A stretch of DNA of 37,167 nt from Vicinamibacteria bacterium (lineage in GTDB: Bacteria; Acidobacteriota; Vicinamibacteria; Fen-336). The notes beneath the pieces are model-generated. The model saw only the letters and a program-made list of their open reading frames with translations. It was not told the DNA's origin and made no database searches. The number at the start of each line of letters is the position of its first letter. Positions within the stretch are counted from its first letter, which is position 1. Positions 1 through 37,167 of this stretch are shown here, piece by piece. The stretch is from the NCBI GenBank assembly GCA_025923995.1, contig JAICEW010000018.1, positions 1-37,167 of the forward strand. The letters are read 5' to 3'. A program made the position numbers and the translations under genes.

Positions 1-177
1 GCCACCGTTCTCCATCGCGTCGAACGCCGCCTCGTCCCACTTGAAGTCGAGATAGCGCACGTCCAGCCCGGGCGCCTTGACGCTCTTCACGAAGTCCGGC
101 GCGTTCTTCGACTTCTCCTGCGCCGCCAGGGACGACGCGAGCAGCAGGAGGCCCGCCACGATCTTCATTGCCCGCAT
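1..177 (-). CDS. Secreted hypothetical protein, N-terminal fragment (gene runs off the window start)
   Basis: The minus-strand ATG at 177 (alternative ATG at 168) opens MRAMKIVAGLLLLASSLAAQ..., a typical Sec signal peptide. The frame stays open to position 1. The conserved motif CCGCAGTTTCCGGATAGC lies 32 nt upstream. Confidence 0.5.
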   Translation of the reverse strand, partial: MRAMKIVAGLLLLASSLAAQEKSKNAPDFVKSVKAPGLDVRYLDFKWDEAAFDAMENGG

Positions 178-208
178 GGCCCGAGTCTAGCGGCCGACGC
201 CCGGGCGG

Positions 209-225
209 CTATCCGGAAACTGCGG
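209..225 (-). promoter_or_regulatory. Conserved 17-18 nt motif, copy 1 (plus strand ctatccggaaactgcgg; minus strand CCGCAGTTTCCGGATAG), ~32 nt upstream of the ATG at 177
   Basis: A near-identical copy lies at 3383..3399, the same distance upstream of another minus-strand start codon. Here it is embedded in a GGGCGGC/GCCGCCC inverted repeat (203-209 and 229-235). Confidence 0.4.
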
Positions 226-234
226 TCGGCCGCC

Positions 235-1920
235 CTACTTCGTGTTCTTGCTGCGAGCGGCCCGGCGCGTCCTGCGGTCGGCGAGGAGGATGTCGAGCGT
301 CAGCCAGAGGCCGGTGCCCGCCGCGCCCAGGAAGAAGAGCATGGCCAGCCCGGGGTAGCCGAGGATGCGGAAGGAGGTCTCGACCCGCATCAGCATGGCG
401 GCGCCCACCACCACCGATCCCAGCACGATGCCCGTCGTGATGCGGTTGGCGACCTTCTGGAAGCCCTCCAGCAGGAGCTTCTCGTCGATGGCGTCGACCG
501 TGAGCGACAGCTCGTTGTTGGCGACGGCGTCGAGGATCTTGTTGGCCCGGCCGGGCAGCCGCTCCATGAAGTCCTTGGTCTCCAGCAGCGTGCCGAAGAC
601 GCTCACGTTCGAGACCGAGCGGCGGACGCGTCCCTGCGTGAGCTGGGCCGCGCGGGAGCGCAGGGCCGCGTTGGGGTCGAACTCCGGCGCCAGGGCGCGT
701 CCGATCTCGTGCAGGTTGAGCAGCGTCTTGCCCAGCAGCGTCAGCTCGGACGGGATGCGCACCCCGTTGTCCGCCGCGATGCGCGTGATGGCCAGCACCA
801 CGCGCCCGACCTGGATCTGGGCGACGCTGGCGTCGCGGTTCTCGACCACCAGGGCCGCGACCTGGCGCCGGAAGGAGTCCGCGTCGAAGTCGTCGCGCCG
901 CTCGCCGATGCGCAGGGCGATGGTGGCGGCCTCCTCGCCGCGGCCCTCGCTCGTGGCCAGCATCAGCTGGAGCAGCTTCTCCTGCAGGCCCGGAGGGACG
1001 CGCGTGACCATCCCCAGGTCGACCAGCGCGATGCGCGCGTCGTCCGTGAGCAGCACGTTGCCGGGATGGGGGTCGGCGTGGACGAATCCGTCCACGAACA
1101 CCTGGTGCAGGTACGCCCCCCACAGCTCGTCCGCCAGCGCCTCGCCGTCGATGTCGATCCGGCCCAGCGGGCCGACGTCGGTGACCTTCTCGCCCCTCAC
1201 GTATTCGGTCGTGAGCACGAGCGACGTGGTGTAGTCGTCGACCGCGACCGGGACGACGATGCGGTCGAAGCCGGCCAGGTTCTCGCGCAGCGTGGCCAGG
1301 TTGCGCGCCTCCTGCCGGTAGTCCAGCTCGCGCAGCAGGCTCCGGCGCAGCTCCTGCACGATCCCGACGTAGCCGTAGCGCCGCCCCTGGTCCGTGTGCT
1401 CCTCGGCCACGCGCGCGATCTCCTCGATCGCCTCCAGCTCGTTCACGATCCGCGCGCGGATGCCGGGACGCTGGACCTTGACCACCACCTCCCGGCCGTC
1501 GCGCATGGCCGCGCGATGGACCTGGCCGAGCGACGCGGCGGCCAGCGGCTCCGACTCGAACCAGGCGAACCCCTTCGAGAGACGCACGCCCAGCTCCGCG
1601 GTGACGACCTCCTCCACCTCGGCGAAGGAGAAGGGCGCCACGGAGTCCTGGAGGCGCGCGAGGGCGTCCAGGAAGGGCTGCGACAGCAGGTCCGCTCGGG
1701 TGGAGAGGAACTGGCCGATCTTGATGTAGGTCGAGCCCAGCTTCTCCAGGTCGTTCGTGAAGCGCTCGGCCAGCTCGGCGCTGGGCGTGTTGGGCGCCAG
1801 CGCCTCCTCGTCCGGCAGGTCCTCGAGGCCGGCCCCTCGCACGAGGTCCGAGCGGCCATAGCGGATCAGCAGGCGCGCGATACCGCCGTAGGTCTTGAGA
1901 CGCTCCGCGGTCAGGGTCAT
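235..1920 (-). CDS. ABC1/UbiB-family atypical protein kinase (AarF-domain kinase) with C-terminal TM helices
   Basis: The translation contains hallmark UbiB/ADCK motifs (STYIKIGQFLSTR, LGQVHRA, VVKVQRPG, HADPHPGN). ATG at 1920 is preceded by GGAGGG 7 nt upstream. The longer ORF to 1962 starts with TTG and has no RBS. Confidence 0.85.
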   Translation of the reverse strand: MTLTAERLKTYGGIARLLIRYGRSDLVRGAGLEDLPDEEALAPNTPSAELAERFTNDLEKLGSTYIKIGQFLSTRADLLSQPFLDALARLQDSVAPFSFAEVEEVVTAELGVRLSKGFAWFESEPLAAASLGQVHRAAMRDGREVVVKVQRPGIRARIVNELEAIEEIARVAEEHTDQGRRYGYVGIVQELRRSLLRELDYRQEARNLATLRENLAGFDRIVVPVAVDDYTTSLVLTTEYVRGEKVTDVGPLGRIDIDGEALADELWGAYLHQVFVDGFVHADPHPGNVLLTDDARIALVDLGMVTRVPPGLQEKLLQLMLATSEGRGEEAATIALRIGERRDDFDADSFRRQVAALVVENRDASVAQIQVGRVVLAITRIAADNGVRIPSELTLLGKTLLNLHEIGRALAPEFDPNAALRSRAAQLTQGRVRRSVSNVSVFGTLLETKDFMERLPGRANKILDAVANNELSLTVDAIDEKLLLEGFQKVANRITTGIVLGSVVVGAAMLMRVETSFRILGYPGLAMLFFLGAAGTGLWLTLDILLADRRTRRAARSKNTK

Positions 1921-1939
1921 CTGATCCCTCCGGGACAGG

Positions 1940-1953
1940 CCTTCCCGGGAAGG
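1940..1953. promoter_or_regulatory. Perfect 14-bp palindrome CCTTCCCGGGAAGG, 20-33 nt upstream of the kinase start
   Basis: The sequence is identical to its own reverse complement. It lies in the 66-bp spacer between the outer-membrane protein gene stop and the kinase gene. Confidence 0.3.
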
Positions 1954-1986
1954 GTCGAGCAAGTCCCGTGCCGGGGACCGGAAGGC

Positions 1987-3348
1987 TTAGTAGCTGTAGG
2001 CCAGGAAGACCATGCCGTAGGAGAAGTTGGTCGTCCGGCCGGACGACTGCTGCACGGCCGCGCCGGGATTCGCGAACGCCGCGACCAGGCTGAGCGTGAA
2101 GTGGTCGTTGATCTCCCAGTCCAGGTATCCGTCCACCTCGAACGCGACGTCGTCCGACGTCACGCCGGCGGCCGCCGGCTCGTCCAGGAGGAACTTGTAG
2201 AAGAGGACACCGGTGCCGACGCTCTCCCTCGGCTGCAGGTGGAGCCGCGCCTGGTGGGACGCCAGGTTGGAGTTCGAGACGAAGTACTCGCCCGCGATCT
2301 CGCCCTGCCACCAGGTCCCCCAGTCGTCGAGGCCCGGCAGGAGCGGGTCGAAGGCCTCGTTGGCCGCAGTGGCGGGATCGTCCCCTCGGAAGAGGGCGTA
2401 GCGATACGAGACCCGGGGACTCCACGGGAGGTCCGTTTCGTACGCGGCCTGCAGGCTCCAGGCCTCGGAGTCGAGGGCATCCCCATTGGACTCGCGCGCG
2501 TACTCCGCCTCGAAGGAGAGCCCCTGCAGGCCTGGCAGCGGCGCCGTGTACGCGCGCGCGTGGAAGACGTCGAGCCCGTCGCGCCCCGGGTTGTCCTGGG
2601 GATTCGCGCTCCACTTCATGTACGTCGCACCGAAGGTGTTGTCCTCGTCGAGCGCGAGCTCGTAGTTCGCGCCCCAGAGCCGGCTGCCCGAGTCGGCCTC
2701 GGGCAGGTCGTCCTTGTCCAGGTAGAAGGCCTCGAGCGTGTGGCGGCCCGGCTTGAAGCGGCCGATGGCCGCGAACTCGAACGCCTTGCGCGCGTTGGTC
2801 CAGTAGCCGCCGCGGTTGCCGCCTTCCGCGGCTCCGTCTCCGAGCAGGAACATGTGGCCGATGGTGTACGCAGCCCGTCCCACGACCAGCTCGAGCGCGT
2901 TCTCGCCGAGGCCGAGGCCCTGGCCGGACCGCCAGCCGACGTGGAGGTCCTCGACGTCGTACGACGACGCGTCCTCGCCGACCAGGCTCGGCGCGGCTCC
3001 GTAGGTCCGCTCGCCGACGCCGCTCACCTTGGCGTAGAGCTGCGAGGAGTTGGACGCGGTGAAGGTGGCCGTGAGCGCGGGCTTCACCGCGCCCTCGAAC
3101 CACTGGTCGCCCAGGTCGCCGGAGGGCTCCTCCGGCCGGGGGTCGGTGTAGAGCGAGTTCGCGAAGCCGAAGCTGCCCCAGGTCGCGTCGAAGTTGAAGG
3201 TCCAGTCGAGCCCGGACGGCAGGCCGGTCGTGCGGGCGTCGTCCTGCGCCTCGGCCGCATCGGGCGGAGGTGGGGAAGGGGAGGGCTCCTGGGCGAGGAC
3301 GGAGCCCGACAGCGCGAGGACGAGCGCGGACGAGGTGCGCGCGATCAT
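1987..3348 (-). CDS. Outer-membrane beta-barrel protein (porin / alginate-export-like), Sec signal peptide
   Basis: The N-terminal signal peptide is MIARTSSALVLALSGSVLAQ. The protein is rich in Gly/Tyr/aromatic alternation and ends in aromatic ...FLAYSY, typical of outer-membrane barrels. GAGGG lies just upstream of the ATG. Confidence 0.75.
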   Translation of the reverse strand: MIARTSSALVLALSGSVLAQEPSPSPPPPDAAEAQDDARTTGLPSGLDWTFNFDATWGSFGFANSLYTDPRPEEPSGDLGDQWFEGAVKPALTATFTASNSSQLYAKVSGVGERTYGAAPSLVGEDASSYDVEDLHVGWRSGQGLGLGENALELVVGRAAYTIGHMFLLGDGAAEGGNRGGYWTNARKAFEFAAIGRFKPGRHTLEAFYLDKDDLPEADSGSRLWGANYELALDEDNTFGATYMKWSANPQDNPGRDGLDVFHARAYTAPLPGLQGLSFEAEYARESNGDALDSEAWSLQAAYETDLPWSPRVSYRYALFRGDDPATAANEAFDPLLPGLDDWGTWWQGEIAGEYFVSNSNLASHQARLHLQPRESVGTGVLFYKFLLDEPAAAGVTSDDVAFEVDGYLDWEINDHFTLSLVAAFANPGAAVQQSSGRTTNFSYGMVFLAYSY

Positions 3349-3382
3349 CGCCCTCAGGTTCGTCCCGGAAGCCTTCTCCCCG

Positions 3383-3399
3383 CTATCCCGAAACTGCGG
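3383..3399 (-). promoter_or_regulatory. Conserved 17-18 nt motif, copy 2 (plus strand ctatcccgaaactgcgg), ~35 nt upstream of the outer-membrane protein ATG at 3348
   Basis: It matches the copy at 209..225 at 16 of 17 positions. Position relative to the downstream start codon is the same in both copies. Confidence 0.4.
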
Positions 3400-3412
3400 C
3401 GGACTCGCGCGC

Positions 3413-4678
3413 TCACGCCAGCCCGTAGCTGCGCAGCCCGTTCCGGCTCGTCCAGGCGTCGAGCGCCATCAGCTCGCGCGGCTCGGGCATGCGGTTCATC
3501 GGTCCGCGCGCCTGGAGGACGCGGCGCGTCGACGGCCGCACCTCGACGGTGAGCCGGCGCCAATGGCCGGTCCCGTCCTCGAGCGTCAGCGTCCAGATCG
3601 AGGACTCCCCGCTCTGGATCCGTGGCGCGTACGACAGGACGCAGTGGCGCATGGCCCGGCCCTCGTCGGCCAGCGTCTTCCGATCGAGGATCTCGCGCAC
3701 GTGCCAGATCTCGGTCCTTCGAGGTCCGCCGTCCTCGCCCCGTGACCAGTCGATGTCCATCGGCTCGAAGCCGCTCGCCGGGAAGAGGTACGGCGACGCC
3801 GCGGTGTCGGCGGCCAGCCGGCCGTGCCATTCCCGCATCGCGCGCAGCATCGCGAGCACGCTGCGTCCCTTGATCGCGAAGGCGGGGGACTCGGCGTGCC
3901 GGTGCTCGATGTAGTCCACGAGCGGGCCGACCTCGGCCGAGGGCAGCATCGGGTTGGCACTCAGCCACCCGATGACGGTCTGCCAGAACTCCTCGTCCGC
4001 GCGCGCGTGGAGGCGGCGGCCGGCGCGTGTCGCGATCCAGGCGCGGAACAGCCGCGCGTCGCCTCCGGCGGCCTTCACCTGCACGCGGCGCACGGCGTCC
4101 AGGAACCGCGGCTCGCCGCCCCGGAAGAGGAGCTCGTGGCACATCGCGCGCGTCAGGGGCACGGGCATCAGGCCCGACTTCACGGCCTGGTAGAGGCTGC
4201 CCCCTGCCGCCAGGTGGACCACGACCGCCACCAGCGCGGGGGCGTCTTCGGTCGCGAAGAACGCGCTCCACACGAACGGCGGCATCGGGTAGAGGGCGAG
4301 CAGGTGCTCGGCCAGGGACCGGAAGAGCCTCTCGCGGCTCTTCCCTGACGGCTTCCAGTCGCCGACGCTGCCGACGCGATTCGCCTGCGCCAGCAGCTTG
4401 AGGGCGGGCAGGGTGTCCTCGTCCACAAGACGCGGTGCGCGCTGGGCGACGGTCCCGAGCATCTCACGCAGCAGCCCGTTCGGGTCGTCCTCGTCGCGCA
4501 GCAGTCGCTCGATCGAGGCCGCGACGGACCTCGGGTGTCTGGCGAGCGCCGCGCGCAGCGCCTTCTCACGGACCTCGGTCACGCGGCGGCGGACGTCGTG
4601 CGCGTCGCGCCGGTCGTGGCGCGACTGGGCCATCAGGTGGCGCGCCTCCCTGGTGGCCGCGAGCTTCCACTCGCTCAT
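3413..4678 (-). CDS. Hypothetical protein with C-terminal PcfJ-like domain
   Basis: The C-terminal motif EGRAMRHCVLSYAP resembles the conserved HCV.SY core of PcfJ-like proteins. ATG at 4678 is preceded by GAAGGAGGAG. Confidence 0.65.
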   Translation of the reverse strand: MSEWKLAATREARHLMAQSRHDRRDAHDVRRRVTEVREKALRAALARHPRSVAASIERLLRDEDDPNGLLREMLGTVAQRAPRLVDEDTLPALKLLAQANRVGSVGDWKPSGKSRERLFRSLAEHLLALYPMPPFVWSAFFATEDAPALVAVVVHLAAGGSLYQAVKSGLMPVPLTRAMCHELLFRGGEPRFLDAVRRVQVKAAGGDARLFRAWIATRAGRRLHARADEEFWQTVIGWLSANPMLPSAEVGPLVDYIEHRHAESPAFAIKGRSVLAMLRAMREWHGRLAADTAASPYLFPASGFEPMDIDWSRGEDGGPRRTEIWHVREILDRKTLADEGRAMRHCVLSYAPRIQSGESSIWTLTLEDGTGHWRRLTVEVRPSTRRVLQARGPMNRMPEPRELMALDAWTSRNGLRSYGLA

Positions 4679-4707
4679 GGCCTGACTCTCCTCCTTCGAC
4701 TCCGAGA

Positions 4708-4733
4708 GGGCGGCGGCCCCATTGCCGCCGCCC
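4708..4733 (-). other. GC-rich hairpin (10-bp perfect stem GGGCGGCGGC / GCCGCCGCCC, 6-nt loop) between the SPFH and PcfJ-like genes
   Basis: The inverted repeat is read directly from the sequence. There is no U-run, so it is not a canonical intrinsic terminator. Confidence 0.4.
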
Positions 4734-4825
4734 TCCGTGATCGAGCAAGGGGGCGCTGCGCCGCCTCCCCTTGCACCCCCGCTCGTGCGTCGGGAGTGAG
4801 TCCCGCGGCTCGAGCAGTCCGTCCT

Positions 4826-5929
4826 CTACAGCAGCTTCACGACGCGGTCGGCGAGGCCCTTCTCGCCGAGCACGACCGTGAGGTTGGCCTTCTCCGAGAC
4901 CTTCTCCAGCACCTCGAGCTCGCGCAGTCGCATCAGGGTGGGGCTCGACTCCAGGATGCGGGCGGTGTTGGCCTGCGAGCGCATGGCGGCCGTCTCCTCG
5001 CGGCGCGTGATCAGCGCCGCCTCGGCCGCCTTGCGGGCCTCGGTCACCTTGTTCATGAGGTCCTTCATCTCGCCGGGCAGGATCACGTCACGGATCCCCA
5101 GCGCGACGACCTCGAGACCGAACCCCGCGACGCGCGCGCGCACGACGCCGTCCAGCTCGCGGCCGACCGCGTCCTTGTCGGCCAGGAGCGCGTCCAGCTC
5201 GCGCGTGCCCACGAGAGCGCGCAGCGCGAGCTGCGCCTCGCGGTAGAGGGCCTGACGGTGGTCCTCCACCGTGCTGACGGCCTTGAGGGGATCGGCCACC
5301 TTGAAGGCCACCACCGCGTTGACGCGCAGCGTGACCTTGTCGGCGGTCATGATCTCCTGGCCGGCCACGTCCACCACCTGCTCGCGCAGGTCCACGTCCA
5401 GGACGCGGGCCTTGGCCATGCCCTTCCAGAAGGCGTGGGTGCCCGGGGCCAGCGTGGCCTCGTAGCGGCCGTCCTTGAAGAAGAGGCCGACGTGTCCGGA
5501 GTCCACCGTCACCGCCTCCAGCAGGGGAGCCGTTCCCTTCATGGCGGCGATCACGGCCAGGTCCGGGTGCTCGAAGCGGACCGCGCGCGCGTCGAACACC
5601 TCGACGCGCACGTCGTGGAACACGGTCCACAGCGCGTAGAGCCCCGGCTTCAGCACCGCCTCCAGGCGGCCGTCCACCCAGACCACGGCACGCTCGTGGT
5701 CCTTGAGGTCGACGACGCGCGCCTCGTCACCCAGCGCGCCCGACTTCACGATGACGTCGAGCTCCTTGTGGTCGAGCCACACCTGGCGCACCGACACCAC
5801 GTCGACGCGCGCCAGGACGGACCACAGGAAGTGGCGTCCCGGGCGCAGGACACGCTGGAACACACGGTCGCGGAACAGCAGACCGCGCTCGTGCTCACGA
5901 ACCTTGAAACGGCCGAACAGGGCCCACAA
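4826..5929 (-). CDS. SPFH/band-7 (stomatin/prohibitin-like) domain protein
   Basis: The band-7 core and coiled-coil tail are recognisable (GIRDVILPGEMKDLMNKVTEARKAAEAALI...). TTG start at 5929 is preceded by AAAGGAGGTG. The longer ORF to 6070 adds an Arg-rich N-terminus with no RBS. Confidence 0.75.
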   Translation of the reverse strand: MWALFGRFKVREHERGLLFRDRVFQRVLRPGRHFLWSVLARVDVVSVRQVWLDHKELDVIVKSGALGDEARVVDLKDHERAVVWVDGRLEAVLKPGLYALWTVFHDVRVEVFDARAVRFEHPDLAVIAAMKGTAPLLEAVTVDSGHVGLFFKDGRYEATLAPGTHAFWKGMAKARVLDVDLREQVVDVAGQEIMTADKVTLRVNAVVAFKVADPLKAVSTVEDHRQALYREAQLALRALVGTRELDALLADKDAVGRELDGVVRARVAGFGLEVVALGIRDVILPGEMKDLMNKVTEARKAAEAALITRREETAAMRSQANTARILESSPTLMRLRELEVLEKVSEKANLTVVLGEKGLADRVVKLL

Positions 5930-6221
5930 TGGGCACCTCCTTTCTCCTCTCTCGAACGACGACGAACGACAGGCGGCCTCCGGGGACGTTCGCCGGCCGC
6001 CACGCCTTGGACGTGGAGCGCAACTTGAGGCCCCGTCGACTCCGCCTTCGATACGTGACGCCCGGGTCACGGACGTGGGGCGTTTGGACGGGGCCGGTAT
6101 CCGCGCGCTTCAGGACGCCCTCGCGCGCGTGCCACGCGTGAGCCCGCTGCGGGCGCCCACGCGCGGCGGGCGGATCACGACGTCCGCCCCGGAGACCGGT
6201 ACTTCACGACGACCAACGCTT

Positions 6222-6294
6222 GAGTTGGCACGGGATTCGAACCCGCGACAGCCGAGTCCACTGCTCGGTGCTCTACCCCCTGAGCTAGCCAATG
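6222..6294 (-). tRNA. tRNA-His(GUG)-like gene, non-canonical and possibly degenerate
   Basis: It has a 73-nt cloverleaf with T-loop GGTTCGAATCC, D-arm GCTC/GAGC, anticodon loop CAGTGGA (anticodon GTG) and discriminator C73, which is His-like. Positions 1:72 and 2:71 are mismatched (C.U and A.C). Position 33 is A rather than U, and there is no G-1. Confidence 0.5.
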
Positions 6295-6593
6295 GTGGAG
6301 ATGGCAATCTCCTTCTGACACCTCCCTTCGTCAGAACCCGTACACGGAACCGGCGTCGCCGATCACGAAGTGAGGCGACGCACGCCGCCGGCCGGGGTGG
6401 TATCAGCGTCTTCGCGGCGAGACGCGCCGCGATCTCCTGGTGGTCCCCTCGGGAGGACGGAAGCCCTCCATCTCCGGATTCGTAGTCCGGCGGTCTCGTG
6501 CCTTGGCCTTCGAGGGGATTCGTGCAGACGGACCGGTTGCGCTCACCGGCCCATCGACATCTCCGTTGTCAAAGAACCCGCTCGCGAACGAGC

Positions 6594-6683
6594 TGGTGGG
6601 CGGCATGGGATTCGAACCCAAGACGCTCCCGATGGGAGGACGGGGTTACAGCCCGTCGGCGGACCATCCGCACCGTACCGCCC
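6594..6683 (-). tRNA. tRNA-Tyr(GUA), long variable arm, CCA encoded
   Basis: The acceptor is GGGCGGT/GCCGCCC and the D-stem GGTG/CGCC. The anticodon stem ACGGG/CCCGT carries loop CTGTAAC (anticodon GTA). A variable-arm hairpin CTCCC-ATC-GGGAG and T-loop TTCGAAT follow, then A73 and CCA. Confidence 0.85.
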
Positions 6684-6757
6684 TGTTGCGCCACGAAATG
6701 ACCTCGTGATCTCGAGGCAGTCCTCTCCTGACGAATCGGGACGACGGTCCCGAAGCC

Positions 6758-6795
6758 AAAAAAAAGGCCTTCCAGGGGATCGCCCTGGAAGGCCT
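6758..6795 (-). terminator. Rho-independent terminator on the minus strand
   Basis: A 13-bp perfect stem AGGCCTTCCAGGG / CCCTGGAAGGCCT with a 5-nt loop is followed on the minus strand by an 8-U run (plus-strand A8 at 6758-6765). Confidence 0.75.
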
Positions 6796-6993
6796 CGCAC
6801 TTCATGAATGCCGAGCCTTTAGGGTGAGTTGCCCCCCTCGGAGCCAAGGGTGCTGCCGGGATAACCCTCTGTCCAAAGCGACGAGAAGGATCCGCGCACG
6901 CACACCTCGACCCGGTCGATGCGGGTCAGGGACGCTGGCCTCGCCATCGAAGAGTGCGCCGAATTGAGGAGCCGCGAGATCAATTCAAACCTC
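6796..6993 (-). ncRNA. Candidate small transcript (sRNA or small-protein mRNA) running from a sigma70-like promoter to the terminator at 6758-6795
   Basis: A promoter-like TTGACA-17nt-TACATT lies at 7029..7001 on the minus strand, and the strong terminator ends at 6758, giving a ~230-nt transcript. It contains one 42-44 aa ORF (6819..6947 minus: MARPASLTRIDRVEVCVRGSFSSLWTEGYPGSTLGSEGGNSP) with no Shine-Dalgarno sequence. Confidence 0.3.
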
Positions 6994-7000
6994 GGCGCAC

Positions 7001-7029
7001 AATGTATGGACCCGCCGGCGAATTGTCAA
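7001..7029 (-). promoter_or_regulatory. Sigma70-like promoter on the minus strand (-35 TTGACA, 17-nt spacer, -10 TACATT)
   Basis: The hexamers were read off the reverse complement of 7001-7029. This AT-rich island sits in an otherwise ~70% GC region. Confidence 0.35.
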
Positions 7030-7080
7030 TGGTGATGTGTCGCCCGGGGTCAGCGTGGCCCCGCGTCCGGACGCGGCGGT

Positions 7081-7094
7081 ATGACAGGCGTCAT
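7081..7094. promoter_or_regulatory. Fnr/Dnr-type box ATGACAGGCGTCAT (ATGAC-N4-GTCAT), centred 63.5 bp upstream of the ATG at 7151
   Basis: Both palindromic half-sites are perfect. Four more copies of the same motif lie in other promoter regions of this window. Confidence 0.55.
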
Positions 7095-7150
7095 AGGGCG
7101 CTGGCCGAGGGCATGACCACAATGGTCGCGCGACGATCAGGAGGAGTTCC

Positions 7151-7768
7151 ATGAGACCGTACCGCCCCCTTCTCGGAGCGCTCGCCGCTGCCGCGCTCGC
7201 GTTCTTCGCGGCGCCGTCCGCGGCCCGCGCCCACTGCGACACCATGGACGGCCCGGTGGTCGAGGAAGCGCTGGCCGCGCTGGCCTCCGGCGACGTGGTG
7301 CCGGTGCTGAAGTGGGTTCCGCCCGAGAGCGAGTCGCTGGTGCGAGACGTCTTCCGGCACACGCTCGCGGTCCGTGCCCTGGGACCGGAGGCGAAGGAGC
7401 TCGCCGACCGCTACTTCTTCGAGACACTCGTCCGAGTCCATCGCCAGGGCGAAGGAGAGCCGTACACCGGCCTCAGGCGCGCCGGGTCCCCGGTCGCTCC
7501 GGTCGTCGTGGCCGCCGACCGGGCCCTCGACGCGGGCTCGGCCGACGAGCTGGCGCGGATCCTGGGCGACACGATGGACCGGGGCCTGAAGGAGCGGTTC
7601 GCCCGCGCGGTCGAGGCCAGGAAGCACGCTTCCGAGAGCATCGAGAAGGGCCGGGCGTACGTGGCGGCCTACGTCGAGTTCGTCCACCACGCGCAGCGGC
7701 TACAGGACGCCGCCGGAGCCACGCCCGCGGTGCACGATGAGCACCCCTCGAGCGCGCACGCGCACTAG
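7151..7768 (+). CDS. Secreted conserved hypothetical protein (HCDTMDGPVV N-terminal motif, C-terminal His-rich tail); candidate periplasmic metal-binding protein
   Basis: AGGAGG lies 6 nt upstream of the ATG. The signal peptide MRPYRPLLGALAAAALAFFAAPSAARA ends with the A-x-A rule, which predicts a mature N-terminus of HCDT... The C-terminal tail is ...VHDEHPSSAHAH. Confidence 0.8.
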   Translation: MRPYRPLLGALAAAALAFFAAPSAARAHCDTMDGPVVEEALAALASGDVVPVLKWVPPESESLVRDVFRHTLAVRALGPEAKELADRYFFETLVRVHRQGEGEPYTGLRRAGSPVAPVVVAADRALDAGSADELARILGDTMDRGLKERFARAVEARKHASESIEKGRAYVAAYVEFVHHAQRLQDAAGATPAVHDEHPSSAHAH

Positions 7769-7800
7769 CCCTCACGCCGTCGGGGCCGCGGGCGTCGGTG

Positions 7801-8646
7801 CTACTGGCCGGCGATTCCGCGGTTGACCAGCACCTTCGCGACCACCCGGCGGTTCTGGGCCCGGCCCGCGGAGGTCTCGTTGGACGCGGCCGGCTGGGCC
7901 GTGCTCATCGCGCCCGGCGCGAGCATCCGGTGGAAGGGGATGCCGCCGTTCTGCGCCAGCCAGTTGACGACGGCCTGGCTGCGCTCCAGGCTGAGCTTCT
8001 GGTTGACGTCCGCGCTGCCCGAGGCGTCGGCGTACCCCTCGACGCCGATCATGTAGCCCGGCAGCTCCTTCGCCCTGGCGGCGATCCGCGCCAGCTCGCT
8101 CGCGCCCTCCTGCGAGAGGGCCGCGCTGCCGACCTCGAAGTAGACCGTCCCTTCCGCGAGGACGTCGTAGTCTCCCAGCTGTCCGAAGCGCCGTGTCAGC
8201 TCGGCCTGCTCGCCCTGGACCTGACCGATCGCCTGCTTGTTGGCGTCGACCTGGCCCTGGGTCTCCGCCAGGCCGGCCTGGATGGCGCGCGCCGTCTTCA
8301 GGTCCTGCGAGGCGAAGCGGACCTTGGTCGCGATGAGCTGGCCGTGGTCGTCGCCCACGCCTTCCACCTCGACCCGCAGGCCGGGGATCAGCGCCGTCGC
8401 CGCGGCGCCCTCCTTGAGGATACCCAGCCGTCCCTTCTTGACCTTGACGTCCGTGCTGGCGGTGAGCCTGGCGACGACGGTCCCCATCTCGTTCTTGAGG
8501 GTCATGCTCTCGCCGGCACGGGAGGTGATCACGCCGTCGATCTTCGTCTTCTGGCCGAGCGGGATCTCGCGGGCGAACGTCAGCGGCGCCGCCGACAGCA
8601 CCAGCGAGACGGCGAGGGATTGCGCGCGAAGCGGGATCAGCTTCAT
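7801..8646 (-). CDS. OmpA-family protein (C-terminal OmpA-like peptidoglycan-binding domain), signal peptide
   Basis: The C-terminal domain carries the OmpA_C hallmark (...GYADASGSADVNQKLSLERSQAVVNWL...). The N-terminal signal is MKLIPLRAQSLAVSLVLSAAPLTFA. Confidence 0.85.
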   Translation of the reverse strand: MKLIPLRAQSLAVSLVLSAAPLTFAREIPLGQKTKIDGVITSRAGESMTLKNEMGTVVARLTASTDVKVKKGRLGILKEGAAATALIPGLRVEVEGVGDDHGQLIATKVRFASQDLKTARAIQAGLAETQGQVDANKQAIGQVQGEQAELTRRFGQLGDYDVLAEGTVYFEVGSAALSQEGASELARIAARAKELPGYMIGVEGYADASGSADVNQKLSLERSQAVVNWLAQNGGIPFHRMLAPGAMSTAQPAASNETSAGRAQNRRVVAKVLVNRGIAGQ

Positions 8647-8686
8647 GTCCGCAATGGTACGCCCGGATGGGAGCGGACGATGCCGG

Positions 8687-10357
8687 CTAATGCGCCGCCA
8701 CCGCCTCGACCTTCGCGCGTCCGAGGACGCGGGCGTCGAAAGCCAGCGCGAAGTCGCCGCCGCCCTGGGTCACCTTGAAGAGGACCTCGTTGCGGCCGGC
8801 CGCGAGCGGCAGCTCCAGCTCGTCCTCGCCCTTGCGCAGCGCCCGCATGACGTCGCGCGCGAACACGCGCCGGCCGCCCAGGAACACGGCCAGGCCGTCG
8901 TCGCTGCCCATCGAAAGGTGCAGCGTCGTCGCCCGGTCGGCCTGGAGCACGACGCGCGCGTACGCGACGACGTAGGAGCCGGTGAGTCGCGCGCCGATGT
9001 CGACGACGCCGTCGACGAGCGGCGCGCTCGTCCACGCGACGGTCGCAGGGTGGGTCTCCGGCGGCTGGGGCGTGTCGAAGGTGACGAGCGGGTAGGTGGG
9101 CGACAGCTCGACCGAGCCGAGGGCGACCACGCCGCCCTGCGGCCGCAGCGCCACGCGATAGGTGCCGGGCCTGGCCAGCGTCCGCAGGGAGCGGCCCAGC
9201 TCGTCGGCGTACGCGCGCTGCGCGCGTGCGTGGGCCTCGAAGGTGGGGAGGGACGGCATCATGAAGGCCGGCTTCTGCAGGCCCATCACGCGCCAGGCGT
9301 CGAAGTGCTGCTTCCAGCGGAACTGCGCGGCCTCCCACAGCGTCCGGCCCGCCACGGTCCAGGCCGCGCCGTCGAGCAGCGCCAGGTCGACGCCGCGGGC
9401 CAGCTCGTCCCTCGTGAACGTGCCGGCGGTCCTGCCGTCGACCGACAGCACGAGCGGGTCGTCGCCCGGACCGGGCGTCACCTGCAGGCGGAAGCGGTTC
9501 AGCTCGTCCTGGAGCGGAACGAGGCCGAGCGCCGGCCGCGCTTCCGGGGGGACGTAGAACGGCAGGAAGGGAAGTGTCAGGTCGAAGCGGACCTCTCCGT
9601 CGGCCGCGGCCACGTTGGCGGCAGTGACGCCCTGCGCGCGCACGCGGGCGCCGTCGACGACGATCGAGCCGACCTCGCGCGGGGCGTCGATGCGGCGCAG
9701 CGCGAGGTACGCCATCACCAGGTGGCCGGCCGCGTCGGGATGGATCGCGTCGGGGATCATCGTGAAGCGGGCCTCCTTCGCCTGCGCGCGGCGCTGCACG
9801 TCGAGCATCGGCTGGAACAGGTCGATGAGCGGCAGCCCGCGCTCGGCGGCGAGCCCGGCCAGGCCGCGCGCCATGCGCGCCAGCGTCTCGTTGTAGACCC
9901 CGTCGTCCTTGCGCAGCACGTCGTCCACCGGCGAGGTCGTGAACAGGACCTCTCGCGCGCCGGCGGCCCGGATGGTGTCGGCCAGGGCGCGCTGGCCGTC
10001 GAGGTAGCTGCGGTACGTGGTCTCGTCGTATGCCTTGTACCCGCCGTCGTTCATCCCGAAGTTGACGAACACGAGCGACGGGCGCACGGGGCCCACGTCC
10101 CTCGCGTATCGCTTGTGGCCGCCCGCGGCCGTGTCGCCGCTCCAGCCCAGGTTGAAGACCGCGAGGTCCCTGGCCGGGAAGCGCGAGAGCAGGAAGGTCT
10201 CGAGGTAGGCGGTGTAGAGGTTCTGCTCGGTGATCGAGTCGCCGTAGAAGACGATCGTCTCGCGGTCCTGCAGGCGGATCGGCGGGGCCGGCTCGTCGGC
10301 CCACGTGTTCGCACCGGACGCACCGAGCAGCAGTCCCCAGACGATCGCGACGCGCAT
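8687..10357 (-). CDS. SGNH/GDSL-family hydrolase (esterase/lipase) with a C-terminal extension, secreted
   Basis: SGNH blocks are present: FYGDSITE (block I), FVNFGMNDG (block III), DAIHPD (block V). ATG at 10357 is preceded by AGGAGG at 5-nt spacing. The signal peptide is MRVAIVWGLLLGASGANTWA. Confidence 0.8.
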   Translation of the reverse strand: MRVAIVWGLLLGASGANTWADEPAPPIRLQDRETIVFYGDSITEQNLYTAYLETFLLSRFPARDLAVFNLGWSGDTAAGGHKRYARDVGPVRPSLVFVNFGMNDGGYKAYDETTYRSYLDGQRALADTIRAAGAREVLFTTSPVDDVLRKDDGVYNETLARMARGLAGLAAERGLPLIDLFQPMLDVQRRAQAKEARFTMIPDAIHPDAAGHLVMAYLALRRIDAPREVGSIVVDGARVRAQGVTAANVAAADGEVRFDLTLPFLPFYVPPEARPALGLVPLQDELNRFRLQVTPGPGDDPLVLSVDGRTAGTFTRDELARGVDLALLDGAAWTVAGRTLWEAAQFRWKQHFDAWRVMGLQKPAFMMPSLPTFEAHARAQRAYADELGRSLRTLARPGTYRVALRPQGGVVALGSVELSPTYPLVTFDTPQPPETHPATVAWTSAPLVDGVVDIGARLTGSYVVAYARVVLQADRATTLHLSMGSDDGLAVFLGGRRVFARDVMRALRKGEDELELPLAAGRNEVLFKVTQGGGDFALAFDARVLGRAKVEAVAAH

Positions 10358-10434
10358 CCTCACCTCCTGACGCCCGCGCATTCTATGTTGTCGGGCGGGT
10401 CCGCGTTCCTCGCGCAACTCGTTGAAGTAGAGTG

Positions 10435-13020
10435 ATGGCCTTCGGTCAGAGGAGAGGGATCGTGAGCCATCGCAGCCGTGCCCTGCTCGTGGCCTTGCTG
10501 GCAGCGTCTCCCGCCGCGGCTCAGCCCACCGCGCAGGGCGTCGGGCCGGAGCGCAGGACGATCGTCGCGGGCGAGCGCTACCGCCGGAGCGGCTTCTACC
10601 GCCTGCTCTTCGGCGCGGACTATCGCGACCTGTGGACGACGCCGGTCTCGCTGCCCGTCCTGGACCTGCGGACGTTCGCGGGAGGCCTCGAGCCGGTGAG
10701 GATCGTGGGGCACGGGCAGAGCAAGGGGCTGGCGCTCAAGGGCGCGGACGGGCGGTCCTACACGTTCCGGCCCATCCTCAAGGACGCGTCCGGGCTGCTG
10801 CCCGTCGAGCTGCGGGAGTCGAAGGCGCGGGACTTCGTACAGGACCAGATGGCGTCGGGCCATCCGGCGGGGCACGTGCAGGTGGGCCCGCTGCTCGACG
10901 CCGTGGGCATCCTCCACAACGACCCGCAGCTCGTGATCATGCCGGACTCGGACGCGCTCGGCACGTTCCGCAAGGACTTCGCAGGCGTGCCGGGGGACAT
11001 CGAGGAGTTCACGGGCACCCCCGGCTTCAGGGGCACGCTGGAGACGCTCGACGGCGAGGGCATGTGGAAGCGCCTGCGCGAGAGCCCCGAGGTCCGCCCG
11101 GACGCGCGCGCCTACCTGAAGGCGCGGCTCATCGACCAGCTCATCGGGGACTGGGACCGCCATCGCAACCAGTGGCGGTGGGCGCGCGTCACCGGCCAGC
11201 CGCGCTGGCAGCCGATCCCGGAGGACCGCGACCAGGCGTTCGTGCGCTTCGAAGGGCTCGCCATCCGGAACCTGCGCCCGACGCTGCCCCTCCTCGTCAA
11301 GTTCGGCGACGACTACTCGAGCCTGCACGGCCTGACGTTCGACGGGTGGGACGTGGACAAGCGCATCCTGGCCGAGCTGGACAGGCCGGCCTGGGACGAG
11401 GTGTCGCGCGAGGTCCAGGCCGCCCTCACCGACCCCGTCCTGGAGTCGGCCGCGGGCCGCATGCCGCCGGAGTACTTCGCCAAGGACGGAGCGCGGCTGC
11501 TGCGCGGGCTCAAGAGCCGCCGGGCCAGGCTCACGGAACAGGCGTCGGACTTCTACGAGTTCATCAACGGGGCCGTGGACGTCCACTGCACGGACCAGGG
11601 CGAAGAGGTCGCCGCGCGGCGGCAGCCCAACGGCGACCTGGAGGTCGCAGTCGCGGTCGGCGGCGCGGAGCCCTACTTCCGCCGGCTGTTCCGCGAGTCC
11701 GAGACGGGCGAGGTGCGGGTGTATCTCCTCGGCGGCGACGATCGCGTCGTCGTCACCGGGGGCCGCCACGGCGGCGTGCTCCTGCGCGTGATCGGAGGCG
11801 CCGGCCGAGACGTGCTCGACGACACGCAGGGCGGAGGGACGCGCTTCTCCAGCGCTGACGCGGACGACCAGGTGAACGCGGGGCCCGGAACACACTGGGA
11901 CCGCGACGAGTACGTCCCGCCGAAGAACAAGAGTGCTTCGTGGATCCCACCCAAGGACTGGGGGCGGCACACGTTCCCGGCCTTCCGCCTCACGTACGAT
12001 CCCGATCTGGGCGCGCTGCTGAGCGCGAGCCTGCACACGACCGGCCTCGGGTTCCGCCGCGATCCCTTCGCGGACAAGCAGACCATCCGCGCCACCTACG
12101 CCGCGCAGGAGAACGCGTTCCGCTTCAGCTACGACGGCGAGTTCCGCTTCGAGAACAGCAAGCGCCGCGCCGACGTGCTGGCGCTCGCCTCCGGCCTCGA
12201 GATCCAGCGCTTCTTCGGCTTCGGCAACGACACCGGGATCGTGGGCGATCCCGACGACTACGAGGTGAGGGTGCGCCAGTACGCGCTCGCGCCGCGGCTG
12301 ATGTGGGGCCTGGGCCGCAAGGCCGAAGCGTGGCTGGGGGCCATCGCCAAGTACACCGACTCGGACACCGAGGGTCATCCCGTGCTCGGCACGCCGGACG
12401 TCTACGGCGAGGGGCAGTTCGGGCAGGTCGGCGCGGTCGCGGGGCTGGAGGTCGACACCACCGACGACCTGGCGCTGCCCACCCGCGGCGTGCGCCTGGA
12501 CCTGGTGGGGACCGTGTATCCCGAGGTGTGGGACGCGGAGAGCACCTTCGGCAAGCTCTTCGCGGAGGCCGAGGTCTTCGTGGCTCCGAGCGAGGGATGG
12601 CAGCCCACCCTGGTGCTGGCCGCGGGAGGCCAGAAGGTGTTCGGCGACGCGCCGTTCTTCGAGGCCGCGATGCTGGGCGGCCGCTCGCGCCTCGGCCGCT
12701 ACGACCCGACGGGGCAGGGCGCGGTGCGCGGGCTCCGGCCCCAGCGTTACGCCGGCGAGAGCCTGCTGTACGGCCGCGCCGACCTGTACCTGCCGCTCAC
12801 GCGCGCGTCGTTCCTCGGCATCCCGCTGCAGCTCGGCGCGCAGGGCTTCGCCGATGTCGGCCGCGTGTACCTGGAGGGGGAGTCGTCGGACACCTGGCAC
12901 CAGGGCTACGGCGGCGGCCCGTACTTCGCGTCGCCCGGCCGGCGCAACATCCTGAGCCTGCTCTTCGCGCGGTCCGAGGGCCGCACGGCCTTCTACCTGC
13001 GAACGGGCTTCGCGTTCTAG
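10435..13020 (+). CDS. Large outer-membrane beta-barrel protein (Omp85/surface-antigen-like C-terminus), signal peptide
   Basis: The 861-aa ORF carries a signal peptide (ALLVALLAASPAAAQ). The C-terminal half is Gly/Tyr/Phe-rich and ends ...LRTGFAF, the terminal-Phe beta-barrel signature. Confidence 0.65.
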   Translation: MAFGQRRGIVSHRSRALLVALLAASPAAAQPTAQGVGPERRTIVAGERYRRSGFYRLLFGADYRDLWTTPVSLPVLDLRTFAGGLEPVRIVGHGQSKGLALKGADGRSYTFRPILKDASGLLPVELRESKARDFVQDQMASGHPAGHVQVGPLLDAVGILHNDPQLVIMPDSDALGTFRKDFAGVPGDIEEFTGTPGFRGTLETLDGEGMWKRLRESPEVRPDARAYLKARLIDQLIGDWDRHRNQWRWARVTGQPRWQPIPEDRDQAFVRFEGLAIRNLRPTLPLLVKFGDDYSSLHGLTFDGWDVDKRILAELDRPAWDEVSREVQAALTDPVLESAAGRMPPEYFAKDGARLLRGLKSRRARLTEQASDFYEFINGAVDVHCTDQGEEVAARRQPNGDLEVAVAVGGAEPYFRRLFRESETGEVRVYLLGGDDRVVVTGGRHGGVLLRVIGGAGRDVLDDTQGGGTRFSSADADDQVNAGPGTHWDRDEYVPPKNKSASWIPPKDWGRHTFPAFRLTYDPDLGALLSASLHTTGLGFRRDPFADKQTIRATYAAQENAFRFSYDGEFRFENSKRRADVLALASGLEIQRFFGFGNDTGIVGDPDDYEVRVRQYALAPRLMWGLGRKAEAWLGAIAKYTDSDTEGHPVLGTPDVYGEGQFGQVGAVAGLEVDTTDDLALPTRGVRLDLVGTVYPEVWDAESTFGKLFAEAEVFVAPSEGWQPTLVLAAGGQKVFGDAPFFEAAMLGGRSRLGRYDPTGQGAVRGLRPQRYAGESLLYGRADLYLPLTRASFLGIPLQLGAQGFADVGRVYLEGESSDTWHQGYGGGPYFASPGRRNILSLLFARSEGRTAFYLRTGFAF

Positions 13021-13060
13021 TCTCGACCCGTCGTCGGGACGGTCGGCTAGACTCGCGGCC

Positions 13061-13900
13061 ATGAGACATTCCGCCCTCTTGGCGCTCGTTCTGGCCCTCG
13101 CAGGCAGGTCCGCGCAGGCGGCCGAGCTCGAGCTGACCGGCTTCGTCGGGCTGACGCTGCCCTTCTACGAACAGACGTTCCCGATCGACCTGCGCCCGCC
13201 CGCGCAGCCCATCCAGGGCATCCAGATCCTGCAGGTCGAGCCGCTGCGCCTCAACGCGAAGGGGAGCTACACCTTCGCGGGCGCGGCCACGATCTACTTC
13301 GGCGCGCTCGGCATCGAAGGCCGCTACGACTCGGCCGACGCGGACCTGACCGCCGATCCGCCGGTATACTCGATCCGGCTTTCGAGCCCGTTCCCGAGCT
13401 TCACCACGAACCTCCAGCCCGCCCCGACGGTCGTGTCCCTCGCCGCCCTCACGCCGCTCTCGCTGAACCTGAAGATCCGCACCTCGGGTGCCGTCCGGTT
13501 CTTCGTCTCGGGCGGCATCAGCTACCTGCCCGACTTCCAGCTCGCGGTGCGCCAGCCGCTGAACCTGCGCTTCGCCGGAGTCGGCCTCCCGCCCGGATTC
13601 GACCTGGGCACGCTCACGGCGGAAGCGATCTCGCGGCCGGACGATCCCGAGGAGGGCAGCCGGCTCGGGGGCAACGGAGGGCTCGGCCTGCAGGTCGGGC
13701 TGGGCGAGCACCTGGCGCTCGTGGGCGACGCGCGGGCCTTCTACTTCCCGAAGCAGGTGCTCGAGTGGCGCGTCACCCAGACGGGCGGCGCCGTCGCGCT
13801 GCCGCCCGCGCTCGTCCAGTCGATCGAGCAGCAGCTGGAGCCGGTGCGGTTCAACCCCGCGTACTTCCACCTGCAGGGCGGGCTGGCGCTGTCTTTCTAG
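13061..13900 (+). CDS. Small outer-membrane beta-barrel protein (OmpW/OmpA-barrel-like), signal peptide
   Basis: The signal peptide is MRHSALLALVLALAGRSAQA. Alternating hydrophobic beta-strands end in ...GGLALSF. The stop codon overlaps the convergent regulator gene's stop. Confidence 0.65.
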   Translation: MRHSALLALVLALAGRSAQAAELELTGFVGLTLPFYEQTFPIDLRPPAQPIQGIQILQVEPLRLNAKGSYTFAGAATIYFGALGIEGRYDSADADLTADPPVYSIRLSSPFPSFTTNLQPAPTVVSLAALTPLSLNLKIRTSGAVRFFVSGGISYLPDFQLAVRQPLNLRFAGVGLPPGFDLGTLTAEAISRPDDPEEGSRLGGNGGLGLQVGLGEHLALVGDARAFYFPKQVLEWRVTQTGGAVALPPALVQSIEQQLEPVRFNPAYFHLQGGLALSF

Positions 13901-14583
13901 GCGCGGGTCAGCTCCTCGAGGGCCGCGCGGTCGGCGAGGACGAACCCGTCCTTCTCGGTCTCGAGGATGCCTTCCTTGCCCCAGCGGCTCATCAGGCGGA
14001 TGCAGGTCTCGATGGTCGTGCCGGTGAGGTCGGCCAGCTCCTGCCGGGTGAGGACCATCGGGATGAAGACCGCTCCCTCGCGTGCTCGACCCACCCGGTC
14101 CGCGAGCTTCAGGAACAGGTGCGCGAAGCGGGTCTCCACGCGCGCGCCCGCGACCTCCGGGATCCGCTGCGCCAGCTCGACGATGCGCCTCGTGAACGCG
14201 GACAGCAGGCCGCGCACGAGGGACGGGTGCTTCTCGAGCAGCGCGAAGAGCGGGCCGCGGCGGACGAGGAGGCAGGTCGTGCGGTCGAGCGCGATCGCGC
14301 TCGCCGGGAAGGGCCGGCCCTCGTAGGCCACGACCGCGCCCACGGGATCGCCCGGCCCGAAGATCTCGAGGATCACTTCCTTTCCGGACGGCTGCAGCTT
14401 CACCACCTTGACGCGGCCGGTGAGGACGGTGAGCAGGAAGTCGGAGGGGTCGCCTTCATTGAAGATGACCTCCCCCTTGTCCCACGACTTCACCAGCGCG
14501 ACTTCCGCCAGGCGCCGGCGGTCGTCGTCGGAAAGGCCGCGGTAGAGGGACGCGGTCCGGAGCGCCTCGCCGACGGGGTTCAA
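13897..14583 (-). CDS. Crp/Fnr-family transcriptional regulator (cNMP-binding domain plus C-terminal HTH; no N-terminal Cys cluster, so Dnr/NnrR/Nss-like rather than Fnr proper)
   Basis: The cNMP-binding fold and HTH (ELADLTGTTIETCIRLMSRWGKEGIL, with E..R in the recognition helix) are present. TTG start lies 18 bp downstream of the FGE-like gene stop, so it is probably co-transcribed with the nos operon. Confidence 0.8.
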   Translation of the reverse strand: MNPVGEALRTASLYRGLSDDDRRRLAEVALVKSWDKGEVIFNEGDPSDFLLTVLTGRVKVVKLQPSGKEVILEIFGPGDPVGAVVAYEGRPFPASAIALDRTTCLLVRRGPLFALLEKHPSLVRGLLSAFTRRIVELAQRIPEVAGARVETRFAHLFLKLADRVGRAREGAVFIPMVLTRQELADLTGTTIETCIRLMSRWGKEGILETEKDGFVLADRAALEELTRA

Positions 14584-14600
14584 GATGGGTCGATCTTACG

Positions 14601-15809
14601 CTATGGCCGGACCGTCCCTCCGCCCAGGATCGCGGCCACCCTGAAGCCGAGGTCGTCGCTGCTGAGCTGGGGCTGGAACTCCTCGCGGTAGGCGAGCTGG
14701 AGCCGCACGGCGCTCGCGCTGTACCACGAGCCGCCACGCGTCACGCGCATGCCGGGAAGGGCGTCCAGGTTGCGGGCGTCCTCGCGGTAGGGGTTCTTCG
14801 CGTTGTAGGGACGGAACAGCGACTGCGTCCATTCGCGCGCGTTGCCGGACGCGTGGAACACGCCGTACCGGTTGGGCCGGTAGCCGTGTGCCGTCGCCTC
14901 GAGCCCGACCAGCGTGGTGGCGGCGCCGGGGTTCTTGCGCCAGTTGTACTGCCCGGCCTCCCGCTCGCTCAGCTCCATCCCGATCCCGTAGTCGAAGCCG
15001 TCGGGGCCGCGCGCGGCCTTCTCCCACTCGGCCTCGGTCGGCATGCGGTAGAGCCAGCGCCCGTCACCGAGCCGGCGGGTCAGCCACCGGCAGTAGGCGT
15101 TCGCCTCGTACCAGTTCACGAGCACGACGGGCAGGTCGTCGCGCCCGAAGCGCGCGTAACGGGGATGTGAGGGAACGAGGCGCGCCGTCGCCTCCGAGAG
15201 GCCGTGCGACCGCCAGGCCCAGCCGGCGTCCGTCCAGCTCGAGCGATCGCCGTACCCGCGCGGGTCGGCCAGGAACGCGCGGAACTCGCGGTTCGTCACC
15301 TCGAACGCGGCCAGGTGGAACGACGGCACCCAGACGGCGTGCGGATGGCCCGGGTTGTGGCGATCGCCCATGGTGAAGGAGCCGCCGGGCACGAAGACGA
15401 ACCCCGGCGCACGATCGTCGAGACGCGCCGGCCGCTCGGACGCGACCCGGCGCACGGTCACGGGCCAGGCGTCGCCACCGTCGGGCGGCTCGGCCTCGGG
15501 GCCCGACGTCACCGGGAAGAGCTGCCGCTCGCCCGCGAGCTCGGCTTCGACGAAGTAGCGTCCGGGCGGCAGCCAGGACGCGTCGCCCTCGAGCGGCACC
15601 GGCTGCGCGTCCTCGAGCGTGGCTCCCGTCCGGCGCAGCGACACCGAGGCGCCCGCCGGGTTGACGATCCGCAGCTGGATCTCGCCGCGCGCCGAGTGAC
15701 GCGACCGCAGCGCCCCTGCCAGCTCGCGACGGGCGTACGCTCCCGCGCCGGAGAGGAGCGCGACGGTGGCGGCCGCCGCTGCCGCCACCGCCCAGAGGCG
15801 CCAGCGCAC
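14601..15809 (-). CDS. FGE-sulfatase (SUMF1/DUF323) domain protein, NirV-like, with N-terminal signal/anchor
   Basis: SUMF1 motifs are present (FVFVPGGSFTMGD, NWYEANAYCRWL, RMPTEAEWEKAARG, RGGSWYS). There is only one Cys, so the catalytic Cys pair of true formylglycine-generating enzymes is absent. GTG start sits 13 nt after the fasciclin gene stop. Confidence 0.8.
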   Translation of the reverse strand: MRWRLWAVAAAAAATVALLSGAGAYARRELAGALRSRHSARGEIQLRIVNPAGASVSLRRTGATLEDAQPVPLEGDASWLPPGRYFVEAELAGERQLFPVTSGPEAEPPDGGDAWPVTVRRVASERPARLDDRAPGFVFVPGGSFTMGDRHNPGHPHAVWVPSFHLAAFEVTNREFRAFLADPRGYGDRSSWTDAGWAWRSHGLSEATARLVPSHPRYARFGRDDLPVVLVNWYEANAYCRWLTRRLGDGRWLYRMPTEAEWEKAARGPDGFDYGIGMELSEREAGQYNWRKNPGAATTLVGLEATAHGYRPNRYGVFHASGNAREWTQSLFRPYNAKNPYREDARNLDALPGMRVTRGGSWYSASAVRLQLAYREEFQPQLSSDDLGFRVAAILGGGTVRP

Positions 15810-15821
15810 GAGGACAGCCCC

Positions 15822-16298
15822 CTACTGGGGCGGCAGCAGGACGGTGTCGATGGCGTGGACCATTCCGTTGGTGCAATCGATGTTCGCCTTGACCACCTTC
15901 GCGCCGTTCACGGAGACGGCGGCGCCCGTGACCGCGAAGGTCACCGGCTTGCCCTGTGCCGTGCCCGTCTGCTTCACCAGCTTGAAGTCGTCGGTGGTCC
16001 ACTTCGACGTGAGGACGTGGTACTTCAGGACCTCCTGCAGCTTCGCCTTGTCCTTGGCCAGGCCGGCGAGCACCTCCTTCGGGACCTTGGCGAACGCCTC
16101 GTCGGTGGGCGCGAACACCGTGTAGGGCCCCGGCCCCTTCATCACGCCGACGAGGTCGGCGTCCGTCAGCAGCTGCGCGAGCGTCTTGAAGCTGCCGGCC
16201 GCGACCGCGGTGTCCACGATGTCCTTCGGCTGGGCGAGGGCCGGCCGCGCGAGCGCCACGAACGCGGCGACGGCCCACAGGCACGAACGAGTCGTCAT
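15822..16298 (-). CDS. Fasciclin (FAS1) domain protein, secreted
   Basis: The FAS1 signature is present (YTVFAPTDEAFAKVPKEVLAGL...KYHVL...NGMVHAIDTVLLP). AAGGAGG lies 4 nt upstream of the ATG, and the signal peptide is recognisable. Confidence 0.85.
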   Translation of the reverse strand: MTTRSCLWAVAAFVALARPALAQPKDIVDTAVAAGSFKTLAQLLTDADLVGVMKGPGPYTVFAPTDEAFAKVPKEVLAGLAKDKAKLQEVLKYHVLTSKWTTDDFKLVKQTGTAQGKPVTFAVTGAAVSVNGAKVVKANIDCTNGMVHAIDTVLLPPQ

Positions 16299-16323
16299 GG
16301 GACCTCCTTGGCGATGCGTCGTC

Positions 16324-17154
16324 CTAGAGATCGGCCCGGCGCAGCCGCCGCAGGGCCAGCCACGCCGGTGCCGCGAGCCAGAAGAGCAGGGACAGGCCGA
16401 TCACGACTCCCGCCCCGCGGGGACCGCCCGTGAAGCGGAACAGGGCGAGCGAGGCCGCGCCGAAGGCGCCGGTGCCCTCGATCCCGAGCAGCGCTCCCGT
16501 CCGCACGGCGGCCAGCGGGTTCACGACGGCCGCGACCATCAGCACACGCGACGCCGTGCCCGAGGGCAGCAGCGACGCCGCGCCCAGCGCGAGCAGGTCG
16601 AGGAACACGACCGCCACGAACCAGACCACGAGCGCCAGCGCCAGCGCGCGCGTCCGCTTGCGTCCCACGGAGCTGGCCGAGAGGAGCGCGGCCAGGCCCA
16701 GGAAGATCGCGGTCGTGACGAGCGAAGCCAGCACGAGCAGGAGGAAGCCGCCCAGCCCCTCCGCTCCCGACTGCGCGTAGACGACCATCCCGGCCGCGCC
16801 GAAGCCGACGGCCTGGGCGGCGCCCAGCGCCTGGAGCAGGCCCAGAAGCTTGCCGAACAGGATCGTGCCGCGGGAGACCGGTTGCGAGAACGTGAGCTCG
16901 GCCGCGCCGCGCTCGGGTGCCAGGGAGAGCACCCCGATCACGAGCGCCGTGAGCGGCACGATGAGGAGCACGAGCTGGACGAGCGACACGGCCGTGCGCG
17001 CGAAGTCCTGCACGCCGTGGCCGCCCGAGAGGACGTACCCGGCTCCGGCGACCGCAAAGGCGAGGACGCCAAAGACGGCGGCGAAGATCTGGGTCCAGCG
17101 GGACCGGAGCGCCAGCACCAGCTCCTCGCGGGCGAACAGGGCGAGGTGGCTCAT
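16324..17154 (-). CDS. nosY: NosY, ABC-2 type permease of the NosDFY system
   Basis: It is a 276-aa polytopic membrane protein. Its ATG overlaps the nosL stop (ATGA), and it lies downstream of nosF and nosL. Confidence 0.8.
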   Translation of the reverse strand: MSHLALFAREELVLALRSRWTQIFAAVFGVLAFAVAGAGYVLSGGHGVQDFARTAVSLVQLVLLIVPLTALVIGVLSLAPERGAAELTFSQPVSRGTILFGKLLGLLQALGAAQAVGFGAAGMVVYAQSGAEGLGGFLLLVLASLVTTAIFLGLAALLSASSVGRKRTRALALALVVWFVAVVFLDLLALGAASLLPSGTASRVLMVAAVVNPLAAVRTGALLGIEGTGAFGAASLALFRFTGGPRGAGVVIGLSLLFWLAAPAWLALRRLRRADL

Positions 17155-17585
17155 CGTTCGCTCCCACCCGGGAACACCTCGGACCGCGCGACCGGTGTCC
17201 CTGCTCGCGCCGCCGGGTCCTGGTCCCTGGACGCCGCGTCCGCGTGCGCGATCAGGTGCGATCCCATCGGCGTGGCCAGTTCGGGCACGCGCGTATAGGT
17301 CGCGTCCTGGCCACGCACCCACGCACGCGTCCGATGGTCCGCGACGAACACGGCCGCGTGCTGCGGCGCTCGTCCCGCCTTCAGGTAGCCGGCCAGACAG
17401 CCCAGGTCGTCGAAGAACCGGGGCACCTCGCCCGGGGCCACGATCTGCGCGGCGAAGCGTGCTTCCGACACCGCCATGCGGCAGGCGGCGCAAGCCTCCT
17501 GGCGCGTGTCGAGCGGTGCCGGCTCGAGCGCCCCGCCCGCGCAGCCGGCCAGCACGATCAGGAGCGCCAGGGTCGCCCCTCTCAT
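17151..17585 (-). CDS. nosL: NosL, copper-chaperone lipoprotein for N2O reductase
   Basis: The lipobox LLIVLAGC is followed by the NosL-like motif EACAACRM...AAQIV...RFFDDLGC. AGGAG lies 7 nt upstream of the ATG. The ATG overlaps the nosF stop, and the nosL stop overlaps the nosY ATG. Confidence 0.75.
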   Translation of the reverse strand: MRGATLALLIVLAGCAGGALEPAPLDTRQEACAACRMAVSEARFAAQIVAPGEVPRFFDDLGCLAGYLKAGRAPQHAAVFVADHRTRAWVRGQDATYTRVPELATPMGSHLIAHADAASRDQDPAARAGTPVARSEVFPGGSER

Positions 17586-18496
17586 GCGTGCGCTCCTGGC
17601 GGCGCGTCCGCGACCAGCTCGCGGTACAGCGCGTCGAGCCGTCCGTCCTCCGCCGTCAGCCCGCGCACCTCGACGCCCAGCGCGCGCACGGCCTCGAGAA
17701 CGCGCGGGCGGATCCCGGCCGGGCCGGGCACGACCAGCTCCTCGCCGGCCCAGGTGGCGGCCGGCGCGACCGCCCTCACCGCGACGAGCAGGCCCGCGGG
17801 GTTCGCGGCCAGTCGGAGGCGCATGACTCCGCGCTCGGACAGGCGGTCCTTCAGCTCCGTCGCGGTCAGGCGGGCCGCCAGCCGCCCGCCCACCAGCACC
17901 GCGAACCGATCGGCGAGCCGCTCGACGTCGCCCAGGTGGTGCGAGGTGAAGAGGACGGCACGGCCGTCGTGGCGCGCCCGTTCCACGATGCCGTAGAACG
18001 CGCACAGGCCGTCCGGGTCGAGGGCCGCCGTGGGCTCGTCGAGCAGGAAGACGGGCGCCTCCGCCAGCAGCGCGACCGCGAGGCCCAGGCGCTGGACCAT
18101 GCCTCCCGAGTAGGTGCCGACGGCGCGACCGCCGGCGCCGTTGAGGGAGGCGAAGCGGAGCACCTTCGTCACGCGGTCGGCCGGCGCACCGCGGAGCTTG
18201 CGGTAGAACTCGACCACCTCCGCTCCCGTGAGCGCCTCGGGGAAAGAGACCTTCTGGGGCAGGAACGAGAGCACCTCGCGCGCGGCCGCGTCCGCGGCGG
18301 GGCGGGGCGGGTCGCCGAGCAGGACGTCGCCCGAGGTCGGCCGGATGAGACCGGCGGCGGCCTTGAGCGTCGTCGTCTTGCCCGAGCCGTTGGGCCCGAG
18401 CAGTGCCACGACCTCGCCGCGCGCCACCTCCATCGAGAGGCCGTCGACGGCCAGCTGGCCGCCGAAGCGCTTCGTGAACGCGCGGTAGCGGATCAT
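17582..18496 (-). CDS. nosF: NosF, ABC transporter ATP-binding protein
   Basis: It has Walker A GPNGSGKTT, the signature YSGGMVQR and Walker B LLDEPT. The ATG overlaps the nosD stop by 4 nt. Confidence 0.85.
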   Translation of the reverse strand: MIRYRAFTKRFGGQLAVDGLSMEVARGEVVALLGPNGSGKTTTLKAAAGLIRPTSGDVLLGDPPRPAADAAAREVLSFLPQKVSFPEALTGAEVVEFYRKLRGAPADRVTKVLRFASLNGAGGRAVGTYSGGMVQRLGLAVALLAEAPVFLLDEPTAALDPDGLCAFYGIVERARHDGRAVLFTSHHLGDVERLADRFAVLVGGRLAARLTATELKDRLSERGVMRLRLAANPAGLLVAVRAVAPAATWAGEELVVPGPAGIRPRVLEAVRALGVEVRGLTAEDGRLDALYRELVADAPPGAHA

Positions 18497-19872
18497 CGCG
18501 CCCCGACTCGCATCGTCAGCGCGCCGAGGAGGGTCAGCGCGGCGGAGGCCACGAGGCCGATCGGGCTCGCGCGTCCCTCCCGCGGGCGGCTCGTCGGTAC
18601 GCGCGCCATCAGCGGCGGGCGGGCCAGCGGCTCGGGATCCTCGACCGGCACCGCGCGCAGGACGGGGAACGCGCGCTCGGCGGCGCCGATCGCGGCGGCC
18701 GCGAAGCTGTCGGCGAGCAGGTCGGCCGCGGTGAGGTTGCCGCGGAAGTGGTCGAAGACGCTCGTCAGCACGTACGGGCGGTCGCTGCGGCCGTCGCCGT
18801 CCAGGTCGGGCTCGTCGTTGCCGGACCAGTAGTTGCCGCGGAAGACGGTGTCCGTCCGGCGCGCGACCAGCTCGAGAGGGGACCGGTTGCCGACGAAGAC
18901 GTTGCCCTCGAAGCGATGGCCGCCCGCCGGGTCGTACAGGATGACCGCCACGTCCGACCCCGCGACCGCGTTGCCCTTGAGCGTGATGCGATGCGACCCC
19001 TCGATGAAGACACCGCGGGCGTTGTCGGCCACGAGGTTGTCCTCGGCCAGCACGTCGTCGCAGGTCTGGAAGAGCAGGCCGACCGACGCGAAGCCGCGGT
19101 TGCGCACGAAGCGGTTGCGCCGGAACACGATGCGCTTCGAGTACATGATGGCGGTGCCGGCCGCGCCGTTCTCGAACGTGTTGTCCTCGAACACGTTGTC
19201 GTCCGAGAACATGTAGTGCAGGCCGTAGCGCACGTCGCGCGCGGTGTTCCGCCGCAGCACGCCCCTGGAGGCGTTCTGGAGGTACAGGCCGTCGCGGACG
19301 TCCACGATCTCGTTGTCCTCGAACCGGAAGCCCTCGAGGTTGTAGGCGTGGATGCCGGATCCCTTCTCGCCGGCTTCCCTCCCGGGGATCCCGCGGATGC
19401 GGCACCGTTCGACCACCGCGCCGCTCGCCTCGCGCAGGTAGACGCCGAAGATGGCCTCCCGGATGTCGAGGTCGCGCAGCGTCGTGTCGCGCGCGGACGT
19501 GTGCACGCCGGCCGAGTCGAGCGAGAGGTCGCCCCCGCGGCGGCCGTCGATCGCGAACCCCTCGACGGTCACGCCATCGGTGCGGATGCGCACGACGCTG
19601 CCGCGTCCCGACCCCAGCAGGAGGGGCCGGCCGCGGCCGACGAGGCGCAGCGGCTTGTCGATGACGAGGTCGCCCGCGTACTCGCCTGCGGGGACCTCGA
19701 CCGTCGCGCCAGTCCCGGCGGCATCGACGAGCGGCTGGAGCGCGGAGACGTCGGCCGCGGCAGGCCTTCCTTCCTGCGCGGCCGGCGCGACCGCGGCCAT
19801 CTGGTCGGCCCTCGCGGACGCCGCGAGCAGGCACAGGGCGGCGGCGAGCGCCGCGCGCGGGACGTGGGTCAC
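18493..19872 (-). CDS. nosD: NosD, periplasmic right-handed parallel beta-helix copper-binding protein
   Basis: The signal peptide is followed by repeated NosD/parallel-beta-helix repeats (GIHAYNLEGFRFEDNEI..., GLYLQNASRGVLRRN...). GTG start lies 1 nt after the nosB-like gene stop. Confidence 0.9.
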   Translation of the reverse strand: MTHVPRAALAAALCLLAASARADQMAAVAPAAQEGRPAAADVSALQPLVDAAGTGATVEVPAGEYAGDLVIDKPLRLVGRGRPLLLGSGRGSVVRIRTDGVTVEGFAIDGRRGGDLSLDSAGVHTSARDTTLRDLDIREAIFGVYLREASGAVVERCRIRGIPGREAGEKGSGIHAYNLEGFRFEDNEIVDVRDGLYLQNASRGVLRRNTARDVRYGLHYMFSDDNVFEDNTFENGAAGTAIMYSKRIVFRRNRFVRNRGFASVGLLFQTCDDVLAEDNLVADNARGVFIEGSHRITLKGNAVAGSDVAVILYDPAGGHRFEGNVFVGNRSPLELVARRTDTVFRGNYWSGNDEPDLDGDGRSDRPYVLTSVFDHFRGNLTAADLLADSFAAAAIGAAERAFPVLRAVPVEDPEPLARPPLMARVPTSRPREGRASPIGLVASAALTLLGALTMRVGAR

Positions 19873-19873
19873 C

Positions 19874-20500
19874 TCAGGCCTCGCGGCGCCATTGGCGCCA
19901 GGCCATCGCCAGGGCGAGAAGGACGAGCACCGCCGCCGCGCCGAGCGCGTACGAGCCGAGCTGGGGATACGAGTAGACCTCGAAGTTGGCGAGCTTCTTG
20001 TACCCGAACAGCGGCGGCATGAACGGGTCCACGCGCACCGCCGCCTTGGGGTCGAGCTGGTGGCCGTACTGGTACATCTTGTAGGCGAAGGACCACAGCG
20101 CGAACAGGGAGAAGTAGAAGTACAGGACCGCCACGTCGACCAGGTGCGACGCCTTGCCCATCACCGCGGCCCTCAGGAACAGCAGCCCGATGATCCCGAT
20201 CACGAAGGGGAGCCACTTGAACTCGGTGAAGTCCTCCGTCACGAGGTCCTTCATCCCGATGTAGTGGTTGAGGACGTTGATCTCCTTCACGTCCTGGTTG
20301 TCGTTGCCCCCCTGGAGCTTGTAGCTGTAGATGTCGAGGCGCAGGCCGTCCTGGTACTGCGGCGCGAACATCGTCATGTTGTAGAGCGGCGCCACGTAGG
20401 CCGGCGCCAGGCACAGGAAGGCGAGCGCCAGCAGCACCCGCGGCGCCACGTCCAGGGGCGCGTCCAGGAAACGGTTCACCTTTTCGAGCGACCGGCGCAC
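19874..20500 (-). CDS. nosB: NosB-like integral membrane protein (clade II nos clusters)
   Basis: The 208-aa protein has several predicted TM helices. It lies immediately downstream of nosZ, as in clade II clusters. GTG start is preceded by GGAGGTG 4 nt upstream. Confidence 0.6.
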   Translation of the reverse strand: MRRSLEKVNRFLDAPLDVAPRVLLALAFLCLAPAYVAPLYNMTMFAPQYQDGLRLDIYSYKLQGGNDNQDVKEINVLNHYIGMKDLVTEDFTEFKWLPFVIGIIGLLFLRAAVMGKASHLVDVAVLYFYFSLFALWSFAYKMYQYGHQLDPKAAVRVDPFMPPLFGYKKLANFEVYSYPQLGSYALGAAAVLVLLALAMAWRQWRREA

Positions 20501-20525
20501 ATGTCACCTCCGGCGGGCAACGAAT

Positions 20526-20545
20526 GGGGTGCGACGCCGCACCCC
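20526..20545 (-). other. Hairpin GGGGTGCG-ACGC-CGCACCCC in the nosZ-nosB spacer
   Basis: The perfect 8-bp stem was read from the sequence. No U-run follows it. Confidence 0.45.
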
Positions 20546-20602
20546 GGCCCGAACCACGGACACGCGGCGAAGCGGGATCCACTCCCGCGAGCCGCGGGGG
20601 GG

Positions 20603-20632
20603 TCTGGGGGGTGCGGCGCAGCACCCCCCAGA
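20603..20632 (-). other. Hairpin TCTGGGGGGTGC-GGCGCA-GCACCCCCCAGA beginning 1 nt after the nosZ stop codon
   Basis: The perfect 12-bp stem was read from the sequence. It may be an intra-operon attenuator or mRNA-stabilising structure. Confidence 0.5.
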
Positions 20633-20633
20633 C

Positions 20634-22490
20634 TCAACGGACGATCAGGTAGCCCTGCATCTCCTGATGCAGCGCCGAGCAGAAGTTCGTGCAGTAGTAG
20701 GGGAAGACGCCCTTCTTCTTCGCCTTGAAGGTGACGGTCTTCGTCTCGCCCGGGTCCACGACGATGTTGATGTTGTAGTCGAGCAGCCCGAAGCCGTGCA
20801 GCTCGTCGGTGGTCTGCTCGATGTTGGTGATGGCGACCGTGACGTCGTCGCCTTCCTTGATCTCGAAGTCCGTGGGCGTGATGGTCGACCGCACCGTGAT
20901 CATCTTCACCAGCACCTTGCTGCCGGTGCGGGTGACGCCGGCGTCCTTCACGTCCCAGATGGCGTGGGGGTGCTTGTTCTCCTCCTTGGGGTACACCTCG
21001 ATGGGCTTGATCTTGTCCGCCTTGATGATCTGCGCGTAGTGCGGCTCGGGCTCGGTGAAGAAATCGAGCAGGAGCTTCATCTTCTCCTCGCTGATGTCCA
21101 CGAGCTGGGACGCCTCGGGCTGCGAGGGGCCGACCGACAGGTGCCGGCCGTGCGACAGCTTGTTGAGGCCGACCAGGTACTTCCCGTCGGGGCTCACGGT
21201 GTCGCCCTCGGCCGCGGTCAGGTGGCCGATGGAGTAGGACATCGGCACCTTGTCCACCACCTCCCAGCTCCCCAGCTTCCACTTGGCGATCGCGCTGTCC
21301 ACGAACAGCGAGGTGTAGGCGAAGCCGTCCGGACCGAACTGGGTGTGAAGCGGGCCGAGGCCGACCGGCACCTCGGCGTCCTTGATGGACTCGTACTTGA
21401 GGACGGGGATGCCGTCCTCGTCGCCGGAGAAGTCCTTGTTGCGCATCGCGGTCTGGACCTTCTCCCAGTTGAACGCGGTGGTGACGCCCTGCAGCTTGCC
21501 CGACCCGATGATGTACTTGCCGTCGGGCGCGACGTCGACGCCGTGCGGCGACTTGCCGCAGGGCATGAAGTACACGAGGCCGGGGTGCTTGGCGGGGTCG
21601 ATCACCTTCACGCCGCCGATCGCCTGCCCTTCGCCCTTCGCCGCCAGCTGCTCGGCCATCCTCCAGTCGACGGCGGCGATGTAGTCGCGGTCCTTCTGGG
21701 CGGAGGTGACCTCCAGCTTCCCGGTGGCGCGCTCGGTGTTGTACGAGGTGAAGAAGACCCAGCCGTCCGACACCTTCTTGCCGGCGTCGCCCAGGTCGTA
21801 GTCGAAGGGCGGCATCAGGATCTGCCACCCGATCGACATCGCGCCCGTGTTGGGGTCGATCTTGATCCCCGTCACGACGCCCTTGTAGTCGCTCGCGTAC
21901 TTCGCGACCTCGACCGCGGTGCCCTTGGGGATGGGGATCGAGAAGCGCGAGGCCATCACCGAGTACTCGGTGTTGGGCGTGACGAAGGCCGAGCCGTGGT
22001 TCCCCGACACGTTCGGCACGGGGCCGATGATCTGCTTCGTCTTGAAGTCGCGCAGGTCCACGCGGGCGACGCGGCCGTTCATCTCGTTCACGAACATCCA
22101 GCGGCCGTCGTAGTCCCCGTTCGTCTCCGACAGCGCGGGGTGGTGCACGTCGCCCCAGGTGAGGTCGCCCAGCATCGCCTTCGACTCGTCGTCGAAGCCG
22201 TAGCCGGTGGCCGGGTAGGGCGTGAAGACGGGGATGGTCGAGATGTGCCGGCCCGAGGGCAGGCCGTACACGTACATCTGGCCGGAGTGGCCGCCGGACG
22301 CGAACAGGTAGTACTCGTCGAGGTCGCCGGGGGCCACGTAGACCTTCATGGCCGCGTTGGCCACGTCGGACACGACGGCGCCCTTCTTGGAGCCCTTGGG
22401 AGCGCTGGGGGCGCAACGCGCCTGCAGGAGCCCGGCCGCGGCGATCCCGGCCAGCGTCGCGAGGACGGTGCCGGCACGTCTCGTCTTCAT
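20634..22490 (-). CDS. nosZ: Nitrous-oxide reductase NosZ, clade II (Sec-dependent) type
   Basis: It has the C-terminal CuA motif CTNFCSALHQEMQGY and the seven-bladed propeller CuZ-domain His pattern. The Sec-type signal (MKTRRAGTVLATLAGIAAAGLLQA) is not Tat. GAAGGAGG lies 5 nt upstream of the ATG at 22490. Confidence 0.95.
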   Translation of the reverse strand: MKTRRAGTVLATLAGIAAAGLLQARCAPSAPKGSKKGAVVSDVANAAMKVYVAPGDLDEYYLFASGGHSGQMYVYGLPSGRHISTIPVFTPYPATGYGFDDESKAMLGDLTWGDVHHPALSETNGDYDGRWMFVNEMNGRVARVDLRDFKTKQIIGPVPNVSGNHGSAFVTPNTEYSVMASRFSIPIPKGTAVEVAKYASDYKGVVTGIKIDPNTGAMSIGWQILMPPFDYDLGDAGKKVSDGWVFFTSYNTERATGKLEVTSAQKDRDYIAAVDWRMAEQLAAKGEGQAIGGVKVIDPAKHPGLVYFMPCGKSPHGVDVAPDGKYIIGSGKLQGVTTAFNWEKVQTAMRNKDFSGDEDGIPVLKYESIKDAEVPVGLGPLHTQFGPDGFAYTSLFVDSAIAKWKLGSWEVVDKVPMSYSIGHLTAAEGDTVSPDGKYLVGLNKLSHGRHLSVGPSQPEASQLVDISEEKMKLLLDFFTEPEPHYAQIIKADKIKPIEVYPKEENKHPHAIWDVKDAGVTRTGSKVLVKMITVRSTITPTDFEIKEGDDVTVAITNIEQTTDELHGFGLLDYNINIVVDPGETKTVTFKAKKKGVFPYYCTNFCSALHQEMQGYLIVR

Positions 22491-22512
22491 GATTGCCTCC
22501 TTCAAGGCGTCG

Positions 22513-23763
22513 CTACCTCTGCCGGCTCTCGATCACCTGGCCGGGGTTCTTCTGCGGCTCGCTGGCCGCGATCCTCTGGTGCTCGGCGAACGCCTCGCGC
22601 AGCCGGGCGACCGCCGCCGCCTTCTCCTCCGGGGTGAGCACGATCTGGCGCGAGAGCACGACCTGCATGGTCCCGGTCGGCTTGTCGAGGAAGTCGTCCA
22701 GCGTGCGGCCGAAGCGGGTCTGGACGTCCTCGACGGCGGTGGAGAGGTCCGGGCCGATCTGCGCCGGGCTCTTCACCCCGTACACGGACACCGAGTGGCA
22801 CACGAAGCAGCCGGTCTTGACGAACCACGCGCCCGGCCCCTCGCGCATGCGCTTGTCCTGCTCCTTCTCCTCGACGGTCTGCGGATCGGTGCGCGGCACG
22901 CCCGGCACCAGCGAGGCAGGCACCGGCGCCTTGCGCCAGGACTGCACGAGCATCGCCAGGGCCTGCGCGTCCTTCGTGGTGAAGTGGAAGTTCGGCATCA
23001 CCGTGTCCTGGACGAGCGCGCGGGGATCCTTGAAGTGCGCGACGTGCCACGCGAAGCTCGACTTCTGGCCCGAAAGGCGCCCGTATTCGTACTGCTCCGC
23101 GGGTTTGTCGCCCGCGTTCGTGAGGTCGGGCCCGATGGTCCCGCCCCGCCCGTTGATCACGTGGCAGGCGCGGCAGCCCTTGTCCTGCACGAGCCGCTTG
23201 GCGTGGTTGATGAACTCGGCGCCCTTCGTCTCCCGGTCGTAGCGATGGCAGACGTTGCAGTTGGACTGCATGAGCGCGCCCTTGTCCTCGACGATCGAGT
23301 AGGCCTCGCCCATTGCCCTGCCGAGCAGCGGCTCCTCCCAGAAGTGCACGGGCCCGTGGGCGGGCTCCATGTCCACGGCGTAGCCCTGCCCGCCGTGGCA
23401 GGAGGTGCAGCCGTGGACCTCGGGCGGATGGGTGCGCAGGATCTCCTGCGGGTGGGTCTTGAAGGGATGCTCCGCGGACTCGAACCCCTTCCAGTTGGTC
23501 GCCTGGTGGCACGTGACGCAGCGGTCGGCGCGGCCCATCGACGAGACCCAGATCTGCTGCATCCCGGAGGGGACCGTCCTGGCCTTGTCGGCCCCGTACT
23601 TCTCGGCGACGAGCCGCTTGAACTCGGCCTGGTACCAGCGCCATTCGTGCTCGCGGTCGTTGCGGAGGAACAGCACGGTCGCGGCCACGAGCAGGAGTCC
23701 GATGACGGCCAGGACCGGCCGGTCCAGCCGCGGGTAGGGCGAGTCGGTGCGCTTCTCCGTCAT
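22513..23763 (-). CDS. Membrane-anchored pentaheme c-type cytochrome
   Basis: It has five CxxCH motifs (CVTCH, CTSCH, CNVCH, CRACH, CFVCH) and an N-terminal TM helix. GAGAGG lies 6 nt upstream of the ATG. Confidence 0.85.
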   Translation of the reverse strand: MTEKRTDSPYPRLDRPVLAVIGLLLVAATVLFLRNDREHEWRWYQAEFKRLVAEKYGADKARTVPSGMQQIWVSSMGRADRCVTCHQATNWKGFESAEHPFKTHPQEILRTHPPEVHGCTSCHGGQGYAVDMEPAHGPVHFWEEPLLGRAMGEAYSIVEDKGALMQSNCNVCHRYDRETKGAEFINHAKRLVQDKGCRACHVINGRGGTIGPDLTNAGDKPAEQYEYGRLSGQKSSFAWHVAHFKDPRALVQDTVMPNFHFTTKDAQALAMLVQSWRKAPVPASLVPGVPRTDPQTVEEKEQDKRMREGPGAWFVKTGCFVCHSVSVYGVKSPAQIGPDLSTAVEDVQTRFGRTLDDFLDKPTGTMQVVLSRQIVLTPEEKAAAVARLREAFAEHQRIAASEPQKNPGQVIESRQR

Positions 23764-23776
23764 TTCTCGCCTCTCA

Positions 23777-25126
23777 TCAGATCCTCGTGGGCAGCTCGGG
23801 CCAGGCCTGCCAGGGCCAGAAGAACTGCCAGGACGGGCCGCGCATGAAGGTGCCGACGATCGTGAGCGCCACCACGACGAGCACGATCAGGAGGAAGACG
23901 AGGTTCTGCCGGCGCCGGCTGCCGTGGAACCAGACGCCCGCGGCCTCGCCGCGCGAGCGGTCGATCCAGGGCCAGGCGGCCAGCAGCCCGACGAGGAGGC
24001 CGGGCAGGATCACGCCGCCCAGGAAGGCGCCGTTGACGGTGAAGCCGCCCACCGTGAACGTGGTGTCCGTCACGATCTCCTGCAGCCAGAGGAAGTACCA
24101 GGGCGCCTTGGCCGGGTTCGGGGTGACCAGCGGGTTCGCCGGCTCCTCCAGCGGCGAGCGCACGAGCGACGCCAGGACGCTGATCACCGCGAAGGTGCCC
24201 AGCACCGCGACCGCGGCGCGCCGCACGAGGTCGGGGACCGCGTTCACGGTCAGGTCGCGCGCTTCCAGGGTGGACGTGCGGATGGTGGGCGCGGTGCCGC
24301 GCGCGACGCCCAGCAGCGTGTAGGTCTTGCTGCGCACGGGCTCGTCGGCCGCCTTCTCGCGGGCGGTCGCCACGCGGTCCGCCCTGGCCAGCCCGCCGTC
24401 CTTGCGCACCCGCCACATGTGGTACGCGAACAGCGCGCCCAGCGCGGCGGGGAGGAAGATCACGTGCAGCGCGTAGAAGCGGATCAGCGTGGGCTGGTCG
24501 ATGTTGCGGCCGCCGATCATCAGCTCCCGCACCTGCGGGCCGATCCAGGGGATGGAGGCGGCGATGTTGGTGCCGACCGTCACCGCCCAGTAGGCGAGCT
24601 GGTCCCAGGGCAGCAGGTAGCCGGTGAACGAGAGGAAGAGCGTCAGCAGGAGCATGGCCACGCCGATCACCCAGTTCCACTCGCGCTGCTGGCCGCGCCC
24701 CGCGCCGTTCTTGTAGGCGCCGGTCAGGAACACGCGGACGAGGTGCAGGAAGACGGCGGCGACCATCAGGTGCGCGGACAGGCGGTGGACCGAGCGGATC
24801 CAGGAGCCGAAGGTCACCACCCACTCGATGTCCTTGACCGACCCGTAGGCCCGCTCGACCGAGGGCACGTAGAGGAAGAGCAGCGGCAGGCCCGAGACCA
24901 CGAGCAGCAGGAGGAGCGCGGCGCTGATGGTCCCGAGCCAGTACGAGTAGGTCCAGTCGAGCGACGGCTTGAACACCTTGGCCGGGAACCAGTGCAGGAG
25001 GAAGTTGGAGACGACGGCGTCGCCTGCCTCCCGGTCGGATCGCGGCCGCAGGCTCCACAGCCGCTTCGGGTGCACGCCCGGCGCGGCGGGCGCCGCCGGG
25101 GTCGCCGGTTTCGCGAGAGTGGCCAT
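23777..25126 (-). CDS. Cytochrome b (bc-complex type, fused b6/subunit-IV-like)
   Basis: It carries conserved cytochrome b helices with heme-ligating His (VHRLSAH..LHLVRVFLTGAY; YALHVIFLPAALGALFAYHMW). GAGGAGGAGGAG lies upstream of the ATG. Confidence 0.9.
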   Translation of the reverse strand: MATLAKPATPAAPAAPGVHPKRLWSLRPRSDREAGDAVVSNFLLHWFPAKVFKPSLDWTYSYWLGTISAALLLLLVVSGLPLLFLYVPSVERAYGSVKDIEWVVTFGSWIRSVHRLSAHLMVAAVFLHLVRVFLTGAYKNGAGRGQQREWNWVIGVAMLLLTLFLSFTGYLLPWDQLAYWAVTVGTNIAASIPWIGPQVRELMIGGRNIDQPTLIRFYALHVIFLPAALGALFAYHMWRVRKDGGLARADRVATAREKAADEPVRSKTYTLLGVARGTAPTIRTSTLEARDLTVNAVPDLVRRAAVAVLGTFAVISVLASLVRSPLEEPANPLVTPNPAKAPWYFLWLQEIVTDTTFTVGGFTVNGAFLGGVILPGLLVGLLAAWPWIDRSRGEAAGVWFHGSRRRQNLVFLLIVLVVVALTIVGTFMRGPSWQFFWPWQAWPELPTRI

Positions 25127-25138
25127 CGCTCCTCCTCC

Positions 25139-25648
25139 TCAGGCCGTGGTGAGACGGAAGTCGCGGCCGACCTCCTGCGCGAGGTCGACCACGAGCTGGC
25201 CGTCGTCGGGGGAGACGCTCAGGTGGAACCACAAGAGCGGCCGCGGAGCCGGTCCGGACACGACCTTGCCGTCCCCGGTGTACTTCGAGCCGTGGCAGGG
25301 ACACGCGAAGCGATGCGTCACGCGCAGCTGCGCGCCGCCGACCTCCACCGTCTCGGGCTGGGGCAGCGCCTCCGCGCGGACGGTGCAGCCGAGGTGGGTG
25401 CACACGGCGGACACCGCGTGGAACACCTTGCCCTCGCGGAACACGAACAGCCGCTGCTCGGGCAGGAACTTCATCCCGTCCGGGAAGTCGGCCGGCAGCC
25501 CGACCTTGACGGTGGTGGGCGCGTCGTAGGACACGTTGGGCAGCAGCGAGCGCAGCGAGGCCGCGGCCTGGGTGCCGATGCCGACGCCGCCCGCGCCGAT
25601 GCCGAGCTTCACGAGGAAGTCCCGGCGGTTCTTCTGCTCTCGGCTCAT
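25139..25648 (-). CDS. Rieske [2Fe-2S] protein with Tat signal
   Basis: The Tat motif is NRRDFLVKLGIGA. The Rieske boxes are CTHLGC and CPCHGS. The ATG overlaps the upstream gene's stop (ATGA). Confidence 0.9.
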   Translation of the reverse strand: MSREQKNRRDFLVKLGIGAGGVGIGTQAAASLRSLLPNVSYDAPTTVKVGLPADFPDGMKFLPEQRLFVFREGKVFHAVSAVCTHLGCTVRAEALPQPETVEVGGAQLRVTHRFACPCHGSKYTGDGKVVSGPAPRPLLWFHLSVSPDDGQLVVDLAQEVGRDFRLTTA

Positions 25649-27582
25649 GCGGTCTCCTGGGAAGGCGCGGCCGGCGCCGGGCGCTCCTGGATCTGGAAGC
25701 GCTCCATGGTCATCGCGTCGGTGGGGCAGCGGACGGCGCAGAGGCCGCACCGGATGCAGCGGTCGTCGTCCTTGATCATCGCGGACAGCGGCAGGCCGTG
25801 CGCCTGCGCGCGCTCCGTGAGCTCGGCGCGCTCCGCCTCCGGCAGGTCGAGCGACTCGAAGGGAACGATGGCCAGGCAGTACTCGGGGCACACGTCCACG
25901 CAGCGGCTGCAGAGCACGCACTTCTCGGGGTCGTAGATGGTCTGCACGTGGCAGACCAGGCAGCGCGCAGCCTGCCGGATGGCGGCGGCCGGGTCGTAGC
26001 CGGTCTCGACCTCCGCGATCCCGGTGCGCCGGCCGAGGTCGAGCGTGGGCGGCGTCTCGCGGTCGAGGATCTCGAAGCCCGCGAGCATCCGGTAGTCGCG
26101 GGTCGGGATCTTCTCGACGTCCAGCGTGACCTCGATCGCGCTCCGGTCCCCGGCCAGCAGCTCGTGGATGGAGCGCGCGGCGAGCTTGCCGTTCGCGACC
26201 GCCTCGATGAGGTTCCGGGGGCCGAACGCGGCGTCGCCGCCGGCGAAGACACCCGCGGCGGAGGTGGCCAGCGTCCGGGGATCGACGCGGATCGTCCCCG
26301 CGGGCGTCGTGTCGACGCCGTCCTGCGGCGTGAGGAAGTCGAGGTCGGCCTTCTGCCCGATGGCCAGCACGCACGCGTCGGCGTCCAGCGCGATCACGTC
26401 CTCGTCGTCGTAGGCGGGGCTGAAGCGGCCGTTCTCGTCGAACACGGACCGCACCGCGCGCAGCTCGACCTGGCGCAGCCGGCCGTCGCCCAGGAAGCGC
26501 CGGGGGCCGCGGCGGGGCAGGAACGCGACTCCTTCCCGCCGTGCCTCCTCGTACTCGTCGTGCCCCTGCGTCGACTGCAGCACGGGCATCTCGGCGAAGC
26601 TCTCCAGGGAGACGATCGTCACCTCGGTGGCCCCGCCGCGCAGGGCCGCGCGCGCCGAGTCGAACGCCTCCTTCATCCGGGCGTCGCTCTCTCCGGCGAG
26701 CTCCTCCGCTTCCTCCTCGCGGCCCAGGCGCAGCGCGGTGCGCGCCGCGTCGAAGGCCACGAAGCCGCCGCCGATGACCACCACGCGGCGCCCGAGGTTC
26801 ATCCGGTAGCCGCGGTTGACGTTCAGGAGGTAGTCGACCGCCTTCACCACGCCGTCCAGCTCGACGCCGGGCACCTGCAGGTCGCGGCCGCGCGAGACGC
26901 CGACGGAGAGGAAGACGGAGCGGAAGCCCTGCGCGCGCAGCTGCGCGAGGCCGAAACCGGGCGTGAGCGCGACGCCCGAGCGCAGCGTGACGCCCAGCGC
27001 GAGGATCTTCTGGATCTCCTCGTGGATGAGCGTCCGCGGGAGCCGGTACTCGGGGATGCCGAAGCGCATCATCCCCCCCGGCTCCGACGCCGCGTCGAAG
27101 ACCGTGACGTCGTAGCCGAGCAGGGCGAGGTCGTGGGCCGCGGACAGGCCCGCCGGCCCCGCGCCCACCACCGCGACCTTGGCCCGCTCGGCGGGGGCCG
27201 GCCCGCCGAAGGGGACGACGGGAAGGTGGCCGCGGTAGACGTTGCCTTCGAGCAGCGGCGCCTGGCGGAGGCGGTCCTGCGTGTCGGGCCGGCGCGACTC
27301 GACGCCGTACTGCTCGGTGACGTAGCGCTTCAGCGCGCGGATGGAGATGGGGGCGTCGATGTTCCCGCGCCGGCAGGCGTCCTCGCAGGGTGCGGCGCAG
27401 ACGCGCCCGCAGACCGAGGCGAACGGGTTGGGCGCGCGCGCGACGAGGTAGGCCTCCTCGTTCCGTCCCTCGGCGATCAGCTGGACGTAGCGGCCGGCGT
27501 CGGTGCGGACGGGACAGCCCGACTGGCACTTGACCTGCGCCTTCCAGTGCTCGAGATCGGGAAGCTGTACGCGCACGGGCAT
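25645..27582 (-). CDS. GltD-like FAD/NAD(P)-binding oxidoreductase with N-terminal Cys-cluster and C-terminal 2x[4Fe-4S] ferredoxin domain; first gene of the nos operon
   Basis: It has two Rossmann motifs (VAVVGAGPAGLSAA; RRVVVIGGGFVAFDAA). The N-terminus carries a GltD-type Cys cluster, and the C-terminus has CLVCH, CVLCSRCVDVCP and CIRCGLCAVRCP. No signal peptide is present. ATG at 27582 is preceded by GAGAGGTG; a GTG at 27591 is an alternative start. Confidence 0.75.
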   Translation of the reverse strand: MPVRVQLPDLEHWKAQVKCQSGCPVRTDAGRYVQLIAEGRNEEAYLVARAPNPFASVCGRVCAAPCEDACRRGNIDAPISIRALKRYVTEQYGVESRRPDTQDRLRQAPLLEGNVYRGHLPVVPFGGPAPAERAKVAVVGAGPAGLSAAHDLALLGYDVTVFDAASEPGGMMRFGIPEYRLPRTLIHEEIQKILALGVTLRSGVALTPGFGLAQLRAQGFRSVFLSVGVSRGRDLQVPGVELDGVVKAVDYLLNVNRGYRMNLGRRVVVIGGGFVAFDAARTALRLGREEEAEELAGESDARMKEAFDSARAALRGGATEVTIVSLESFAEMPVLQSTQGHDEYEEARREGVAFLPRRGPRRFLGDGRLRQVELRAVRSVFDENGRFSPAYDDEDVIALDADACVLAIGQKADLDFLTPQDGVDTTPAGTIRVDPRTLATSAAGVFAGGDAAFGPRNLIEAVANGKLAARSIHELLAGDRSAIEVTLDVEKIPTRDYRMLAGFEILDRETPPTLDLGRRTGIAEVETGYDPAAAIRQAARCLVCHVQTIYDPEKCVLCSRCVDVCPEYCLAIVPFESLDLPEAERAELTERAQAHGLPLSAMIKDDDRCIRCGLCAVRCPTDAMTMERFQIQERPAPAAPSQETA

Positions 27583-27633
27583 GCGGGGCACCTCTCGCCG
27601 GGAAGAGTGTCCGGCTCGCCCGCAGGCAACGGT

Positions 27634-27647
27634 ATGACCGTCGTCAT
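27634..27647. promoter_or_regulatory. Fnr/Dnr-type box ATGACCGTCGTCAT, ~58 bp upstream of the nos-operon first gene (minus strand)
   Basis: It has perfect ATGAC/GTCAT half-sites with an N4 spacer. Confidence 0.55.
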
Positions 27648-27698
27648 GGGGATTCGTGAGCCATCGGGCTCATTCGCGGGTGCACGTTCGGGCCCATC

Positions 27699-27712
27699 CT
27701 GACGGCCGTCAT
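27699..27712. promoter_or_regulatory. Fnr/Dnr-type box cTGACGGCCGTCAt, centred 55.5 bp upstream of the hemerythrin gene start (27761)
   Basis: The 12-bp perfect palindrome is TGACGGCCGTCA. Together with the box at 27634..27647 it forms a divergent promoter pair. Confidence 0.55.
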
Positions 27713-27760
27713 ACCCGCGCGCGCCGCATCGGCGCATAACGGGTCGGAAGGAGGCCGGAC

Positions 27761-28366
27761 GTGCAGATAGCGATCGAAGTCCTGATGAACGAGCACCGCC
27801 TGATCGAGCAGGCGCTGGGGTCCCTCGAGACGTACGCCGTCGAGGTCCGGGCCGGGCTGGCGCCGGCCCGGCAGATCGTCGGCGAGTACGCCTCGTTCTT
27901 CCGCGGCTTCGCGGACGGCTGCCACCACGGCAAGGAGGAGGACGTGCTGTTCCAGCGCCTGCTGGAGCGGGGCTTCCCGCGCCAGTCGGGGCCGCTGGCG
28001 GTGATGTACCACGAGCACGAGCTCGGACGCGCTCACGTCGGCGCCCTGTCCGGGATCGCAGAGCGGCCGGGCTCGGTCCAGACGCCGGAGGTCGAGGCGC
28101 TGCTCGCCAGTGCCGACGCCTTCGTGCCCCTCCTCCGCCAGCACATCCTCAAGGAGGACCGCATCCTCTACCCGATGGCGCTCGACGTGCTGAGCGGTCC
28201 GGAGCTCGACGCGATGAACACGCAGTTCGAGGAGTTCGAGGCGACGATGCGCGTGGACGGCACCTACGACGCCCTGCAGGCGCTGGCGGAGCGCCTGATC
28301 GTCCGTTTCCGCCCGGACCCGGTCCGCATGGCCGCGGTCTCGCAGATGGCCCACTGCGGCCGATGA
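27761..28366 (+). CDS. Hemerythrin-like (HHE cation-binding) domain protein
   Basis: GGAAGGAGG lies 6 nt upstream of the GTG. It has repeated H..HH / HE / H...KED metal-ligand spacing (NEHRLIE, GCHHGKEED, YHEHELGRAH, QHILKEDR). Confidence 0.8.
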   Translation: MQIAIEVLMNEHRLIEQALGSLETYAVEVRAGLAPARQIVGEYASFFRGFADGCHHGKEEDVLFQRLLERGFPRQSGPLAVMYHEHELGRAHVGALSGIAERPGSVQTPEVEALLASADAFVPLLRQHILKEDRILYPMALDVLSGPELDAMNTQFEEFEATMRVDGTYDALQALAERLIVRFRPDPVRMAAVSQMAHCGR

Positions 28367-29427
28367 CCCTGGTCGCCCGGCCCCTCCGGGCGCGCGAGCT
28401 GCGCGCCCGCAGCCGGGGGATCCGGTGGCTGAGGCACCTGGTCCAGGCAGGCGCCGCGGTCCTGGTCCTGTGGATCGGATGGGACTTCGTACTGTGGGTC
28501 CGCGGCCTGGAGTCCGGACAGATGACAGCCCAGCGCCCGCCCGGCGTCGAGGGCTTCCTCCCGATCGCCGCGCTCATGAGCCTGCGCCACCTGTGGAGCG
28601 CCGCCGAGGTCCATCCGGTGCACCCCGCGGGCCTCGTGATCCTGCTGGCGATCGTCGGCACCGGCCTCGTGCTCAAGAAGGCGTTCTGCTCGTGGCTGTG
28701 CCCGGTGGGGACGATCGCGGAGATGCTGGCCTCGGTCGGCCTCACGGCCTTCGCCCGGCGCGTCCGGCTGCCGAGGGCGCTGGACCTGCCGCTGCGCGGG
28801 GTGAAGTACCTGCTGCTGCTCTTCTTCGTCCACGCCATCTTCGTCGCCCTGTCCCCCAGCGCGATCGCCGCCTTCCTGGACGCGCCCTACAACCGGGTGG
28901 CGGACGTGAAGATGCTGTACTTCTTCGAGCGGCTCTCGCCGTTCGCGCTCAAGGTCCTCGCGTTCCTGGTCGTGCTGTCGATGGTCGTTCCCTTCGCCTG
29001 GTGCCGCTACCTCTGCCCGTATGGTGCCCTGCTGGGGGCGCTGTCCCTGCTCTCGCCGCTCAAGGTCACGCGCCACGCGCCGTCGTGCATCGACTGCGGC
29101 CTGTGCACGAAGGCCTGCCCATCGCTCCTGCCCGTCCATCGCCTCGGGCGCGTCCGTTCGGACGAGTGCTCCGCGTGCCTGTCGTGCGTGGCGGCGTGCC
29201 CCGTCCCGCGCGCGTTGCGCGTGGAGACGCCCCGGCCGTGGCGGCGCGCGGTCCGGCCCGCCGCCTTCGCGTGTCTCGTCCTGCTGCTGTTCGGCGGCAC
29301 CATCCAGGCCGCCCGGGTCTGGGGCGTGTGGCGGAACGCCATCACAGACGCGGAGTACGCCGAGCGCCTGCGGGAGATCGACTCCTACGACCACCTGCGC
29401 GGCGGCGAGCCGTCCGGGGGATCGTAG
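28363..29427 (+). CDS. NapH/NosR(C-terminal)-like membrane polyferredoxin (4Fe-4S binding)
   Basis: TM helices alternate with CSWLCPVG and CRYLCPYG motifs, then two ferredoxin motifs CIDCGLCTKACP and CSACLSCVAACP. The ATG overlaps the hemerythrin stop (ATGA). It has no FMN-binding N-terminal domain. Confidence 0.8.
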   Translation: MTLVARPLRARELRARSRGIRWLRHLVQAGAAVLVLWIGWDFVLWVRGLESGQMTAQRPPGVEGFLPIAALMSLRHLWSAAEVHPVHPAGLVILLAIVGTGLVLKKAFCSWLCPVGTIAEMLASVGLTAFARRVRLPRALDLPLRGVKYLLLLFFVHAIFVALSPSAIAAFLDAPYNRVADVKMLYFFERLSPFALKVLAFLVVLSMVVPFAWCRYLCPYGALLGALSLLSPLKVTRHAPSCIDCGLCTKACPSLLPVHRLGRVRSDECSACLSCVAACPVPRALRVETPRPWRRAVRPAAFACLVLLLFGGTIQAARVWGVWRNAITDAEYAERLREIDSYDHLRGGEPSGGS

Positions 29428-30464
29428 GCGCACAGCGGGTCCTCGGCGAACGCGTCGCCGGTCGCCGCGAAGGCGCGGGAACGGGATCCACCGCAGACCG
29501 CGCGCAGCTCGCAGCGGCCGCAGCGGCCGCCCAGCGCGTCGGGGTCGCGCAGGCGCCTGAAGACCGGGTCGTCGCGGTAGGTCTGGACCAGCCGTCCCTC
29601 GCGCGCGTTGCCGCGCGCCATGGGAAGGAACCCGCTCGGGCAGACGTTCCCGACGTGGTCCACGAAGGCGAACCCGTTGCCGTCGTTGACCGCGCGGGGC
29701 GCGCGCAGCTGCCGGCGGCCGAGGCTGGTCGTGGTGGCGCCCGCGCGCTCGCTGGCCATCTGGATCCGGCGATAGTGGGGCGCCTCGGTCGTCTTGATCC
29801 CGAAGGGGACCCGGCGCGAGAGGTCGTCCAGGAAGCGCAGCACGTCCTCGCACTCGTGGGGCGTGATCTGCTCGAGGCTCGCGCCTCGGCCCGTCTGCAC
29901 CAGGAAGAACGCGGCCCACAGCGTGAGCGGGAACGTCGCCACCCGCTCCGCCAGCTCGGGCAGGTGCGGGAGCGTCAGGCGGCTCACGGTCGAGTTGACC
30001 TGGAGCGGCAGCCCGAGACCGATCACCGCATCGATGATCTTCATCGTGTTCGCGTACGAGCCCTTCACGCGCCGGAACGCGTCGTGGCTCTCGGGGTCCG
30101 GGCCGTCGAGGCTCACCGCGACGCGCGAGAGGCCGGCCGCCTTCAGCTCCTCGAGCCGGGCGCGCGTCGCCATCGCGGTGCCGCTGGGGGTGAGCGCGAC
30201 CGTGAGCCCGATCCGCGTCGCATGGCCCACCAGCTCCGCCAGGTCCTTGCGCCACATCGGGTCGCCGCCGGTGAGGACGAGCAGGGGAGGCGGCGTCCCG
30301 AACGCGCGGATCTGATCGAGCAGGTGGAAGCCTTCCTCCGTGCCGAGCTCGCGCGGGTCCCGGCGGGCGATGGCGTCGGCGCGGCAGTGCACGCAGCTGA
30401 GCGCGCAGGCGCGCGTCACCTCCCAGATGACCAGGAAGGGCGTCCGGTCGAAGTCGACGACCAT
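29385..30464 (-). CDS. Radical SAM protein with partial SPASM/twitch C-terminal Cys motif (NirJ/AhbD/PqqE-like subfamily)
   Basis: It has the CxxxCxxC cluster in IWEVTRACALSCVHCRA and C-terminal CGRCELRAVCGG plus further Cys. There is no Shine-Dalgarno sequence. The Fnr-type box is centred exactly 41.5 bp upstream of the ATG. Confidence 0.8.
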   Translation of the reverse strand: MVVDFDRTPFLVIWEVTRACALSCVHCRADAIARRDPRELGTEEGFHLLDQIRAFGTPPPLLVLTGGDPMWRKDLAELVGHATRIGLTVALTPSGTAMATRARLEELKAAGLSRVAVSLDGPDPESHDAFRRVKGSYANTMKIIDAVIGLGLPLQVNSTVSRLTLPHLPELAERVATFPLTLWAAFFLVQTGRGASLEQITPHECEDVLRFLDDLSRRVPFGIKTTEAPHYRRIQMASERAGATTTSLGRRQLRAPRAVNDGNGFAFVDHVGNVCPSGFLPMARGNAREGRLVQTYRDDPVFRRLRDPDALGGRCGRCELRAVCGGSRSRAFAATGDAFAEDPLCAYDPPDGSPPRRWS

Positions 30465-30498
30465 GGCCGATGGTCGGACGATCCGCGCTCCCGGCCCA

Positions 30499-30512
30499 TG
30501 ACGGCCGTCATA
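30499..30512. promoter_or_regulatory. Fnr/Dnr-type box ATGACGGCCGTCAT between the divergent radical-SAM and methyltransferase genes
   Basis: It is a perfect 14-bp palindrome. Its centre is 41.5 bp from the rSAM ATG and 40.5 bp from the methyltransferase ATG at 30546. Confidence 0.6.
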
Positions 30513-30545
30513 CGCACGGGAGGCGGGGCGGCGCGATGATGGAGC

Positions 30546-31229
30546 ATGGACCCACTGGCCGGCTCGTCCTGGAGCGCGCCCGCGACGGTGGCCGGCTTCG
30601 CTCGCTCGTCGCCGAACGAGGTGCTGATGCGCTTCGCCCAGGATCACCTGGGCCGCATCGGCGGCGGGCGGCTGCTGGATCTCGGGTGCGGCGCCGGCCG
30701 CAACGCCGTGCCGCTCGCGCGCGAGGGCTGGGAGGTCCTGGGAACGGATCTGTCGTGGCCCATGCTGCGCGCCGCAAAGCGCCGCGTCGAGGACGAGGGC
30801 CTCGGGCGCCGCCTCCGGCTCGCCCTGGCGCCCATGGACCTCGTGCCGGCCGCGGACCGCGGCTTCGACGTCGTGGTCGCTCACGGGATCTGGAACCTCG
30901 CGCGTTCTTCCGCGGAGTTCCGGCGCGCCGTGGCGGAGGCGGCTCGCGTGGCGCGCAGAGGGGCCCGCCTCTTCGTGTTCACGTTCTCCCGCCACACGCT
31001 TCCGCCCGAGGCGGAGCCCGTCGCCGGCGAGCCGTTCGTCTTCACGGACTTCTCGGGCGAGCCCCAGTGCTTCCTCAGCGCGGAGCAGCTCGCGGCGGAG
31101 CTCGGCCAGGCCGGCTTCGTCCCGGACCCGGAGGTTCCGCTGACCGAGTACAACCGCCCCGCGCCGGGTCTCACGCGCGTGGGCGGGCCGCCGGTCATCT
31201 ACGAAGCGCTGTTCCGCCGCTCCGACTGA
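30546..31229 (+). CDS. Class I SAM-dependent methyltransferase
   Basis: Motif I is LLDLGCGAGRNAVPLA, and an acidic motif II and post-I region are present. The start is uncertain: ATG 30546 has a weak RBS, while ATG 30627 (MRFAQ...) has GAGG 5 nt upstream. Confidence 0.7.
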   Translation: MDPLAGSSWSAPATVAGFARSSPNEVLMRFAQDHLGRIGGGRLLDLGCGAGRNAVPLAREGWEVLGTDLSWPMLRAAKRRVEDEGLGRRLRLALAPMDLVPAADRGFDVVVAHGIWNLARSSAEFRRAVAEAARVARRGARLFVFTFSRHTLPPEAEPVAGEPFVFTDFSGEPQCFLSAEQLAAELGQAGFVPDPEVPLTEYNRPAPGLTRVGGPPVIYEALFRRSD

Positions 31230-31236
31230 CGGGCCC

Positions 31237-31581
31237 TCAGCCCTTCGGCTCCCGGAGCATCACGAGCAGCATCCGGGTGGCCTCGGACGCGTCGAGGGCG
31301 TGAGGCACGCCGCCGGGCATGCGGACGATGGTCCCCGGCGTCGCGCGGACGCTCTCGCCGCCGATCGTGAGCGCCAGCGATCCCTCCAGGACGAGCACGA
31401 GGGCATCGAAGGGCGAGGTGTGCTCCTCGAGCCCCTGGCCGGCGTCGAAGGCGAAGAGCGTGACGTTGCCGCCCGCCGTCCTCGCGAGCACGCGGCTCGC
31501 GATCCCGCGTTCGGTCGGGGTGACGAGCGTGGCCAGCGCGAGCGCCTGGGCGGAGGGAATCGACGGAGCGTCCTTGGACAT
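31237..31581 (-). CDS. Cupin-domain protein
   Basis: It has a 114-aa small beta-barrel with cupin motifs (G.LEEHTSPFDALVLVLEG...G..VRMPGGVPHAL). The Fnr-type box is centred 41.5 bp upstream of the ATG. Confidence 0.7.
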   Translation of the reverse strand: MSKDAPSIPSAQALALATLVTPTERGIASRVLARTAGGNVTLFAFDAGQGLEEHTSPFDALVLVLEGSLALTIGGESVRATPGTIVRMPGGVPHALDASEATRMLLVMLREPKG

Positions 31582-31615
31582 GGCCCGACCCTATCGCGAC
31601 GGCTCGGCGGGCGCC

Positions 31616-31629
31616 ATGACGGCCGTCAT
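31616..31629. promoter_or_regulatory. Fnr/Dnr-type box ATGACGGCCGTCAT upstream of the cupin gene
   Basis: It is a perfect 14-bp palindrome (a 16-bp palindrome if flanks are included: cATGACGGCCGTCATg). Confidence 0.6.
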
Positions 31630-31654
31630 GCGCGGCGCCGCCTGGGCCTGTCGG

Positions 31655-33607
31655 CTACTGCGCCGACCCGCCCGGCGCGAGCGCCATCAGGAAGCCGCCG
31701 CGGGGAGGCACGGTGACCGCGAACCGGCCCACCGGCTCGCGCGAGAGCGCGTGGCGCGCGAAGCCCTCGCCGTCCGCATCGTCGCTCACCATCAGCCCGC
31801 TGACCGTCGAGCCCACGAAGCCGAGATCGAGGGCCATCGGACGCGGCAGCCCGGTGCCGTTGATGCCCGCCACGAACCAGGTCTCGCCGCTACGCCGGGC
31901 CAGCACGACGTCTCGTCCCGGATAGCCGTCGAGGAACCGCACGTCGTCCCAGGCCGGCGGGATGGCCTTCAGCATCTCCACCACGAACTCCGGAGCCTCG
32001 GACAGGTCCCTGGGCGTGAGGCCCATGTGCTGGACTCCGGACTCGAACAGCACGGCCAGGGCGAGCTCGAAGGCCTCGGTGGTGCGACGGTCGAAGCGGC
32101 GCATCTTGCGGTTGAACACGGTGGGCGTGAAGTCCATCGGCCCGATGGCGTTGCGCGTGAAGGGCAGGATGGCGGAGTGCTCCGGCTGCTCGTCCGCGTT
32201 GCGCTGCTCGAAGCCGGCATGCTCCATGCCCTTCACGGCCTCCATGGTCATGAGGTGGGGAAACGTGCGCTCCCAGCCGCGCGGGATGGTGGCGCCGTGG
32301 AAGTTCACCATGATGCCGTGGTCCGCGGCGTCCTTCAGTATGTCGAGGTACAGCGCCATGGTCGCCTGCTTGTCGCCGCCCATGAAGTCGACCTTGATGC
32401 CGCGCACGCCCACCTGGCGCAGGCGCGCCATCTCCTCGCGCCGGACGGACGGCTCGTGCATCCTGTCCTTCGGCGTCATCGGCGCGTCGTTGAAGCTTCC
32501 GTTGGAGTTGTACCAGAGCCAGATCCCGACGCCCTTTTCGCGTCCGAGGCGTACCAGCTCGCGGATGCCGTCCCAGCCGATCTGCGCGTCCCACCGGGCG
32601 TCGACGAGCAGGTATTCCCAACCCAGGCGGGCCGCCATCTCCAGGAACTCCTTCTGCACGGGCAGGGTGCAGCTCGCGTCGTCGAGCTGCAGCCAGCTCC
32701 AGGAGGCCACCCCGGGGGCCACGAACGAAGCGTCCTGCACGGCGGAAGGCCGCGCGAGGTCGGTGACGAGCGTGGTCTCGACGATGGGCCCAAGCGTGGA
32801 GCCGAGGACGATCACGCGCCACGGGGAGACGAAGGGCAGTCGGACGGTGGGCGCCACGGGATCGACCTCGCCGCGGTGCTCGGCGGGCTGCGGGAAGCCA
32901 ACGCGGTACAGCCCGCCCGCGGCGTGCTGCCGCAAGCGGGCCGCGAGGTAGCCTTCGTCCAGGTCGCTCTCGGTGAGGAGCACCCAGCCGGTGGGCGTCT
33001 TGAAGAGGGCGGGGAAGGCCCAGCCCGCCGCGTGGGGGGACGACGTGCCCGCCGGCACGCCGATGGCGTACCGGTCCTCGTAGCACGGGTTCACGCGGCT
33101 CCAGCCTGTCTTGGCGTCGTGCATGGGGTGCATCCAGGCGAGCGTTCCCTCCGGCAGCGCGAAGCCCGTCTCCTCGCTCTCGACGACCTCGTGGCCGTCG
33201 TCGACCGCCTGGCGCACGACGTAGCGGAACGCGACGCCGTCGTTGGAGACGTGGAAGACGACCTCGAGCGCCGCTCCGCGCGCGCCCGCGAACGTCACCG
33301 CGCGCCGGTTGGCCTCGGACCGGACTCGGCGCCGTTTTCCGTGCGCGAGCGTGTAGTCCTCGCGGAAGCGCTCGACCGGTCCTGCCCCTCGCAGGGTCAG
33401 CCCGGAAGCCAGGTCGGCCCTCCGCATCCGCAGGCCCAAGGGCGAAGAGGCCAGGGCGGAGCGTCCTTCCAGCAGGATGTCGTAGCTCGGGATCCCGCGC
33501 TCGACGCCCACGCGGACCCGGATGCGCCCGTCCGGGCTCGCGATCTCGTGTCCGGGGGCGGCGGTCGCGCTGGCCGCGAGAGCGAGCGTCGCCACGATTG
33601 CCTTCAT
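31655..33607 (-). CDS. Secreted glycoside hydrolase, GH97-like (alpha-glucosidase/alpha-galactosidase family)
   Basis: It has a signal peptide. A central (beta/alpha)8 region carries GIKVDFMGGD and FHGATIPRGWERTFP, both GH97-like. The ATG lies 10 nt after the GH51 gene stop. Confidence 0.6.
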   Translation of the reverse strand: MKAIVATLALAASATAAPGHEIASPDGRIRVRVGVERGIPSYDILLEGRSALASSPLGLRMRRADLASGLTLRGAGPVERFREDYTLAHGKRRRVRSEANRRAVTFAGARGAALEVVFHVSNDGVAFRYVVRQAVDDGHEVVESEETGFALPEGTLAWMHPMHDAKTGWSRVNPCYEDRYAIGVPAGTSSPHAAGWAFPALFKTPTGWVLLTESDLDEGYLAARLRQHAAGGLYRVGFPQPAEHRGEVDPVAPTVRLPFVSPWRVIVLGSTLGPIVETTLVTDLARPSAVQDASFVAPGVASWSWLQLDDASCTLPVQKEFLEMAARLGWEYLLVDARWDAQIGWDGIRELVRLGREKGVGIWLWYNSNGSFNDAPMTPKDRMHEPSVRREEMARLRQVGVRGIKVDFMGGDKQATMALYLDILKDAADHGIMVNFHGATIPRGWERTFPHLMTMEAVKGMEHAGFEQRNADEQPEHSAILPFTRNAIGPMDFTPTVFNRKMRRFDRRTTEAFELALAVLFESGVQHMGLTPRDLSEAPEFVVEMLKAIPPAWDDVRFLDGYPGRDVVLARRSGETWFVAGINGTGLPRPMALDLGFVGSTVSGLMVSDDADGEGFARHALSREPVGRFAVTVPPRGGFLMALAPGGSAQ

Positions 33608-33617
33608 GCCGCGTGCC

Positions 33618-35195
33618 TCACGGCAAGATCGCGATCACCGTCACCGACTTCGGCTCGAGCGTGAGCGTCACGGTTCCGCCCTGGACCTTCGCTGCGATCG
33701 GCCTGGGCGTGACGGCGTTCGGGGCGTCGAACGTGTTCACGCTGTCGACCTTGGGGGCGGTGAGGGTCTCGCCCGTCGCCGATCGAGGCGTGACCCCGGC
33801 GACGCTGGCCGCGATCGTGACCGGCCGGGTGGGGTCGACGTTGGTGACGGCCAACCAGAGCTTGCCGGCCGTGTCCTTCGCCGCGATCGCATCCACGCGC
33901 GGCAGCGTCACCGCGCCATGGGTGTACGAGCCCGCGTCGAACGTGACGGGCACGAACGTGGCCTCCTGGAAGGGCACGTACATCTTGAAGACGTGGTACG
34001 TCGGCGTCAGGACCATCTTCTCCCTGTCGGTCAGGATCATGGCCTGCAGCACGTTGACCATCTGCGCGATGTTCGCCATCCGCACGCGGTCGGCGTGGCG
34101 CGCGAAGATGTTGAGGTTGAGCGCGGCCAGGACCGCGTCGCGCTGGCTGTTCTGCTGGGCCAGGAACCCGTCCTTGCTCCCGGGCAGCTTCGCGTACCAG
34201 GCGCCCCATTCGTCGACGGCCAGCGCGATCTTCTTCTCCGGGTCGTACTTGTCCATGATCGCGGCGTGCTTGCCGACCCAGCCTTCCATCTCCAGCGTGG
34301 CCTTCAGGATCTCGCCGTACTCCTTCTCGCCGAACCCGACCGACGCGTACGCGGCCGGCCAGCGCACCACCGTGTAGTTGTGCAGGGAGAGGCCCTCCAT
34401 GTCCCAGCTCCACTGGCGGTTCTTCCAGCCCTTCATGACCACCTCGGTCCACTCCGTCCAGCGTGCTTCCTCGCCGCCGGCCGGGCCGACCGCGATCCTC
34501 AGCATCTTCGCCGTGTCGCGCTGCGCGGGGTTGTAGTTGCGGGCGAAGCGGGCATGGATCGTCATCTGCCGGAGGTAGTAGTCGGGCGTCATGTTGCCGC
34601 CGCAGTCCCAGCTCTCGTTGCCGAGGCCCAGGTAGGGAACCTTGAAGGGCGCCGGGTGGCCGTTGGCTGCGCGCAGCTGGCCCAGCGTCGTCGGCTGCTC
34701 GGTCGTCAGGTACTCCATCCATTCGGCGGCTTCCTGCGGGGTGCCCGAGCCGACGTTGATCGACAGGTAGGCCTCGCTGCCGATCTGGTCGATGAAGTCG
34801 AAGAACTCGTGCGTGCCGAAGGCGTTGGTCTCGATCACGCCGCCCCAGTTGGGGTTGAGCGTGACGGGGCGGTTGGGGCCGATGCCGTTGCGCCAGTGGT
34901 ACTCGTCCGCGAAGCAGCCGCCCGGCCAGCGCACGTTCGGCACCTTGAGCGCCTTGAGCGCGGCCACGACGTCGTTGCGGATGCCGCGCGTGTTCGGGAT
35001 GGAGGAGTCGGGGCCGACCCAGACCCCTTCGTAGATCCCGGTGCCGAGGTGCTCGGCGAACTGCCCGAAGATGTTCCGGTCGATCTTCGGGCCCGGTCTC
35101 GAGGGGTCGATCGAGAGGGCTACGCTGTCGGCGGCGATCGCGCTCGTCCCTGGCGCGGTGACGAGAGCGAGGGTGACTGCGAGTCGGTGGATCAC
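33618..35195 (-). CDS. Alpha-L-arabinofuranosidase, GH51 family, secreted
   Basis: The GH51 signature is VRWPGGCFADEYHWRNGIGP, and the catalytic region is YLGLGNESW. GTG start is preceded by GGGAGGA 5 nt upstream, and a signal peptide is present. Confidence 0.8.
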   Translation of the reverse strand: MIHRLAVTLALVTAPGTSAIAADSVALSIDPSRPGPKIDRNIFGQFAEHLGTGIYEGVWVGPDSSIPNTRGIRNDVVAALKALKVPNVRWPGGCFADEYHWRNGIGPNRPVTLNPNWGGVIETNAFGTHEFFDFIDQIGSEAYLSINVGSGTPQEAAEWMEYLTTEQPTTLGQLRAANGHPAPFKVPYLGLGNESWDCGGNMTPDYYLRQMTIHARFARNYNPAQRDTAKMLRIAVGPAGGEEARWTEWTEVVMKGWKNRQWSWDMEGLSLHNYTVVRWPAAYASVGFGEKEYGEILKATLEMEGWVGKHAAIMDKYDPEKKIALAVDEWGAWYAKLPGSKDGFLAQQNSQRDAVLAALNLNIFARHADRVRMANIAQMVNVLQAMILTDREKMVLTPTYHVFKMYVPFQEATFVPVTFDAGSYTHGAVTLPRVDAIAAKDTAGKLWLAVTNVDPTRPVTIAASVAGVTPRSATGETLTAPKVDSVNTFDAPNAVTPRPIAAKVQGGTVTLTLEPKSVTVIAILP

Positions 35196-35353
35196 TTGTG
35201 TCCTCCCTGGGAACGGTCCGGAGCGCAAGCATACGTCGGACCGGTCGGCGTCAATTGGACCTTGGTCCCACGACCCGATTCGGGACGTTCCGTGGCACGC
35301 GTTGGCGTAAGCTAACCGCGCTTCGGCGATCCCTCGAACCGCCCGGAGGAAGA

Positions 35354-37167
35354 ATGAGCTCCAGGAGTTGCGCCATCCTTGCAGGTGCGATGGTCGTGCT
35401 CTCCGCCGCCTGCGCACGCGAAGCGAAGCCTCCGGCGACGCCGGCTCCGGGCGGACTGGACCGGACCGTCCTGCCGATCCACGAGCCCGTCGCTGCGTCC
35501 ATCAAGGAGCTGGATGCGCGCAAGGCCAGCGCTCCGCCGCGCTTCGAGGTGAAGGCTCCCCAGGGCGCGCCCAACGTCGTGATCGTGCTGATCGACGACA
35601 TCGGCTTCGGCGCCTCCAGCTCGTTCGGTGGTCCCATCAGCATGCCCACGCTCGAGAGGCTGGCCGGGAGTGGCCTGCGCTACAACCGCTTCCACACGAC
35701 GGCGCTGTGCAGCCCGACGCGCGTCGCGCTGCTCACGGGGCGCAACCACCACGTCAACAACGCGGGCGCCATCATGGAGCTGGCCACGGGCTTCCCCGGC
35801 AACACAGGCATCCGGCCGAGGAGCGTCACGCCGCTCGCACAGATCCTGCGCCAGAACGGCTACAGCACGGCGGCGTTCGGGAAGTACCACGAGACGCCCC
35901 CCTGGGAGGTGTCGGTGTCCGGCCCCTACGACCGGTGGCCGACCGGATCCGGCTTCGACAAGTTCTACGGCTTCATCGGCGGCGAGACGAACCAGTGGGC
36001 GCCGGCGATCTACGACGGCGTCACGCGCGTGGAGCACCGTCAGTCGCCGGACTACCACTTCACGACCGACATGACGGACCAGGCGATCAAGTGGGTCAGC
36101 GCCCAGCATTCGCTGACGCCGGACAAGCCCTTCTACGTCTACTTCGCGACCGGCGCGACCCACGCGCCCCACCACGTGCCGAAGGCGTGGCCCGCGAAGT
36201 ACAAGGGCCGCTTCTCCAGCGGCTGGGACAAGCTCCGCGAGGAGACCTGGGCGCGCCAGAAGCAGATGGGCATCATCCCCCAGGGCGCCAAGCTCACCCC
36301 GCGGCCGCAGGAGATCCCGGCCTGGGAGGACATGAGCGCCGACCAGAAGCGGCTGTTCGAGCGGCAGATGGAGACCTTCGCGGGCTTCGCCGAGCACACC
36401 GACCACGAGGTCGGACGGCTGGTCGCGCAGCTCGAGACGCTCGGTGAGCTGGACAACACGCTCTTCTTCTACGTCGTCGGCGACAACGGCGCGAGCGCCG
36501 AAGGCGGGCCCGAGGGCGCCTACAACGAGATGATGGCCCTGAACGGAATCGTCGGCACCTACGACCAGATGGCGGGGCACATCGAGGACTGGGGCGGCCC
36601 GACGACGTTCCCGCACTACGCCATCGGCTGGGCCTGGGCCACCAACGCGCCGTTCCAGTGGACCAAGCAGGTCGCGAGCCACTTCGGCGGCACGCGCAAC
36701 GGCATGGTCCTGCACTGGCCGGCGCGCATCAAGGCCAAGGGCGAGATCCGGAGCCAGTTCCACCACGTGATCGACGTGGCGCCCACGGCTCTCGAGGCGG
36801 CGGGCCTGCCGGAGCCGAAGCGGGTCGACGGCGTCGAGCAGCGCCCGATGGACGGCGTGTCGATGCTCTATTCGACCGACGCCCCCCAAGCCCCTGACCG
36901 TCGCAGCACGCAGTATTTCGAGATGTTCGGCAACCGTGGCATCTACCACAAGGGCTGGACCGCCGTCACCAAGCATCGCACGCCCTGGGAAACCGGTGTG
37001 GAGGTGCAAACCGTGGCCTTCGACGACGATGTCTGGGAGCTTTACGACACGACCACCGACTGGACGCAAGCACACGACCTCTCGAAAGAGAACCCGCGGA
37101 AGCTCCACGAACTGCAGCAACTGTGGCTGATCGAGGCGACCAAGTACAACGTGCTGCCGCTCGACGA
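35354..37167 (+). CDS. Arylsulfatase (type I, Cys-type, formylglycine-dependent); C-terminus runs off the window end
   Basis: The frame is not listed in the ORF track because it has no stop codon in the window. The translation carries the sulfatase signature CSPTRVALLTGR, GKYHET, and later GTRNGMVLHWP. A signal or lipoprotein-like N-terminus MSSRSCAILAGAMVVLSAAC is present, and GGAGGAAG lies upstream of the ATG. Confidence 0.85.
   Translation, partial: MSSRSCAILAGAMVVLSAACAREAKPPATPAPGGLDRTVLPIHEPVAASIKELDARKASAPPRFEVKAPQGAPNVVIVLIDDIGFGASSSFGGPISMPTLERLAGSGLRYNRFHTTALCSPTRVALLTGRNHHVNNAGAIMELATGFPGNTGIRPRSVTPLAQILRQNGYSTAAFGKYHETPPWEVSVSGPYDRWPTGSGFDKFYGFIGGETNQWAPAIYDGVTRVEHRQSPDYHFTTDMTDQAIKWVSAQHSLTPDKPFYVYFATGATHAPHHVPKAWPAKYKGRFSSGWDKLREETWARQKQMGIIPQGAKLTPRPQEIPAWEDMSADQKRLFERQMETFAGFAEHTDHEVGRLVAQLETLGELDNTLFFYVVGDNGASAEGGPEGAYNEMMALNGIVGTYDQMAGHIEDWGGPTTFPHYAIGWAWATNAPFQWTKQVASHFGGTRNGMVLHWPARIKAKGEIRSQFHHVIDVAPTALEAAGLPEPKRVDGVEQRPMDGVSMLYSTDAPQAPDRRSTQYFEMFGNRGIYHKGWTAVTKHRTPWETGVEVQTVAFDDDVWELYDTTTDWTQAHDLSKENPRKLHELQQLWLIEATKYNVLPLD

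Follow-up and report, generated by a model that had tools for sequence, protein, structure and literature searches.

FNR, FixK and Dnr are two-domain proteins that read a 14-bp palindrome with a 4-bp spacer (TTGAT/C-N4-G/ATCAA) at -41.5, and Dnr and NnrR act on nir, nor and nos genes. Hemerythrin/YtfE-like and NnrS-type genes, as well as nos, belong to the DNR and NnrR regulons (PMC1274295). For HcpR1 of Deltaproteobacteria and cyanobacteria, the motif wyTTGACnnnnGTCAArw has been predicted (Rodionov et al., 2005, PMC1274295). In Wolinella and related Campylobacterota, Crp/Fnr-type control by NssA/B/C has been proposed for clade II nos genes without nosR, with a canonical TTGA-N6-TCAA consensus (PMC11539149). 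In Thermus thermophilus, drpAB depends on the Crp-family regulator DnrT and modulates DnrT-dependent denitrification genes, DrpA being a DUF2249 protein (PMC6282519).

Here we analyse a complete contig of a Vicinamibacteria (Acidobacteriota) metagenome-assembled genome, 37,167 nucleotides long (the window), whose nos operon and several further genes apparently form a well supported and undescribed regulon, with a box that appears to be an undescribed variant of the FNR box. The arrangement resembles FNR/FixK/Dnr systems in protein architecture, palindrome and spacer length, the TGA-N6-TCA core, an apparent -41.5 site accompanied only by a -10 element, the Glu and Arg of the recognition helix and the types of target gene. 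Unlike in those systems, the half-site begins with A instead of T and is preceded by a conserved T, the candidate regulator carries Ile at the Ser212 position and no FNR cysteine cluster, and the host belongs to the Acidobacteriota rather than the Proteobacteria. HcpR1 shares the TGAC-N4-GTCA core, an NO-stress-related regulon and its prediction by comparative genomics; compared by motif and targets, however, HcpR1 has TTGAC boxes on hcp and frdX, whereas the boxes here read ATGAC and none belongs to an hcp gene. The Nss systems likewise concern clade II nos genes, but differ when compared by box. As in Thermus, relatives of our organism carry a boxed DUF2249 gene, DUF2249-hemerythrin fusion or hemerythrin gene that immediately precedes the regulator gene or diverges from it, although the window contains no DUF2249 gene and its hemerythrin has a polyferredoxin as partner.

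Boxes, promoters and genes of the window

The palindrome ATGACNNNNGTCAT (ATGAC-N4-GTCAT) occurs exactly at four sites in the window, against 0.01 expected from shuffles, and a CTGAC variant with a single mismatch at an outer base makes up a fifth.

7081–7094, unstranded: box 1, exact, gTATGACAGGCGTCATAg, within a 16-bp extended palindrome (7080–7095)
27634–27647, unstranded: box 2, exact, for the nos operon
27699–27712, unstranded: box 3, CTGACGGCCGTCAT, distal half-site imperfect, for the hemerythrin/polyferredoxin pair
30498–30511, unstranded: box 4, exact, common to the divergent radical-SAM and methyltransferase genes
31616–31629, unstranded: box 5, exact, flanked by the GH97 stop codon and the cupin start codon

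A sequence-only reading of this DNA had reported five copies with identical half-sites, which is true of all but box 3; it had placed box 4 at 30499–30512, one base off, and had let three copies share one 14-mer, whereas ATGACGGCCGTCAT is common to two sites only (30498 and 31616) and the third differs at base 1. Its central claims that the copies are non-random and all intergenic were borne out: the TGAC-N4-GTCA core occurs exactly five times in the window against 0.52 expected, with none of 100 shuffles reaching five, and each of the five falls in the space between genes as called by GC3 and Pfam. Box matches with two mismatches elsewhere in the window (eight) are at chance level. The imperfect C of box 3 is also kept in two related loci (L007, L078).

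On the minus strand, box 2 precedes an operon whose 13 genes, as proposed earlier, agree with the Pfam assignments and run in the following order.

25645–27582, minus: GltD-like Fe-S flavoprotein, first gene, ATG at 27582 after GAGAGG, alternative GTG at 27591
25139–25648, minus: Rieske [2Fe-2S] protein, start approximate
23777–25126, minus: cytochrome b (Pfam)
22513–23763, minus: multihaem cytochrome c (Pfam)
20634–22505, minus: nosZ, N2O reductase (Pfam)
19874–20500, minus: 208-aa protein without family match in the nosB position, kept in 73 of 80 loci
18493–19872, minus: nosD (Pfam)
17582–18496, minus: nosF, ABC ATPase
17151–17585, minus: nosL, lipoprotein (Pfam)
16324–17157, minus: nosY, ABC-2 permease, start approximate
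15822–16298, minus: fasciclin-domain protein, with its own box in eight other loci
14601–15809, minus: FGE-sulfatase-domain protein, a box target in L007 and L040
13897–14583, minus: Crp/Fnr-family regulator, 228 aa, last gene, recognition helix TTIETCIR

The genes follow one another at short distances, and the operon shows no terminator-like site on the minus strand. By gene content, i.e., a gene in the nosB position, nosDFYL, and Rieske/cytochrome b plus cytochrome c (Pfam), the cluster is of the clade II type; acidobacterial nosZ has been classed as nosZII (PMC13122619). The window contains no NosR or ApbE match, only the polyferredoxin resembling NapH and the NosR C-terminus. The remaining box-linked genes are the following.

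7151–7768, plus: DUF6448 protein, signal peptide, His-rich tail, SD-led
27761–28366, plus: hemerythrin (HHE) domain protein
28363–29427, plus: membrane polyferredoxin
29385–30464, minus: radical SAM/SPASM protein, TIGR04053
30546–31229, plus: class I SAM methyltransferase
31237–31581, minus: small cupin

The radical-SAM gene had been taken for one of unknown function, yet its product belongs to the TIGR04053 family (451 bits, above the cut-off of 395), followed by AhbD (303 bits, below its cut-off of 500) and NirJ; genes of this family are box targets in six other loci. The DUF6448 protein would be periplasmic, combining an N-terminal His-Cys-Asp with the His-rich tail; its mature N-terminus, HCDTMDGPV, is conserved.

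From box centre to start codon the distance is 63.5 bp for DUF6448, 55.5 for hemerythrin, 41.5 for the methyltransferase, 40.5 for the radical-SAM gene (ATG 30464), 41.5 for the cupin, and 58.5 or 49.5 for the first nos gene, depending on whether the ATG or the GTG is used. Between box and gene lie the following -10-like elements.

7118–7123, plus: CACAAT, +30.5 to +35.5 from the centre of box 1
27606–27611, minus: GACACT, +29.5 to +34.5 from the centre of box 2
27735–27740, plus: CATAAC, hemerythrin, poor and the weakest of the six
30470–30475, minus: GACCAT, radical SAM
30535–30540, plus: GATGAT, methyltransferase
31588–31593, minus: TAGGGT, a -10 hexamer, cupin

Across 70 box-to-gene pairs, position +30.5 is A in 63% and position +34.5 is T in 70%, and the pattern tAnnnT at +29.5 to +34.5 is present on the gene side in 61% but on the non-gene side in 15%, with a background of 2.3% (Fisher p = 3e-8). 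Consensus sigma-70 promoters with a -35 element are absent from the 18.5 kb between 13500 and 32000. A -10 element phased at 29.5–34.5 bp from the centre implies that the box is situated at -41.5 of the predicted transcription starts, so that these promoters have the class II Crp/Fnr geometry: a site near -41.5, no -35 and a -10. Messengers of the methyltransferase, radical-SAM and cupin genes, whose starts lie at +40.5/+41.5, would begin at or beside the start codon and thus probably be leaderless. This interpretation hangs on the start codons chosen, and the open frame of the radical-SAM gene runs on upstream of ATG 30464.

The box in related loci

Is the box a property of this contig or of a wider group? 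In a comparison set of about 160 related sequences, 117 exact boxes were counted over 1.76 Mb of related loci, where 59 palindromes of the same composition averaged 0.97 copies, two outliers among them representing conserved coding sequence; the FNR box TTGAT-N4-ATCAA has no occurrence in the same 1.76 Mb. The sequence-only reading had named equal density within coding regions as evidence against its regulon; instead, of 112 boxes only 12% are located deep within open reading frames, compared with 55% of random positions (p = 5e-21). It had also looked to relatives for conservation, which is extensive: the position of box 2, ahead of the first nos gene and its orthologues, is occupied in 43 of 46 Acidobacteriota loci (37 exact plus six with one mismatch), counts that are not independent because orthologous promoters share ancestry, and in none of 11 Myxococcota loci. 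The family-wide consensus is (T/c)ATGAC-N4-GTCAT(A/g). Its TGAC-N4-GTCA core is invariant in 79 sites while the N4 spacer and flanks vary, and the half-sites are invariant across Acidobacteriota classes.

The proposal that one regulon joins nos to accessory genes gains from the recurrence of these genes elsewhere as box targets or neighbours. Recurrent targets are hemerythrin, DUF2249, fasciclin, three radical-SAM families, DUF6448 and the regulator itself. In one locus (L161), the hemerythrin, cupin, methyltransferase, radical-SAM and DUF6448 genes, all of them scattered in the window, cluster beside nosDFLY and a 228-aa Crp/Fnr gene; there the DUF6448 orthologue has the same box at the same spacing, and the methyltransferase orthologue has identical box geometry. 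The 0.38 Mb of sequence in eighty metagenome loci retrieved via the regulator contain about 38 boxes, which immediately precede the regulator, a DUF2249-regulator operon, hemerythrin or TIGR04053 radical-SAM genes. A box lies directly upstream of the regulator gene in L043, L097, L107, L108, L109 and L112. In most genomes, small, putatively box-controlled DUF2249 and hemerythrin genes flank the regulator.

The candidate regulator and competing explanations

The product of 13897–14583 combines a cNMP-binding-like N-terminal domain with HTH_Crp_2 (Pfam PF00027, 2e-20; PF13545, 7.6e-15; PF00325, 5.5e-6), which places it in the Crp/Fnr superfamily, and the boxes carry the TGA-N6-TCA inverted repeat of Crp/Fnr sites. 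Its recognition helix reads TT(I/V/M)ETxIR throughout, with T189, T190, E192, T193, I195 and R196 invariant in 19 orthologues of 43–88% identity. The Glu and Arg that read TGA are kept, and in every orthologue Ile occupies the position of FNR Ser212 and CRP Gly184, which is known to read the first base of the half-site. By a published rule, residues at and around CRP position 180 covary with the base preceding TGA (PMC1274295), and L195 of FixK2 touches a thymine methyl group (PMC9104804). Judged by sequence, the Ile may well match the A found in place of the leading T of TTGA.

To which branch might the protein belong? Its earlier assignment to the FixK/Dnr/Nss branch finds no support in the sequence: the best NCBIfam match, FixK, reaches 66 bits where the cut-off is 300, and all named equivalogs (FixK, FnrL, FtrB, Fnr, CRP, NtcA, LdrP, YeiL) remain below theirs. 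GlxR sites read TGTGA-N6-TCACA. The closest solved structures are those of actinobacterial CRP/GlxR (4byy, 3r6s, 3d0s; E about 1e-22 over the full length), unlike which the helix is IETCIR instead of RETVNK and the cAMP-contact residues are replaced. A cAMP receptor of the CRP/GlxR type was rejected on the aligned pocket (Glu to Ala, Arg to Phe, Thr/Ser to Pro/Ala) and on Ile at the R180 equivalent, and FNR sensu stricto on the missing N-terminal Cys, the absence of any invariant Cys in 19 orthologues, the ET-x-IR helix and the different box. In these orthologues no Cys or His of the sensor domain is conserved, so the domain names neither cofactor nor signal. A few JGI records call close homologues 'nitrogen oxide reductase regulator'.

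We consider it likely that the boxes are operators of a dimeric Crp/Fnr-family activator working at class II promoters, most probably the operon-encoded protein. The sites, their conservation and phasing, the co-occurrence and the conserved helix are observations; binding, activation, the regulator's identity and its signal are what we infer from them. The choice of regulator, already made in the sequence-only reading, is based on co-localisation and agrees with the box-bearing loci that the protein retrieves and with the presence of its gene in 20 of 34 box loci but none of nine no-box loci, a contrast confounded with phylogeny (Acidobacteriota versus Myxococcota). Several Crp/Fnr paralogues per bacterium are common. 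The true binder might be a paralogue from another part of the genome, in which case the nos-linked protein would have another target; indeed, 14 of the 34 box loci have no regulator orthologue within 10 kb of nosZ, and the locus L046 carries a divergent paralogue near a box (32% identity, helix TTLYTASR). We regard this as unlikely, given that loci retrieved via the regulator are box-rich, often immediately upstream of its gene, that the helix is invariant wherever the box is, and that no other transcription-factor gene recurs near boxes in the loci.

Less likely still is that the palindrome serves a repressor or an unrelated family, for example Rrf2/NsrR-like, that silences these promoters. 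A site spanning -48 to -35 could occlude RNA polymerase, and NsrR-type NO repressors govern similar genes (hemerythrin/YtfE-like, NnrS) in other phyla (PMC1274295). NsrR sites, however, are AT-rich repeats of the 11-N-11 type, whereas TGA-N6-TCA with 4+4 flanks is Crp/Fnr geometry; there is no -35-like hexamer to mask, the 18.5 kb being devoid of sigma-70 consensus promoters; a fixed 41.5-bp phase with the -10 is typical of activator-dependent class II promoters; and Rrf2-type genes do not recur in the loci. That the repeats are non-regulatory, as REP-like dispersed elements, hairpins or terminators, or by chance, we find scarcely credible. They are short, GC-rich intergenic palindromes, and box 5 sits just past the GH97 stop codon, but chance predicts 0.01–0.5 copies, a 5-bp stem with a 4-nt loop lacks a T-run, and no box has a terminator-like site. 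Moreover, the half-sites are invariant while flanks and N4 vary, and the boxes lie upstream of genes with a phased -10. Conservation, promoter bias and -10 phasing thus effectively refute a non-regulatory origin.

A predicted regulon around N2O respiration

How might a class II activator control these genes? We envision that the bound dimer would sit about 41.5 bp upstream of the transcription start, in place of a -35 element, and contact RNA polymerase directly, a weak tAnnnT -10 being held at a fixed distance. Five sites would thereby serve six transcription units: the nos operon, hemerythrin with the NapH-like polyferredoxin, the TIGR04053 radical-SAM gene, the methyltransferase, the cupin and DUF6448, of which the radical-SAM, methyltransferase, cupin and DUF6448 genes are outside the nos operon. 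Location of the regulator gene inside that operon would create positive feedback, and the box-linked genes would be co-induced with N2O respiration. O2 limitation and/or NO is the probable signal, judging by a target set that comprises hemerythrin, DUF2249, ScdA_N-NnrS, O2-independent radical-SAM enzymes and nos. More speculatively, and with considerable doubt, the regulator might be cofactor-free and leave the sensing of O2 or NO to Drp-like DUF2249/hemerythrin partners, while DUF6448, cupin, methyltransferase, B12-dependent and TIGR04053 radical-SAM, fasciclin and FGE-like proteins might be hitherto overlooked maturation or cofactor-supply factors for N2O/NO respiration in the nosZ-II carriers that are most abundant in soil.

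A 2026 survey, which did not cover regulation, reports the nosZ-II of Vicinamibacteria to be more prevalent in soils world-wide than any other acidobacterial nosZ and shows N2O reduction in a cultured member (PMC13122619). An operator, a candidate regulator and phased promoters together provide a handle on when this N2O sink switches on, and a defined operator makes a genome-wide regulon scan trivial. For the Crp/Fnr field, the locus offers a natural specificity variant, in which an A-TGA box goes together with Ile at the position of FNR Ser212. Maturation of the clade II N2O reductase and its electron supply are poorly understood, and DUF6448, the cupin, the methyltransferase, the three radical-SAM families, the fasciclin and FGE-like proteins and the NapH-like polyferredoxin now stand as candidates for its accessory factors.

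Boxes in the window and in related loci

In the window, a complete NCBI contig with a G+C content of 71%, the exact palindrome ATGAC-N4-GTCAT occurs four times (7081, 27634, 30498 and 31616) against an expectation of 0.01. The sequence-only reading had counted five copies with identical half-sites, three of them sharing one 14-mer; the site at 27699 reads CTGACGGCCGTCAT, and identical 14-mers are found at two sites only. All five sites do share the core TGAC-N4-GTCA, which is present exactly five times versus 0.52 expected, a number reached by no shuffle of the window, and the remaining two-mismatch matches are at chance level. One box coordinate proposed earlier was wrong by one position and the others stand, as does the intergenic placement: all five boxes lie between called genes. 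Genes were called from third-position GC and assigned to families with Pfam and NCBIfam.

6222-6294, minus strand: tRNA-His(GTG)
6594-6683, minus strand: tRNA-Tyr(GTA)
7081: box 1
7151-7768: DUF6448 gene
27582 to 13897, minus strand: nos operon
13897-14583, minus strand: Crp/Fnr-family regulator (228 aa), last nos operon gene
16324-18496: nosD-nosF-nosL-nosY
20500-20634: 133-nt gap after nosZ
25645-27582: GltD-like NAD(P)-binding Fe-S flavoprotein with two extra ferredoxin clusters, first nos operon gene
27634-27712: divergent nos/hemerythrin promoter region, boxes 2 (27634) and 3 (27699)
30498: box 4
31616: box 5

A NosZ scan of species-representative genomes gave 80 loci, covered as 20-kb stretches. 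Vicinamibacteria MAGs supply the closest (92% identity); other Acidobacteriota classes and Myxococcota come next. These 1.32 Mb hold 93 cores, 79 of them full boxes. Across all 165 sequences (1.76 Mb) we found 117 exact boxes, versus a mean of 0.97 for 59 palindromes of identical composition; the high controls TCGAA-N4-TTCGA (28) and ATCGA-N4-TCGAT (14) were rejected as motifs, being conserved coding sequence of nosD and of the regulator helix, respectively. The promoter bias on which the sequence-only reading depended is borne out, with 12% of boxes deep inside open frames versus 55% of random positions, and so is conservation in relatives: a box precedes the first nos gene by 43-78 bp in 37 of the 46 Acidobacteriota loci that cover this region. 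In six further Acidobacteriota loci the site has one mismatch, and in three of these six it occupies the orthologous position; the 11 Myxococcota loci have no box there. The half-sites are invariant while spacer and flanks vary, and one extra conserved position per side extends the consensus to (T/c)ATGAC-N4-GTCAT(A/g). In the window and in two related loci (L007, 4557/4620; L078, 4733/4788), two boxes separated by 55-65 bp occupy the divergent nos/hemerythrin region, and the box facing hemerythrin shows the imperfect distal half-site CTGAC in all three. We rejected REP elements, terminators and chance as explanations of the boxes, given the excess of cores and the failure of a terminator scan of 13500-32000 to find a relevant terminator; the same scan found no minus-strand terminator in the nos operon.

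Promoter geometry and target genes

When 70 box-to-gene pairs were aligned on the box centre, an A at +30.5 (63%) and a T at +34.5 (70%) stood out amid G+C-rich DNA; both bases were present in 61% of gene-side cases against 15% of non-gene-side cases and 2.3% of background (Fisher p = 3e-8). In the class II Crp/Fnr arrangement, with the activator site centred at -41.5, tAnnnT at +29.5 to +34.5 corresponds to the -12 to -7 element. The phased tAnnnT places the box at a predicted -41.5, in class II geometry. The six window hexamers are CACAAT, GACACT, CATAAC, GACCAT, GATGAT and TAGGGT; a consensus scan of 18.5 kb (13500-32000) found no sigma-70 promoter with a -35 hexamer, which is negative evidence only. 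Box centres lie 41.5, 40.5 and 41.5 bp from the start codons of the methyltransferase, radical-SAM and cupin genes, so that their mRNAs would begin at the start codon and would be leaderless; the other three transcription units have leaders of 14-22 nt and Shine-Dalgarno sequences. A matching leaderless arrangement is seen in the locus L161 (JGI Ga0606626_0012767, 1-7362, with an 18-kb sister contig), whose methyltransferase gene has GTG at +41.5 and TACCAT at +29.5; the box at 4152-4165 falls within the 3' end of a B12 radical-SAM gene and is predicted to serve the leaderless methyltransferase gene. Radical-SAM genes start at a similar distance in L023 (about +40.5) and L064 (about +42.5).

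The nos operon comprises the GltD-like flavoprotein, Rieske, cytochrome b, multihaem cytochrome c, nosZ, a 208-aa protein in the nosB position, nosD, nosF, nosL, nosY, fasciclin, FGE-like and regulator genes, with intergenic gaps of 1-25 nt except for the one after nosZ, the sole sizeable one. Stop and start codons overlap in nosD-nosF-nosL-nosY, an order shared with L161 and unlike the textbook nosDFYL. The GltD-like gene is the conserved first gene, ahead of Rieske, cytochrome b and cytochrome c, in 62 of 80 related loci, Myxococcota included, which suggests that NosZ has an electron-input module of its own, possibly linked to NAD(P)H. Divergently from the operon run the hemerythrin gene and a polyferredoxin gene resembling NapH and the NosR C-terminus, beyond which lie the mutually divergent radical-SAM and methyltransferase genes and then the cupin gene. 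The DUF6448 gene is 20 kb off and adjoins the two tRNA genes, which ARAGORN locates in 1 kb of non-coding DNA preceding box 1. With Rfam at its gathering threshold, tRNA-His was the sole hit, and neither riboswitch nor sRNA was found near the boxes.

Target families assigned to boxes over the loci examined (number of cases)
First nos gene: 35
Hemerythrin: 19
Regulator itself: 9
DUF2249: 8
Fasciclin: 8
TIGR04053 radical SAM: 7
DUF2249-hemerythrin fusion: 5
Variant radical SAM (NF045502): 4
B12-binding radical SAM: 4
Methyltransferase: 3
DUF6448: 3
Cytochrome c with EB_dh domain: 3
FGE-like protein: 2
ScdA_N-NnrS fusion, YwiC-like protein, NapH-like polyferredoxin, nosZ directly: 1 each

What might the regulon respond to? 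Its targets combine O2-independent radical-SAM enzymes with di-iron proteins and proteins of NO stress, a composition that points to anoxia and/or NO as the probable signal. A literature search on TIGR04053 returned no papers. The idea that the box genes encode accessory factors finds its strongest support in L161, where nosD-nosF-nosL-nosY is followed directly by hemerythrin, cupin, methyltransferase, B12 radical SAM, DUF6448, radical SAM, cytochrome c, ATP-grasp, a 228-aa Crp/Fnr gene and an MFS gene; the box genes that lie scattered over the window are thus clustered without interruption in this other genome. More than 4000 homologues make DUF6448 a large family; its gene lies within the nos operon in L076, beside nos and regulator in L161 and beside a qNor gene in L163, and the observations on the family also cover L162, L069 and L114. 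In an alignment of homologues (A2), the mature N-terminus after the signal peptide, His-Cys-Asp-Thr-x-x-Gly-Pro-Val, shows conservation of at least 90%; H97, H179, E91, E101 and D86 do not vary, and the protein ends in a His-rich tail. These are features of a putative periplasmic metal (perhaps Cu) binding protein. AF2 confidently models it as a helical bundle, for which no informative structural relative was found.

The candidate regulator and its recognition helix

Of 34 box loci with sufficient flank, 20 contain the regulator gene, against 0 of 9 no-box loci (one-sided hypergeometric p ~0.0014, hand calculation), a contrast confounded with phylogeny. As an independent check, 80 metagenome loci retrieved by regulator alignment alone contain about 38 boxes in 0.38 Mb. 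These lie immediately 5' of the regulator itself, an arrangement that is putative autoregulation, 5' of a DUF2249-regulator operon (8 loci), and also 5' of a divergent hemerythrin gene and of an adjoining TIGR04053 radical-SAM gene. The regulator family also flanks a second, divergent nosZ type (~41% identical to the window NosZ) in L102, L104, L129, L130, L132 and L147, and in L130 two boxes stand upstream of the cytochrome c(EB_dh)-nosZ operon of this type; the regulator/box pair is therefore not bound to one nos cluster type. In one sublineage a box-controlled 80-aa DUF2249 gene precedes the regulator (L084, L087, L088, L091, L092, L094, L095, L096, L098). A second cNMP-binding-domain ORF occurs in L085, L087, L088, L092 and L095, in the last 3' of the regulator, and no HTH-like segment was seen in the viewed portion of its sequence. 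Conceivably, the small DUF2249 and hemerythrin proteins flanking the regulator may be sensing partners, as there is a precedent in Thermus, where the DUF2249 protein DrpA and a partner modulate the Crp-family activator DnrT (PMC6282519).

The regulator has both Crp/Fnr domains, bears generic database names and falls far under every curated NCBIfam cut-off. It has neither the FNR cysteines nor the residues that contact cAMP in GlxR and Mycobacterium tuberculosis CRP, the solved proteins closest to it, and it shows no conserved sensor ligand. The recognition helix, TT(I/V/M)ETxIRxxSRW, is invariant among orthologues down to 43% identity; compared with CRP, it has I/V/M for R180 and Ile for G184 (FNR S212), whereas E181 and R185 are retained. 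Spiro et al. in 1990 reportedly swapped CRP and FNR specificity via positions 180/208 and 184/212. Comparative work has tied CRP position 180 to the base preceding TGA (PMC1274295), and the equivalent Leu of FixK2 touches a thymine methyl group (PMC9104804). In light of these rules and contacts, we infer that A for T in the box and Ile for Ser in the helix make up a coherent specificity variant. At the nos promoter region, the base preceding TGA differs between lineages: L027 (~4806) has the CRP-like TTGTGACCCAGGTCACAA, L077 (~4535) GTGAC..GTCAT, L003 (4863) the FNR-like TTGACGCCCGTCAA in the same place as the box upstream of the first nos gene, and the Anaeromyxobacteraceae locus L073 TTGACGCCAATCAA, 95 bp upstream of that gene. 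Regulators matching these variant sites are not within the four loci, and a search of L027 and L077 for a CRP-like regulator with R180 beside their GTGAC-type boxes, made to test co-variation of helix and base, found none within these loci, so that the correlation of Ile with A rests on one family and the published rules.

Relation to known regulons

Our literature search found neither this motif nor regulation of acidobacterial nos genes described. In Campylobacterota, clade II nosZ is known or proposed to be under Crp/Fnr control through the canonical TTGA-N6-TCAA box (PMC11539149), and predicted HcpR sites in Deltaproteobacteria read TTGAC-N4-GTCAA (PMC1274295); the window box differs from both in reading ATGAC-N4-GTCAT. 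Box enrichment, conservation at nos genes, the phased -10 element and co-occurrence with the regulator support the finding as real and the proposed Crp/Fnr regulon as essentially right. Judged from sequence, box and regulator are a probable new specificity variant within a well-known type of regulator and promoter, not a novel kind of system. The lineage is ecologically important and little studied, and the finding yields a useful list of candidate accessory genes.

Follow-up and report, generated by a model that had tools for sequence, protein, structure and literature searches.

What does the small protein encoded at 7151-7768 do, and does it handle copper for the N2O reductase encoded on the same stretch of DNA? 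The stretch, hereafter the window, is a 37,167-nucleotide contig sequence of a Vicinamibacteria bacterium. The original prediction made this gene product a periplasmic copper-binding protein on account of a histidine expected at its mature N-terminus. Below we consider the protein, its candidate metal site and its genomic company, and propose a reading that centers on nitric oxide (NO) or low oxygen.

The gene and its exported product

The open reading frame at 7151-7768 (plus strand) starts with ATG and encodes 205 residues that read MRPYRPLLGALAAAALAFFAAPSAARA/HCDTMDGPVV...VHDEHPSSAHAH, with the slash marking the predicted cleavage site. Its codon-position GC of 0.77/0.52/0.89, in a window of 71% GC, shows that this is a genuine gene. 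A strong Shine-Dalgarno sequence, AGGAGGAG, is read at 7139-7146 (plus strand) and ends 4 nt before the ATG. Residues 33-180 match positions 1-147 of the 147 positions of the Pfam profile DUF6448 (PF20046; 191.9 bits, E=7.2e-57), above the family gathering score of 27 bits, and the all-helical core formed by this domain is encoded at 7247-7690 (plus strand). The gene product is a Sec-exported extracytoplasmic all-helical DUF6448 protein. The family comprises more than 4,278 matches, which fall into 2,583 clusters at 50% identity and cover many phyla; it is commonest in anaerobes of the Desulfobacterota and Nitrospirota, with sulfate reducers and syntrophs prominent. A literature search for 'DUF6448' returned 0 papers, profile and fold searches found no solved homologue, and the top Foldseek match of the predicted model, CopM (E=3.5, TM 0.23), is noise.

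Export is indicated by a Sec-type signal peptide of 27 codons (7151-7231, plus strand) with the classical n/h/c architecture: a basic n-region (MRPYR), a hydrophobic core (PLLGALAAAALAFFAAP) and a c-region that leads into the cleavage site (SAARA/H). The site was assigned from this architecture together with a comparison of 187 DUF6448 members, in which the presequence has a median length of 26 residues, Ala occupies position -1 in 177 and either Ala or Val position -3 in 166. Conservation in the family alignments starts exactly at the His that follows A-R-A. We strongly infer that signal peptidase I cleaves after A-R-A, so that His28 would become residue 1 and be followed by the only Cys of the protein. 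Two other export routes were considered. A lipoprotein is incompatible with the His at position -1 of the Cys, which does not fit a lipobox; Tat export is contradicted by the rarity of the RR motif, present in just 4 of the 187 members, and no twin-arginine motif is found in the window protein. In two Lactobacillales plasmids the DUF6448 gene lies directly upstream of a gene for an S26 signal peptidase I (after a 4 bp gap in Aerococcus, and as the next annotated gene in Tetragenococcus). No signal peptidase gene adjoins it in the window or in 79 Gram-negative loci, and a housekeeping signal peptidase would serve the Gram-negative proteins.

The predicted mature N-terminus, His1-Cys2-Asp3 (7232-7240, plus strand), is proposed as a metal site on the strength of its conservation: among 264 aligned members His1 is found in 260, Cys2 in 258 and Asp3 in 263. 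An AxA-type site precedes the HCD motif in 117/120 and in 138/150 members, the motif comes straight after the predicted cleavage site in about 96% of the family, and Cys2 is the sole Cys in 174 of 187 mature proteins (93%). The Pfam model begins at residue 33 and does not cover these three residues. Several elements of the original prediction are borne out by these data: a secreted protein, in agreement with the presequence architecture and the family statistics at -1 and -3; a His in first place after cleavage with a Cys next to it; membership in a family that has no assigned function; and a His-rich C-terminal tail, which proves to be a family trait (see below).

Candidate metal site and histidine-rich tail

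Outside the N-terminus, the most attractive co-ligands are found in His70-Arg71-Gln-Gly-Glu74 (mature numbering; 7439-7453, plus strand), part of the conserved loop HRxGEGxPYTGLK. His70 is present in 268 and Glu74 in 269 of 270 members, and His1, Cys2, Asp3, His70 and Glu74 are each conserved in at least 97.7%. The sole member that lacks Glu74, the natural variant P0208, also lacks His1, Cys2, His70 and His152. In the predicted model, a beta-bridge (DSSP) that links residue 4 to residue 82 docks the N-terminus, modeled with a pLDDT of 91, on the loop after Glu74. From conservation, two variant sequences and this single contact in DSSP we draw the following ligand set: the amine and imidazole of His1, the thiolate of Cys2 and probably His70 and Glu74 would together form a mononuclear metal site, for which Fe, Ni or Cu are the candidates. 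It is reasonable to infer a metal site built on the free His at the N-terminus, and there is recent experimental precedent in other families for a His after the signal peptide giving rise to a metal site, not necessarily for copper (PMC12537917).

His152 was also considered as an obligatory ligand, an assignment weakened by distant members in which Arg or Lys takes its place while His1 and Cys2 persist. Such replacements occur in gamma-proteobacterial and Tetragenococcus variants, and the His-rich tail is missing from the gamma-proteobacterial plasmid variant; neither His152 nor the tail can therefore be essential. This tail, encoded at 7688-7765 (plus strand), is of low complexity, ends in HAH and is disordered in the model, with pLDDT below 50 for mature residues 169-178. 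Across the 187 members, the tail contains 14.7% His vs 3.5% in the core, at least three His in 173 proteins, a terminal H-x-H in 116 and 0.5% Met. In this near-absence of Met the DUF6448 tail differs from typical periplasmic Cu(I) binders. We propose that this disordered segment helps to capture the metal.

Operators, regulon and genomic neighbors

A perfect palindrome, ATGAC-AGGC-GTCAT (7081-7094), starts 70 bp upstream of the ATG, with its center 63.5 bp upstream, and has the features of a Crp/Fnr-family operator: a TGA-N6-TCA core, a promoter position, repeats in the window, a Crp/Fnr gene in the window and conservation ahead of orthologues. The motif TGAC-N4-GTCA, located at 7082-7093 before the DUF6448 gene, occurs five times in the window vs 0.52 expected, a number reached in 0 of 100 shuffles, and all five boxes are intergenic with a promoter-like placement. 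Two of them (27635-27646 and 27700-27711, spanning 27635-27711) lie between a long minus-strand operon, which runs from GltD-like, cytochrome b and cytochrome c genes to nosZ and onwards, and the gene of a cytoplasmic hemerythrin-like protein (27761-28366, plus strand; Pfam PF01814) that has this box in common with the DUF6448 gene. Another (30499-30510) separates a radical-SAM gene (minus strand) from a methyltransferase gene (30546-31229, plus strand), and the last (31617-31628) is upstream of a cupin gene (31237-31581, minus strand). The candidate box-binding protein is a Crp/Fnr-family regulator (13897-14583, minus strand; Pfam cNMP_binding and HTH_Crp_2) with weak NCBIfam matches to FixK and Fnr, all below cut-off. 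This regulator would act through ATGAC-N4-GTCAT on the DUF6448, hemerythrin, cupin and methyltransferase/radical-SAM genes and on the apparent nos-containing operon.

Operators of the HcpR/DNR/FNR type are 14-bp palindromes with a TGA-N6-TCA core, and the TGAC-N4-GTCA of the window is the core of the HcpR-type motif TTGACnnnnGTCAA that occurs upstream of hcp and norB (PMC1274295). Its outer position is A/T (ATGAC...GTCAT) rather than TT...AA, and it differs from the canonical FNR sequence TTGATnnnnATCAA. As judged by sequence, the box is nearer the HcpR type than the canonical FNR box TTGAT-N4-ATCAA. The pattern TTGA-N6-TCAA has 0 matches within the window. A possible -10 element, CACAAT (7118-7123, plus strand), proposed from its spacing, fits the box as a class II activator site, in which case transcription may start near 7129-7130. 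A consensus scan finds no sigma-70 promoter on the plus strand, as is usual for activator-dependent promoters, and an Rfam search of the upstream gap at a relaxed threshold returns just the two tRNAs. The gene is monocistronic in the window, which contains no NO reductase (NOR) gene.

The same 14-mer precedes the orthologue with unchanged spacing in the related acidobacterial locus L083 and in L084, and lies 147 bp upstream in L081. In L083, a radical-SAM/methyltransferase pair flanks the DUF6448 gene, as it does the window box at 30499-30510. Orthologous cupins lie beside it in L083 and L085, hemerythrin homologues in L081, L083, L088 and L092, and Crp/Fnr genes are near it in L081, L083, L085, L092 and L093. 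L083 is also the sole case seen in which the gene is close to nosDFLY (3.5 kb), within an island that combines nos with the box-regulated set of the window (hemerythrin, cupin and radical-SAM genes). Further afield, the DUF6448 genes of S. meliloti, S. medicae and Tetragenococcus have perfect FixK/FNR boxes upstream, and the Aerococcus gene has an FNR-like box of the form TTGA-N6-TCAA (TTGATATTCCTCAA). In Desulfopila and Desulforhopalus, norR and a sigma-54 promoter are followed by cupin-ferredoxin-DUF6448-FDP-RIC-qNOR. Upstream sequences and gene order place the gene under Crp/Fnr-type boxes in Acidobacteriota, in Sinorhizobium and in Lactobacillales, and under NorR/sigma-54 in Desulfobacterota. 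No universal promoter motif was found in 76 upstream regions (TGAC-N4-GTCA in 2, sigma-54-like in 4); many of the genes are operon-internal and the regulators vary by phylum.

To which pathway does the family belong? We took a census of neighbors within 6 kb at 79 reference-genome DUF6448 loci, using unbiased clustering. NO-handling or hemerythrin-type genes occur at 37 loci, in most cases no more than 3 kb away and on the strand of the DUF6448 gene, and 42 have no NO-related gene within 6 kb. The recurrent neighbors are NorB (20 loci; the clustered protein matches 3O0R_B at E=8e-113), hemerythrin-like proteins (12), RIC (9), HPP (8), flavorubredoxin-type NO reductase (7), NorR (6) and Hcp (4). 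Both cNOR and qNOR are called as the commonest neighbors. The hemerythrin-like protein, which adjoins at 12 of the 79 loci, is the most faithful partner outside the window. Pelobacter plasmid pPRO1 carries the array nrfA-HPP-hcp-ric-flavorubredoxin-DUF6448, and the family includes apparent fusions to hemerythrin, RIC, rubrerythrin and cupin domains, taken from cluster representatives that perhaps favor the longest sequences. On Marinobacter and Klebsiella plasmids, the neighbors instead encode a two-component system, an AraC regulator and ferric-reductase-like, PepSY and VIT1 proteins; MFP/ABC efflux genes adjoin at 10 loci, and AhpC and Dps genes also occur nearby. Absent from the recurrent neighbors at the 79 loci are TonB receptors, ABC importers and metal regulators (NikR, Fur, Zur).

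A role as a nos accessory gene was examined as well. BLAST of the window NosZ and NosD against the neighboring open reading frames finds nosZ or nosD at 0 of the 79 loci within 6 kb; the clustering agrees, and it yields no recurrent family of copper handling, copper resistance or copper chaperones. In the window, nosD (18493-19872) and nosZ (20634-22505) are 10.7 and 12.9 kb from the DUF6448 gene, separated from it by five unrelated genes (OmpA, GDSL lipase, Omp85-like, an unknown ORF and the Crp/Fnr regulator). Of the genomic claims in the original prediction, the five Fnr-type boxes and the placement of one of them ahead of this gene stand up to the counts given above. A nos locus is indeed present in the window, at a distance that hardly makes it adjoining, and the expected association with nos and cop genes, and with it the link to copper and N2O reductase, finds no support in the census, in which NO genes recur instead. 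Gene context thus shows that, across bacteria, DUF6448 keeps company with genes of NO detoxification and not with those for copper or N2O reductase; the closeness to nos seen in one lineage was a misleading clue, and DUF6448 is to be considered part of NO/low-oxygen stress regulons. Membership of this gene in such a regulon appears well supported by comparison. Control of the FNR/FixK type is as indicative of low oxygen as of NO and does not tell one stimulus from the other. As the hemerythrins, cupins, RIC and FDP that partner DUF6448 are cytoplasmic, the association amounts to co-regulation and not to demonstrated interaction.

Proposed function and alternatives

Based on the above data, we propose that DUF6448 proteins are extracytoplasmic metalloproteins with an N-terminal His-Cys site that are induced by NO or low oxygen, a reading to which we assign a probability of about 0.55. 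The protein may be the periplasmic arm of NO defense. It is possible, though rather less than probable, that NO is reversibly bound or buffered by the metal-thiolate site on the outer side of the cytoplasmic membrane, perhaps to be handed to a membrane NO reductase. More speculative still is the idea that DUF6448 represents a new class of extracytoplasmic non-heme metalloprotein, whose catalytic or NO-binding center is a one-cysteine 'hook' (His1 amine and imidazole plus Cys2 thiolate) on a fold that has no solved relative, which acts directly on periplasmic NO and has spread over more than 10 phyla and onto conjugative plasmids. Such direct action could consist, for example, of reversible metal-nitrosyl or S-nitrosothiol formation, or of hand-off to NOR. 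Bacterial NO defense is described almost wholly in terms of cytoplasmic or membrane enzymes (Hmp, NorVW/FDP, Hcp, RIC, NOR), and a widespread dedicated periplasmic component would, if true, fill this gap. Cytochrome c', a periplasmic helical-bundle NO binder that mitigates nitrosative stress in denitrifiers and others, binds heme through CxxCH. The analogy would be functional only: DUF6448 has neither a heme motif nor homology to cytochrome c' and would be its non-heme counterpart.

A periplasmic copper protein with a histidine-brace-type site, which would buffer copper or deliver it to N2O reductase, was the reading first given to this gene. Its N-terminal His, adjacent thiolate and His-rich tail could all bind copper, it has its operator in common with the operon that apparently contains nosZ, and the 3.5 kb distance to nosDFLY in L083 points the same way. 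We nevertheless consider this quite unlikely, given the absence of nosZ and nosD from all 79 neighborhoods and of any recurrent copper-resistance or chaperone family. The commonest neighbors, cNOR and qNOR, contain no copper, tail Met is just 0.5%, and the family centers on sulfate reducers, syntrophs and Nitrospirota. By analogy with LPMOs, CopC and YcnI, secreted proteins whose cleavage-made N-terminal His chelates metal by amine and imidazole (PMC10952591) and of which CopC and YcnI bind Cu(II) in this way, His1 might do the same, and by conservation His70 would be the candidate second His (tau-N) of a T-shaped copper brace. Those proteins, however, are beta-sandwiches with no adjacent Cys, whereas DUF6448 is all-alpha, has an invariant Cys2 and no copper gene context, and bears no fold or sequence relation to any of the three, the CopM match being noise. 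A role in metal capture or trafficking, like that of DUF4198 or the 'anglerases', is likewise improbable: the protein would acquire or hold Fe, Ni or Zn when NO or oxidants damage metal centers, as a periplasmic counterpart of RIC. Its model would be the 'signal-strapped' N-terminal-His metalloproteins DUF4198 (Ni, Kd 18 nM), DUF6702, Ang-1 and Ang-2, families among which DUF6448 is not described; there, metal binding was predicted for DUF families with a conserved His after the signal peptide and then shown, DUF4198 prefers Ni over Cu, and the characterized proteins serve mostly in transport or sequestration (PMC12537917). DUF6448 resembles them in its conserved His immediately after the signal peptide and differs in being helical instead of beta-rich, in its extra Cys2 and in an NO-detoxification instead of a metal-uptake context. 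The His-rich tail would suit capture, as would fusion and adjacency to the di-iron domains of RIC and hemerythrin, the company of ferric-reductase-like, PepSY and VIT1 genes on gamma-proteobacterial plasmids and the efflux genes at 10 loci; no importer, receptor or metal regulator recurs, however, and the buried, docked N-terminus would suit a fixed site over a transfer site, which is a weak argument.

The motif is also reminiscent of the nickel hook of NiSOD (SodN, Pfam Sod_Ni), in which His1, Cys2 and Cys6 are ligands (PMC5722923). A NiSOD-like or superoxide-reductase-like enzyme, removing superoxide at His1-Cys2 and so preventing peroxynitrite under combined NO and O2 stress, would account for several features: the mature HCDxxxG coincides with positions 1, 2, 3 and 7 of the hook HCDLPCG, both scaffolds are helical, proteolysis is needed to expose His1 in both, and the S26 peptidase gene in the two Lactobacillales plasmids mirrors the sodN-sodX pairing (PMC3919588). 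The apparent rubrerythrin fusion and the nearby AhpC and Dps genes are compatible with it, and some NiSODs have Sec signal peptides (PMC12537917). Against the full hook, H-C-x-x-P-C-G-x-Y with Cys6 as second thiolate ligand, DUF6448 has only H1, C2 and G7: position 5 is M/L, position 6 varies (D/N/E/G/S/T/A/H/R/F) and position 9 is V, so that Pro5, Cys6 and Tyr9 are all absent. Comparison with S. coelicolor SodN by hhalign gives a probability of 0.4%, and NiSOD is absent from the profile and fold searches; as far as these comparisons go, the resemblance is at the motif level only. DUF6448 is also larger (~150 residues, seven helices in the model), is Sec-exported and lies in an NO-regulon context as opposed to nickel/Nur control, and its NorR-controlled operons in strict anaerobes argue for NO rather than superoxide as the stimulus. 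We therefore regard superoxide chemistry as unlikely. A protein without any metal, in which the Cys2 thiol senses redox state or S-nitrosation or which serves as a structural or chaperone factor in NOR assembly, is highly improbable. The single invariant Cys would allow thiol chemistry and norCB or qNOR adjoins at 20 loci, yet most members have no NOR gene nearby, and this explanation does not account for a His as first residue, the coupled conservation of His70 and Glu74, the His tail or the dedicated signal peptidase.

Returning to the proposed NO- or low-oxygen-induced metalloprotein, the family offers about 2,600 clusters at 50% identity under three unrelated regulator types with no literature, and is found in tractable organisms: S. 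meliloti 1021 (pSymA, 618,930-619,553), Pelobacter propionicus DSM 2379, Desulfopila sp. IMCC35006 and plasmids of Klebsiella and Salmonella. For bioinorganic chemistry, the family would provide a new helical scaffold whose predicted natural N-terminal site, formed by His1 and Cys2, falls between the NiSOD hook and the histidine brace. DUF6448 is also found on conjugative plasmids of clinical Enterobacteriaceae and lactic acid bacteria, and in Gram-positive members the protein has a LysM domain or is anchored to the membrane at its C-terminus.

A conserved DUF6448 gene with a Sec-type presequence

The open reading frame at 7151-7768 (+) begins with ATG, encodes 205 aa and has exactly the sequence originally given for it. 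In a window of 37,167 bp and 71% GC, its codon-position GC reaches 0.89 at third positions, as in a genuine gene; the sequence AGGAGGAG (+) ends 4 nt 5' of the ATG. Proteins sharing 90%-identity clusters with other proteins of the window carry the name Vicinamibacteria, and the contig probably comes from an acidobacterial MAG. The product matches Pfam DUF6448 over the full model length (E=7e-57), and matched no NCBIfam model and no PDB sequence. The original prediction of a secreted protein with a presequence, a His-Cys pair and a His-rich tail, from a family without attached function, is borne out, and our literature search found no paper using the term DUF6448. The family is large, with more than 4,278 matches among 90%-identity clusters and 2,583 representatives at 50% identity in an exhaustive profile search. 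Its carriers among reference genomes, almost all of them MAGs, belong to Acidobacteriota, Planctomycetota, Verrucomicrobiota, Nitrospirota, Desulfobacterota, Armatimonadota and others, and clinical Enterobacteriaceae (Klebsiella, Salmonella, Citrobacter, Enterobacter, Raoultella and Serratia) carry the gene on large plasmids of the conjugative type.

The presequence, MRPYR-PLLGALAAAALAFFAAP-SAARA, has the make-up of a textbook Sec signal peptide, whose predicted cleavage directly before His28 would make this residue His1 of the mature protein, followed by a near-invariant Cys-Asp. The motif HCD(T/S/A/G)xxGP directly follows an AxA-type site in 117/120 close and 138/150 diverse members. Among the 187 members with complete ends, Ala occupies position -1 in 177, and Ala or Val position -3 in 166; presequences have a median length of 26 aa, and a twin-arginine motif is rare, occurring in four. 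Conservation in the family alignment sets in exactly at His1, and a lipobox is ruled out because the histidine sits at -1 of the cysteine. The comparative evidence for a predicted N-terminal His is thus strong. The Pfam model starts five residues past His1, which may be the reason why the His-Cys motif went unnoticed.

On two Lactobacillales plasmids, Tetragenococcus halophilus pTHF (L093:6902-8478) and Aerococcus urinaeequi pT4302 (L094:5917-7198), the DUF6448 gene is directly followed by one for an S26 signal peptidase I (Peptidase_S26), likewise plasmid-borne and, in Aerococcus, 4 bp downstream; the pairing is reminiscent of sodN-sodX. The Tetragenococcus homologue carries a C-terminal LysM domain and that of Aerococcus a C-terminal membrane anchor. 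As judged from sequence, the appended LysM or anchor and the adjoining peptidase are two independent lines that confirm the predicted extracytoplasmic site and the importance of processing.

The putative metal site

We propose that His1 and Cys2 form a mononuclear metal site, to which His70 and Glu74 would probably contribute further ligands. In an alignment of 270 members (264 for residues 1-3; mature numbering), His1 is conserved in 260/264, Cys2 in 258/264, Asp3 in 263/264, His70 in 268/270 and Glu74 in 269/270. Because Cys2 is the sole cysteine in 174/187 mature proteins, its thiol is free and not tied up in a disulfide. AlphaFold2 models the mature protein confidently (mean pLDDT 91.6; 91 for residues 1-10), with seven helices and a β-bridge between residues 4 and 82; in the model, this bridge brings the N-terminus onto the conserved loop HRxGEGxPYTGLK, to which His70 and Glu74 belong. 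Two variants are informative in this respect. P0208, with an N-terminus QYD, is the sole sequence without Glu74 and one of two without His70; it also lacks His152 and Arg71 and keeps the remaining invariant residues. P0271 (YFD) lacks His152 and Arg71. The coupled loss gives Fisher p values of 0.001-0.02, with only these two informative sequences (n=2). His152 is not obligatory, because distant members with an intact His1-Cys2 have Arg or Lys there. Two proteins about 80% identical to that of the window, P0003 and P0005, have HWD for HCD through a one-base change (TGC to TGG), either a sequencing error or a natural loss of Cys2.

The C-terminal tail is disordered, contains 14.7% His versus 3.5% in the core and almost no Met, and ends in H-x-H in 62% of members; it is proposed to capture metal. 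In the gamma-proteobacterial plasmid variant there is no His tail, and Arg takes the place of His152. The make-up of the tail, like the anaerobic lifestyle of the hosts, speaks mildly against Cu(I), and Fe, Ni and Cu(II) are all compatible.

Secreted metalloproteins that use an N-terminal His are already known as a general kind. The histidine-brace proteins (LPMO, CopC, YcnI) have only this principle in common with DUF6448, and the nearest conceptual precedent is a 2025 'signal-strapping' study, in which DUF families with a His after the signal peptide were shown by experiment to bind metals, DUF4198 preferring Ni; DUF6448 was not among the families studied (PMC12537917). New here are an undescribed family, the invariant Cys2, a fold for which no related structure has been solved, and a tie to NO defence.

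Co-location with NO-detoxification genes

All ORFs within 6 kb of DUF6448 in 79 reference-genome loci were clustered without prior assumptions. The most frequent neighbour is a cNOR/qNOR NorB (20/79 loci; E=8e-113 to P. aeruginosa NorB), 20 of the 22 NorB ORFs being co-directional with DUF6448 and many adjoining it. It is followed by hemerythrin-like proteins (12/79), TetR regulators, always directly upstream (10/79), MFP efflux adaptors (10/79), RIC/ScdA (9/79; TIGR03652 above cut-off), HPP and CBS proteins (8/79 each), flavorubredoxin-type NO reductase (7/79; NF008887 above cut-off), NorR (6/79; NF003451 above cut-off) and Hcp (4/79). Of the 79 loci, 37 have one or more NO-handling or hemerythrin-type genes nearby; a random 12-kb genome stretch would contain such genes with a chance of perhaps 1-2%, a rough estimate that was not computed. 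The original prediction had joined a reasonable idea, an N-terminal-His metal site, to a copper rationale drawn from the adjacent N2O reductase locus. The copper rationale is unsupported, as BLAST with the window NosZ and NosD found neither gene in any of the 79 loci (±6 kb) and no copper family recurs among them. The repeated co-location with NO-detoxification genes, and not with nos or copper genes, is strong.

Individual loci illustrate this context. Pelobacter propionicus DSM 2379 pPRO1 reads nrfA-4Fe4S-HPP-hcp-PAS-ric-flavorubredoxin-DUF6448-ferredoxin. In Desulfopila sp. IMCC35006 and Desulforhopalus, norR is divergent from a sigma-54 promoter (TGGCAC-N5-TTGCA) preceding cupin-ferredoxin-DUF6448-FDP-RIC-qNOR. 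We also found DUF6448-norC-norB (a Nitrospirota genome), qNOR-TetR-DUF6448-MFP/ABC-rubredoxin-RIC-FDP (a Phycisphaerae MAG), DUF6448-hemerythrin-Crp (metagenomic contig L081), TetR-DUF6448-hemerythrin-cupin (metagenomic contigs L087 and L088) and hemerythrin-DUF6448 (S. medicae). The context differs on plasmids of Klebsiella, Salmonella and Citrobacter, where DUF6448 sits within Marinobacter-derived islands, ordered VIT1, PepSY, DUF2271, PepSY, ferric-reductase-like protein / response regulator, kinase, AraC, DUF6448 (matches at 8917-9498 of L090, K. pneumoniae pNDM1_085031, and 7917-8498 of L095, Marinobacter sp. NP-4).

The stand-alone partner proteins have no signal peptides, which makes DUF6448 the exported protein in a set that is otherwise cytoplasmic and membrane-bound. 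We hypothesize that it would bind or buffer NO, or derived species, in the periplasm. In apparent fusions, a signal peptide and DUF6448 are linked to hemerythrin (seven or more representatives), to ScdA_N with hemerythrin (RIC), or to a rubrerythrin, cupin or SnoaL-like domain (P0141, P0150, P0153, P0159, P0177, P0210, P0239, P0213, P0220, P0255, P0133, P0142); if true, di-iron domains that are usually cytoplasmic would come to lie outside the cell, but the fusions could stem from read-through in gene calling.

Operator boxes and the surrounding window

The window has five copies of the palindrome TGAC-N4-GTCA versus 0.52 expected, in agreement with the five Fnr-type boxes first noticed, and four sites extend to ATGAC-N4-GTCAT. 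One lies upstream of the DUF6448 gene (7082-7093), two between a hemerythrin gene and a long minus-strand operon with cytochromes b and c and nosZ (27635-27711), one between radical-SAM and methyltransferase genes (30499-30510) and one upstream of a cupin gene (31617-31628). The gene types at these boxes are those that flank DUF6448 in two related loci, L083 and L085. The orthologue in L083/L084 has the box at the same upstream distance, and in L081 it stands 147 bp upstream; in L086 (84% identical) a related palindrome, ATGGGAC-N4-GTCCCAT, replaces it (L086:2220-2391). This Crp/Fnr-type operator is thus statistically over-represented and conserved in evolution. Its core is identical to that of the HcpR motif TTGACnnnnGTCAA, known upstream of hcp and norB, whereas the FNR/DNR box TTGATnnnnATCAA differs from it (PMC1274295). 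In other lineages, canonical boxes precede the gene or operon: in S. meliloti and S. medicae (TTGATCTGTATCAA), Tetragenococcus (TTGATTTTTATCAA) and Aerococcus (TTGATATTCCTCAA). On S. meliloti 1021 pSymA (L096; NC_003037.1, 618,930-619,553), a hemerythrin-DUF6448 pair follows a perfect FixK box within an island dense in such boxes (6 in 18.6 kb). Given the boxes, NorR/sigma-54 and TetR neighbors, Crp/Fnr-type, NorR/sigma-54 and TetR-type control therefore converge on DUF6448 in different phyla, and we infer induction by NO or low oxygen.

The box regulon of the window also takes in a NapH/NosH-like 4Fe-4S membrane protein. Divergent from DUF6448 and upstream of tRNA-Tyr, a good sigma-70-like promoter (TTGACA-17-TACATT, 7029-7001, -) precedes, by about 200 nt, a hairpin and T-run that resemble a strong terminator (6796-6764); this unit (6764-7029, -), for which Rfam gave only sub-threshold noise, could encode a small RNA or a 54-aa ORF (6819-6983). 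ARAGORN assigns the 90-nt tRNA-Tyr (GTA) to 6594-6683 (-); it scores below threshold on the Rfam tRNA-Sec model and is missed by the Rfam tRNA model at the gathering threshold; its long variable arm presumably accounts for this.

The nos cluster occupies 14601-25126 (-). Its nosZ has no box directly 5', and the boxes apparently govern the entire minus-strand operon, which runs from a GltD-like oxidoreductase via cytochromes b and c to nosZ-nosD. Paired genes for a cytochrome b and a multi-heme cytochrome c immediately precede nosZ, and a 208-aa ORF without Pfam match (19874-20500, -) separates nosZ from nosD. Past nosD, two further ORFs without Pfam match (16295-18005, -) may, from their position, be nosF/nosL/nosY, and beyond them lie a fasciclin-domain protein and an FGE-sulfatase (SUMF1-like) protein.

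Follow-up and report, generated by a model that had tools for sequence, protein, structure and literature searches.

No biological sink of N2O other than NosZ is known to us. For the Sec-exported clade II enzyme, less is understood of how CuA and CuZ are acquired than for clade I, and we are not aware of an established origin of the CuZ sulfide. [quoted passage not shown] The closest described case of an FGE-like protein encoded beside a copper N-oxide reductase gene is NirV. NirV is presented (Jain and Shapleigh, 2001, via PMC4770552, PMC10356946) as a protein of the FGE-sulfatase family, encoded downstream of nirK and of unknown function. The FGE fold is used without FGE chemistry by PorK/GldK (T9SS ring), Tsi3 (T6SS immunity), PvdO and the C-terminal domains of EgtB, OvoA and SenA. 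Several of these non-FGE users are periplasmic binding or scaffold proteins; in the Tsi3 immunity proteins, the fold serves as a protein-binding scaffold (bioRxiv 10.1101/2021.05.21.445229).

The window analysed here is a stretch of 37,167 nucleotides from a Vicinamibacteria bacterium (contig JAICEW010000018.1). It carries a clade II nos cluster in which genes for an FeS/FAD protein, a Rieske protein, cyt b and cyt c are followed by nosZ-B-D-F-L-Y and then by FAS1, FGE-fold and Crp/Fnr genes:

13897..14583, minus strand: Crp/Fnr-family regulator, final gene of the co-directional block (228 aa; Pfam cNMP_binding 2e-20, HTH_Crp_2 7.6e-15)
14584..14600, minus strand: junction between the FGE-fold and Crp/Fnr genes, 17 nt
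14601..15809, minus strand: gene of an FGE-fold protein devoid of the catalytic cysteines (402 aa, GTG start; Pfam FGE-sulfatase 2.2e-49)
15810..15821, minus strand: junction between the FAS1 and FGE-fold genes, 12 nt
15822..16298, minus strand: single-domain FAS1 (fasciclin) gene (158 aa, ATG start, AAGGAGG 4 nt upstream; Pfam Fasciclin 2.1e-37)
16299..16323, minus strand: junction between nosY and the FAS1 gene, 25 nt, with the Shine-Dalgarno AAGGAGG and without hairpin
16324..17154, minus strand: nosY (ABC-2 permease)
17151..17585, minus strand: nosL (Pfam NosL 2.7e-5)
17582..18496, minus strand: nosF (ABC ATPase)
18493..19872, minus strand: nosD (Pfam NosD 1.4e-34)
19874..20500, minus strand: membrane protein at the nosB position, without family match and named from position and conservation
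20634..22505, minus strand: nosZ, Sec-type, clade II architecture (Pfam nos_propeller 1.1e-33 plus Cupredoxin_1)
22513..27591, minus strand: electron-transfer module upstream of nosZ (from its ORFs and the Pfam matches of the equivalent genes in loci L090 and L183)
22513-23763, minus strand: cyt c gene of this module
23777-25126, minus strand: cyt b gene of this module
25139-25648, minus strand: Rieske gene of this module
25645-27591, minus strand: FeS/FAD protein gene of this module
35354 to window end, plus strand: Cys-type sulfatase (Pfam Sulfatase 4.5e-64, CSPTR motif)

The FAS1 and FGE-like open reading frames that an earlier note on this DNA had delimited on the minus strand are confirmed. 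So is their spacing: the FAS1 start lies 25 nt after the nosY stop, and the FGE-fold start is the 13th base after the FAS1 stop, with 12 intervening nucleotides. No terminator-like site was found on the minus strand between 12500 and 23900, and the three junctions (25, 12 and 17 nt) fold no better than shuffled sequences (z = +0.9 to +1.45). Because the gaps are tiny and terminators are absent, both genes are almost certainly part of the predicted nos transcript, in agreement with the earlier note. That note had also described them as appended after nosY. This order holds but not the terminal position: the Crp/Fnr gene begins 17 nt past the FGE-fold stop, and the pair is therefore embedded in the locus. 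The regulator, which occupies the same position in a related locus (L089), has FixK/Fnr-like proteins as best NCBIfam matches, all under cut-off. A search for FNR/Crp boxes (TTGATN4ATCAA, at most 2 mismatches) gave intragenic matches only, and no sigma-70 promoter emerged from a scan, which is no surprise at 72% GC. Like the nos accessory genes nosD, nosF, nosY, nosL and nosB, the FGE-fold gene is co-directional with operon-like spacing, and it shows conserved synteny with nosDFLY.

The following parts were recognised in the FGE-fold protein:

15735..15797, minus strand: N-terminal hydrophobic segment (~aa 5-25), signal anchor or signal peptide (from the sequence; helix over residues 2-40 in the AF2 model)
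15456..15680, minus strand: family-specific beta-sandwich domain (aa 44-118; AF2 strands, pLDDT ~90; conserved in orthologues)
14634..15410, minus strand: FGE/C-type-lectin-like fold domain (aa 134-392; Pfam FGE-sulfatase 2.2e-49, alignment and Foldseek)
14682..14738, minus strand: degenerate 'catalytic' loop RGGSWYSASAVRLQLAYRE (aa 358-376), family-invariant and of low pLDDT, in place of the Cu(I)-binding LCHxSYC

The AF2 model (pLDDT 80, pTM 0.84) has Foldseek matches to FGE, EgtB and OvoA, and no Pfam match was obtained for the beta-sandwich domain or the N-terminal region even at E<=10. The fold is the same as that of bona fide FGEs (human SUMF1, S. coelicolor and T. curvata FGE; phmmer 8e-18 to 6muj, Foldseek E ~1e-10), and their core motifs TEAEWEKAARG, GNAxEWT and LGFR are conserved. 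However, the protein has an extra N-terminal anchor and beta-sandwich, and its genomic partner is nos, not a sulfatase. Moreover, the catalytic 'GGSYLCHDSYCNRYR' of the S. coelicolor and human enzymes aligns with 'GGSW--YSASAVRLQ', so that in the alignment to 6muj, 2q17 and 2aft the Cu(I)-ligand cysteines are absent (LCHxSYC replaced by W--YSASAV). The protein has exactly one cysteine, C240, which is not invariant among orthologues, and no cysteine is conserved across 75 orthologues. The single cysteine and the loss of the catalytic pair had both been read correctly from this sequence before. Because the Cu(I)-binding pair is missing, the protein, as judged from the alignment, is not a working canonical FGE, and canonical FGE chemistry is effectively refuted for it.

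These data also bear on the Cys-type sulfatase at 35354, which the earlier note had named and which is real. That the protein works as an FGE, or as a DUF1501/sulfatase maturase, for this enzyme or for other sulfatase-like enzymes could be imagined from the presence of the CSPTR-bearing sulfatase inside the window and from the DUF1501 genes, presumably related to the sulfatase superfamily, that follow the pair in four loci. Such a function is nevertheless extremely improbable: both Cu(I)-ligand cysteines are lacking, the sulfatase is 19.5 kb distant on the other strand, and the orthologues track nos genes, not sulfatases.

It could be argued that the protein is still an enzyme, with another chemistry at the same site: given its remodelled active-site loop and the family-specific His157/His319, the FGE/EgtB scaffold would hold a metal and alter either a small molecule or a residue of NosZ, for instance in sulfur or thiol handling for CuZ or in oxidative repair. 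The loops at the former active site are indeed the most conserved, the Foldseek matches to EgtB/OvoA equal those to FGE, NCBIfam similarity is best with SenA (3.1e-28) and EgtB (1.1e-26), in both cases with the C-terminal domain, and no sulfide donor for CuZ is known to us. However, the NCBIfam scores stay far below the cut-offs (94 vs 360 for EgtB, 99 vs 420 bits for SenA). Only the C-terminal FGE-like part matches, the DinB_2 domain at the N terminus and the sulfoxide-synthase His triad being absent, and a synthase of the EgtB/OvoA/SenA type was rejected. Furthermore, there is no conserved cysteine, the [CS]xPxR motif occurs in no nos-cluster protein, and biosynthetic genes are absent nearby. 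A retained catalytic activity is thus quite unlikely. Scores for the other non-FGE users of the fold are also far below cut-off (GldK 92 vs 350, PvdO 57 vs 500), and a T9SS lipoprotein of the PorK/GldK type was rejected on its 92 vs 350 bits and on the nos context.

The FGE-fold protein has 1184 homologues with E<=1e-10, the best 120 of which are 57-98% identical and ~400 aa long. Its orthologues form a tight family (44-98% identity, ~400 aa) sharing the N-terminal anchor, the beta-sandwich and the FGE fold. Motifs specific to this family (RGGSWYSAS, YNW[RK]KNP, H157 and H319) are invariant among the orthologues and indicate, at the sequence level, strong purifying selection. Scans of genome and metagenome contigs with the FGE-like alignment and the superfamily-generic patterns EWEKAARG and TEAEWEK gave at least 5 genome and at least 3 metagenome orthologue loci. 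The gene is directly linked to the nos cluster in 12 of 17 informative loci, from Acidobacteriota and Bacteroidota: the window, L001 (Vicinamibacteria), L002 (Cytophagia), L003 (Chitinophagales), L004 (Bryobacteraceae), L005 (Pyrinomonadaceae), L089, L090, L092, L095, L173 and L183. In L004, it sits between nosL and nosY. With L175 and L182, where it is found 4-8 kb from nosY, 14 of 17 loci have an orthologue within 10 kb of nos, the exceptions being Anaeromyxobacter, L174 and L181; linkage is therefore frequent but not universal. As negative controls, ~150 paralogue loci (28-36% identity) were considered, and none of them, among the matches listed, has nos genes. The earlier note had staked its proposal on nos or nir linkage recurring elsewhere, and nos linkage does recur, in two phyla. 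By its sequence, the protein of the window is the founding member of a nos-linked orthologous family. Outside this family, the surroundings of the nearest paralogues with an N-terminal match gave no clue: NACHT-FGE fusions adjoining a reverse transcriptase gene in L023 and a stand-alone gene in L036.

A FAS1 gene adjoins the FGE-fold gene, in either order, in 12/12 loci whose orthologues are at least 60% identical, and the longest contigs of the FAS1 and FGE-fold match lists are identical in size in 16 cases. It is missing beside the Bacteroidota, Bryobacteraceae and Pyrinomonadaceae orthologues. The Anaeromyxobacter orthologues (58% identity, WP_242352333.1), the only named isolates among the cluster members of the FGE-fold protein, have no nos genes within 10 kb. 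In L181 the pair lies beside a qNor/hemerythrin block, and in L174 beside mobile elements. DUF1800-DUF1501 genes follow it in four related loci (L174, L175, L181 and L182), so that the pair is more faithful to itself than to nos. In L089, L092 and L175, nosY and the pair are separated by a TonB receptor gene, for which NCBIfam gives TIGR01778, the TonB-dependent copper receptor, as best match (7.7e-53), with a score well below cut-off (180 vs 472 bits). A receptor similar to the NosA/OprC TonB copper receptor is thus a neighbour of the pair in some relatives.

This distribution raises the possibility that the pair is an envelope or adhesion unit (FAS1 plus a lectin-like FGE fold), co-regulated with low-oxygen respiration by the adjoining Crp/Fnr protein and taking no direct part in N2O reduction. 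Adhesion is the classical function of FAS1 modules, and the neighbourhoods just described, together with heme-copper oxidase genes beside the pair in L183 and its isolation in Anaeromyxobacter, would fit. However, nos linkage is retained at 44-48% identity over two phyla, once even inside nosL-nosY, and is zero among the matches listed for the ~150 paralogue loci; moreover, there are nos clusters that retain the FGE-like gene without FAS1. To such a passenger role we give little credence. The FAS1 and FGE-fold genes are a conserved, undescribed tail of the nos cluster in soil Acidobacteria and Bacteroidota. The FGE-fold gene does not figure among the nos genes of the searchable literature, including a 2026 description of nos in the vicinamibacterium L. 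pratensis (PMC13122619). Full-text searches of the open literature turned up no article that connects nosZ with FGE-like or fasciclin genes, the sole co-mention of nosZ and fasciclin being unrelated.

The FAS1 protein has a Sec-type signal peptide by inspection (MTTRSCLWAVAAFVALARPALA, followed by QPKD), and its Pfam Fasciclin match covers the full profile. More than 120 metagenome homologues are 80-91% identical to it, and its PDB relatives are TGFBIp, periostin, R. sphaeroides Fdp and cyanobacterial CupS. As in Fdp, CupS and M. tuberculosis MPT70, a single FAS1 domain stands behind the signal peptide; unlike the protein described here, none of these three is reported to adjoin nos genes or to be paired with an FGE-fold gene. 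For the FGE-fold protein, the charges flanking the helix in the Bacteroidota orthologues point to an N-in/C-out orientation. In the high-GC acidobacterial proteins, an Arg-rich segment past the hydrophobic helix conflicts with the positive-inside rule, and it is therefore chiefly the Bacteroidota orthologues that support the putative periplasmic topology. An obvious Cu-binding motif is missing from both proteins (no Cys is conserved, and no stretch is rich in Met or His).

On this basis, the most likely reading, with about even chances of being right, is that the FAS1 and FGE-fold genes encode an accessory module which acts in the periplasm for the clade II (Sec-type) nos system and helps NosZ to gain or keep its copper centres. 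Both genes would be co-transcribed with nosDFLY, ahead of the Crp/Fnr regulator of the locus. The N-terminal helix would tether the FGE-fold protein to the cytoplasmic membrane, on its outer face. There, having lost FGE chemistry, the protein would most likely use its FGE/C-type-lectin scaffold to bind apo-NosZ just after export, along an extended segment, or a NosL/NosDFY copper-delivery partner, and thereby help to build or maintain the copper centres. The soluble FAS1 protein would serve it as partner or adaptor in Vicinamibacteria-type lineages. In favour of this reading are the operon-like spacing, the nos synteny, the place beside nosDFLY, the FAS1 pairing, the copper-receptor-like TonB neighbour, the invariant motifs and a parallel in the nirK-nirV-Crp/Fnr gene order. 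The argument is one of guilt by association. PorK/GldK, Tsi3, PvdO and EgtB/OvoA/SenA offer precedents for the use of the fold, in other gene contexts and domain architectures.

Alternatively, the two proteins may be structural, docking NosZ to the Rieske/cyt b/cyt c module or to NosB as subunits of a supercomplex and not as maturation factors. Large membrane complexes can have FAS1 domains as accessory subunits (CupS of NDH-1MS, phycobilisome LRC6), PorK/GldK are FGE-fold scaffolds forming rings, and the Rieske/cyt b/cyt c module is also encoded in most nos-linked loci; its equivalents in L090 and L183 are 74-87% identical to the genes of the window. Nevertheless, the FGE-fold gene is grouped with the maturation genes nosDFLY, away from the cytochrome genes upstream of nosZ, and the Anaeromyxobacter copy has no nos linkage, which makes this organising role improbable. 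The FGE-fold family, conserved at the nosDFLY end and previously without a label, is a concrete candidate for a missing NosZ biogenesis or maintenance factor. The family could also mark functional nos clusters in metagenomes.

It remains to compare this family with NirV, which the earlier note had taken as its model by calling the FGE-like protein NirV-like. The S. meliloti NirV was recovered from unannotated pSymA by an ORF and Pfam search; the plasmid tblastn matches H6, H19 and H31 were rejected as candidates, since they do not adjoin nirK. NirV matches Pfam FGE-sulfatase (6.5e-42) and, like the protein of the window, has an N-terminal hydrophobic anchor and no canonical FGE Cys pair. The gene contexts are parallel as well: nirK-nirV-crp/fnr in Agrobacterium and Paracoccus recalls the nos-FGE-like-crp/fnr arrangement of the window and L089, the FGE-type gene in both cases following at once on genes for a copper N-oxide reductase of the periplasm and being itself followed at once by a Crp/Fnr gene. 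However, NirV has 250-305 aa and no beta-sandwich domain, it keeps a conserved Cys (GGC[AS]VG) that is absent from the FGE-fold family, and its partner is NirK instead of NosZ. With the window protein, S. meliloti NirV gave a BLASTP E value of 8e-5 over 62 aa and an hhalign probability of 71%; by tblastn, it found generic FGE paralogues and none of the nos-linked orthologues. In a neighbour-joining tree, NirV and the nos-linked family were each monophyletic (100/100) and sisters in 0/100 bootstraps, the mean distance being 2.57 between the two vs 1.39 to generic paralogues. With S. meliloti NirK as tblastn query, no nirK was found in the window (E<1e-4), and among the orthologue loci only L003 and L090 responded, each in the cupredoxin region of its NosZ (E ~1e-5). 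Furthermore, with the motif used here, the FGE Cys pair is missing in 143 of 145 generic bacterial paralogues, and an anchored FGE fold without it is therefore not diagnostic of NirV, contrary to what had been supposed. On the separate clades, the short BLASTP match, the absent GGC motif and the lack of an upstream nirK, NirV orthology was rejected. By these sequence comparisons, NirV is an analogy only and the nos-linked family is no relative of it beyond the superfamily.

The analogy itself may be informative. The TonB receptor in three relatives and the nirK-nirV-Crp/Fnr layout are circumstantial hints of a copper-maturation role shared by NirV and the nos-linked family. Tentatively, and rather on the unlikely side, FGE-fold proteins could have been recruited twice independently, as NirV for NirK and as the nos-linked family for Sec-exported clade II NosZ. 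The latter, joined by FAS1 in Vicinamibacteria and at times by a NosA/OprC-like TonB receptor, would supply a component so far missing from the assembly or repair of copper centres, in which an ancestral hold on Cu(I) and/or on an unfolded Cys-containing peptide was repurposed without the Cys pair. If so, this component would belong to the globally dominant soil N2O reducers. NirV would then be reframed: both copper N-oxide reductases would have an FGE-fold companion through convergent recruitment and not through common ancestry, which would make a common biochemical logic all the more interesting, and testable in two systems.

A complete clade II-type nos locus lies on the minus strand of the window (G+C 72%), the nearest protein relatives of which belong to Vicinamibacteria MAGs (Acidobacteriota). 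Its genes form a co-directional block, listed here from 5' to 3' on that strand:

25645-27591 (-), FeS/FAD protein
25139-25648 (-), Rieske protein
23777-25126 (-), cytochrome b
22513-23763 (-), cytochrome c
20634-22505 (-), nosZ (Pfam nos_propeller, 1.1e-33)
19874-20500 (-), membrane protein at the nosB position
18493-19872 (-), nosD
17582-18496 (-), nosF
17151-17585 (-), nosL
16324-17154 (-), nosY
15822-16298 (-), FAS1 protein (Pfam Fasciclin, 2.1e-37)
14601-15809 (-), FGE-fold protein (Pfam FGE-sulfatase, 2.2e-49, residues 134-392)
13897-14583 (-), Crp/Fnr regulator, last gene of the block

Overlaps of 4 nt join nosD/F, nosF/L and nosL/Y, and all related loci examined share the order nosD-nosF-nosL-nosY, in which nosL stands between F and Y. 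The gaps nosY/FAS1, FAS1/FGE-like and FGE-like/Crp-Fnr measure 25, 12 and 17 nt, and a Shine-Dalgarno sequence, AAGGAGG, precedes FAS1. An earlier note, made from the sequence alone, had given the coordinates and spacing of the FAS1 and FGE-like genes correctly, and had allowed that a terminator might separate them from nosY. No terminator-like site was found on the minus strand between 12500 and 23900, and at the junctions the RNA folds no more stably than in shuffled controls. The note had, however, regarded the two genes as appended at the edge of the locus. It had missed the Crp/Fnr gene, which keeps an identical position in the homologous locus L089 and beyond which the next gene (13061-13900) is convergent. 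Because this regulator closes the block, the pair is embedded in the nos locus, in an operon-like arrangement. Divergently from the cluster run genes for a hemerythrin-domain protein (27761-28366, +) and a NapH/NosH-like polyferredoxin (Fer4_5; 28363-29427, +); hemerythrin-like genes in nos or NO-reductase settings also occur in loci L002 and L181.

The FGE-fold protein has 1184 homologues at E<=1e-10, the best 120 of which share 57-98% identity with it at a length of about 400 aa. Full-length orthologues make up only a handful of the 150,582 cluster representatives of the FGE superfamily at E<=1e-3. The family is under strong purifying selection, with 74 invariant positions in 75 aligned members, including RGGSWYSA, YNWxKN, H157 and GNAxEWT. 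Linkage was evaluated in 17 loci with sufficient flanking DNA. In 12 of them, the FGE-like gene is directly inside a nos cluster, a count that gives the family's share in nos clusters and not the share of clade II nos clusters with the gene, the loci having been drawn via FGE-like or FAS1 proteins. These are the window, L001 (Vicinamibacteria), L002 (Cytophagia), L003 (Chitinophagales), L004 (Bryobacteraceae, where the gene stands between nosL and nosY), L005 (Pyrinomonadaceae), L089, L090, L092, L095, L173 and L183. In L175 and L182, the gene lies 4-8 kb past nosY, with inserted genes between. In the three others, there are no nos genes within 10 kb: Anaeromyxobacter (L087/L088; WP_242352333.1, 58% identity), L174, with mobile elements upstream, and L181, with qNor and hemerythrin genes beside the FGE-like gene. 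NosZ identity among the nos-linked loci ranges from 68% to 92%; thus, they do not represent one clone. As a control, nosZ, nosB, nosD, nosY and nosL were found in none of about 150 loci of generic paralogues (28-36% identity) among the matches listed. The linkage of the FGE-like family to nos is therefore conserved, clearly at odds with the possibility, left open by the earlier note, that orthologues in other genomes always lie apart from nos. In L181 (693-4165), a NapH-like polyferredoxin and a qNor-type nitric oxide reductase are encoded about 6 kb from the FGE-FAS1 pair, with hemerythrin/PAS genes between.

Wherever the orthologue is at least 60% identical (12 loci), FAS1 adjoins it, either as FAS1-FGE (window, L001, L089, L174, L183) or as FGE-FAS1 (L090, L092, L093, L173, L175, L181, L182), and in independent FAS1 and FGE-like hit lists 16 'longest contig' lengths are identical. 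It is absent beside the 44-59% identical orthologues of L002-L005, L095 and Anaeromyxobacter; the short contig L176 carries FAS1 without an adjoining FGE-like gene. FAS1 is a lineage-specific partner. Since the pair stays intact even away from nos (L174, L181), we read it as a functional, possibly physical, partnership.

In Bacteroidota nos clusters, other genes take the place of FAS1 between nosY and the FGE-like gene: in L002 (4552-5100), a hemerythrin-like ORF weakly similar to RIC/YtfE, and in L003 (7082-7714), a membrane ORF with histidine-rich motifs, without family match, which we read as fatty-acid-hydroxylase-like. A TonB-dependent receptor, absent from the window, separates nosY from the pair in L089 (7115-9415), L092 (7618-9906) and L175 (1997-4279). 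In NCBIfam, it best matches the TonB-dependent copper receptor of the NosA/OprC family (TIGR01778, 7.7e-53), at 180 bits against a trusted cut-off of 472, and a conserved-position ORF of 124-129 aa without family match precedes it. In L183 (11233-13769), heme-copper oxidase subunits II and I, a second copper enzyme, begin 21 nt past the FGE-like gene. A DUF1800-DUF1501 pair lies downstream of FGE-FAS1 in a group of long-read metagenome contigs (L174, L175, L181, L182); in L174 and L175, a gene for a TrpB-like PLP enzyme comes before it.

The AlphaFold model of the FGE-fold protein (pLDDT 80, pTM 0.84) comprises a helix at the N-terminus (residues 2-40), a beta-sandwich specific to the family (44-118), which has no Pfam match even at E<=10, and an FGE/EgtB-type fold (Foldseek). 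The low-confidence loops 272-296 and 360-376 are the family's most conserved stretches, and the latter stands in place of the former catalytic loop. Given this fold, a true FGE has to be considered, as does the earlier note's alternative that it serves a sulfatase encoded in the same window:

35354-37167 (+), Cys-type sulfatase running off the window end (Pfam Sulfatase, 4.5e-64; CSPTR motif)

HMMER alignments with the S. coelicolor and human enzymes place GGSW--YSASAVRLQ opposite the Cu(I)-binding motif GGSYLCHDSYCNRYR. As the note had seen, the protein has a single Cys and lacks the Cu(I)-binding pair; that one residue, C240, is Ala or Gly in some orthologues. This effectively rules out a canonical FGE; its chemistry has been lost. 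The sulfatase is moreover 19.5 kb away on the opposite strand, FGE-like orthologues do not track sulfatases, and no [CS]xPxR target motif occurs in any nos-cluster protein of the window. The sulfatase itself would depend on an anaerobic maturase or an FGE. Among the annotated window ORFs, none was noticed that encodes a canonical Cys-pair FGE; a radical SAM protein (29385-30995, -; Pfam 1.8e-20) is encoded in the stretch from the nos locus to the glycoside-hydrolase/sulfatase region. A less probable reading of the FGE-fold protein is an enzyme with new chemistry. His319, kept in at least 90% of orthologues, aligns with the Asn preceding the GNxWEW motif of FGEs. If this Asn coordinates Ca2+ in human FGE, as we assume, remodelling of the site is possible.

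The FGE scaffold may serve for binding, with Tsi3 immunity proteins and PorK/GldK as precedents. In L023, a Nitrospirales contig, two NACHT-FGE-domain fusions flank a reverse transcriptase (2836-5928, 6779-7873, 9485-12346); we take the fusion to be a ligand-binding protein of the diversity-generating-retroelement type, with the FGE/C-type-lectin fold as variable domain and hence a further precedent. Flank charges in Bacteroidota orthologues, with KKR or K..R ahead of the hydrophobic segment and net-negative flanks behind, suggest that the protein is exposed to the periplasm. A caveat comes from the acidobacterial proteins, whose Arg-rich juxtamembrane helix RRELAGALRSRHSAR (residues 26-40), directly after the hydrophobic segment and absent in Bacteroidota orthologues, contradicts the positive-inside rule for a periplasmic domain. 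Its place in the cluster suggests that it acts alongside the maturation line of nosDFLY and not with electron transfer. The reading we favour, at about even odds, is that FAS1 and the FGE-fold protein form an accessory module in the periplasm that serves the biogenesis or maintenance of NosZ. Less probably, the anchored protein is a supercomplex tether, or the two proteins are a co-regulated envelope pair unrelated to N2O reduction. Much less certainly, within an accessory module the FGE-fold protein would retain at the membrane either apo-NosZ after its export or a NosL/NosD partner, FAS1 would act as adaptor, and copper would arrive through the OprC-like receptor where present.

In full-text searches, we found no paper tying nosZ to an FGE-like or fasciclin gene, although subscription reviews may mention one. 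Neither gene figures in clade II cluster descriptions from Flavobacterium (PMC9697520) and wastewater MAGs (PMC11409646), or is named in a 2026 study of Vicinamibacteria/L. pratensis nos (PMC13122619).

The earlier note had likened the FGE-fold protein to NirV, the function of which is still given as unknown (PMC4770552, PMC10356946). NirV of S. meliloti pSymA (L084, 22737-23651), adjoining nirK (23750-24880), was compared, along with sequences from Agrobacterium, Paracoccus and Phaeobacter plasmids. NirV belongs to the FGE-sulfatase family (6.5e-42); it matches the window protein only marginally (BLASTP E = 8e-5 over 62 aa; hhalign probability 71%), and tblastn with NirV matched dozens of generic paralogues and no nos-linked orthologue. 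In the phylogeny that the note had proposed, built by neighbour-joining (59 sequences, 223 columns, 100 bootstraps), NirV and the nos-linked family are separate clades, each monophyletic in 100/100 replicates and sisters in 0/100, this being a distance tree of a divergent superfamily with NirV on a long branch. Mean distances from the nos-linked family are 2.57 to NirV, 1.39 to generic paralogues and 1.55 to Cys-pair FGEs. These results rule out a NirV orthologue. The Cys pair is absent, by the motif used here, in 143 of 145 bacterial family members; its loss is the rule and therefore nothing specific to NirV, which keeps a conserved Cys in a motif of its own (GGC[AS]VG) and has no counterpart of the beta-sandwich seen in the nos-linked family. 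What stands of the likeness is architecture and gene context: in either case, the gene for an FGE fold anchored in the membrane follows that for a periplasmic copper N-oxide reductase and precedes that for a Crp/Fnr regulator, nirK-nirV-crp/fnr on Agrobacterium and Paracoccus plasmids (L177, L178) matching the order in the nos locus. As judged from these comparisons, the resemblance is one of analogy, not orthology, and probably reflects convergent recruitment, the nos cluster having as its companion a distinct new FGE-fold family, in parallel to NirV.

Follow-up and report, generated by a model that had tools for sequence, protein, structure and literature searches.

A class of Rieske/cytochrome b complexes has been noted in phylogenomic work (PMC5600118), and the Kuenenia members, which include an NAD(P) oxidoreductase subunit (Kuste4570, Kustd1483), were the subject of Kartal 2013 and de Almeida 2016 (both cited in PMC12954380). 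The measured potentials of the Kuenenia Rieske proteins are +303 and +335 mV, and it has been argued that so high a Rieske potential, with menaquinone as the quinone, would allow NAD(P)+ to be reduced (PMC12954380). In the Kuenenia models, all four Fe-S clusters are needed to bridge the flavin to the membrane, and the five-helix subunit IV holds an extra haem bridging to the Fe-S chain (PMC12954380). A role other than bifurcation has been suggested by de Almeida and colleagues, according to the account in PMC5600118.

Clade II nos clusters have been drawn with Rieske (S), cy-b, cy-c, and 'Fe-S' genes since Sanford et al. 2012 (figure legends in PMC11096178, PMC11237620, and PMC13122619). The locus described here resembles them in its Sec-type NosZ, in nosB directly downstream, in the presence of nosDFYL, and in that genes for a Rieske protein, cytochrome b, and cytochrome c immediately precede nosZ. 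In contrast, those papers give a possible counterpart of our flavoprotein the label 'iron-sulfur protein' and do not analyse it, and none of the texts searched links the 'Fe-S' gene with an NAD(P)-binding flavoprotein or with complexes of the anammox type. Clade II N2O respiration in Wolinella succinogenes involves NosGH, NosC1C2, NosB, and the housekeeping Rieske/cytochrome bc complex (Hein et al. 2017, in PMC11409646). As outlined there, NosZ is likewise fed from menaquinol via a Rieske/cytochrome b-type complex. However, that bc complex is a general one encoded elsewhere, whereas ours is dedicated; a haem c domain is part of the Wolinella NosZ but missing here; and the scheme includes a NapGH-like NosGH module and no NAD-linked subunit.

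We analysed a 37,167-nt stretch of DNA (the window; 71% G+C), in which genes were called by GC3 frame analysis and translation. Five minus-strand genes lie at the positions given by the sequence-only reading and encode a GltD/NfnB-like flavo-FeS protein (25645..27582), a Rieske [2Fe-2S] subunit (25139..25648), a fused cytochrome b (23777..25126), a membrane-anchored pentahaem cytochrome c (22513..23763), and clade II NosZ (20634..22490). The stop codon of the flavoprotein gene and the start codon of the Rieske gene share an ATGA, as had been claimed, and the remaining three junctions measure 12, 13, and 22 nt, with a GGAGG-type ribosome-binding site at every one. The five genes thus form the tight single unit described earlier, except that the smallest gap is 12 nt rather than the 13 nt implied. 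Pattern scans, which are weak evidence in this organism, found no sigma-70-like promoter and, on the coding strand, no intrinsic-terminator pattern inside the operon. No terminator or separate conserved operator sets the flavoprotein gene apart from the rest.

Translation of the flavoprotein gene gives 645 aa and not 646 as first stated. The protein has Fer4_20 (residues 17-91), Pyr_redox_2 (135-465), and two Fer4 (549-626) Pfam domains. As a minor correction to the earlier account, there are four [4Fe-4S]-type cysteine sets, and the RCLxC motif is relocated behind the flavin domain. Seventeen cysteines are conserved. No hydrophobic segment, membrane helix, or signal peptide is predicted, in agreement with the cytoplasmic location proposed for it. 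Sequence matches in the PDB comprise 9bov/9bp5, 9n5u, 5jca_L, 4ylf_B, GltD, and FwdF (5t5i), and Foldseek matches comprise 9n5u_A, 9bov_A, and 8oh5_C; the AF2 model of the monomer is of no more than moderate quality (pLDDT 68.6), its Fe-S regions being poor. Over residues ~15-480, the protein shares its fold and cofactor motifs with the module (FAD, NAD(P)H, two [4Fe-4S]) of NfnB, NfnA of NfnABC, StnC, GltD, and the DPD N-terminus. It differs from this module in the relocated RCLxC motif, in an added FwdF-type C-terminal 2x[4Fe-4S] domain, and in having a membrane cytochrome b as its genomic partner in place of NfnA, GltB, or PreA. Furthermore, the second Rossmann beta-strand ends in V-x-L-E-S (L326 and E327 are invariant), whereas the phosphate motif Y-R-R occupies this place in NADPH-binding NfnB-type proteins. 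This exchange suggests NADH, a catabolic carrier, as the probable nucleotide in preference to NADPH.

The closest described relatives of the complex are those of Kuenenia. The Rieske subunit (169 aa; Pfam Rieske domain) has a Tat-like N-terminus, NRRDFLVK, and the boxes CTHLGC and CPCHGSKY. Its top PDB matches (E ~2e-17) include Kustd1480 (9rk3) and Kuste4569 (9rk4; PMC12954380), and these Rieske proteins are mutual close relatives with a Ser/Tyr(Phe) pair. CPCHGSxY, whose Ser/Tyr pair is tied to high potential, is found in 77/86 sequences. Both systems also have an operon that encodes a cytoplasmic subunit with FAD- and NAD(P)-binding sites and about four Fe-S clusters, the same nearest solved structures for the flavoprotein (NfnABC, 9bp5/9bov; FwdF, 5t5i), a multihaem cytochrome c in place of cytochrome f/c1, and a tie to a high-potential nitrogen-oxide reductase. 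In contrast, Kuenenia has a split b6 and five-helix subunit IV, a hexa- or octahaem cytochrome c, and an HAO-like octahaem protein as terminal enzyme, whereas here cytochrome b is fused, cytochrome c is pentahaem, NosZ reduces N2O, the flavoprotein gene heads the operon, and the organism is a soil acidobacterium that has no anammoxosome. The sequence-only reading had spoken of an electron-input route not yet described biochemically; the class itself is already on record in the works cited above.

The cytochrome b (449 aa; Pfam Cytochrome_B and Cytochrom_B_C) joins a b6-like four-helix part to a subunit-IV-like three-helix part, with seven predicted membrane helices. It contains no cysteine and therefore no haem cN, another difference from Kuenenia; in the best PDB match, cyanobacterial b6 (1e-38), YWLGT aligns to YCLGG. 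The nearest NCBIfam models for the two halves are ExtP (242 bits; cut-off 290) and ExtQ (74 bits; cut-off 150), recalling the Geobacter ExtMNOPQS-type Rieske/cytochrome b module. However, both scores are under the family cut-offs, and the genomic linkage here is to nos and not to selenite/tellurite reduction genes. The cytochrome c (416 aa; Pfam Cytochrom_C) contains exactly five CxxCH motifs and a single membrane helix at its N-terminus, and is predicted to pass electrons from the Rieske subunit on to NosZ.

NosZ (618 aa; nos_propeller and cupredoxin domains) scores 898 bits on TIGR04246, the Sec-dependent, clade II model (cut-off 625); a motif scan found no CxxCH in it, hence no haem c domain. 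The minus-strand nosZ-nosB spacer (20501..20633) holds two G+C-rich stem-loops, including a 13-bp perfect stem directly 3' of the nosZ stop codon, and its RNA folds at -85.3 kcal/mol (z = -3.69 against shuffles). The longest gap in related loci is likewise nosZ-nosB (median 67 nt). Adjoining nosZ downstream is a gene for a NosB-like membrane protein with four predicted helices (19874..20500, minus strand), which is kept in related loci. It is followed on the same strand by the maturation genes nosD (18493-19872; TIGR04247, 351 bits), nosF (17582-18496; Walker A motif), nosL (17151-17585; Pfam NosL), and nosY (16324-17154; Pfam ABC-2), linked via ATGA overlaps (16324..19872).

Transcription of the operon would be activated at a Crp/Fnr-type operator that precedes the flavoprotein gene. 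A candidate box, the palindrome TGACCGTCGTCA (27635..27646), has its centre ~58 nt before the start codon of this gene, and a second palindrome, TGACGGCCGTCA (27700..27711), lies on the hemerythrin-gene side of the divergent intergenic region; the latter 12-mer recurs identically at 30499 and 31617. The window contains five exact TGAC-N4-GTCA sites against 0.52 expected. An equivalent box is present ~60 nt upstream of the flavoprotein gene, mostly at -47 to -73, in 57/78 related loci, where the site density is 2.6 per kb upstream of this gene versus 0.077 per kb background; only one site was found between cytochrome c and nosZ. A Crp/Fnr-family regulator (13897..14583, minus strand; Pfam cNMP_binding and HTH_Crp_2), with weak FixK/Fnr matches and no FNR-type cysteine cluster in its sequence, is a candidate binder of these boxes.

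Across 80 related acidobacterial genomes, with species-level loci read as far as each contig reaches, the order GltD-like, Rieske, cytochrome b, cytochrome c, NosZ, NosB, NosD is kept in 80/80 loci, and the flavoprotein gene is never missing. The flavoprotein-to-Rieske gap has a median of -1 nt, and 97% of these gaps are at most 60 nt. More distant homologues of the flavoprotein (38-64% identity) were examined in 13 contexts, which span at least five other phyla and come from Desulfomonilaceae, Planctomycetota, Terriglobia, Ignavibacteriota, Thermincola, and marine samples. In all 13 the gene again adjoins Rieske and cytochrome b genes, hence in 93/93 overall. The module is accompanied there by nosZ, by NarGH-like genes, by a type II DMSO-reductase-family molybdoenzyme, by multihaem cytochromes, or by no partner, and in one context (L086) the module lies directly upstream of a nuo operon without nuoEFG. 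The three subunits give roughly congruent neighbour-joining trees. Domains and synteny uphold the earlier assignment of the first gene to the Rieske/cytochrome b module as a cytoplasmic NAD(P)-type flavo-FeS protein, but the arrangement is not a nos-specific oddity. The flavoprotein is very probably a functional partner or subunit of this complex, its predicted N-side, Kuste4570-like subunit, and gene order marks it as a fixed subunit of a widespread class.

Menaquinone is probably the quinone of Vicinamibacteria. We propose that the four genes ahead of nosZ would encode one membrane complex of the anammox type, in which the Rieske/cytochrome b core probably assembles with the pentahaem cytochrome c on the periplasmic side and with the FAD/NAD(H)-binding subunit and its four [4Fe-4S] clusters on the cytoplasmic side. 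Menaquinol would be oxidised at the Qo site. One electron would pass via the Rieske subunit and the five c haems to NosZ and N2O (E0' ~+1.35 V), and the other via haem bL, haem bH, and the Fe-S chain to FAD, with NAD+ being reduced. This scheme is the quinol-based electron bifurcation that Kartal and colleagues are cited as proposing for Kuenenia. Synteny, rough tree congruence, the upstream boxes, the relatedness of the Rieske proteins to those of Kuenenia, and their Ser/Tyr signature count for such a complex. So do the partners seen, since they are periplasmic, high-potential terminal enzymes, as bifurcation requires; this argument is weak because all bc-type complexes serve high-potential acceptors. 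A route linking haem bH with the first cluster is only putative, since there is no haem cN cysteine and the subunit-IV part has three helices instead of five. Furthermore, a heterotroph has no obvious need for NADH from quinol, and in anammox bacteria the mechanism is itself a proposal. Therefore, we hold the whole scheme, direction included, tentatively, at a probability of roughly 0.45.

The input of NAD(P)H or ferredoxin electrons favoured by the sequence-only reading is the opposite of the mechanism preferred for the anammox homologues, where quinol bifurcation yields NAD(P)H. If the flavoprotein oxidised NAD(P)H, electrons would run through the four Fe-S clusters to the b haems. From these they would cross the membrane directly or else serve to reduce quinone at a Qi-type site, as in an NADH-primed Q cycle or a built-in NADH:quinone reductase. 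The complex would then be a self-contained NADH:N2O oxidoreductase chain, with no need of complex I. The anatomy is identical to that behind bifurcation, and the V-x-L-E-S motif, hosts that are probably NADH-generating heterotrophs, the retention of the Arg in 'RKxG', a b6-type motif close to the N-side site, and the L086 module as a possible stand-in for the NADH-input module all fit. However, the 250 mV NADH-menaquinone span would be wasted or need a special mechanism, direct N-to-P export would dissipate membrane potential, and a high-potential Rieske signature is unnecessary for such a role; the equivalent reading was judged unlikely for Kuenenia because of this cost and the high Rieske potentials (PMC12954380). 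We consider this direction rather unlikely and favour bifurcation over it.

Other roles of the flavoprotein appear improbable. Its partner might be ferredoxin, flavodoxin, or another substrate, or it might be a redox sensor or an electron sink against over-reduction of the b haems. NfnB-type modules do hand electrons to ferredoxin through [4Fe-4S] clusters, and the second Rossmann motif is degenerate in two family members (P0139, P0182), but both dinucleotide-binding motifs are kept in 18/20 diverse members and the Kuenenia models require all four clusters for the flavin-to-membrane bridge. If anything less probable is a NosR-like upkeep, whereby the flavo-FeS subunit and b haems would send occasional low-potential electrons to keep CuZ of NosZ in an active reduced state in clade II clusters, which lack NosR, bulk electrons coming from quinol via the Rieske subunit and cytochrome c. 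Pfam/NCBIfam searches of the window found neither nosR nor nosX in the cluster, the flavin, [4Fe-4S] clusters, and membrane part resemble the NosR domain logic, and the flavoprotein gene is co-regulated with nosZ. Nevertheless, the four-gene module also accompanies NarGH-like enzymes, type II molybdoenzymes, or no terminal enzyme, hence is not NosZ-specific, and overlapping stop and start codons suggest that expression is stoichiometric, not accessory. Automatic annotation names the protein glutamate synthase beta-subunit-like or formate dehydrogenase beta subunit, as would suit a standalone enzyme (conventional GltD, NfnB, SudA, or PreT) merely adjoining the nos genes. This is very improbable and largely refuted by the synteny survey with its constant Rieske and cytochrome b neighbours; the overlapping codons also speak against it. 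In profile comparison, the protein falls under the cut-off of every NCBIfam model (best PRK12771, 389 bits versus 516), and the window contains no GltB, NfnA, PreA, or FdhA partner gene; a conventional GltD, NfnB, or PreT is therefore all but ruled out.

Taken together, this is a known kind of complex whose biochemistry is still only proposed; its fused cytochrome b, lack of a haem cN cysteine, and pentahaem cytochrome c make it a new variant, and NosZ is a new partner for such a complex. If bifurcation holds true, the NADH formed could be re-oxidised by complex I, leading to a higher proton yield of N2O respiration.

The flavoprotein encoded by the first gene of the nos operon is a constant companion of one class of Rieske/cytochrome b complexes, since their synteny holds in 80 related and 13 distant genomic contexts, and nosZ is one of several partners of this class. 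The window has a G+C content of about 71%, which fills mechanical ORF lists with spurious frames; therefore, genes were called from third-position G+C and then confirmed by domain searches. By third-position G+C, translation, and domain content, five genes on the minus strand encode a flavo-FeS protein of 645 aa (25645-27582), a Rieske protein of 169 aa (25139-25648), a cytochrome b of 449 aa (23777-25126), a cytochrome c of 416 aa (22513-23763), and NosZ of 618 aa (20634-22490). The flavoprotein stop codon and the Rieske start codon share an ATGA, and the other gaps in this run are 12, 13, and 22 nt, each with a GGAGG-like ribosome-binding site. The sequence-only reading had described a tightly packed five-gene operon headed by a GltD-like oxidoreductase, and its gene calls, domains, and junctions were correct in all material points. 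The closest relatives of the window genes come from MAGs labelled Vicinamibacteria or Acidobacteriota.

Scanning 185,579 species-representative genomes with the flavoprotein yielded 180 relatives, of which the best 80 were used. These were all Acidobacteriota MAGs (Vicinamibacteria, Thermoanaerobaculia, Holophagales, and Terriglobia), with 69-89% identity. As far as the contigs reach, tblastn with the window proteins recovered the order flavoprotein, Rieske, cytochrome b, cytochrome c, NosZ, NosB, and NosD in 80/80 loci. The spacing between the flavoprotein and Rieske genes in the related loci had a median of -1 nt and was 60 nt or less in 97%. The earlier view of the flavoprotein as an integral part of the nos operon was thus borne out by the survey of other clade II nos loci, as the orthologous loci of these best 80 of 180 relatives do not lack it.

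Distant homologues were collected by an exhaustive search of 50%-identity representatives (3,215 matches below 1e-30) and by two profile searches. Among 13 distant contexts (38-64% identity), the Rieske gene adjoins the flavoprotein gene in all 13, and the cytochrome b gene does so too in 12/12 where the contig continues. The gene that comes next varies. It is nosZ in a Desulfomonilaceae MAG (L081) and in two metagenome contigs (L085 and L091), and large multihaem cytochromes in loci of Terriglobia and Ignavibacteriota (L089 and L090). In a Planctomycetota MAG (L082, 8001-17899), the next genes are a NarG/NarH-like pair; in a Thermincola MAG (L092, 7001-15809), they encode a type II DMSO-reductase-family enzyme, together with its EB_dh-type haem subunit and a NarJ-like chaperone. 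Because the last two enzymes follow it, the module of flavoprotein, Rieske protein, cytochrome b, and cytochrome c is a portable front end for different periplasmic reductases. No terminal enzyme is next in three contexts (L083, L084, and L087), and one contig (L088) ends just past the Rieske gene. On a marine contig (L086, 3440-13452), the module comprises the flavoprotein, b6, subunit IV, Rieske protein, and a dihaem c, and a nuo operon comes immediately after it with nuoA, B, C, D, H, I, J, and K and no nuoEFG between D and H. Functionally, the two may be linked, with this complex I lacking its NADH module.

The flavoprotein, cytochrome b, and Rieske protein gave broadly congruent neighbour-joining trees, in which the nos-linked modules with a fused cytochrome b cluster together; these trees carry no bootstrap support and are indicative only. 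Sequence comparison gives strong support to the operon and to the flavoprotein as a member of the Rieske/cytochrome b unit. One homologue of 1069 aa (P0124) was considered as a natural fusion and rejected, as its N-terminal 436 residues have only a TPR match, and it is probably a gene-call artefact. In the metagenome contig L085 (1-7000), genes for Phage_rep_O, DnaB, a phage-type integrase, an rve transposase, and MerR lie upstream of the nos-linked module (54% identity), which hints at mobility of the entire flavoprotein-Rieske-b-c-nosZ cluster as the cargo of a mobile element.

The flavoprotein has no hydrophobic segment. It aligns over residues ~15-480 with the FAD/NAD(P)H/2x[4Fe-4S] module that NfnB, GltD, and dihydropyrimidine dehydrogenase share, and over residues ~548-633 with polyferredoxin domains, e.g., that of FwdF. 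The best PDB sequence match is 9bov_A (also 9bp5), from the Caldicellulosiruptor NfnABC complex, with an E value of 1.9e-74. An AF2 model (pLDDT 68.6, pTM 0.72, Fe-S regions below 50), used for the fold search only, placed the predicted fold closest to 9n5u_A, 9bov_A, and 8oh5_C, followed by NfnI, Xfn, NfnB, GltD, and DPD. As GltD, the flavoprotein scores 166-178 bits against TIGR01317/TIGR01318 cut-offs of 448-483, and the window has no GltB. As the NfnB of an NfnAB pair, it has no NfnA-like gene present and reads LES where 9bov has YRR. A standalone GltD, NfnB, or PreT was rejected likewise, given scores below every NCBIfam cut-off, no partner genes, and Rieske/cytochrome b linkage in 93/93 contexts. 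We place the flavoprotein outside the GltD, NfnB, and PreT families because it falls below all these cut-offs and no GltB, NfnA, or PreA gene neighbours its own. The homology search against characterised proteins thus found the NfnB/GltD-type module that had been read from the sequence, and a conventional standalone enzyme was rejected.

In an alignment of 20 diverse family members, cysteines 19, 23, 62, 66, 70, 541, 544, 555, 558, 561, 565, 609, 612, 615, and 619 are invariant, and cysteines 58 and 569 are nearly so; these would be enough for four [4Fe-4S] clusters. An RCLxC motif lies behind the flavin domain across the family, with R540, C541, and C544 invariant, whereas in GltD and NfnB this motif is N-terminal and opens the Fe-S domain. 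Furthermore, the Pfam Fer4_20 match begins at profile position 30, the first 29 positions being absent. The relocated RCLxC and the late start of the Fer4_20 match suggest a permuted, circular-permutation-like arrangement of the first Fe-S site. The two dinucleotide-binding motifs are both conserved, and where the second beta-alpha-beta unit ends, the family reads V-x-L-E-S, with L326 and E327 invariant, in contrast to Y-R-R in the NADPH-binding 9bov. Sites for NAD(H), rather than for NADP(H), typically have an acidic residue at the end of the second Rossmann beta-alpha-beta unit. Since E327 stands where the NADPH-type protein has Y-R-R, the nucleotide motif of the flavoprotein appears to be of the NADH type.

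The Rieske protein carries the boxes CTHLGC and CPCHGSKY and a Tat-like N-terminus (NRRDFLVK). Two of its top three PDB matches are 9rk3 and 9rk4 (E ~2e-17, vs ~1e-12 for b6f PetC), which are the Kustd1480 and Kuste4569 Rieske structures deposited by Hauser et al. (PMC12954380). Box II, CPCHGSKY, is the same as in Kuste4569. Ser and Tyr are paired in 77 of the 86 Rieske sequences from the fetched loci, and Ser and Phe in most of the others. The cytochrome b is a single fused protein with seven predicted membrane helices and zero cysteines. According to its sequence and the alignment with b6, the haem-ligand His pairs have b6-type spacing (i+14 in helix B and i+15 in helix D), and the b6-like part aligns best with cyanobacterial b6 (1e-38). 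The subunit-IV part has three helices and the motif APWY (…NPAKAPWYFLWLQE…), a variant of the PEWY Qo motif. Since YWLGT replaces the YCLGG of b6, this cytochrome b has no covalent haem cN. The cytochrome c has one N-terminal helix and five CxxCH motifs.

Kuenenia stuttgartiensis encodes two Rieske/cytochrome b complexes, Kuste4569-4574 and Kustd1480-1485, with putative NAD(P) oxidoreductase subunits (PMC12954380). The window operon resembles them in that its Rieske/cytochrome b genes include one for a cytoplasmic FAD protein that binds NAD(P) and has several Fe-S clusters, and in a Rieske protein related to Kuste4569/Kustd1480 that keeps the pair of Ser and Tyr/Phe. The flavoprotein was compared with the Kuenenia oxidoreductases Kuste4570/Kustd1483 indirectly, through their nearest solved structures, which are the same (9bov/9bp5 and 5t5i). 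In contrast to the split b6 with haem cN of the Kuenenia models, the cytochrome b here is one fused seven-helix protein with no cysteine; subunit IV has three helices here, whereas the Kuenenia models have five and an extra b haem. Furthermore, the pentahaem cytochrome c, the first position of the flavoprotein gene, and NosZ as the partner enzyme are unlike the Kuenenia complexes. The fused seven-helix cytochrome b, its lack of cysteine, and YWLGT for YCLGG are the reason that we regard the predicted complex as a new variant of the Kuenenia kind and not an orthologous copy.

According to Dibrova et al. 2017 (PMC5600118), large cysteine-rich proteins that bind NAD(P) accompany some cytochromes b 'in many other cases'. 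For this reason, the class of complex is already known and is not a categorically new system; the earlier statement that such an electron-input route had not been biochemically described is to be set beside the Kuenenia work and Dibrova et al. 2017. Drawings of clade II nos clusters in three papers label genes as 'Fe-S', 'S' (Rieske), 'cy-b', and 'cy-c' (PMC11096178, PMC11237620, PMC13122619). Our literature search found neither a description of the nos-linked 'Fe-S' gene as a NAD-binding flavoprotein or as tied to anammox-type complexes, nor one of bifurcation with nosZ. In Luteitalea pratensis, N2O reduction has been demonstrated, and its cluster has been described with SCO and azurin genes, not with this module (PMC13122619). 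Our finding joins two separate literatures, one on clade II N2O respiration and one on NAD-linked Rieske/cytochrome b complexes.

NosZ scores 898 bits with the Sec-dependent model TIGR04246 (cut-off 625) vs 451 bits with the Tat-type TIGR04244, and by these profiles it is a clade II enzyme. Its N-terminus, MKTRRAGTVLATLAGIAAAGLLQA, as read from the sequence and not by a signal-peptide predictor, has RR without the S/T-R-R-x-F-L-K consensus. A nosB-like gene for a membrane protein of 208 aa with four helices (19874-20500, minus strand) lies directly downstream of nosZ, and the order continues with nosD, nosF, nosL, and nosY. A missing or broken nosF was ruled out by frame-by-frame translation, which gave an intact gene at 17582-18496 with a Walker A motif; the false defect came from the third-position G+C filter together with tblastn against spurious alternate-frame ORFs. 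Beyond nosY, genes for a fasciclin-domain protein and for an FGE-sulfatase-domain protein with an EgtB/SenA-like C-terminal domain, which together span 14601-16298 (minus strand), precede that of a Crp/Fnr regulator at the cluster end. The search for nosR and nosX in the cluster gave no match of NosR length, but only a NapH-like gene upstream on the other strand. This gene, for a NapH/NosH-like membrane polyferredoxin (Fer4_5; 28363-29427, plus strand), and one for a hemerythrin-domain protein (27761-28366, plus strand) are divergent from the nos operon, and they are kept in 2/80 and, upstream, in ~4/80 related loci, respectively.

The 178-bp region between the flavoprotein gene and the divergent hemerythrin gene holds two TGAC-N4-GTCA palindromes. 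Exact sites number five in the window (7082-7093, 27635-27646, 27700-27711, 30499-30510, and 31617-31628), three of them identical (TGACGGCCGTCA). All are intergenic, against an expectation of 0.52, and 0/100 shuffles reached five. They precede the nos operon, a DUF6448 gene (7151-7768), the hemerythrin gene, a divergent radical-SAM/methyltransferase pair, and a cupin gene. This suggests a small regulon, possibly that of the Crp/Fnr-family regulator at the cluster end (13897-14583), which lacks an FNR-type cysteine cluster and may bind these boxes. One palindrome sits between the likely starts of the radical SAM/SPASM gene (29385-30995, minus strand; TIGR04053, 449 bits; AhbD/NirJ-related) and the methyltransferase gene (30546-31229, plus strand). 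As TIGR04053 matches only from residue 180, the mechanical ORF of the radical SAM/SPASM protein probably begins too far upstream, and its apparent antisense overlap of 450 nt with the methyltransferase gene is probably not real.

An exact copy of the palindrome occurs within 300 nt upstream of the flavoprotein gene in 57/78 related loci, mostly 47-73 nt before the start codon, and its density there is 2.6 per kb vs 0.077 per kb over whole loci. Of 101 sites in the related loci, 63 fall in this upstream stretch, one between the flavoprotein and Rieske genes, and one between the cytochrome c gene and nosZ. Variation of the spacer bases between loci argues for selection on the half-sites. A scan for promoter and terminator consensus sequences inside the operon found none on the coding strand; such a scan is uninformative for a 71% G+C acidobacterium, and we therefore relied on the comparative motif and gap statistics. 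The palindrome distribution and the short gaps place the putative regulated promoter of the electron-transfer genes and nosZ before the flavoprotein gene. The one long gap is the nosZ-nosB spacer (20501-20633, minus strand) of 133 nt, against a median of 67 nt in related loci. It is predicted to form a perfect G+C stem of 13 bp immediately behind the nosZ stop codon and a second hairpin, with no U tract (z = -3.69). Between the structural and maturation genes, this spacer may act as a partial terminator or stabilise the mRNA, and the predicted stem-loops could set different levels for the two groups of genes. In three unrelated lineages, the gene immediately before that of the flavoprotein encodes an Rrf2-family regulator (L089, 5309-5737; L090, 7521-7976; L091, 3446-3895), in place of the Crp/Fnr-box arrangement of Vicinamibacteria-type loci.

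Electrons in the high-potential branch would pass from the Qo site through the Rieske protein and the five c haems to CuA of NosZ, and the direction of this branch is fixed because NosZ only accepts electrons. The low-potential branch of b haems, Fe-S clusters, and FAD could run to NAD+ or from NAD(P)H, and its direction is not readable from sequence. We favour quinol-based bifurcation, in which one menaquinol electron would go through the Rieske protein and the pentahaem c to NosZ, and the other would reduce NAD+ by way of the b haems and a wire of four Fe-S clusters. Complex I would then re-oxidise the NADH with extra proton pumping. For two Kuenenia Rieske proteins, Hauser et al. reported potentials of +303 and +335 mV, and argued that a high Rieske potential with menaquinone leads to very low-potential b haems and allows NAD(P)+ reduction (PMC12954380). 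Bifurcation is favoured as the best-supported reading for these homologous proteins. It is favoured also because the organisms with this module, which presumably use menaquinone, carry a Rieske signature of the high-potential type, and because the partners of the module are periplasmic high-potential reductases. Furthermore, menaquinol lies at about -70 mV and the N2O/N2 couple at about +1.35 V, a gap otherwise lost at a non-pumping periplasmic enzyme. The return of every second electron via NADH and complex I would recover part of this gap, and this clear energetic benefit is another reason for our preference.

The same subunits could also serve NADH input, either through quinone reduction at the Qi site in an NADH-primed Q cycle or through direct electron export. 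The NADH-type nucleotide motif of the flavoprotein and a heterotrophic lifestyle speak for this route, which has the direction of electron flow proposed in the sequence-only reading and is one of two live options. A maintenance role of the flavoprotein module similar to that of NosR is unlikely, since the module is not nos-specific. We hold it possible, at roughly one chance in three, that N2O-driven quinol-based bifurcation to NAD+ operates in the dominant acidobacterial N2O reducers of soil and in some Desulfobacterota.

The bifurcating Rieske/cytochrome b mechanism is still hypothetical in anammox bacteria. If bifurcation is true of the nos-linked module, it would offer an accessible test system with a gaseous, easily dosed acceptor. 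The genome of Desulfomonile tiedjei (6.5 Mb) encodes a flavoprotein (P0423) that is 85% identical to the nos-linked one of Desulfomonilaceae; if its context matches that of the related Desulfomonilaceae MAG, bifurcation would be testable in this cultured organism. Beyond anammox bacteria, our study adds at least six phyla to the range of a puzzling class of bc complexes, whose partners there are various high-potential terminal enzymes.

To our knowledge, NosZ is the sole known biological sink of N2O, and the electron route to clade II NosZ outside Campylobacterota is poorly known. Higher growth yields have been reported for clade II N2O respirers. A 2026 survey in the ISME Journal places acidobacterial, especially vicinamibacterial, clade II nosZ among the most abundant soil nosZ groups worldwide (PMC13122619). 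The weight of the finding lies in the ecological importance of this lineage and in N2O as an acceptor for testing quinol-based bifurcation. All the related genomes examined pair nosZ with genes for a dedicated Rieske/cytochrome b complex that has a predicted NAD-linked cytoplasmic subunit. N2O reduction would thereby be coupled directly with the NAD(H) pool, whichever way the electrons run, with a bearing on the energy yield, electron-donor range, and competitiveness of N2O consumers; and bifurcation, if true, would provide a mechanistic basis for the higher growth yields of clade II.

Follow-up and report, generated by a model that had tools for sequence, protein, structure and literature searches.

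In phage lambda, CI bound at OR2, about −42, activates PRM, and the resulting mRNA begins with the A of its AUG. In Paracoccus denitrificans, a single NNR box midway between nirI and nirS lies about −41.5 from both divergent denitrification promoters, whose transcripts have leaders. Among the FNR-activated promoters of E. coli, 19 out of 23 have sites at −41.5 ± 4, including −40.5 and −42.5 (PMC3688515). Bacterial leaderless genes have as their accepted signature a TANNNT about 12 bp before the start codon, and such genes are predicted to make up 9.7–19.4% of genes in three out of three Acidobacteria genomes (PMC3160421).

Here we describe three genes of a Vicinamibacteria bacterium that lie beside a nitrous-oxide-reductase cluster, in a window (the whole stretch of DNA analyzed) of 37,167 nt. 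Judging from the sequence and its relatives, translation of these genes probably begins with the very first base of the mRNA. A joint explanation that we consider likely is that the palindromic box they share is an activator site at the class II position of leaderless or near-leaderless promoters. Each part of such a promoter is of a known kind, and the combination appears well supported by related genomes; since Acidobacteria had been predicted before to have many leaderless genes, the three genes would extend a known kind.

Palindromic boxes and their distance from the start codons

The window contains two copies of the perfect palindrome ATGACGGCCGTCAT, at 30498–30511 (center 30504.5) and 31616–31629 (center 31622.5). 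Both copies read ATGAC-GGCC-GTCAT, a palindromic 5-N4-5 site with the TGA...TCA core of class II Crp/Fnr sites. The first lies in Box 1 (16-mer CATGACGGCCGTCATA, 30497–30512), common to the divergent radical SAM and methyltransferase genes, and the second in Box 2 (16-mer CATGACGGCCGTCATG, 31615–31630), upstream of the cupin gene. Of the core TGAC-N4-GTCA the window has five copies where 0.52 would be expected, and five or more copies were seen in none of 100 shuffles; read from the sequence, all five cores are intergenic and each is located 5′ of genes. Across 64 distinct boxes from the window and related loci, the consensus is TATGAC-N4-GTCATA.

The three genes are a TIGR04053 radical SAM/SPASM gene (29385–30464, minus strand, A of the ATG at 30464), a SAM-dependent methyltransferase gene (30546–31229, plus strand), and a Cupin_2 gene of 114 aa (31237–31581, minus strand, A of the ATG at 31581). 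An earlier note on this DNA had placed the box centers at 30505.5 and 31622.5; the latter is correct, and the former is a 1-bp slip. Since the centers are 30504.5 and 31622.5, the start codon is 40.5 bp away for the radical SAM gene and 41.5 bp away for both the methyltransferase and the cupin. Of the radical SAM and cupin genes, for which a distance of exactly 41.5 bp had been claimed, only cupin has it, and the 40.5 bp given for the methyltransferase is actually 41.5 bp, the values of the two divergent genes having been swapped. Among radical SAM orthologs, the start codon is 40.5 to 43.5 bp from the box center in about 18 of the 21 box-bearing loci, and these distances are not multiples of three.

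The remaining three boxes of the window have a −10 element at the identical offset and are followed by leaders with a strong Shine-Dalgarno (SD) sequence. The box at 7080–7095 precedes a DUF6448 gene (ATG at 7151), with CACAAT at the −10 position and the SD sequence AGGAGGAG in the leader. The box at 27633–27648, with GACACT as its −10, precedes the minus-strand genes for an Fe-S flavoprotein, Rieske protein, cytochrome b, cytochrome c, and nosZ, a set that begins at an SD-led ATG at 27582. The box CCTGACGGCCGTCATA at 27698–27713 precedes hemerythrin and NapH-like genes, with an SD-led GTG at 27761.

−10 elements, start codons, and Shine-Dalgarno pairing

We compared the 64 distinct boxes, drawn from the window and from Vicinamibacterales and Methylomirabilota loci, as 128 oriented flanks. 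Counting from the end of the 16-mer, an nAnnnT hexamer starts at nucleotide 22 in 46 flanks and at nucleotide 23 in 22 flanks, over a background of about three per position; in these 68 flanks the start of the hexamer, as the predicted −10, is 29.5–30.5 nt from the box center. The fixed position of this −10-like hexamer puts the box center at −41.5 or −42.5 relative to the predicted transcription start, which is class II geometry. In the region 30300–31800, a promoter scan found no sigma-70 −35/−10 pair and a terminator scan gave no match. The hexamers at −35 to −30 agree with TTGACA at two to three of six positions (our own count), a weak or absent −35. An Rfam scan of the window returned tRNA only, with no leader or riboswitch close to the genes.

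In the cupin gene, the −10 hexamer is TAGGGT (TAnnnT; 31588–31593, minus strand), at nucleotides 22–27 after the box and 6 nt 5′ of the ATG, that is, at −12 to −7 as in leaderless genes. The radical SAM and methyltransferase genes have −10-like hexamers at −11 to −6: GACCAT (30470–30475, minus strand, nucleotides 22–27 after the box) and GATGAT (30535–30540, plus strand, nucleotides 23–28). Both keep only A2 and T6 and are 5 nt, not 6 nt, from the ATG. The 81-bp spacer between the two divergent ATGs comprises one box and two −10 hexamers.

This arrangement recurs in related genomes. Among the 69 flanks with such a −10, the start codon follows 4–8 nt beyond it in 29, with a gap of six in 17, five in six, and seven in four; two gap-4 cases were judged false by eye. 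A further 28 flanks are SD-led, with gaps of 14–86 nt, and none of the 69 has a gap of 8–13 nt. A strong GGAGG is found in SD-led leaders of 14–53 nt. Gene starts were taken from this −10-anchored analysis in place of GC3-based automated start calling, which was too crude. Mean anti-SD pairing is −2.9 kcal/mol for the leaderless-like class versus −10.7 kcal/mol for the SD-led class, which was itself selected on that energy. A C immediately precedes the start codon in 23 out of 27 leaderless-like promoters (P = 2e-7, binomial) compared with 15 out of 29 SD-led genes. Transcription prefers to start at a purine (+1) preceded by a pyrimidine (−1), and the C at −1 fits this preference.

Orthologs of all three genes have conserved N termini and a start codon that tracks the −10, and the layout recurs both at loci whose spacing of box and −10 differs by 1 bp and at loci without a box. 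The radical SAM ATG moves together with a −10 displaced by 1 bp (L015, L034, L011, L014). One methyltransferase ortholog (L142) reads box, 21 nt, TACCAT, 6 nt, GTG, and locus L005 carries the GATGAT hexamer of the window's methyltransferase gene; one cupin ortholog (L144) reads box, 21 nt, TACCCT, 6 nt, ATG. Cupin orthologs keep TAGAGT or TACAGT 6–7 nt 5′ of the ATG even without a box. The architecture is not universal, since three radical SAM orthologs (L006, L016, L022) have gaps of 9–20 nt and an SD sequence that is weak at best.

That the three genes have no SD sequence is borne out by their best anti-SD pairing of −3.1 (radical SAM), −5.3 (methyltransferase), and −6.2 kcal/mol (cupin), compared with −9.4 to −15.2 kcal/mol for SD-led genes of the same window. 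None is usable, including that of the methyltransferase, where a GGAG ends 1 nt from the ATG. The start codons, too, are as previously assigned. The NCBIfam model TIGR04053 matches the radical SAM protein from residue 3. In-frame stops lie two to three codons upstream of the cupin ATG (TAG, within TAGGGT) and of the methyltransferase ATG (TGA, 30537–30539). The cupin N terminus is conserved, 89 of 120 homologs having 115 aa and the same Met start. Directly after Met1 of the methyltransferase is the motif DPLAGSxWSAPxTVAGF, conserved in nearly all of 120 homologs; a start at Met28 (ATG 30627, preceded by GAGGTG, −9.5 kcal/mol) is excluded because this conserved motif lies upstream of it. A start at the ATG inside the box, seen in databases as MTAVI... 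extensions, can be rejected: in the window that ATG is in another frame than the radical SAM gene, stops separate it from the other two genes, and the 16 codons between the in-box ATG and the proposed start are not conserved. Gene callers choose the in-box ATG in many homologs; if our reading is confirmed, this is a recurrent annotation error that adds a spurious 16-residue N terminus.

We propose that an activator of the Crp/Fnr superfamily binds both palindromes; the most likely one is the regulator whose gene lies at 13897–14583 in the adjacent clade II nos cluster. The boxes would stand at about −41.5 of promoters with a −10 but without a −35, Box 1 serving two divergent promoters. In all three genes, the start codon would coincide with the predicted transcription start, 5–6 nt after the −10, giving mRNAs with no leader or with one of at most 1–2 nt and translation independent of an SD sequence. 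Activation rather than repression, and the exact 5′ ends, are what we infer from the architecture.

It is unlikely, though worth weighing, that the promoters are as described but transcription begins slightly off the first base of the start codon, either a few nucleotides upstream or within the codon. In favor of this, the gap is 5 nt at the radical SAM and methyltransferase genes where the mode is six (17 out of 29), and ortholog distances range from 40.5 to 43.5 bp. With a 5-nt gap, the first transcribed base of these two genes could be the U or the G of the start codon, in which case there would be no translatable leaderless mRNA. However, gap 5 recurs in orthologs (L003, L009, L013, L017), all of which have C at −1 and A at +1, and no other in-frame start keeps the conserved N termini. 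Shifted starts of this kind would mean very short leaders or, at the two gap-5 genes, a +2/+3 start with another codon or inefficient translation.

A site overlapping the −35 region might in principle mediate repression, and the box could be a repressor operator, or the promoters could lie elsewhere, with mRNAs whose conventional leaders include the box. We regard this as improbable: the −10 is locked 22–23 nt after the box in 68 out of 128 flanks, a −35 element is absent, just 81 bp separate the divergent ATGs, and all three genes are without an SD sequence while the genome has strong ones elsewhere. The cupin orthologs, moreover, retain TAnAGT-N6–7-ATG without the box. That the 41.5-bp spacing is coincidental and the palindromes are unrelated to expression of these genes is very improbable: although the case was built on three genes in one window with figures 1 bp off, the core occurs in five copies against an expected 0.52, and the comparative data already contradict coincidence, since the box/−10/start layout recurs in dozens of orthologous loci spread over different genera and two phyla.

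The candidate regulator and its proposed regulon

The last gene of the nos cluster (13897–14583, minus strand) encodes a Crp/Fnr-family regulator with cNMP_binding and HTH_Crp_2 domains and the recognition helix GTTIETCIRLMSRW. Its translation lacks the N-terminal Cys cluster, the only Cys residues being at about 104 and 195 (our own count); because the [4Fe-4S] Cys cluster is absent, the protein is no oxygen sensor of the FNR type. It scores 44.8 bits with the NCBIfam Fnr model, whose cut-off is 228, and reaches no FNR-type cut-off. Compared with solved structures, the protein matches GlxR and M. tuberculosis Crp at about 1e-22 and FNR at 6e-9; by sequence, it resembles actinobacterial GlxR/Crp more than it does FNR. 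The box itself differs from TTGAT-N4-ATCAA (TTGATnnnnATCAA) at four of the 10 specified positions (1, 5, 10, and 14), and a search for the canonical FNR box TTGATNNNNATCAA allowing up to two mismatches gave five unrelated matches, none at the reported sites. The label "Fnr" box is thus inappropriate. Class II placement with leaderless starts, as proposed in the earlier note, agrees with the box/−10 geometry and with ATGs at the predicted transcription start, once this label and the figure of exactly 41.5 bp are dropped.

Orthologs of the regulator adjoin the radical SAM gene in six Vicinamibacterales loci, and the recognition helix is conserved between these orthologs and the Methylomirabilota regulators having the same box. 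From this co-occurrence, the 13897–14583 protein is the most likely candidate for binding the box; binding, like the inducing signal, is something we infer.

More tentatively, and with rather more doubt than conviction, we suggest that one dimer on one 14-bp palindrome gives two divergent leaderless mRNAs, and that the box also defines the regulon of a Cys-less subfamily. The 81-bp spacer would then amount to a minimal promoter working in both directions from one box and two −10 elements, and an uncharacterized Crp/Fnr subfamily would control the clade II nosZ cluster along with a set of conserved accessory genes (TIGR04053 radical SAM, methyltransferase, cupin, hemerythrin, and DUF6448) in Vicinamibacteria and Methylomirabilota. 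Vicinamibacteria are abundant in soil and, to our knowledge, have had little genetic characterization. If our main reading is confirmed, it offers a promoter and regulon model for their nitrous-oxide reduction, comprising TATGAC-N4-GTCATA, a candidate regulator, and co-regulated accessory genes. One regulon would then mix leaderless and SD-led genes, and the bidirectional promoter would be of unusual compactness.

Comparison with described systems

The E. coli FNR/CRP class II promoters (narG, dmsA, nirB, nrfA, and others) resemble those described here in their 14-bp 5-N4-5 palindrome with TGA/TCA cores and in a center about 41.5 bp (40.5–42.5) upstream of the transcription start, which here is a predicted one, overlapping a weak or absent −35 (PMC3688515). 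They differ in the half-site, which is aTGAC here and TTGAT for E. coli FNR, and in the regulator, which here is without the [4Fe-4S] Cys cluster. Moreover, the E. coli targets have SD-containing leaders, whereas the three targets here have none. Leaderless genes of Actinobacteria, Deinococcus-Thermus, and Acidobacteria are alike in having a −10 located 5–7 nt before ATG/GTG and no SD sequence; in contrast, the genes here also have a putative activator box at a fixed distance, and two of their three −10 hexamers are degenerate.

For lambda PRM and cI, the activator family is unrelated, the context is that of a phage, and the promoter is unidirectional. The Paracoccus nirI-nirS system differs in regulator subfamily and box sequence. 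Literature searches gave no usable confirmation of the Paracoccus nirI-nirS NNR box, nor a usable explicit earlier case in which a class II Crp/Fnr site goes together with a leaderless mRNA. The haloarchaeal gvp genes have close, opposed promoters (PA and PD) with overlapping GvpE activator sequences, in a system for which leaderless transcripts are also discussed (PMC2241852). The likeness lies in two close divergent promoters with shared activator sequences, and the difference in the archaeal machinery (TATA/BRE) and the unrelated activator (PMC2241852).

Box Positions and Start Codons

The window, with a G+C content of 71%, holds two copies of the perfect 14-bp palindrome ATGACGGCCGTCAT, one between the divergent radical SAM and methyltransferase genes (30498-30511, center 30504.5) and one upstream of the cupin gene (31616-31629, center 31622.5). 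From the box center to the A of the start codon the distance is 40.5 bp for radical SAM (30464, minus strand), and 41.5 bp for both methyltransferase (30546, plus strand) and cupin (31581, minus strand). The earlier note had placed the first center 1 bp too high, at 30505.5; its spacing of 41.5 bp to the ATG stands for cupin and fails for radical SAM, and its 40.5 bp for methyltransferase measures 41.5. With this 1-bp correction the overall observation is borne out. The core TGAC-N4-GTCA occurs five times (7082, 27635, 27700, 30499, and 31617), always upstream of genes, against a mean of 0.52 in shuffled sequence (none of 100 shuffles had five). Across related loci, the consensus box is the 16-mer TATGAC-N4-GTCATA.

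The start codons are well bounded. An in-frame TGA (30537-30539) makes ATG 30546 the earliest possible methyltransferase start, and an in-frame TAG three codons 5′ of the cupin ATG does the same for 31581. A methyltransferase start at Met28, which GAGGTG precedes, was rejected because it would leave out the conserved motif DPLAGSxWSAPxTVAGF, which is encoded farther upstream. The radical SAM protein aligns with the TIGR04053 model from residue 3, and its homologs start 2-10 residues ahead of an invariant DFxxxPFLVIWE block; cupin homologs are 115 amino acids long and start MxxDxxxxP in 89 out of 120. Some public homologs of radical SAM (P0007, P0008, P0012, P0017, P0023, P0036, P0040, P0042, P0046, P0059, P0065, P0066, P0104), cupin (P0181, P0207), and methyltransferase (P0277, P0305, P0341, P0346, P0348) carry a spurious 16-codon N-terminal extension starting MTAVI, MTAVM, or MTIVM, since gene callers began at the ATG within the regulator box ATGACnnnnGTCAT. 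In about 20 extended proteins the conserved N terminus starts at codon 17, a position 48 nt away from the box ATG and 41.5 nt away from the center.

Shine-Dalgarno (SD) strength was taken as the best anti-SD pairing of the 15 nt upstream of the start. It is −3.1 kcal/mol for radical SAM, −5.3 for methyltransferase (whose GGAG ends 1 nt before the ATG), and −6.2 for cupin, compared with −9.4 to −15.2 for the clearly SD-led genes of the window (nosZ and hemerythrin, −11.7 each; DUF6448, −10.3). By this measure none of the three genes has a usable SD, as the earlier note held for radical SAM and cupin.

Promoter Geometry and Leaders across Loci

We compared 80 genome loci (radical SAM homologs), 61 metagenome loci (cupin homologs), and three further contigs. 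Among 128 oriented flanks of 64 distinct boxes, 46 carry an nAnnnT hexamer whose first base is nt 22 past the 16-mer and 22 carry one beginning at nt 23, against about three for each other offset; TAnnnT proper accounts for 26 and nine of these, respectively. If the hexamer is taken as −12 to −7, the box center falls at −41.5 or −42.5, which, relative to this predicted −10, is the class II position. Nineteen of 23 FNR-activated Escherichia coli promoters have a site at the class II position, −40.5 and −42.5 included (PMC3688515). A promoter scan of 30300-31800 detected no sigma-70 −35/−10 pair.

We sorted 69 flanks with a −10 at the nt 22-23 offset by their downstream start codon. In 29, the start codon of a long ORF lies 4-8 nt past the hexamer (gap 6 in 17, 5 in six, and 7 in four; two gap-4 cases were judged false by eye), and in 28 a strong SD is followed by a start codon 14-86 nt downstream of the hexamer; no flank among the 69 shows a gap of 8-13 nt. 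In the window, the gap is 5 nt for radical SAM (−10-like GACCAT) and methyltransferase (−10-like GATGAT), and 6 nt for cupin (TAGGGT). The remaining three window boxes keep the −10 offset and have leaders with AGGAGG-type SDs. Mean anti-SD pairing is −2.9 kcal/mol for leaderless-like and −10.7 for SD-led genes, a partly circular comparison since this energy was itself the criterion for choosing the SD-led genes. A C directly precedes the start codon in 23 of 27 leaderless-like promoters versus 15 of 29 SD-led ones (P = 2e-7, binomial; P = 0.01, Fisher). Transcription initiation prefers a pyrimidine at −1 and a purine at +1, and this excess is what such a preference would give. Two genes with neither box nor SD, encoding an OMP beta-barrel protein (start 13061, plus strand) and an OmpA-family protein (8646, minus strand), also look leaderless, with TAGACT or TACCAT in a TAnnnT-N7-ATG arrangement.

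In box-bearing Vicinamibacterales, the radical SAM start lies 40.5 (four loci and the window), 41.5 (five), 42.5 (five), or 43.5 bp from the center; these distances are not multiples of three and so do not reflect a coding-frame effect. Where the −10 is one base farther from the box (L011, L014, L015, L034), the ATG has shifted along with it. Exceptions are three loci with gaps of 9-20 nt (L006, L016, L022). In two loci the gene is SD-led within an operon (L001, L012). In a betaproteobacterial MAG (L002:3920-3990), the same box and −10 precede the radical SAM ortholog, with a short AGGAGG leader in place of a leaderless start. Metagenomic cupin orthologs mostly have no box and keep TAGAGT or TACAGT 6-7 nt ahead of the ATG; in L144 the order is box, 21 nt, TACCCT, 6 nt, ATG, and for methyltransferase in L142 it is box, 21 nt, TACCAT, 6 nt, GTG.

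The Regulator and Its Genomic Context

Pfam and NCBIfam scans of the window reveal a clade II-type nitrous oxide reductase cluster on the minus strand: nosZ (20634-22505), nosD (18493-19872), and nosL (17151-18005), with cytochrome c, cytochrome b, Rieske, and Fe-S flavoprotein genes upstream of these, and a Crp/Fnr-family regulator gene (13897-14583) as its last gene. Boxes precede the nos genes from the Fe-S flavoprotein on, a hemerythrin and NapH-like pair, DUF6448, and the TIGR04053 radical SAM/SPASM, SAM-dependent methyltransferase, and small cupin genes. The nearest relatives of the box-linked proteins are from Vicinamibacterales (Acidobacteriota) MAGs. In a related contig, L142 (1-6738), radical SAM, DUF6448, B12-binding radical SAM, methyltransferase, cupin, and hemerythrin genes are grouped right beside nosL and genes for an ABC-2 membrane protein and an ABC ATPase. 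Since the families match the box-linked ones of the window, clade II nos clusters may share a conserved accessory set or regulon. Elsewhere, a lower-GC stretch (~6700-7080) separates the minus-strand genes for tRNA-His (GTG; 6222-6294) and tRNA-Tyr (GTA; 6594-6683) from the box at 7080. It contains, read by eye, a terminator-like hairpin and A/T run (~6760-6800) and matches no Rfam family.

The regulator has cNMP-binding and Crp-type HTH domains, and its translation contains no N-terminal cysteines. It falls below every NCBIfam equivalog cut-off (Fnr model, 44.8 bits vs. 228), and the closest solved structures are Corynebacterium GlxR and Mycobacterium tuberculosis Crp (~1e-22), with weaker matches to DNR (1e-10), FixK2 (2e-9), and FNR (6e-9). 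Six Vicinamibacterales loci have an ortholog beside the radical SAM gene, and more distant orthologs (35-40% identity) occur in Methylomirabilota/Rokubacteria loci, which share the box. The recognition helix GTT(I/V)ET.IR is conserved in both groups, each with TATGAC-N4-GTCATA (window 13897-14583, minus strand; L001, L007, L008, L014, L016, L034, L023-L038). Bacillota regulators beside TIGR04053 have GTTRETINR, and some Bacillota loci show TGTGA-type palindromes 5′ of the TIGR04053 gene. This covariation supports, short of proof, the pairing of regulator and box, with the 13897-14583 protein as the candidate binder.

The box shares the 5-N4-5 geometry and TGA core of FNR sites but deviates from TTGAT-N4-ATCAA at four of the 10 specified positions. 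The FNR identity given in the earlier note is therefore not supported, and "Fnr box" should read "Crp/Fnr-superfamily box."

The apparent regulator start, TTG 14583, lies 17 nt past the stop of an FGE-sulfatase-family gene, with no recognizable SD ahead of it (14584-14603). One ortholog has its own box and TACAAT-N6-ATG (L016), and in another a box lies 19 nt 5′ of the ATG (L014). Autoregulation is possible.

Comparison with Known Systems

The accepted way to recognize bacterial leaderless genes computationally is by a TANNNT motif ~12 bp upstream of the start codon, and Zheng et al. predicted such starts for 9.7-19.4% of genes in all three Acidobacteria genomes analyzed (PMC3160421). Class II activator sites and leaderless starts are both known kinds. 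Leaderless class II promoters at the three genes are the best-supported explanation of the sequence patterns, and we consider it likely to be correct; comparison across loci backs it more strongly than the earlier note could tell. Of interest are the proposed compact shared bidirectional promoter and the link to a putative, uncharacterized regulon for clade II N2O reduction. In Paracoccus, one box is reportedly common to the divergent class II promoters of nirI and nirS. The arrangement proposed here can be likened to lambda PRM/cI, the textbook case in which an activator at about −42 is combined with a leaderless mRNA.
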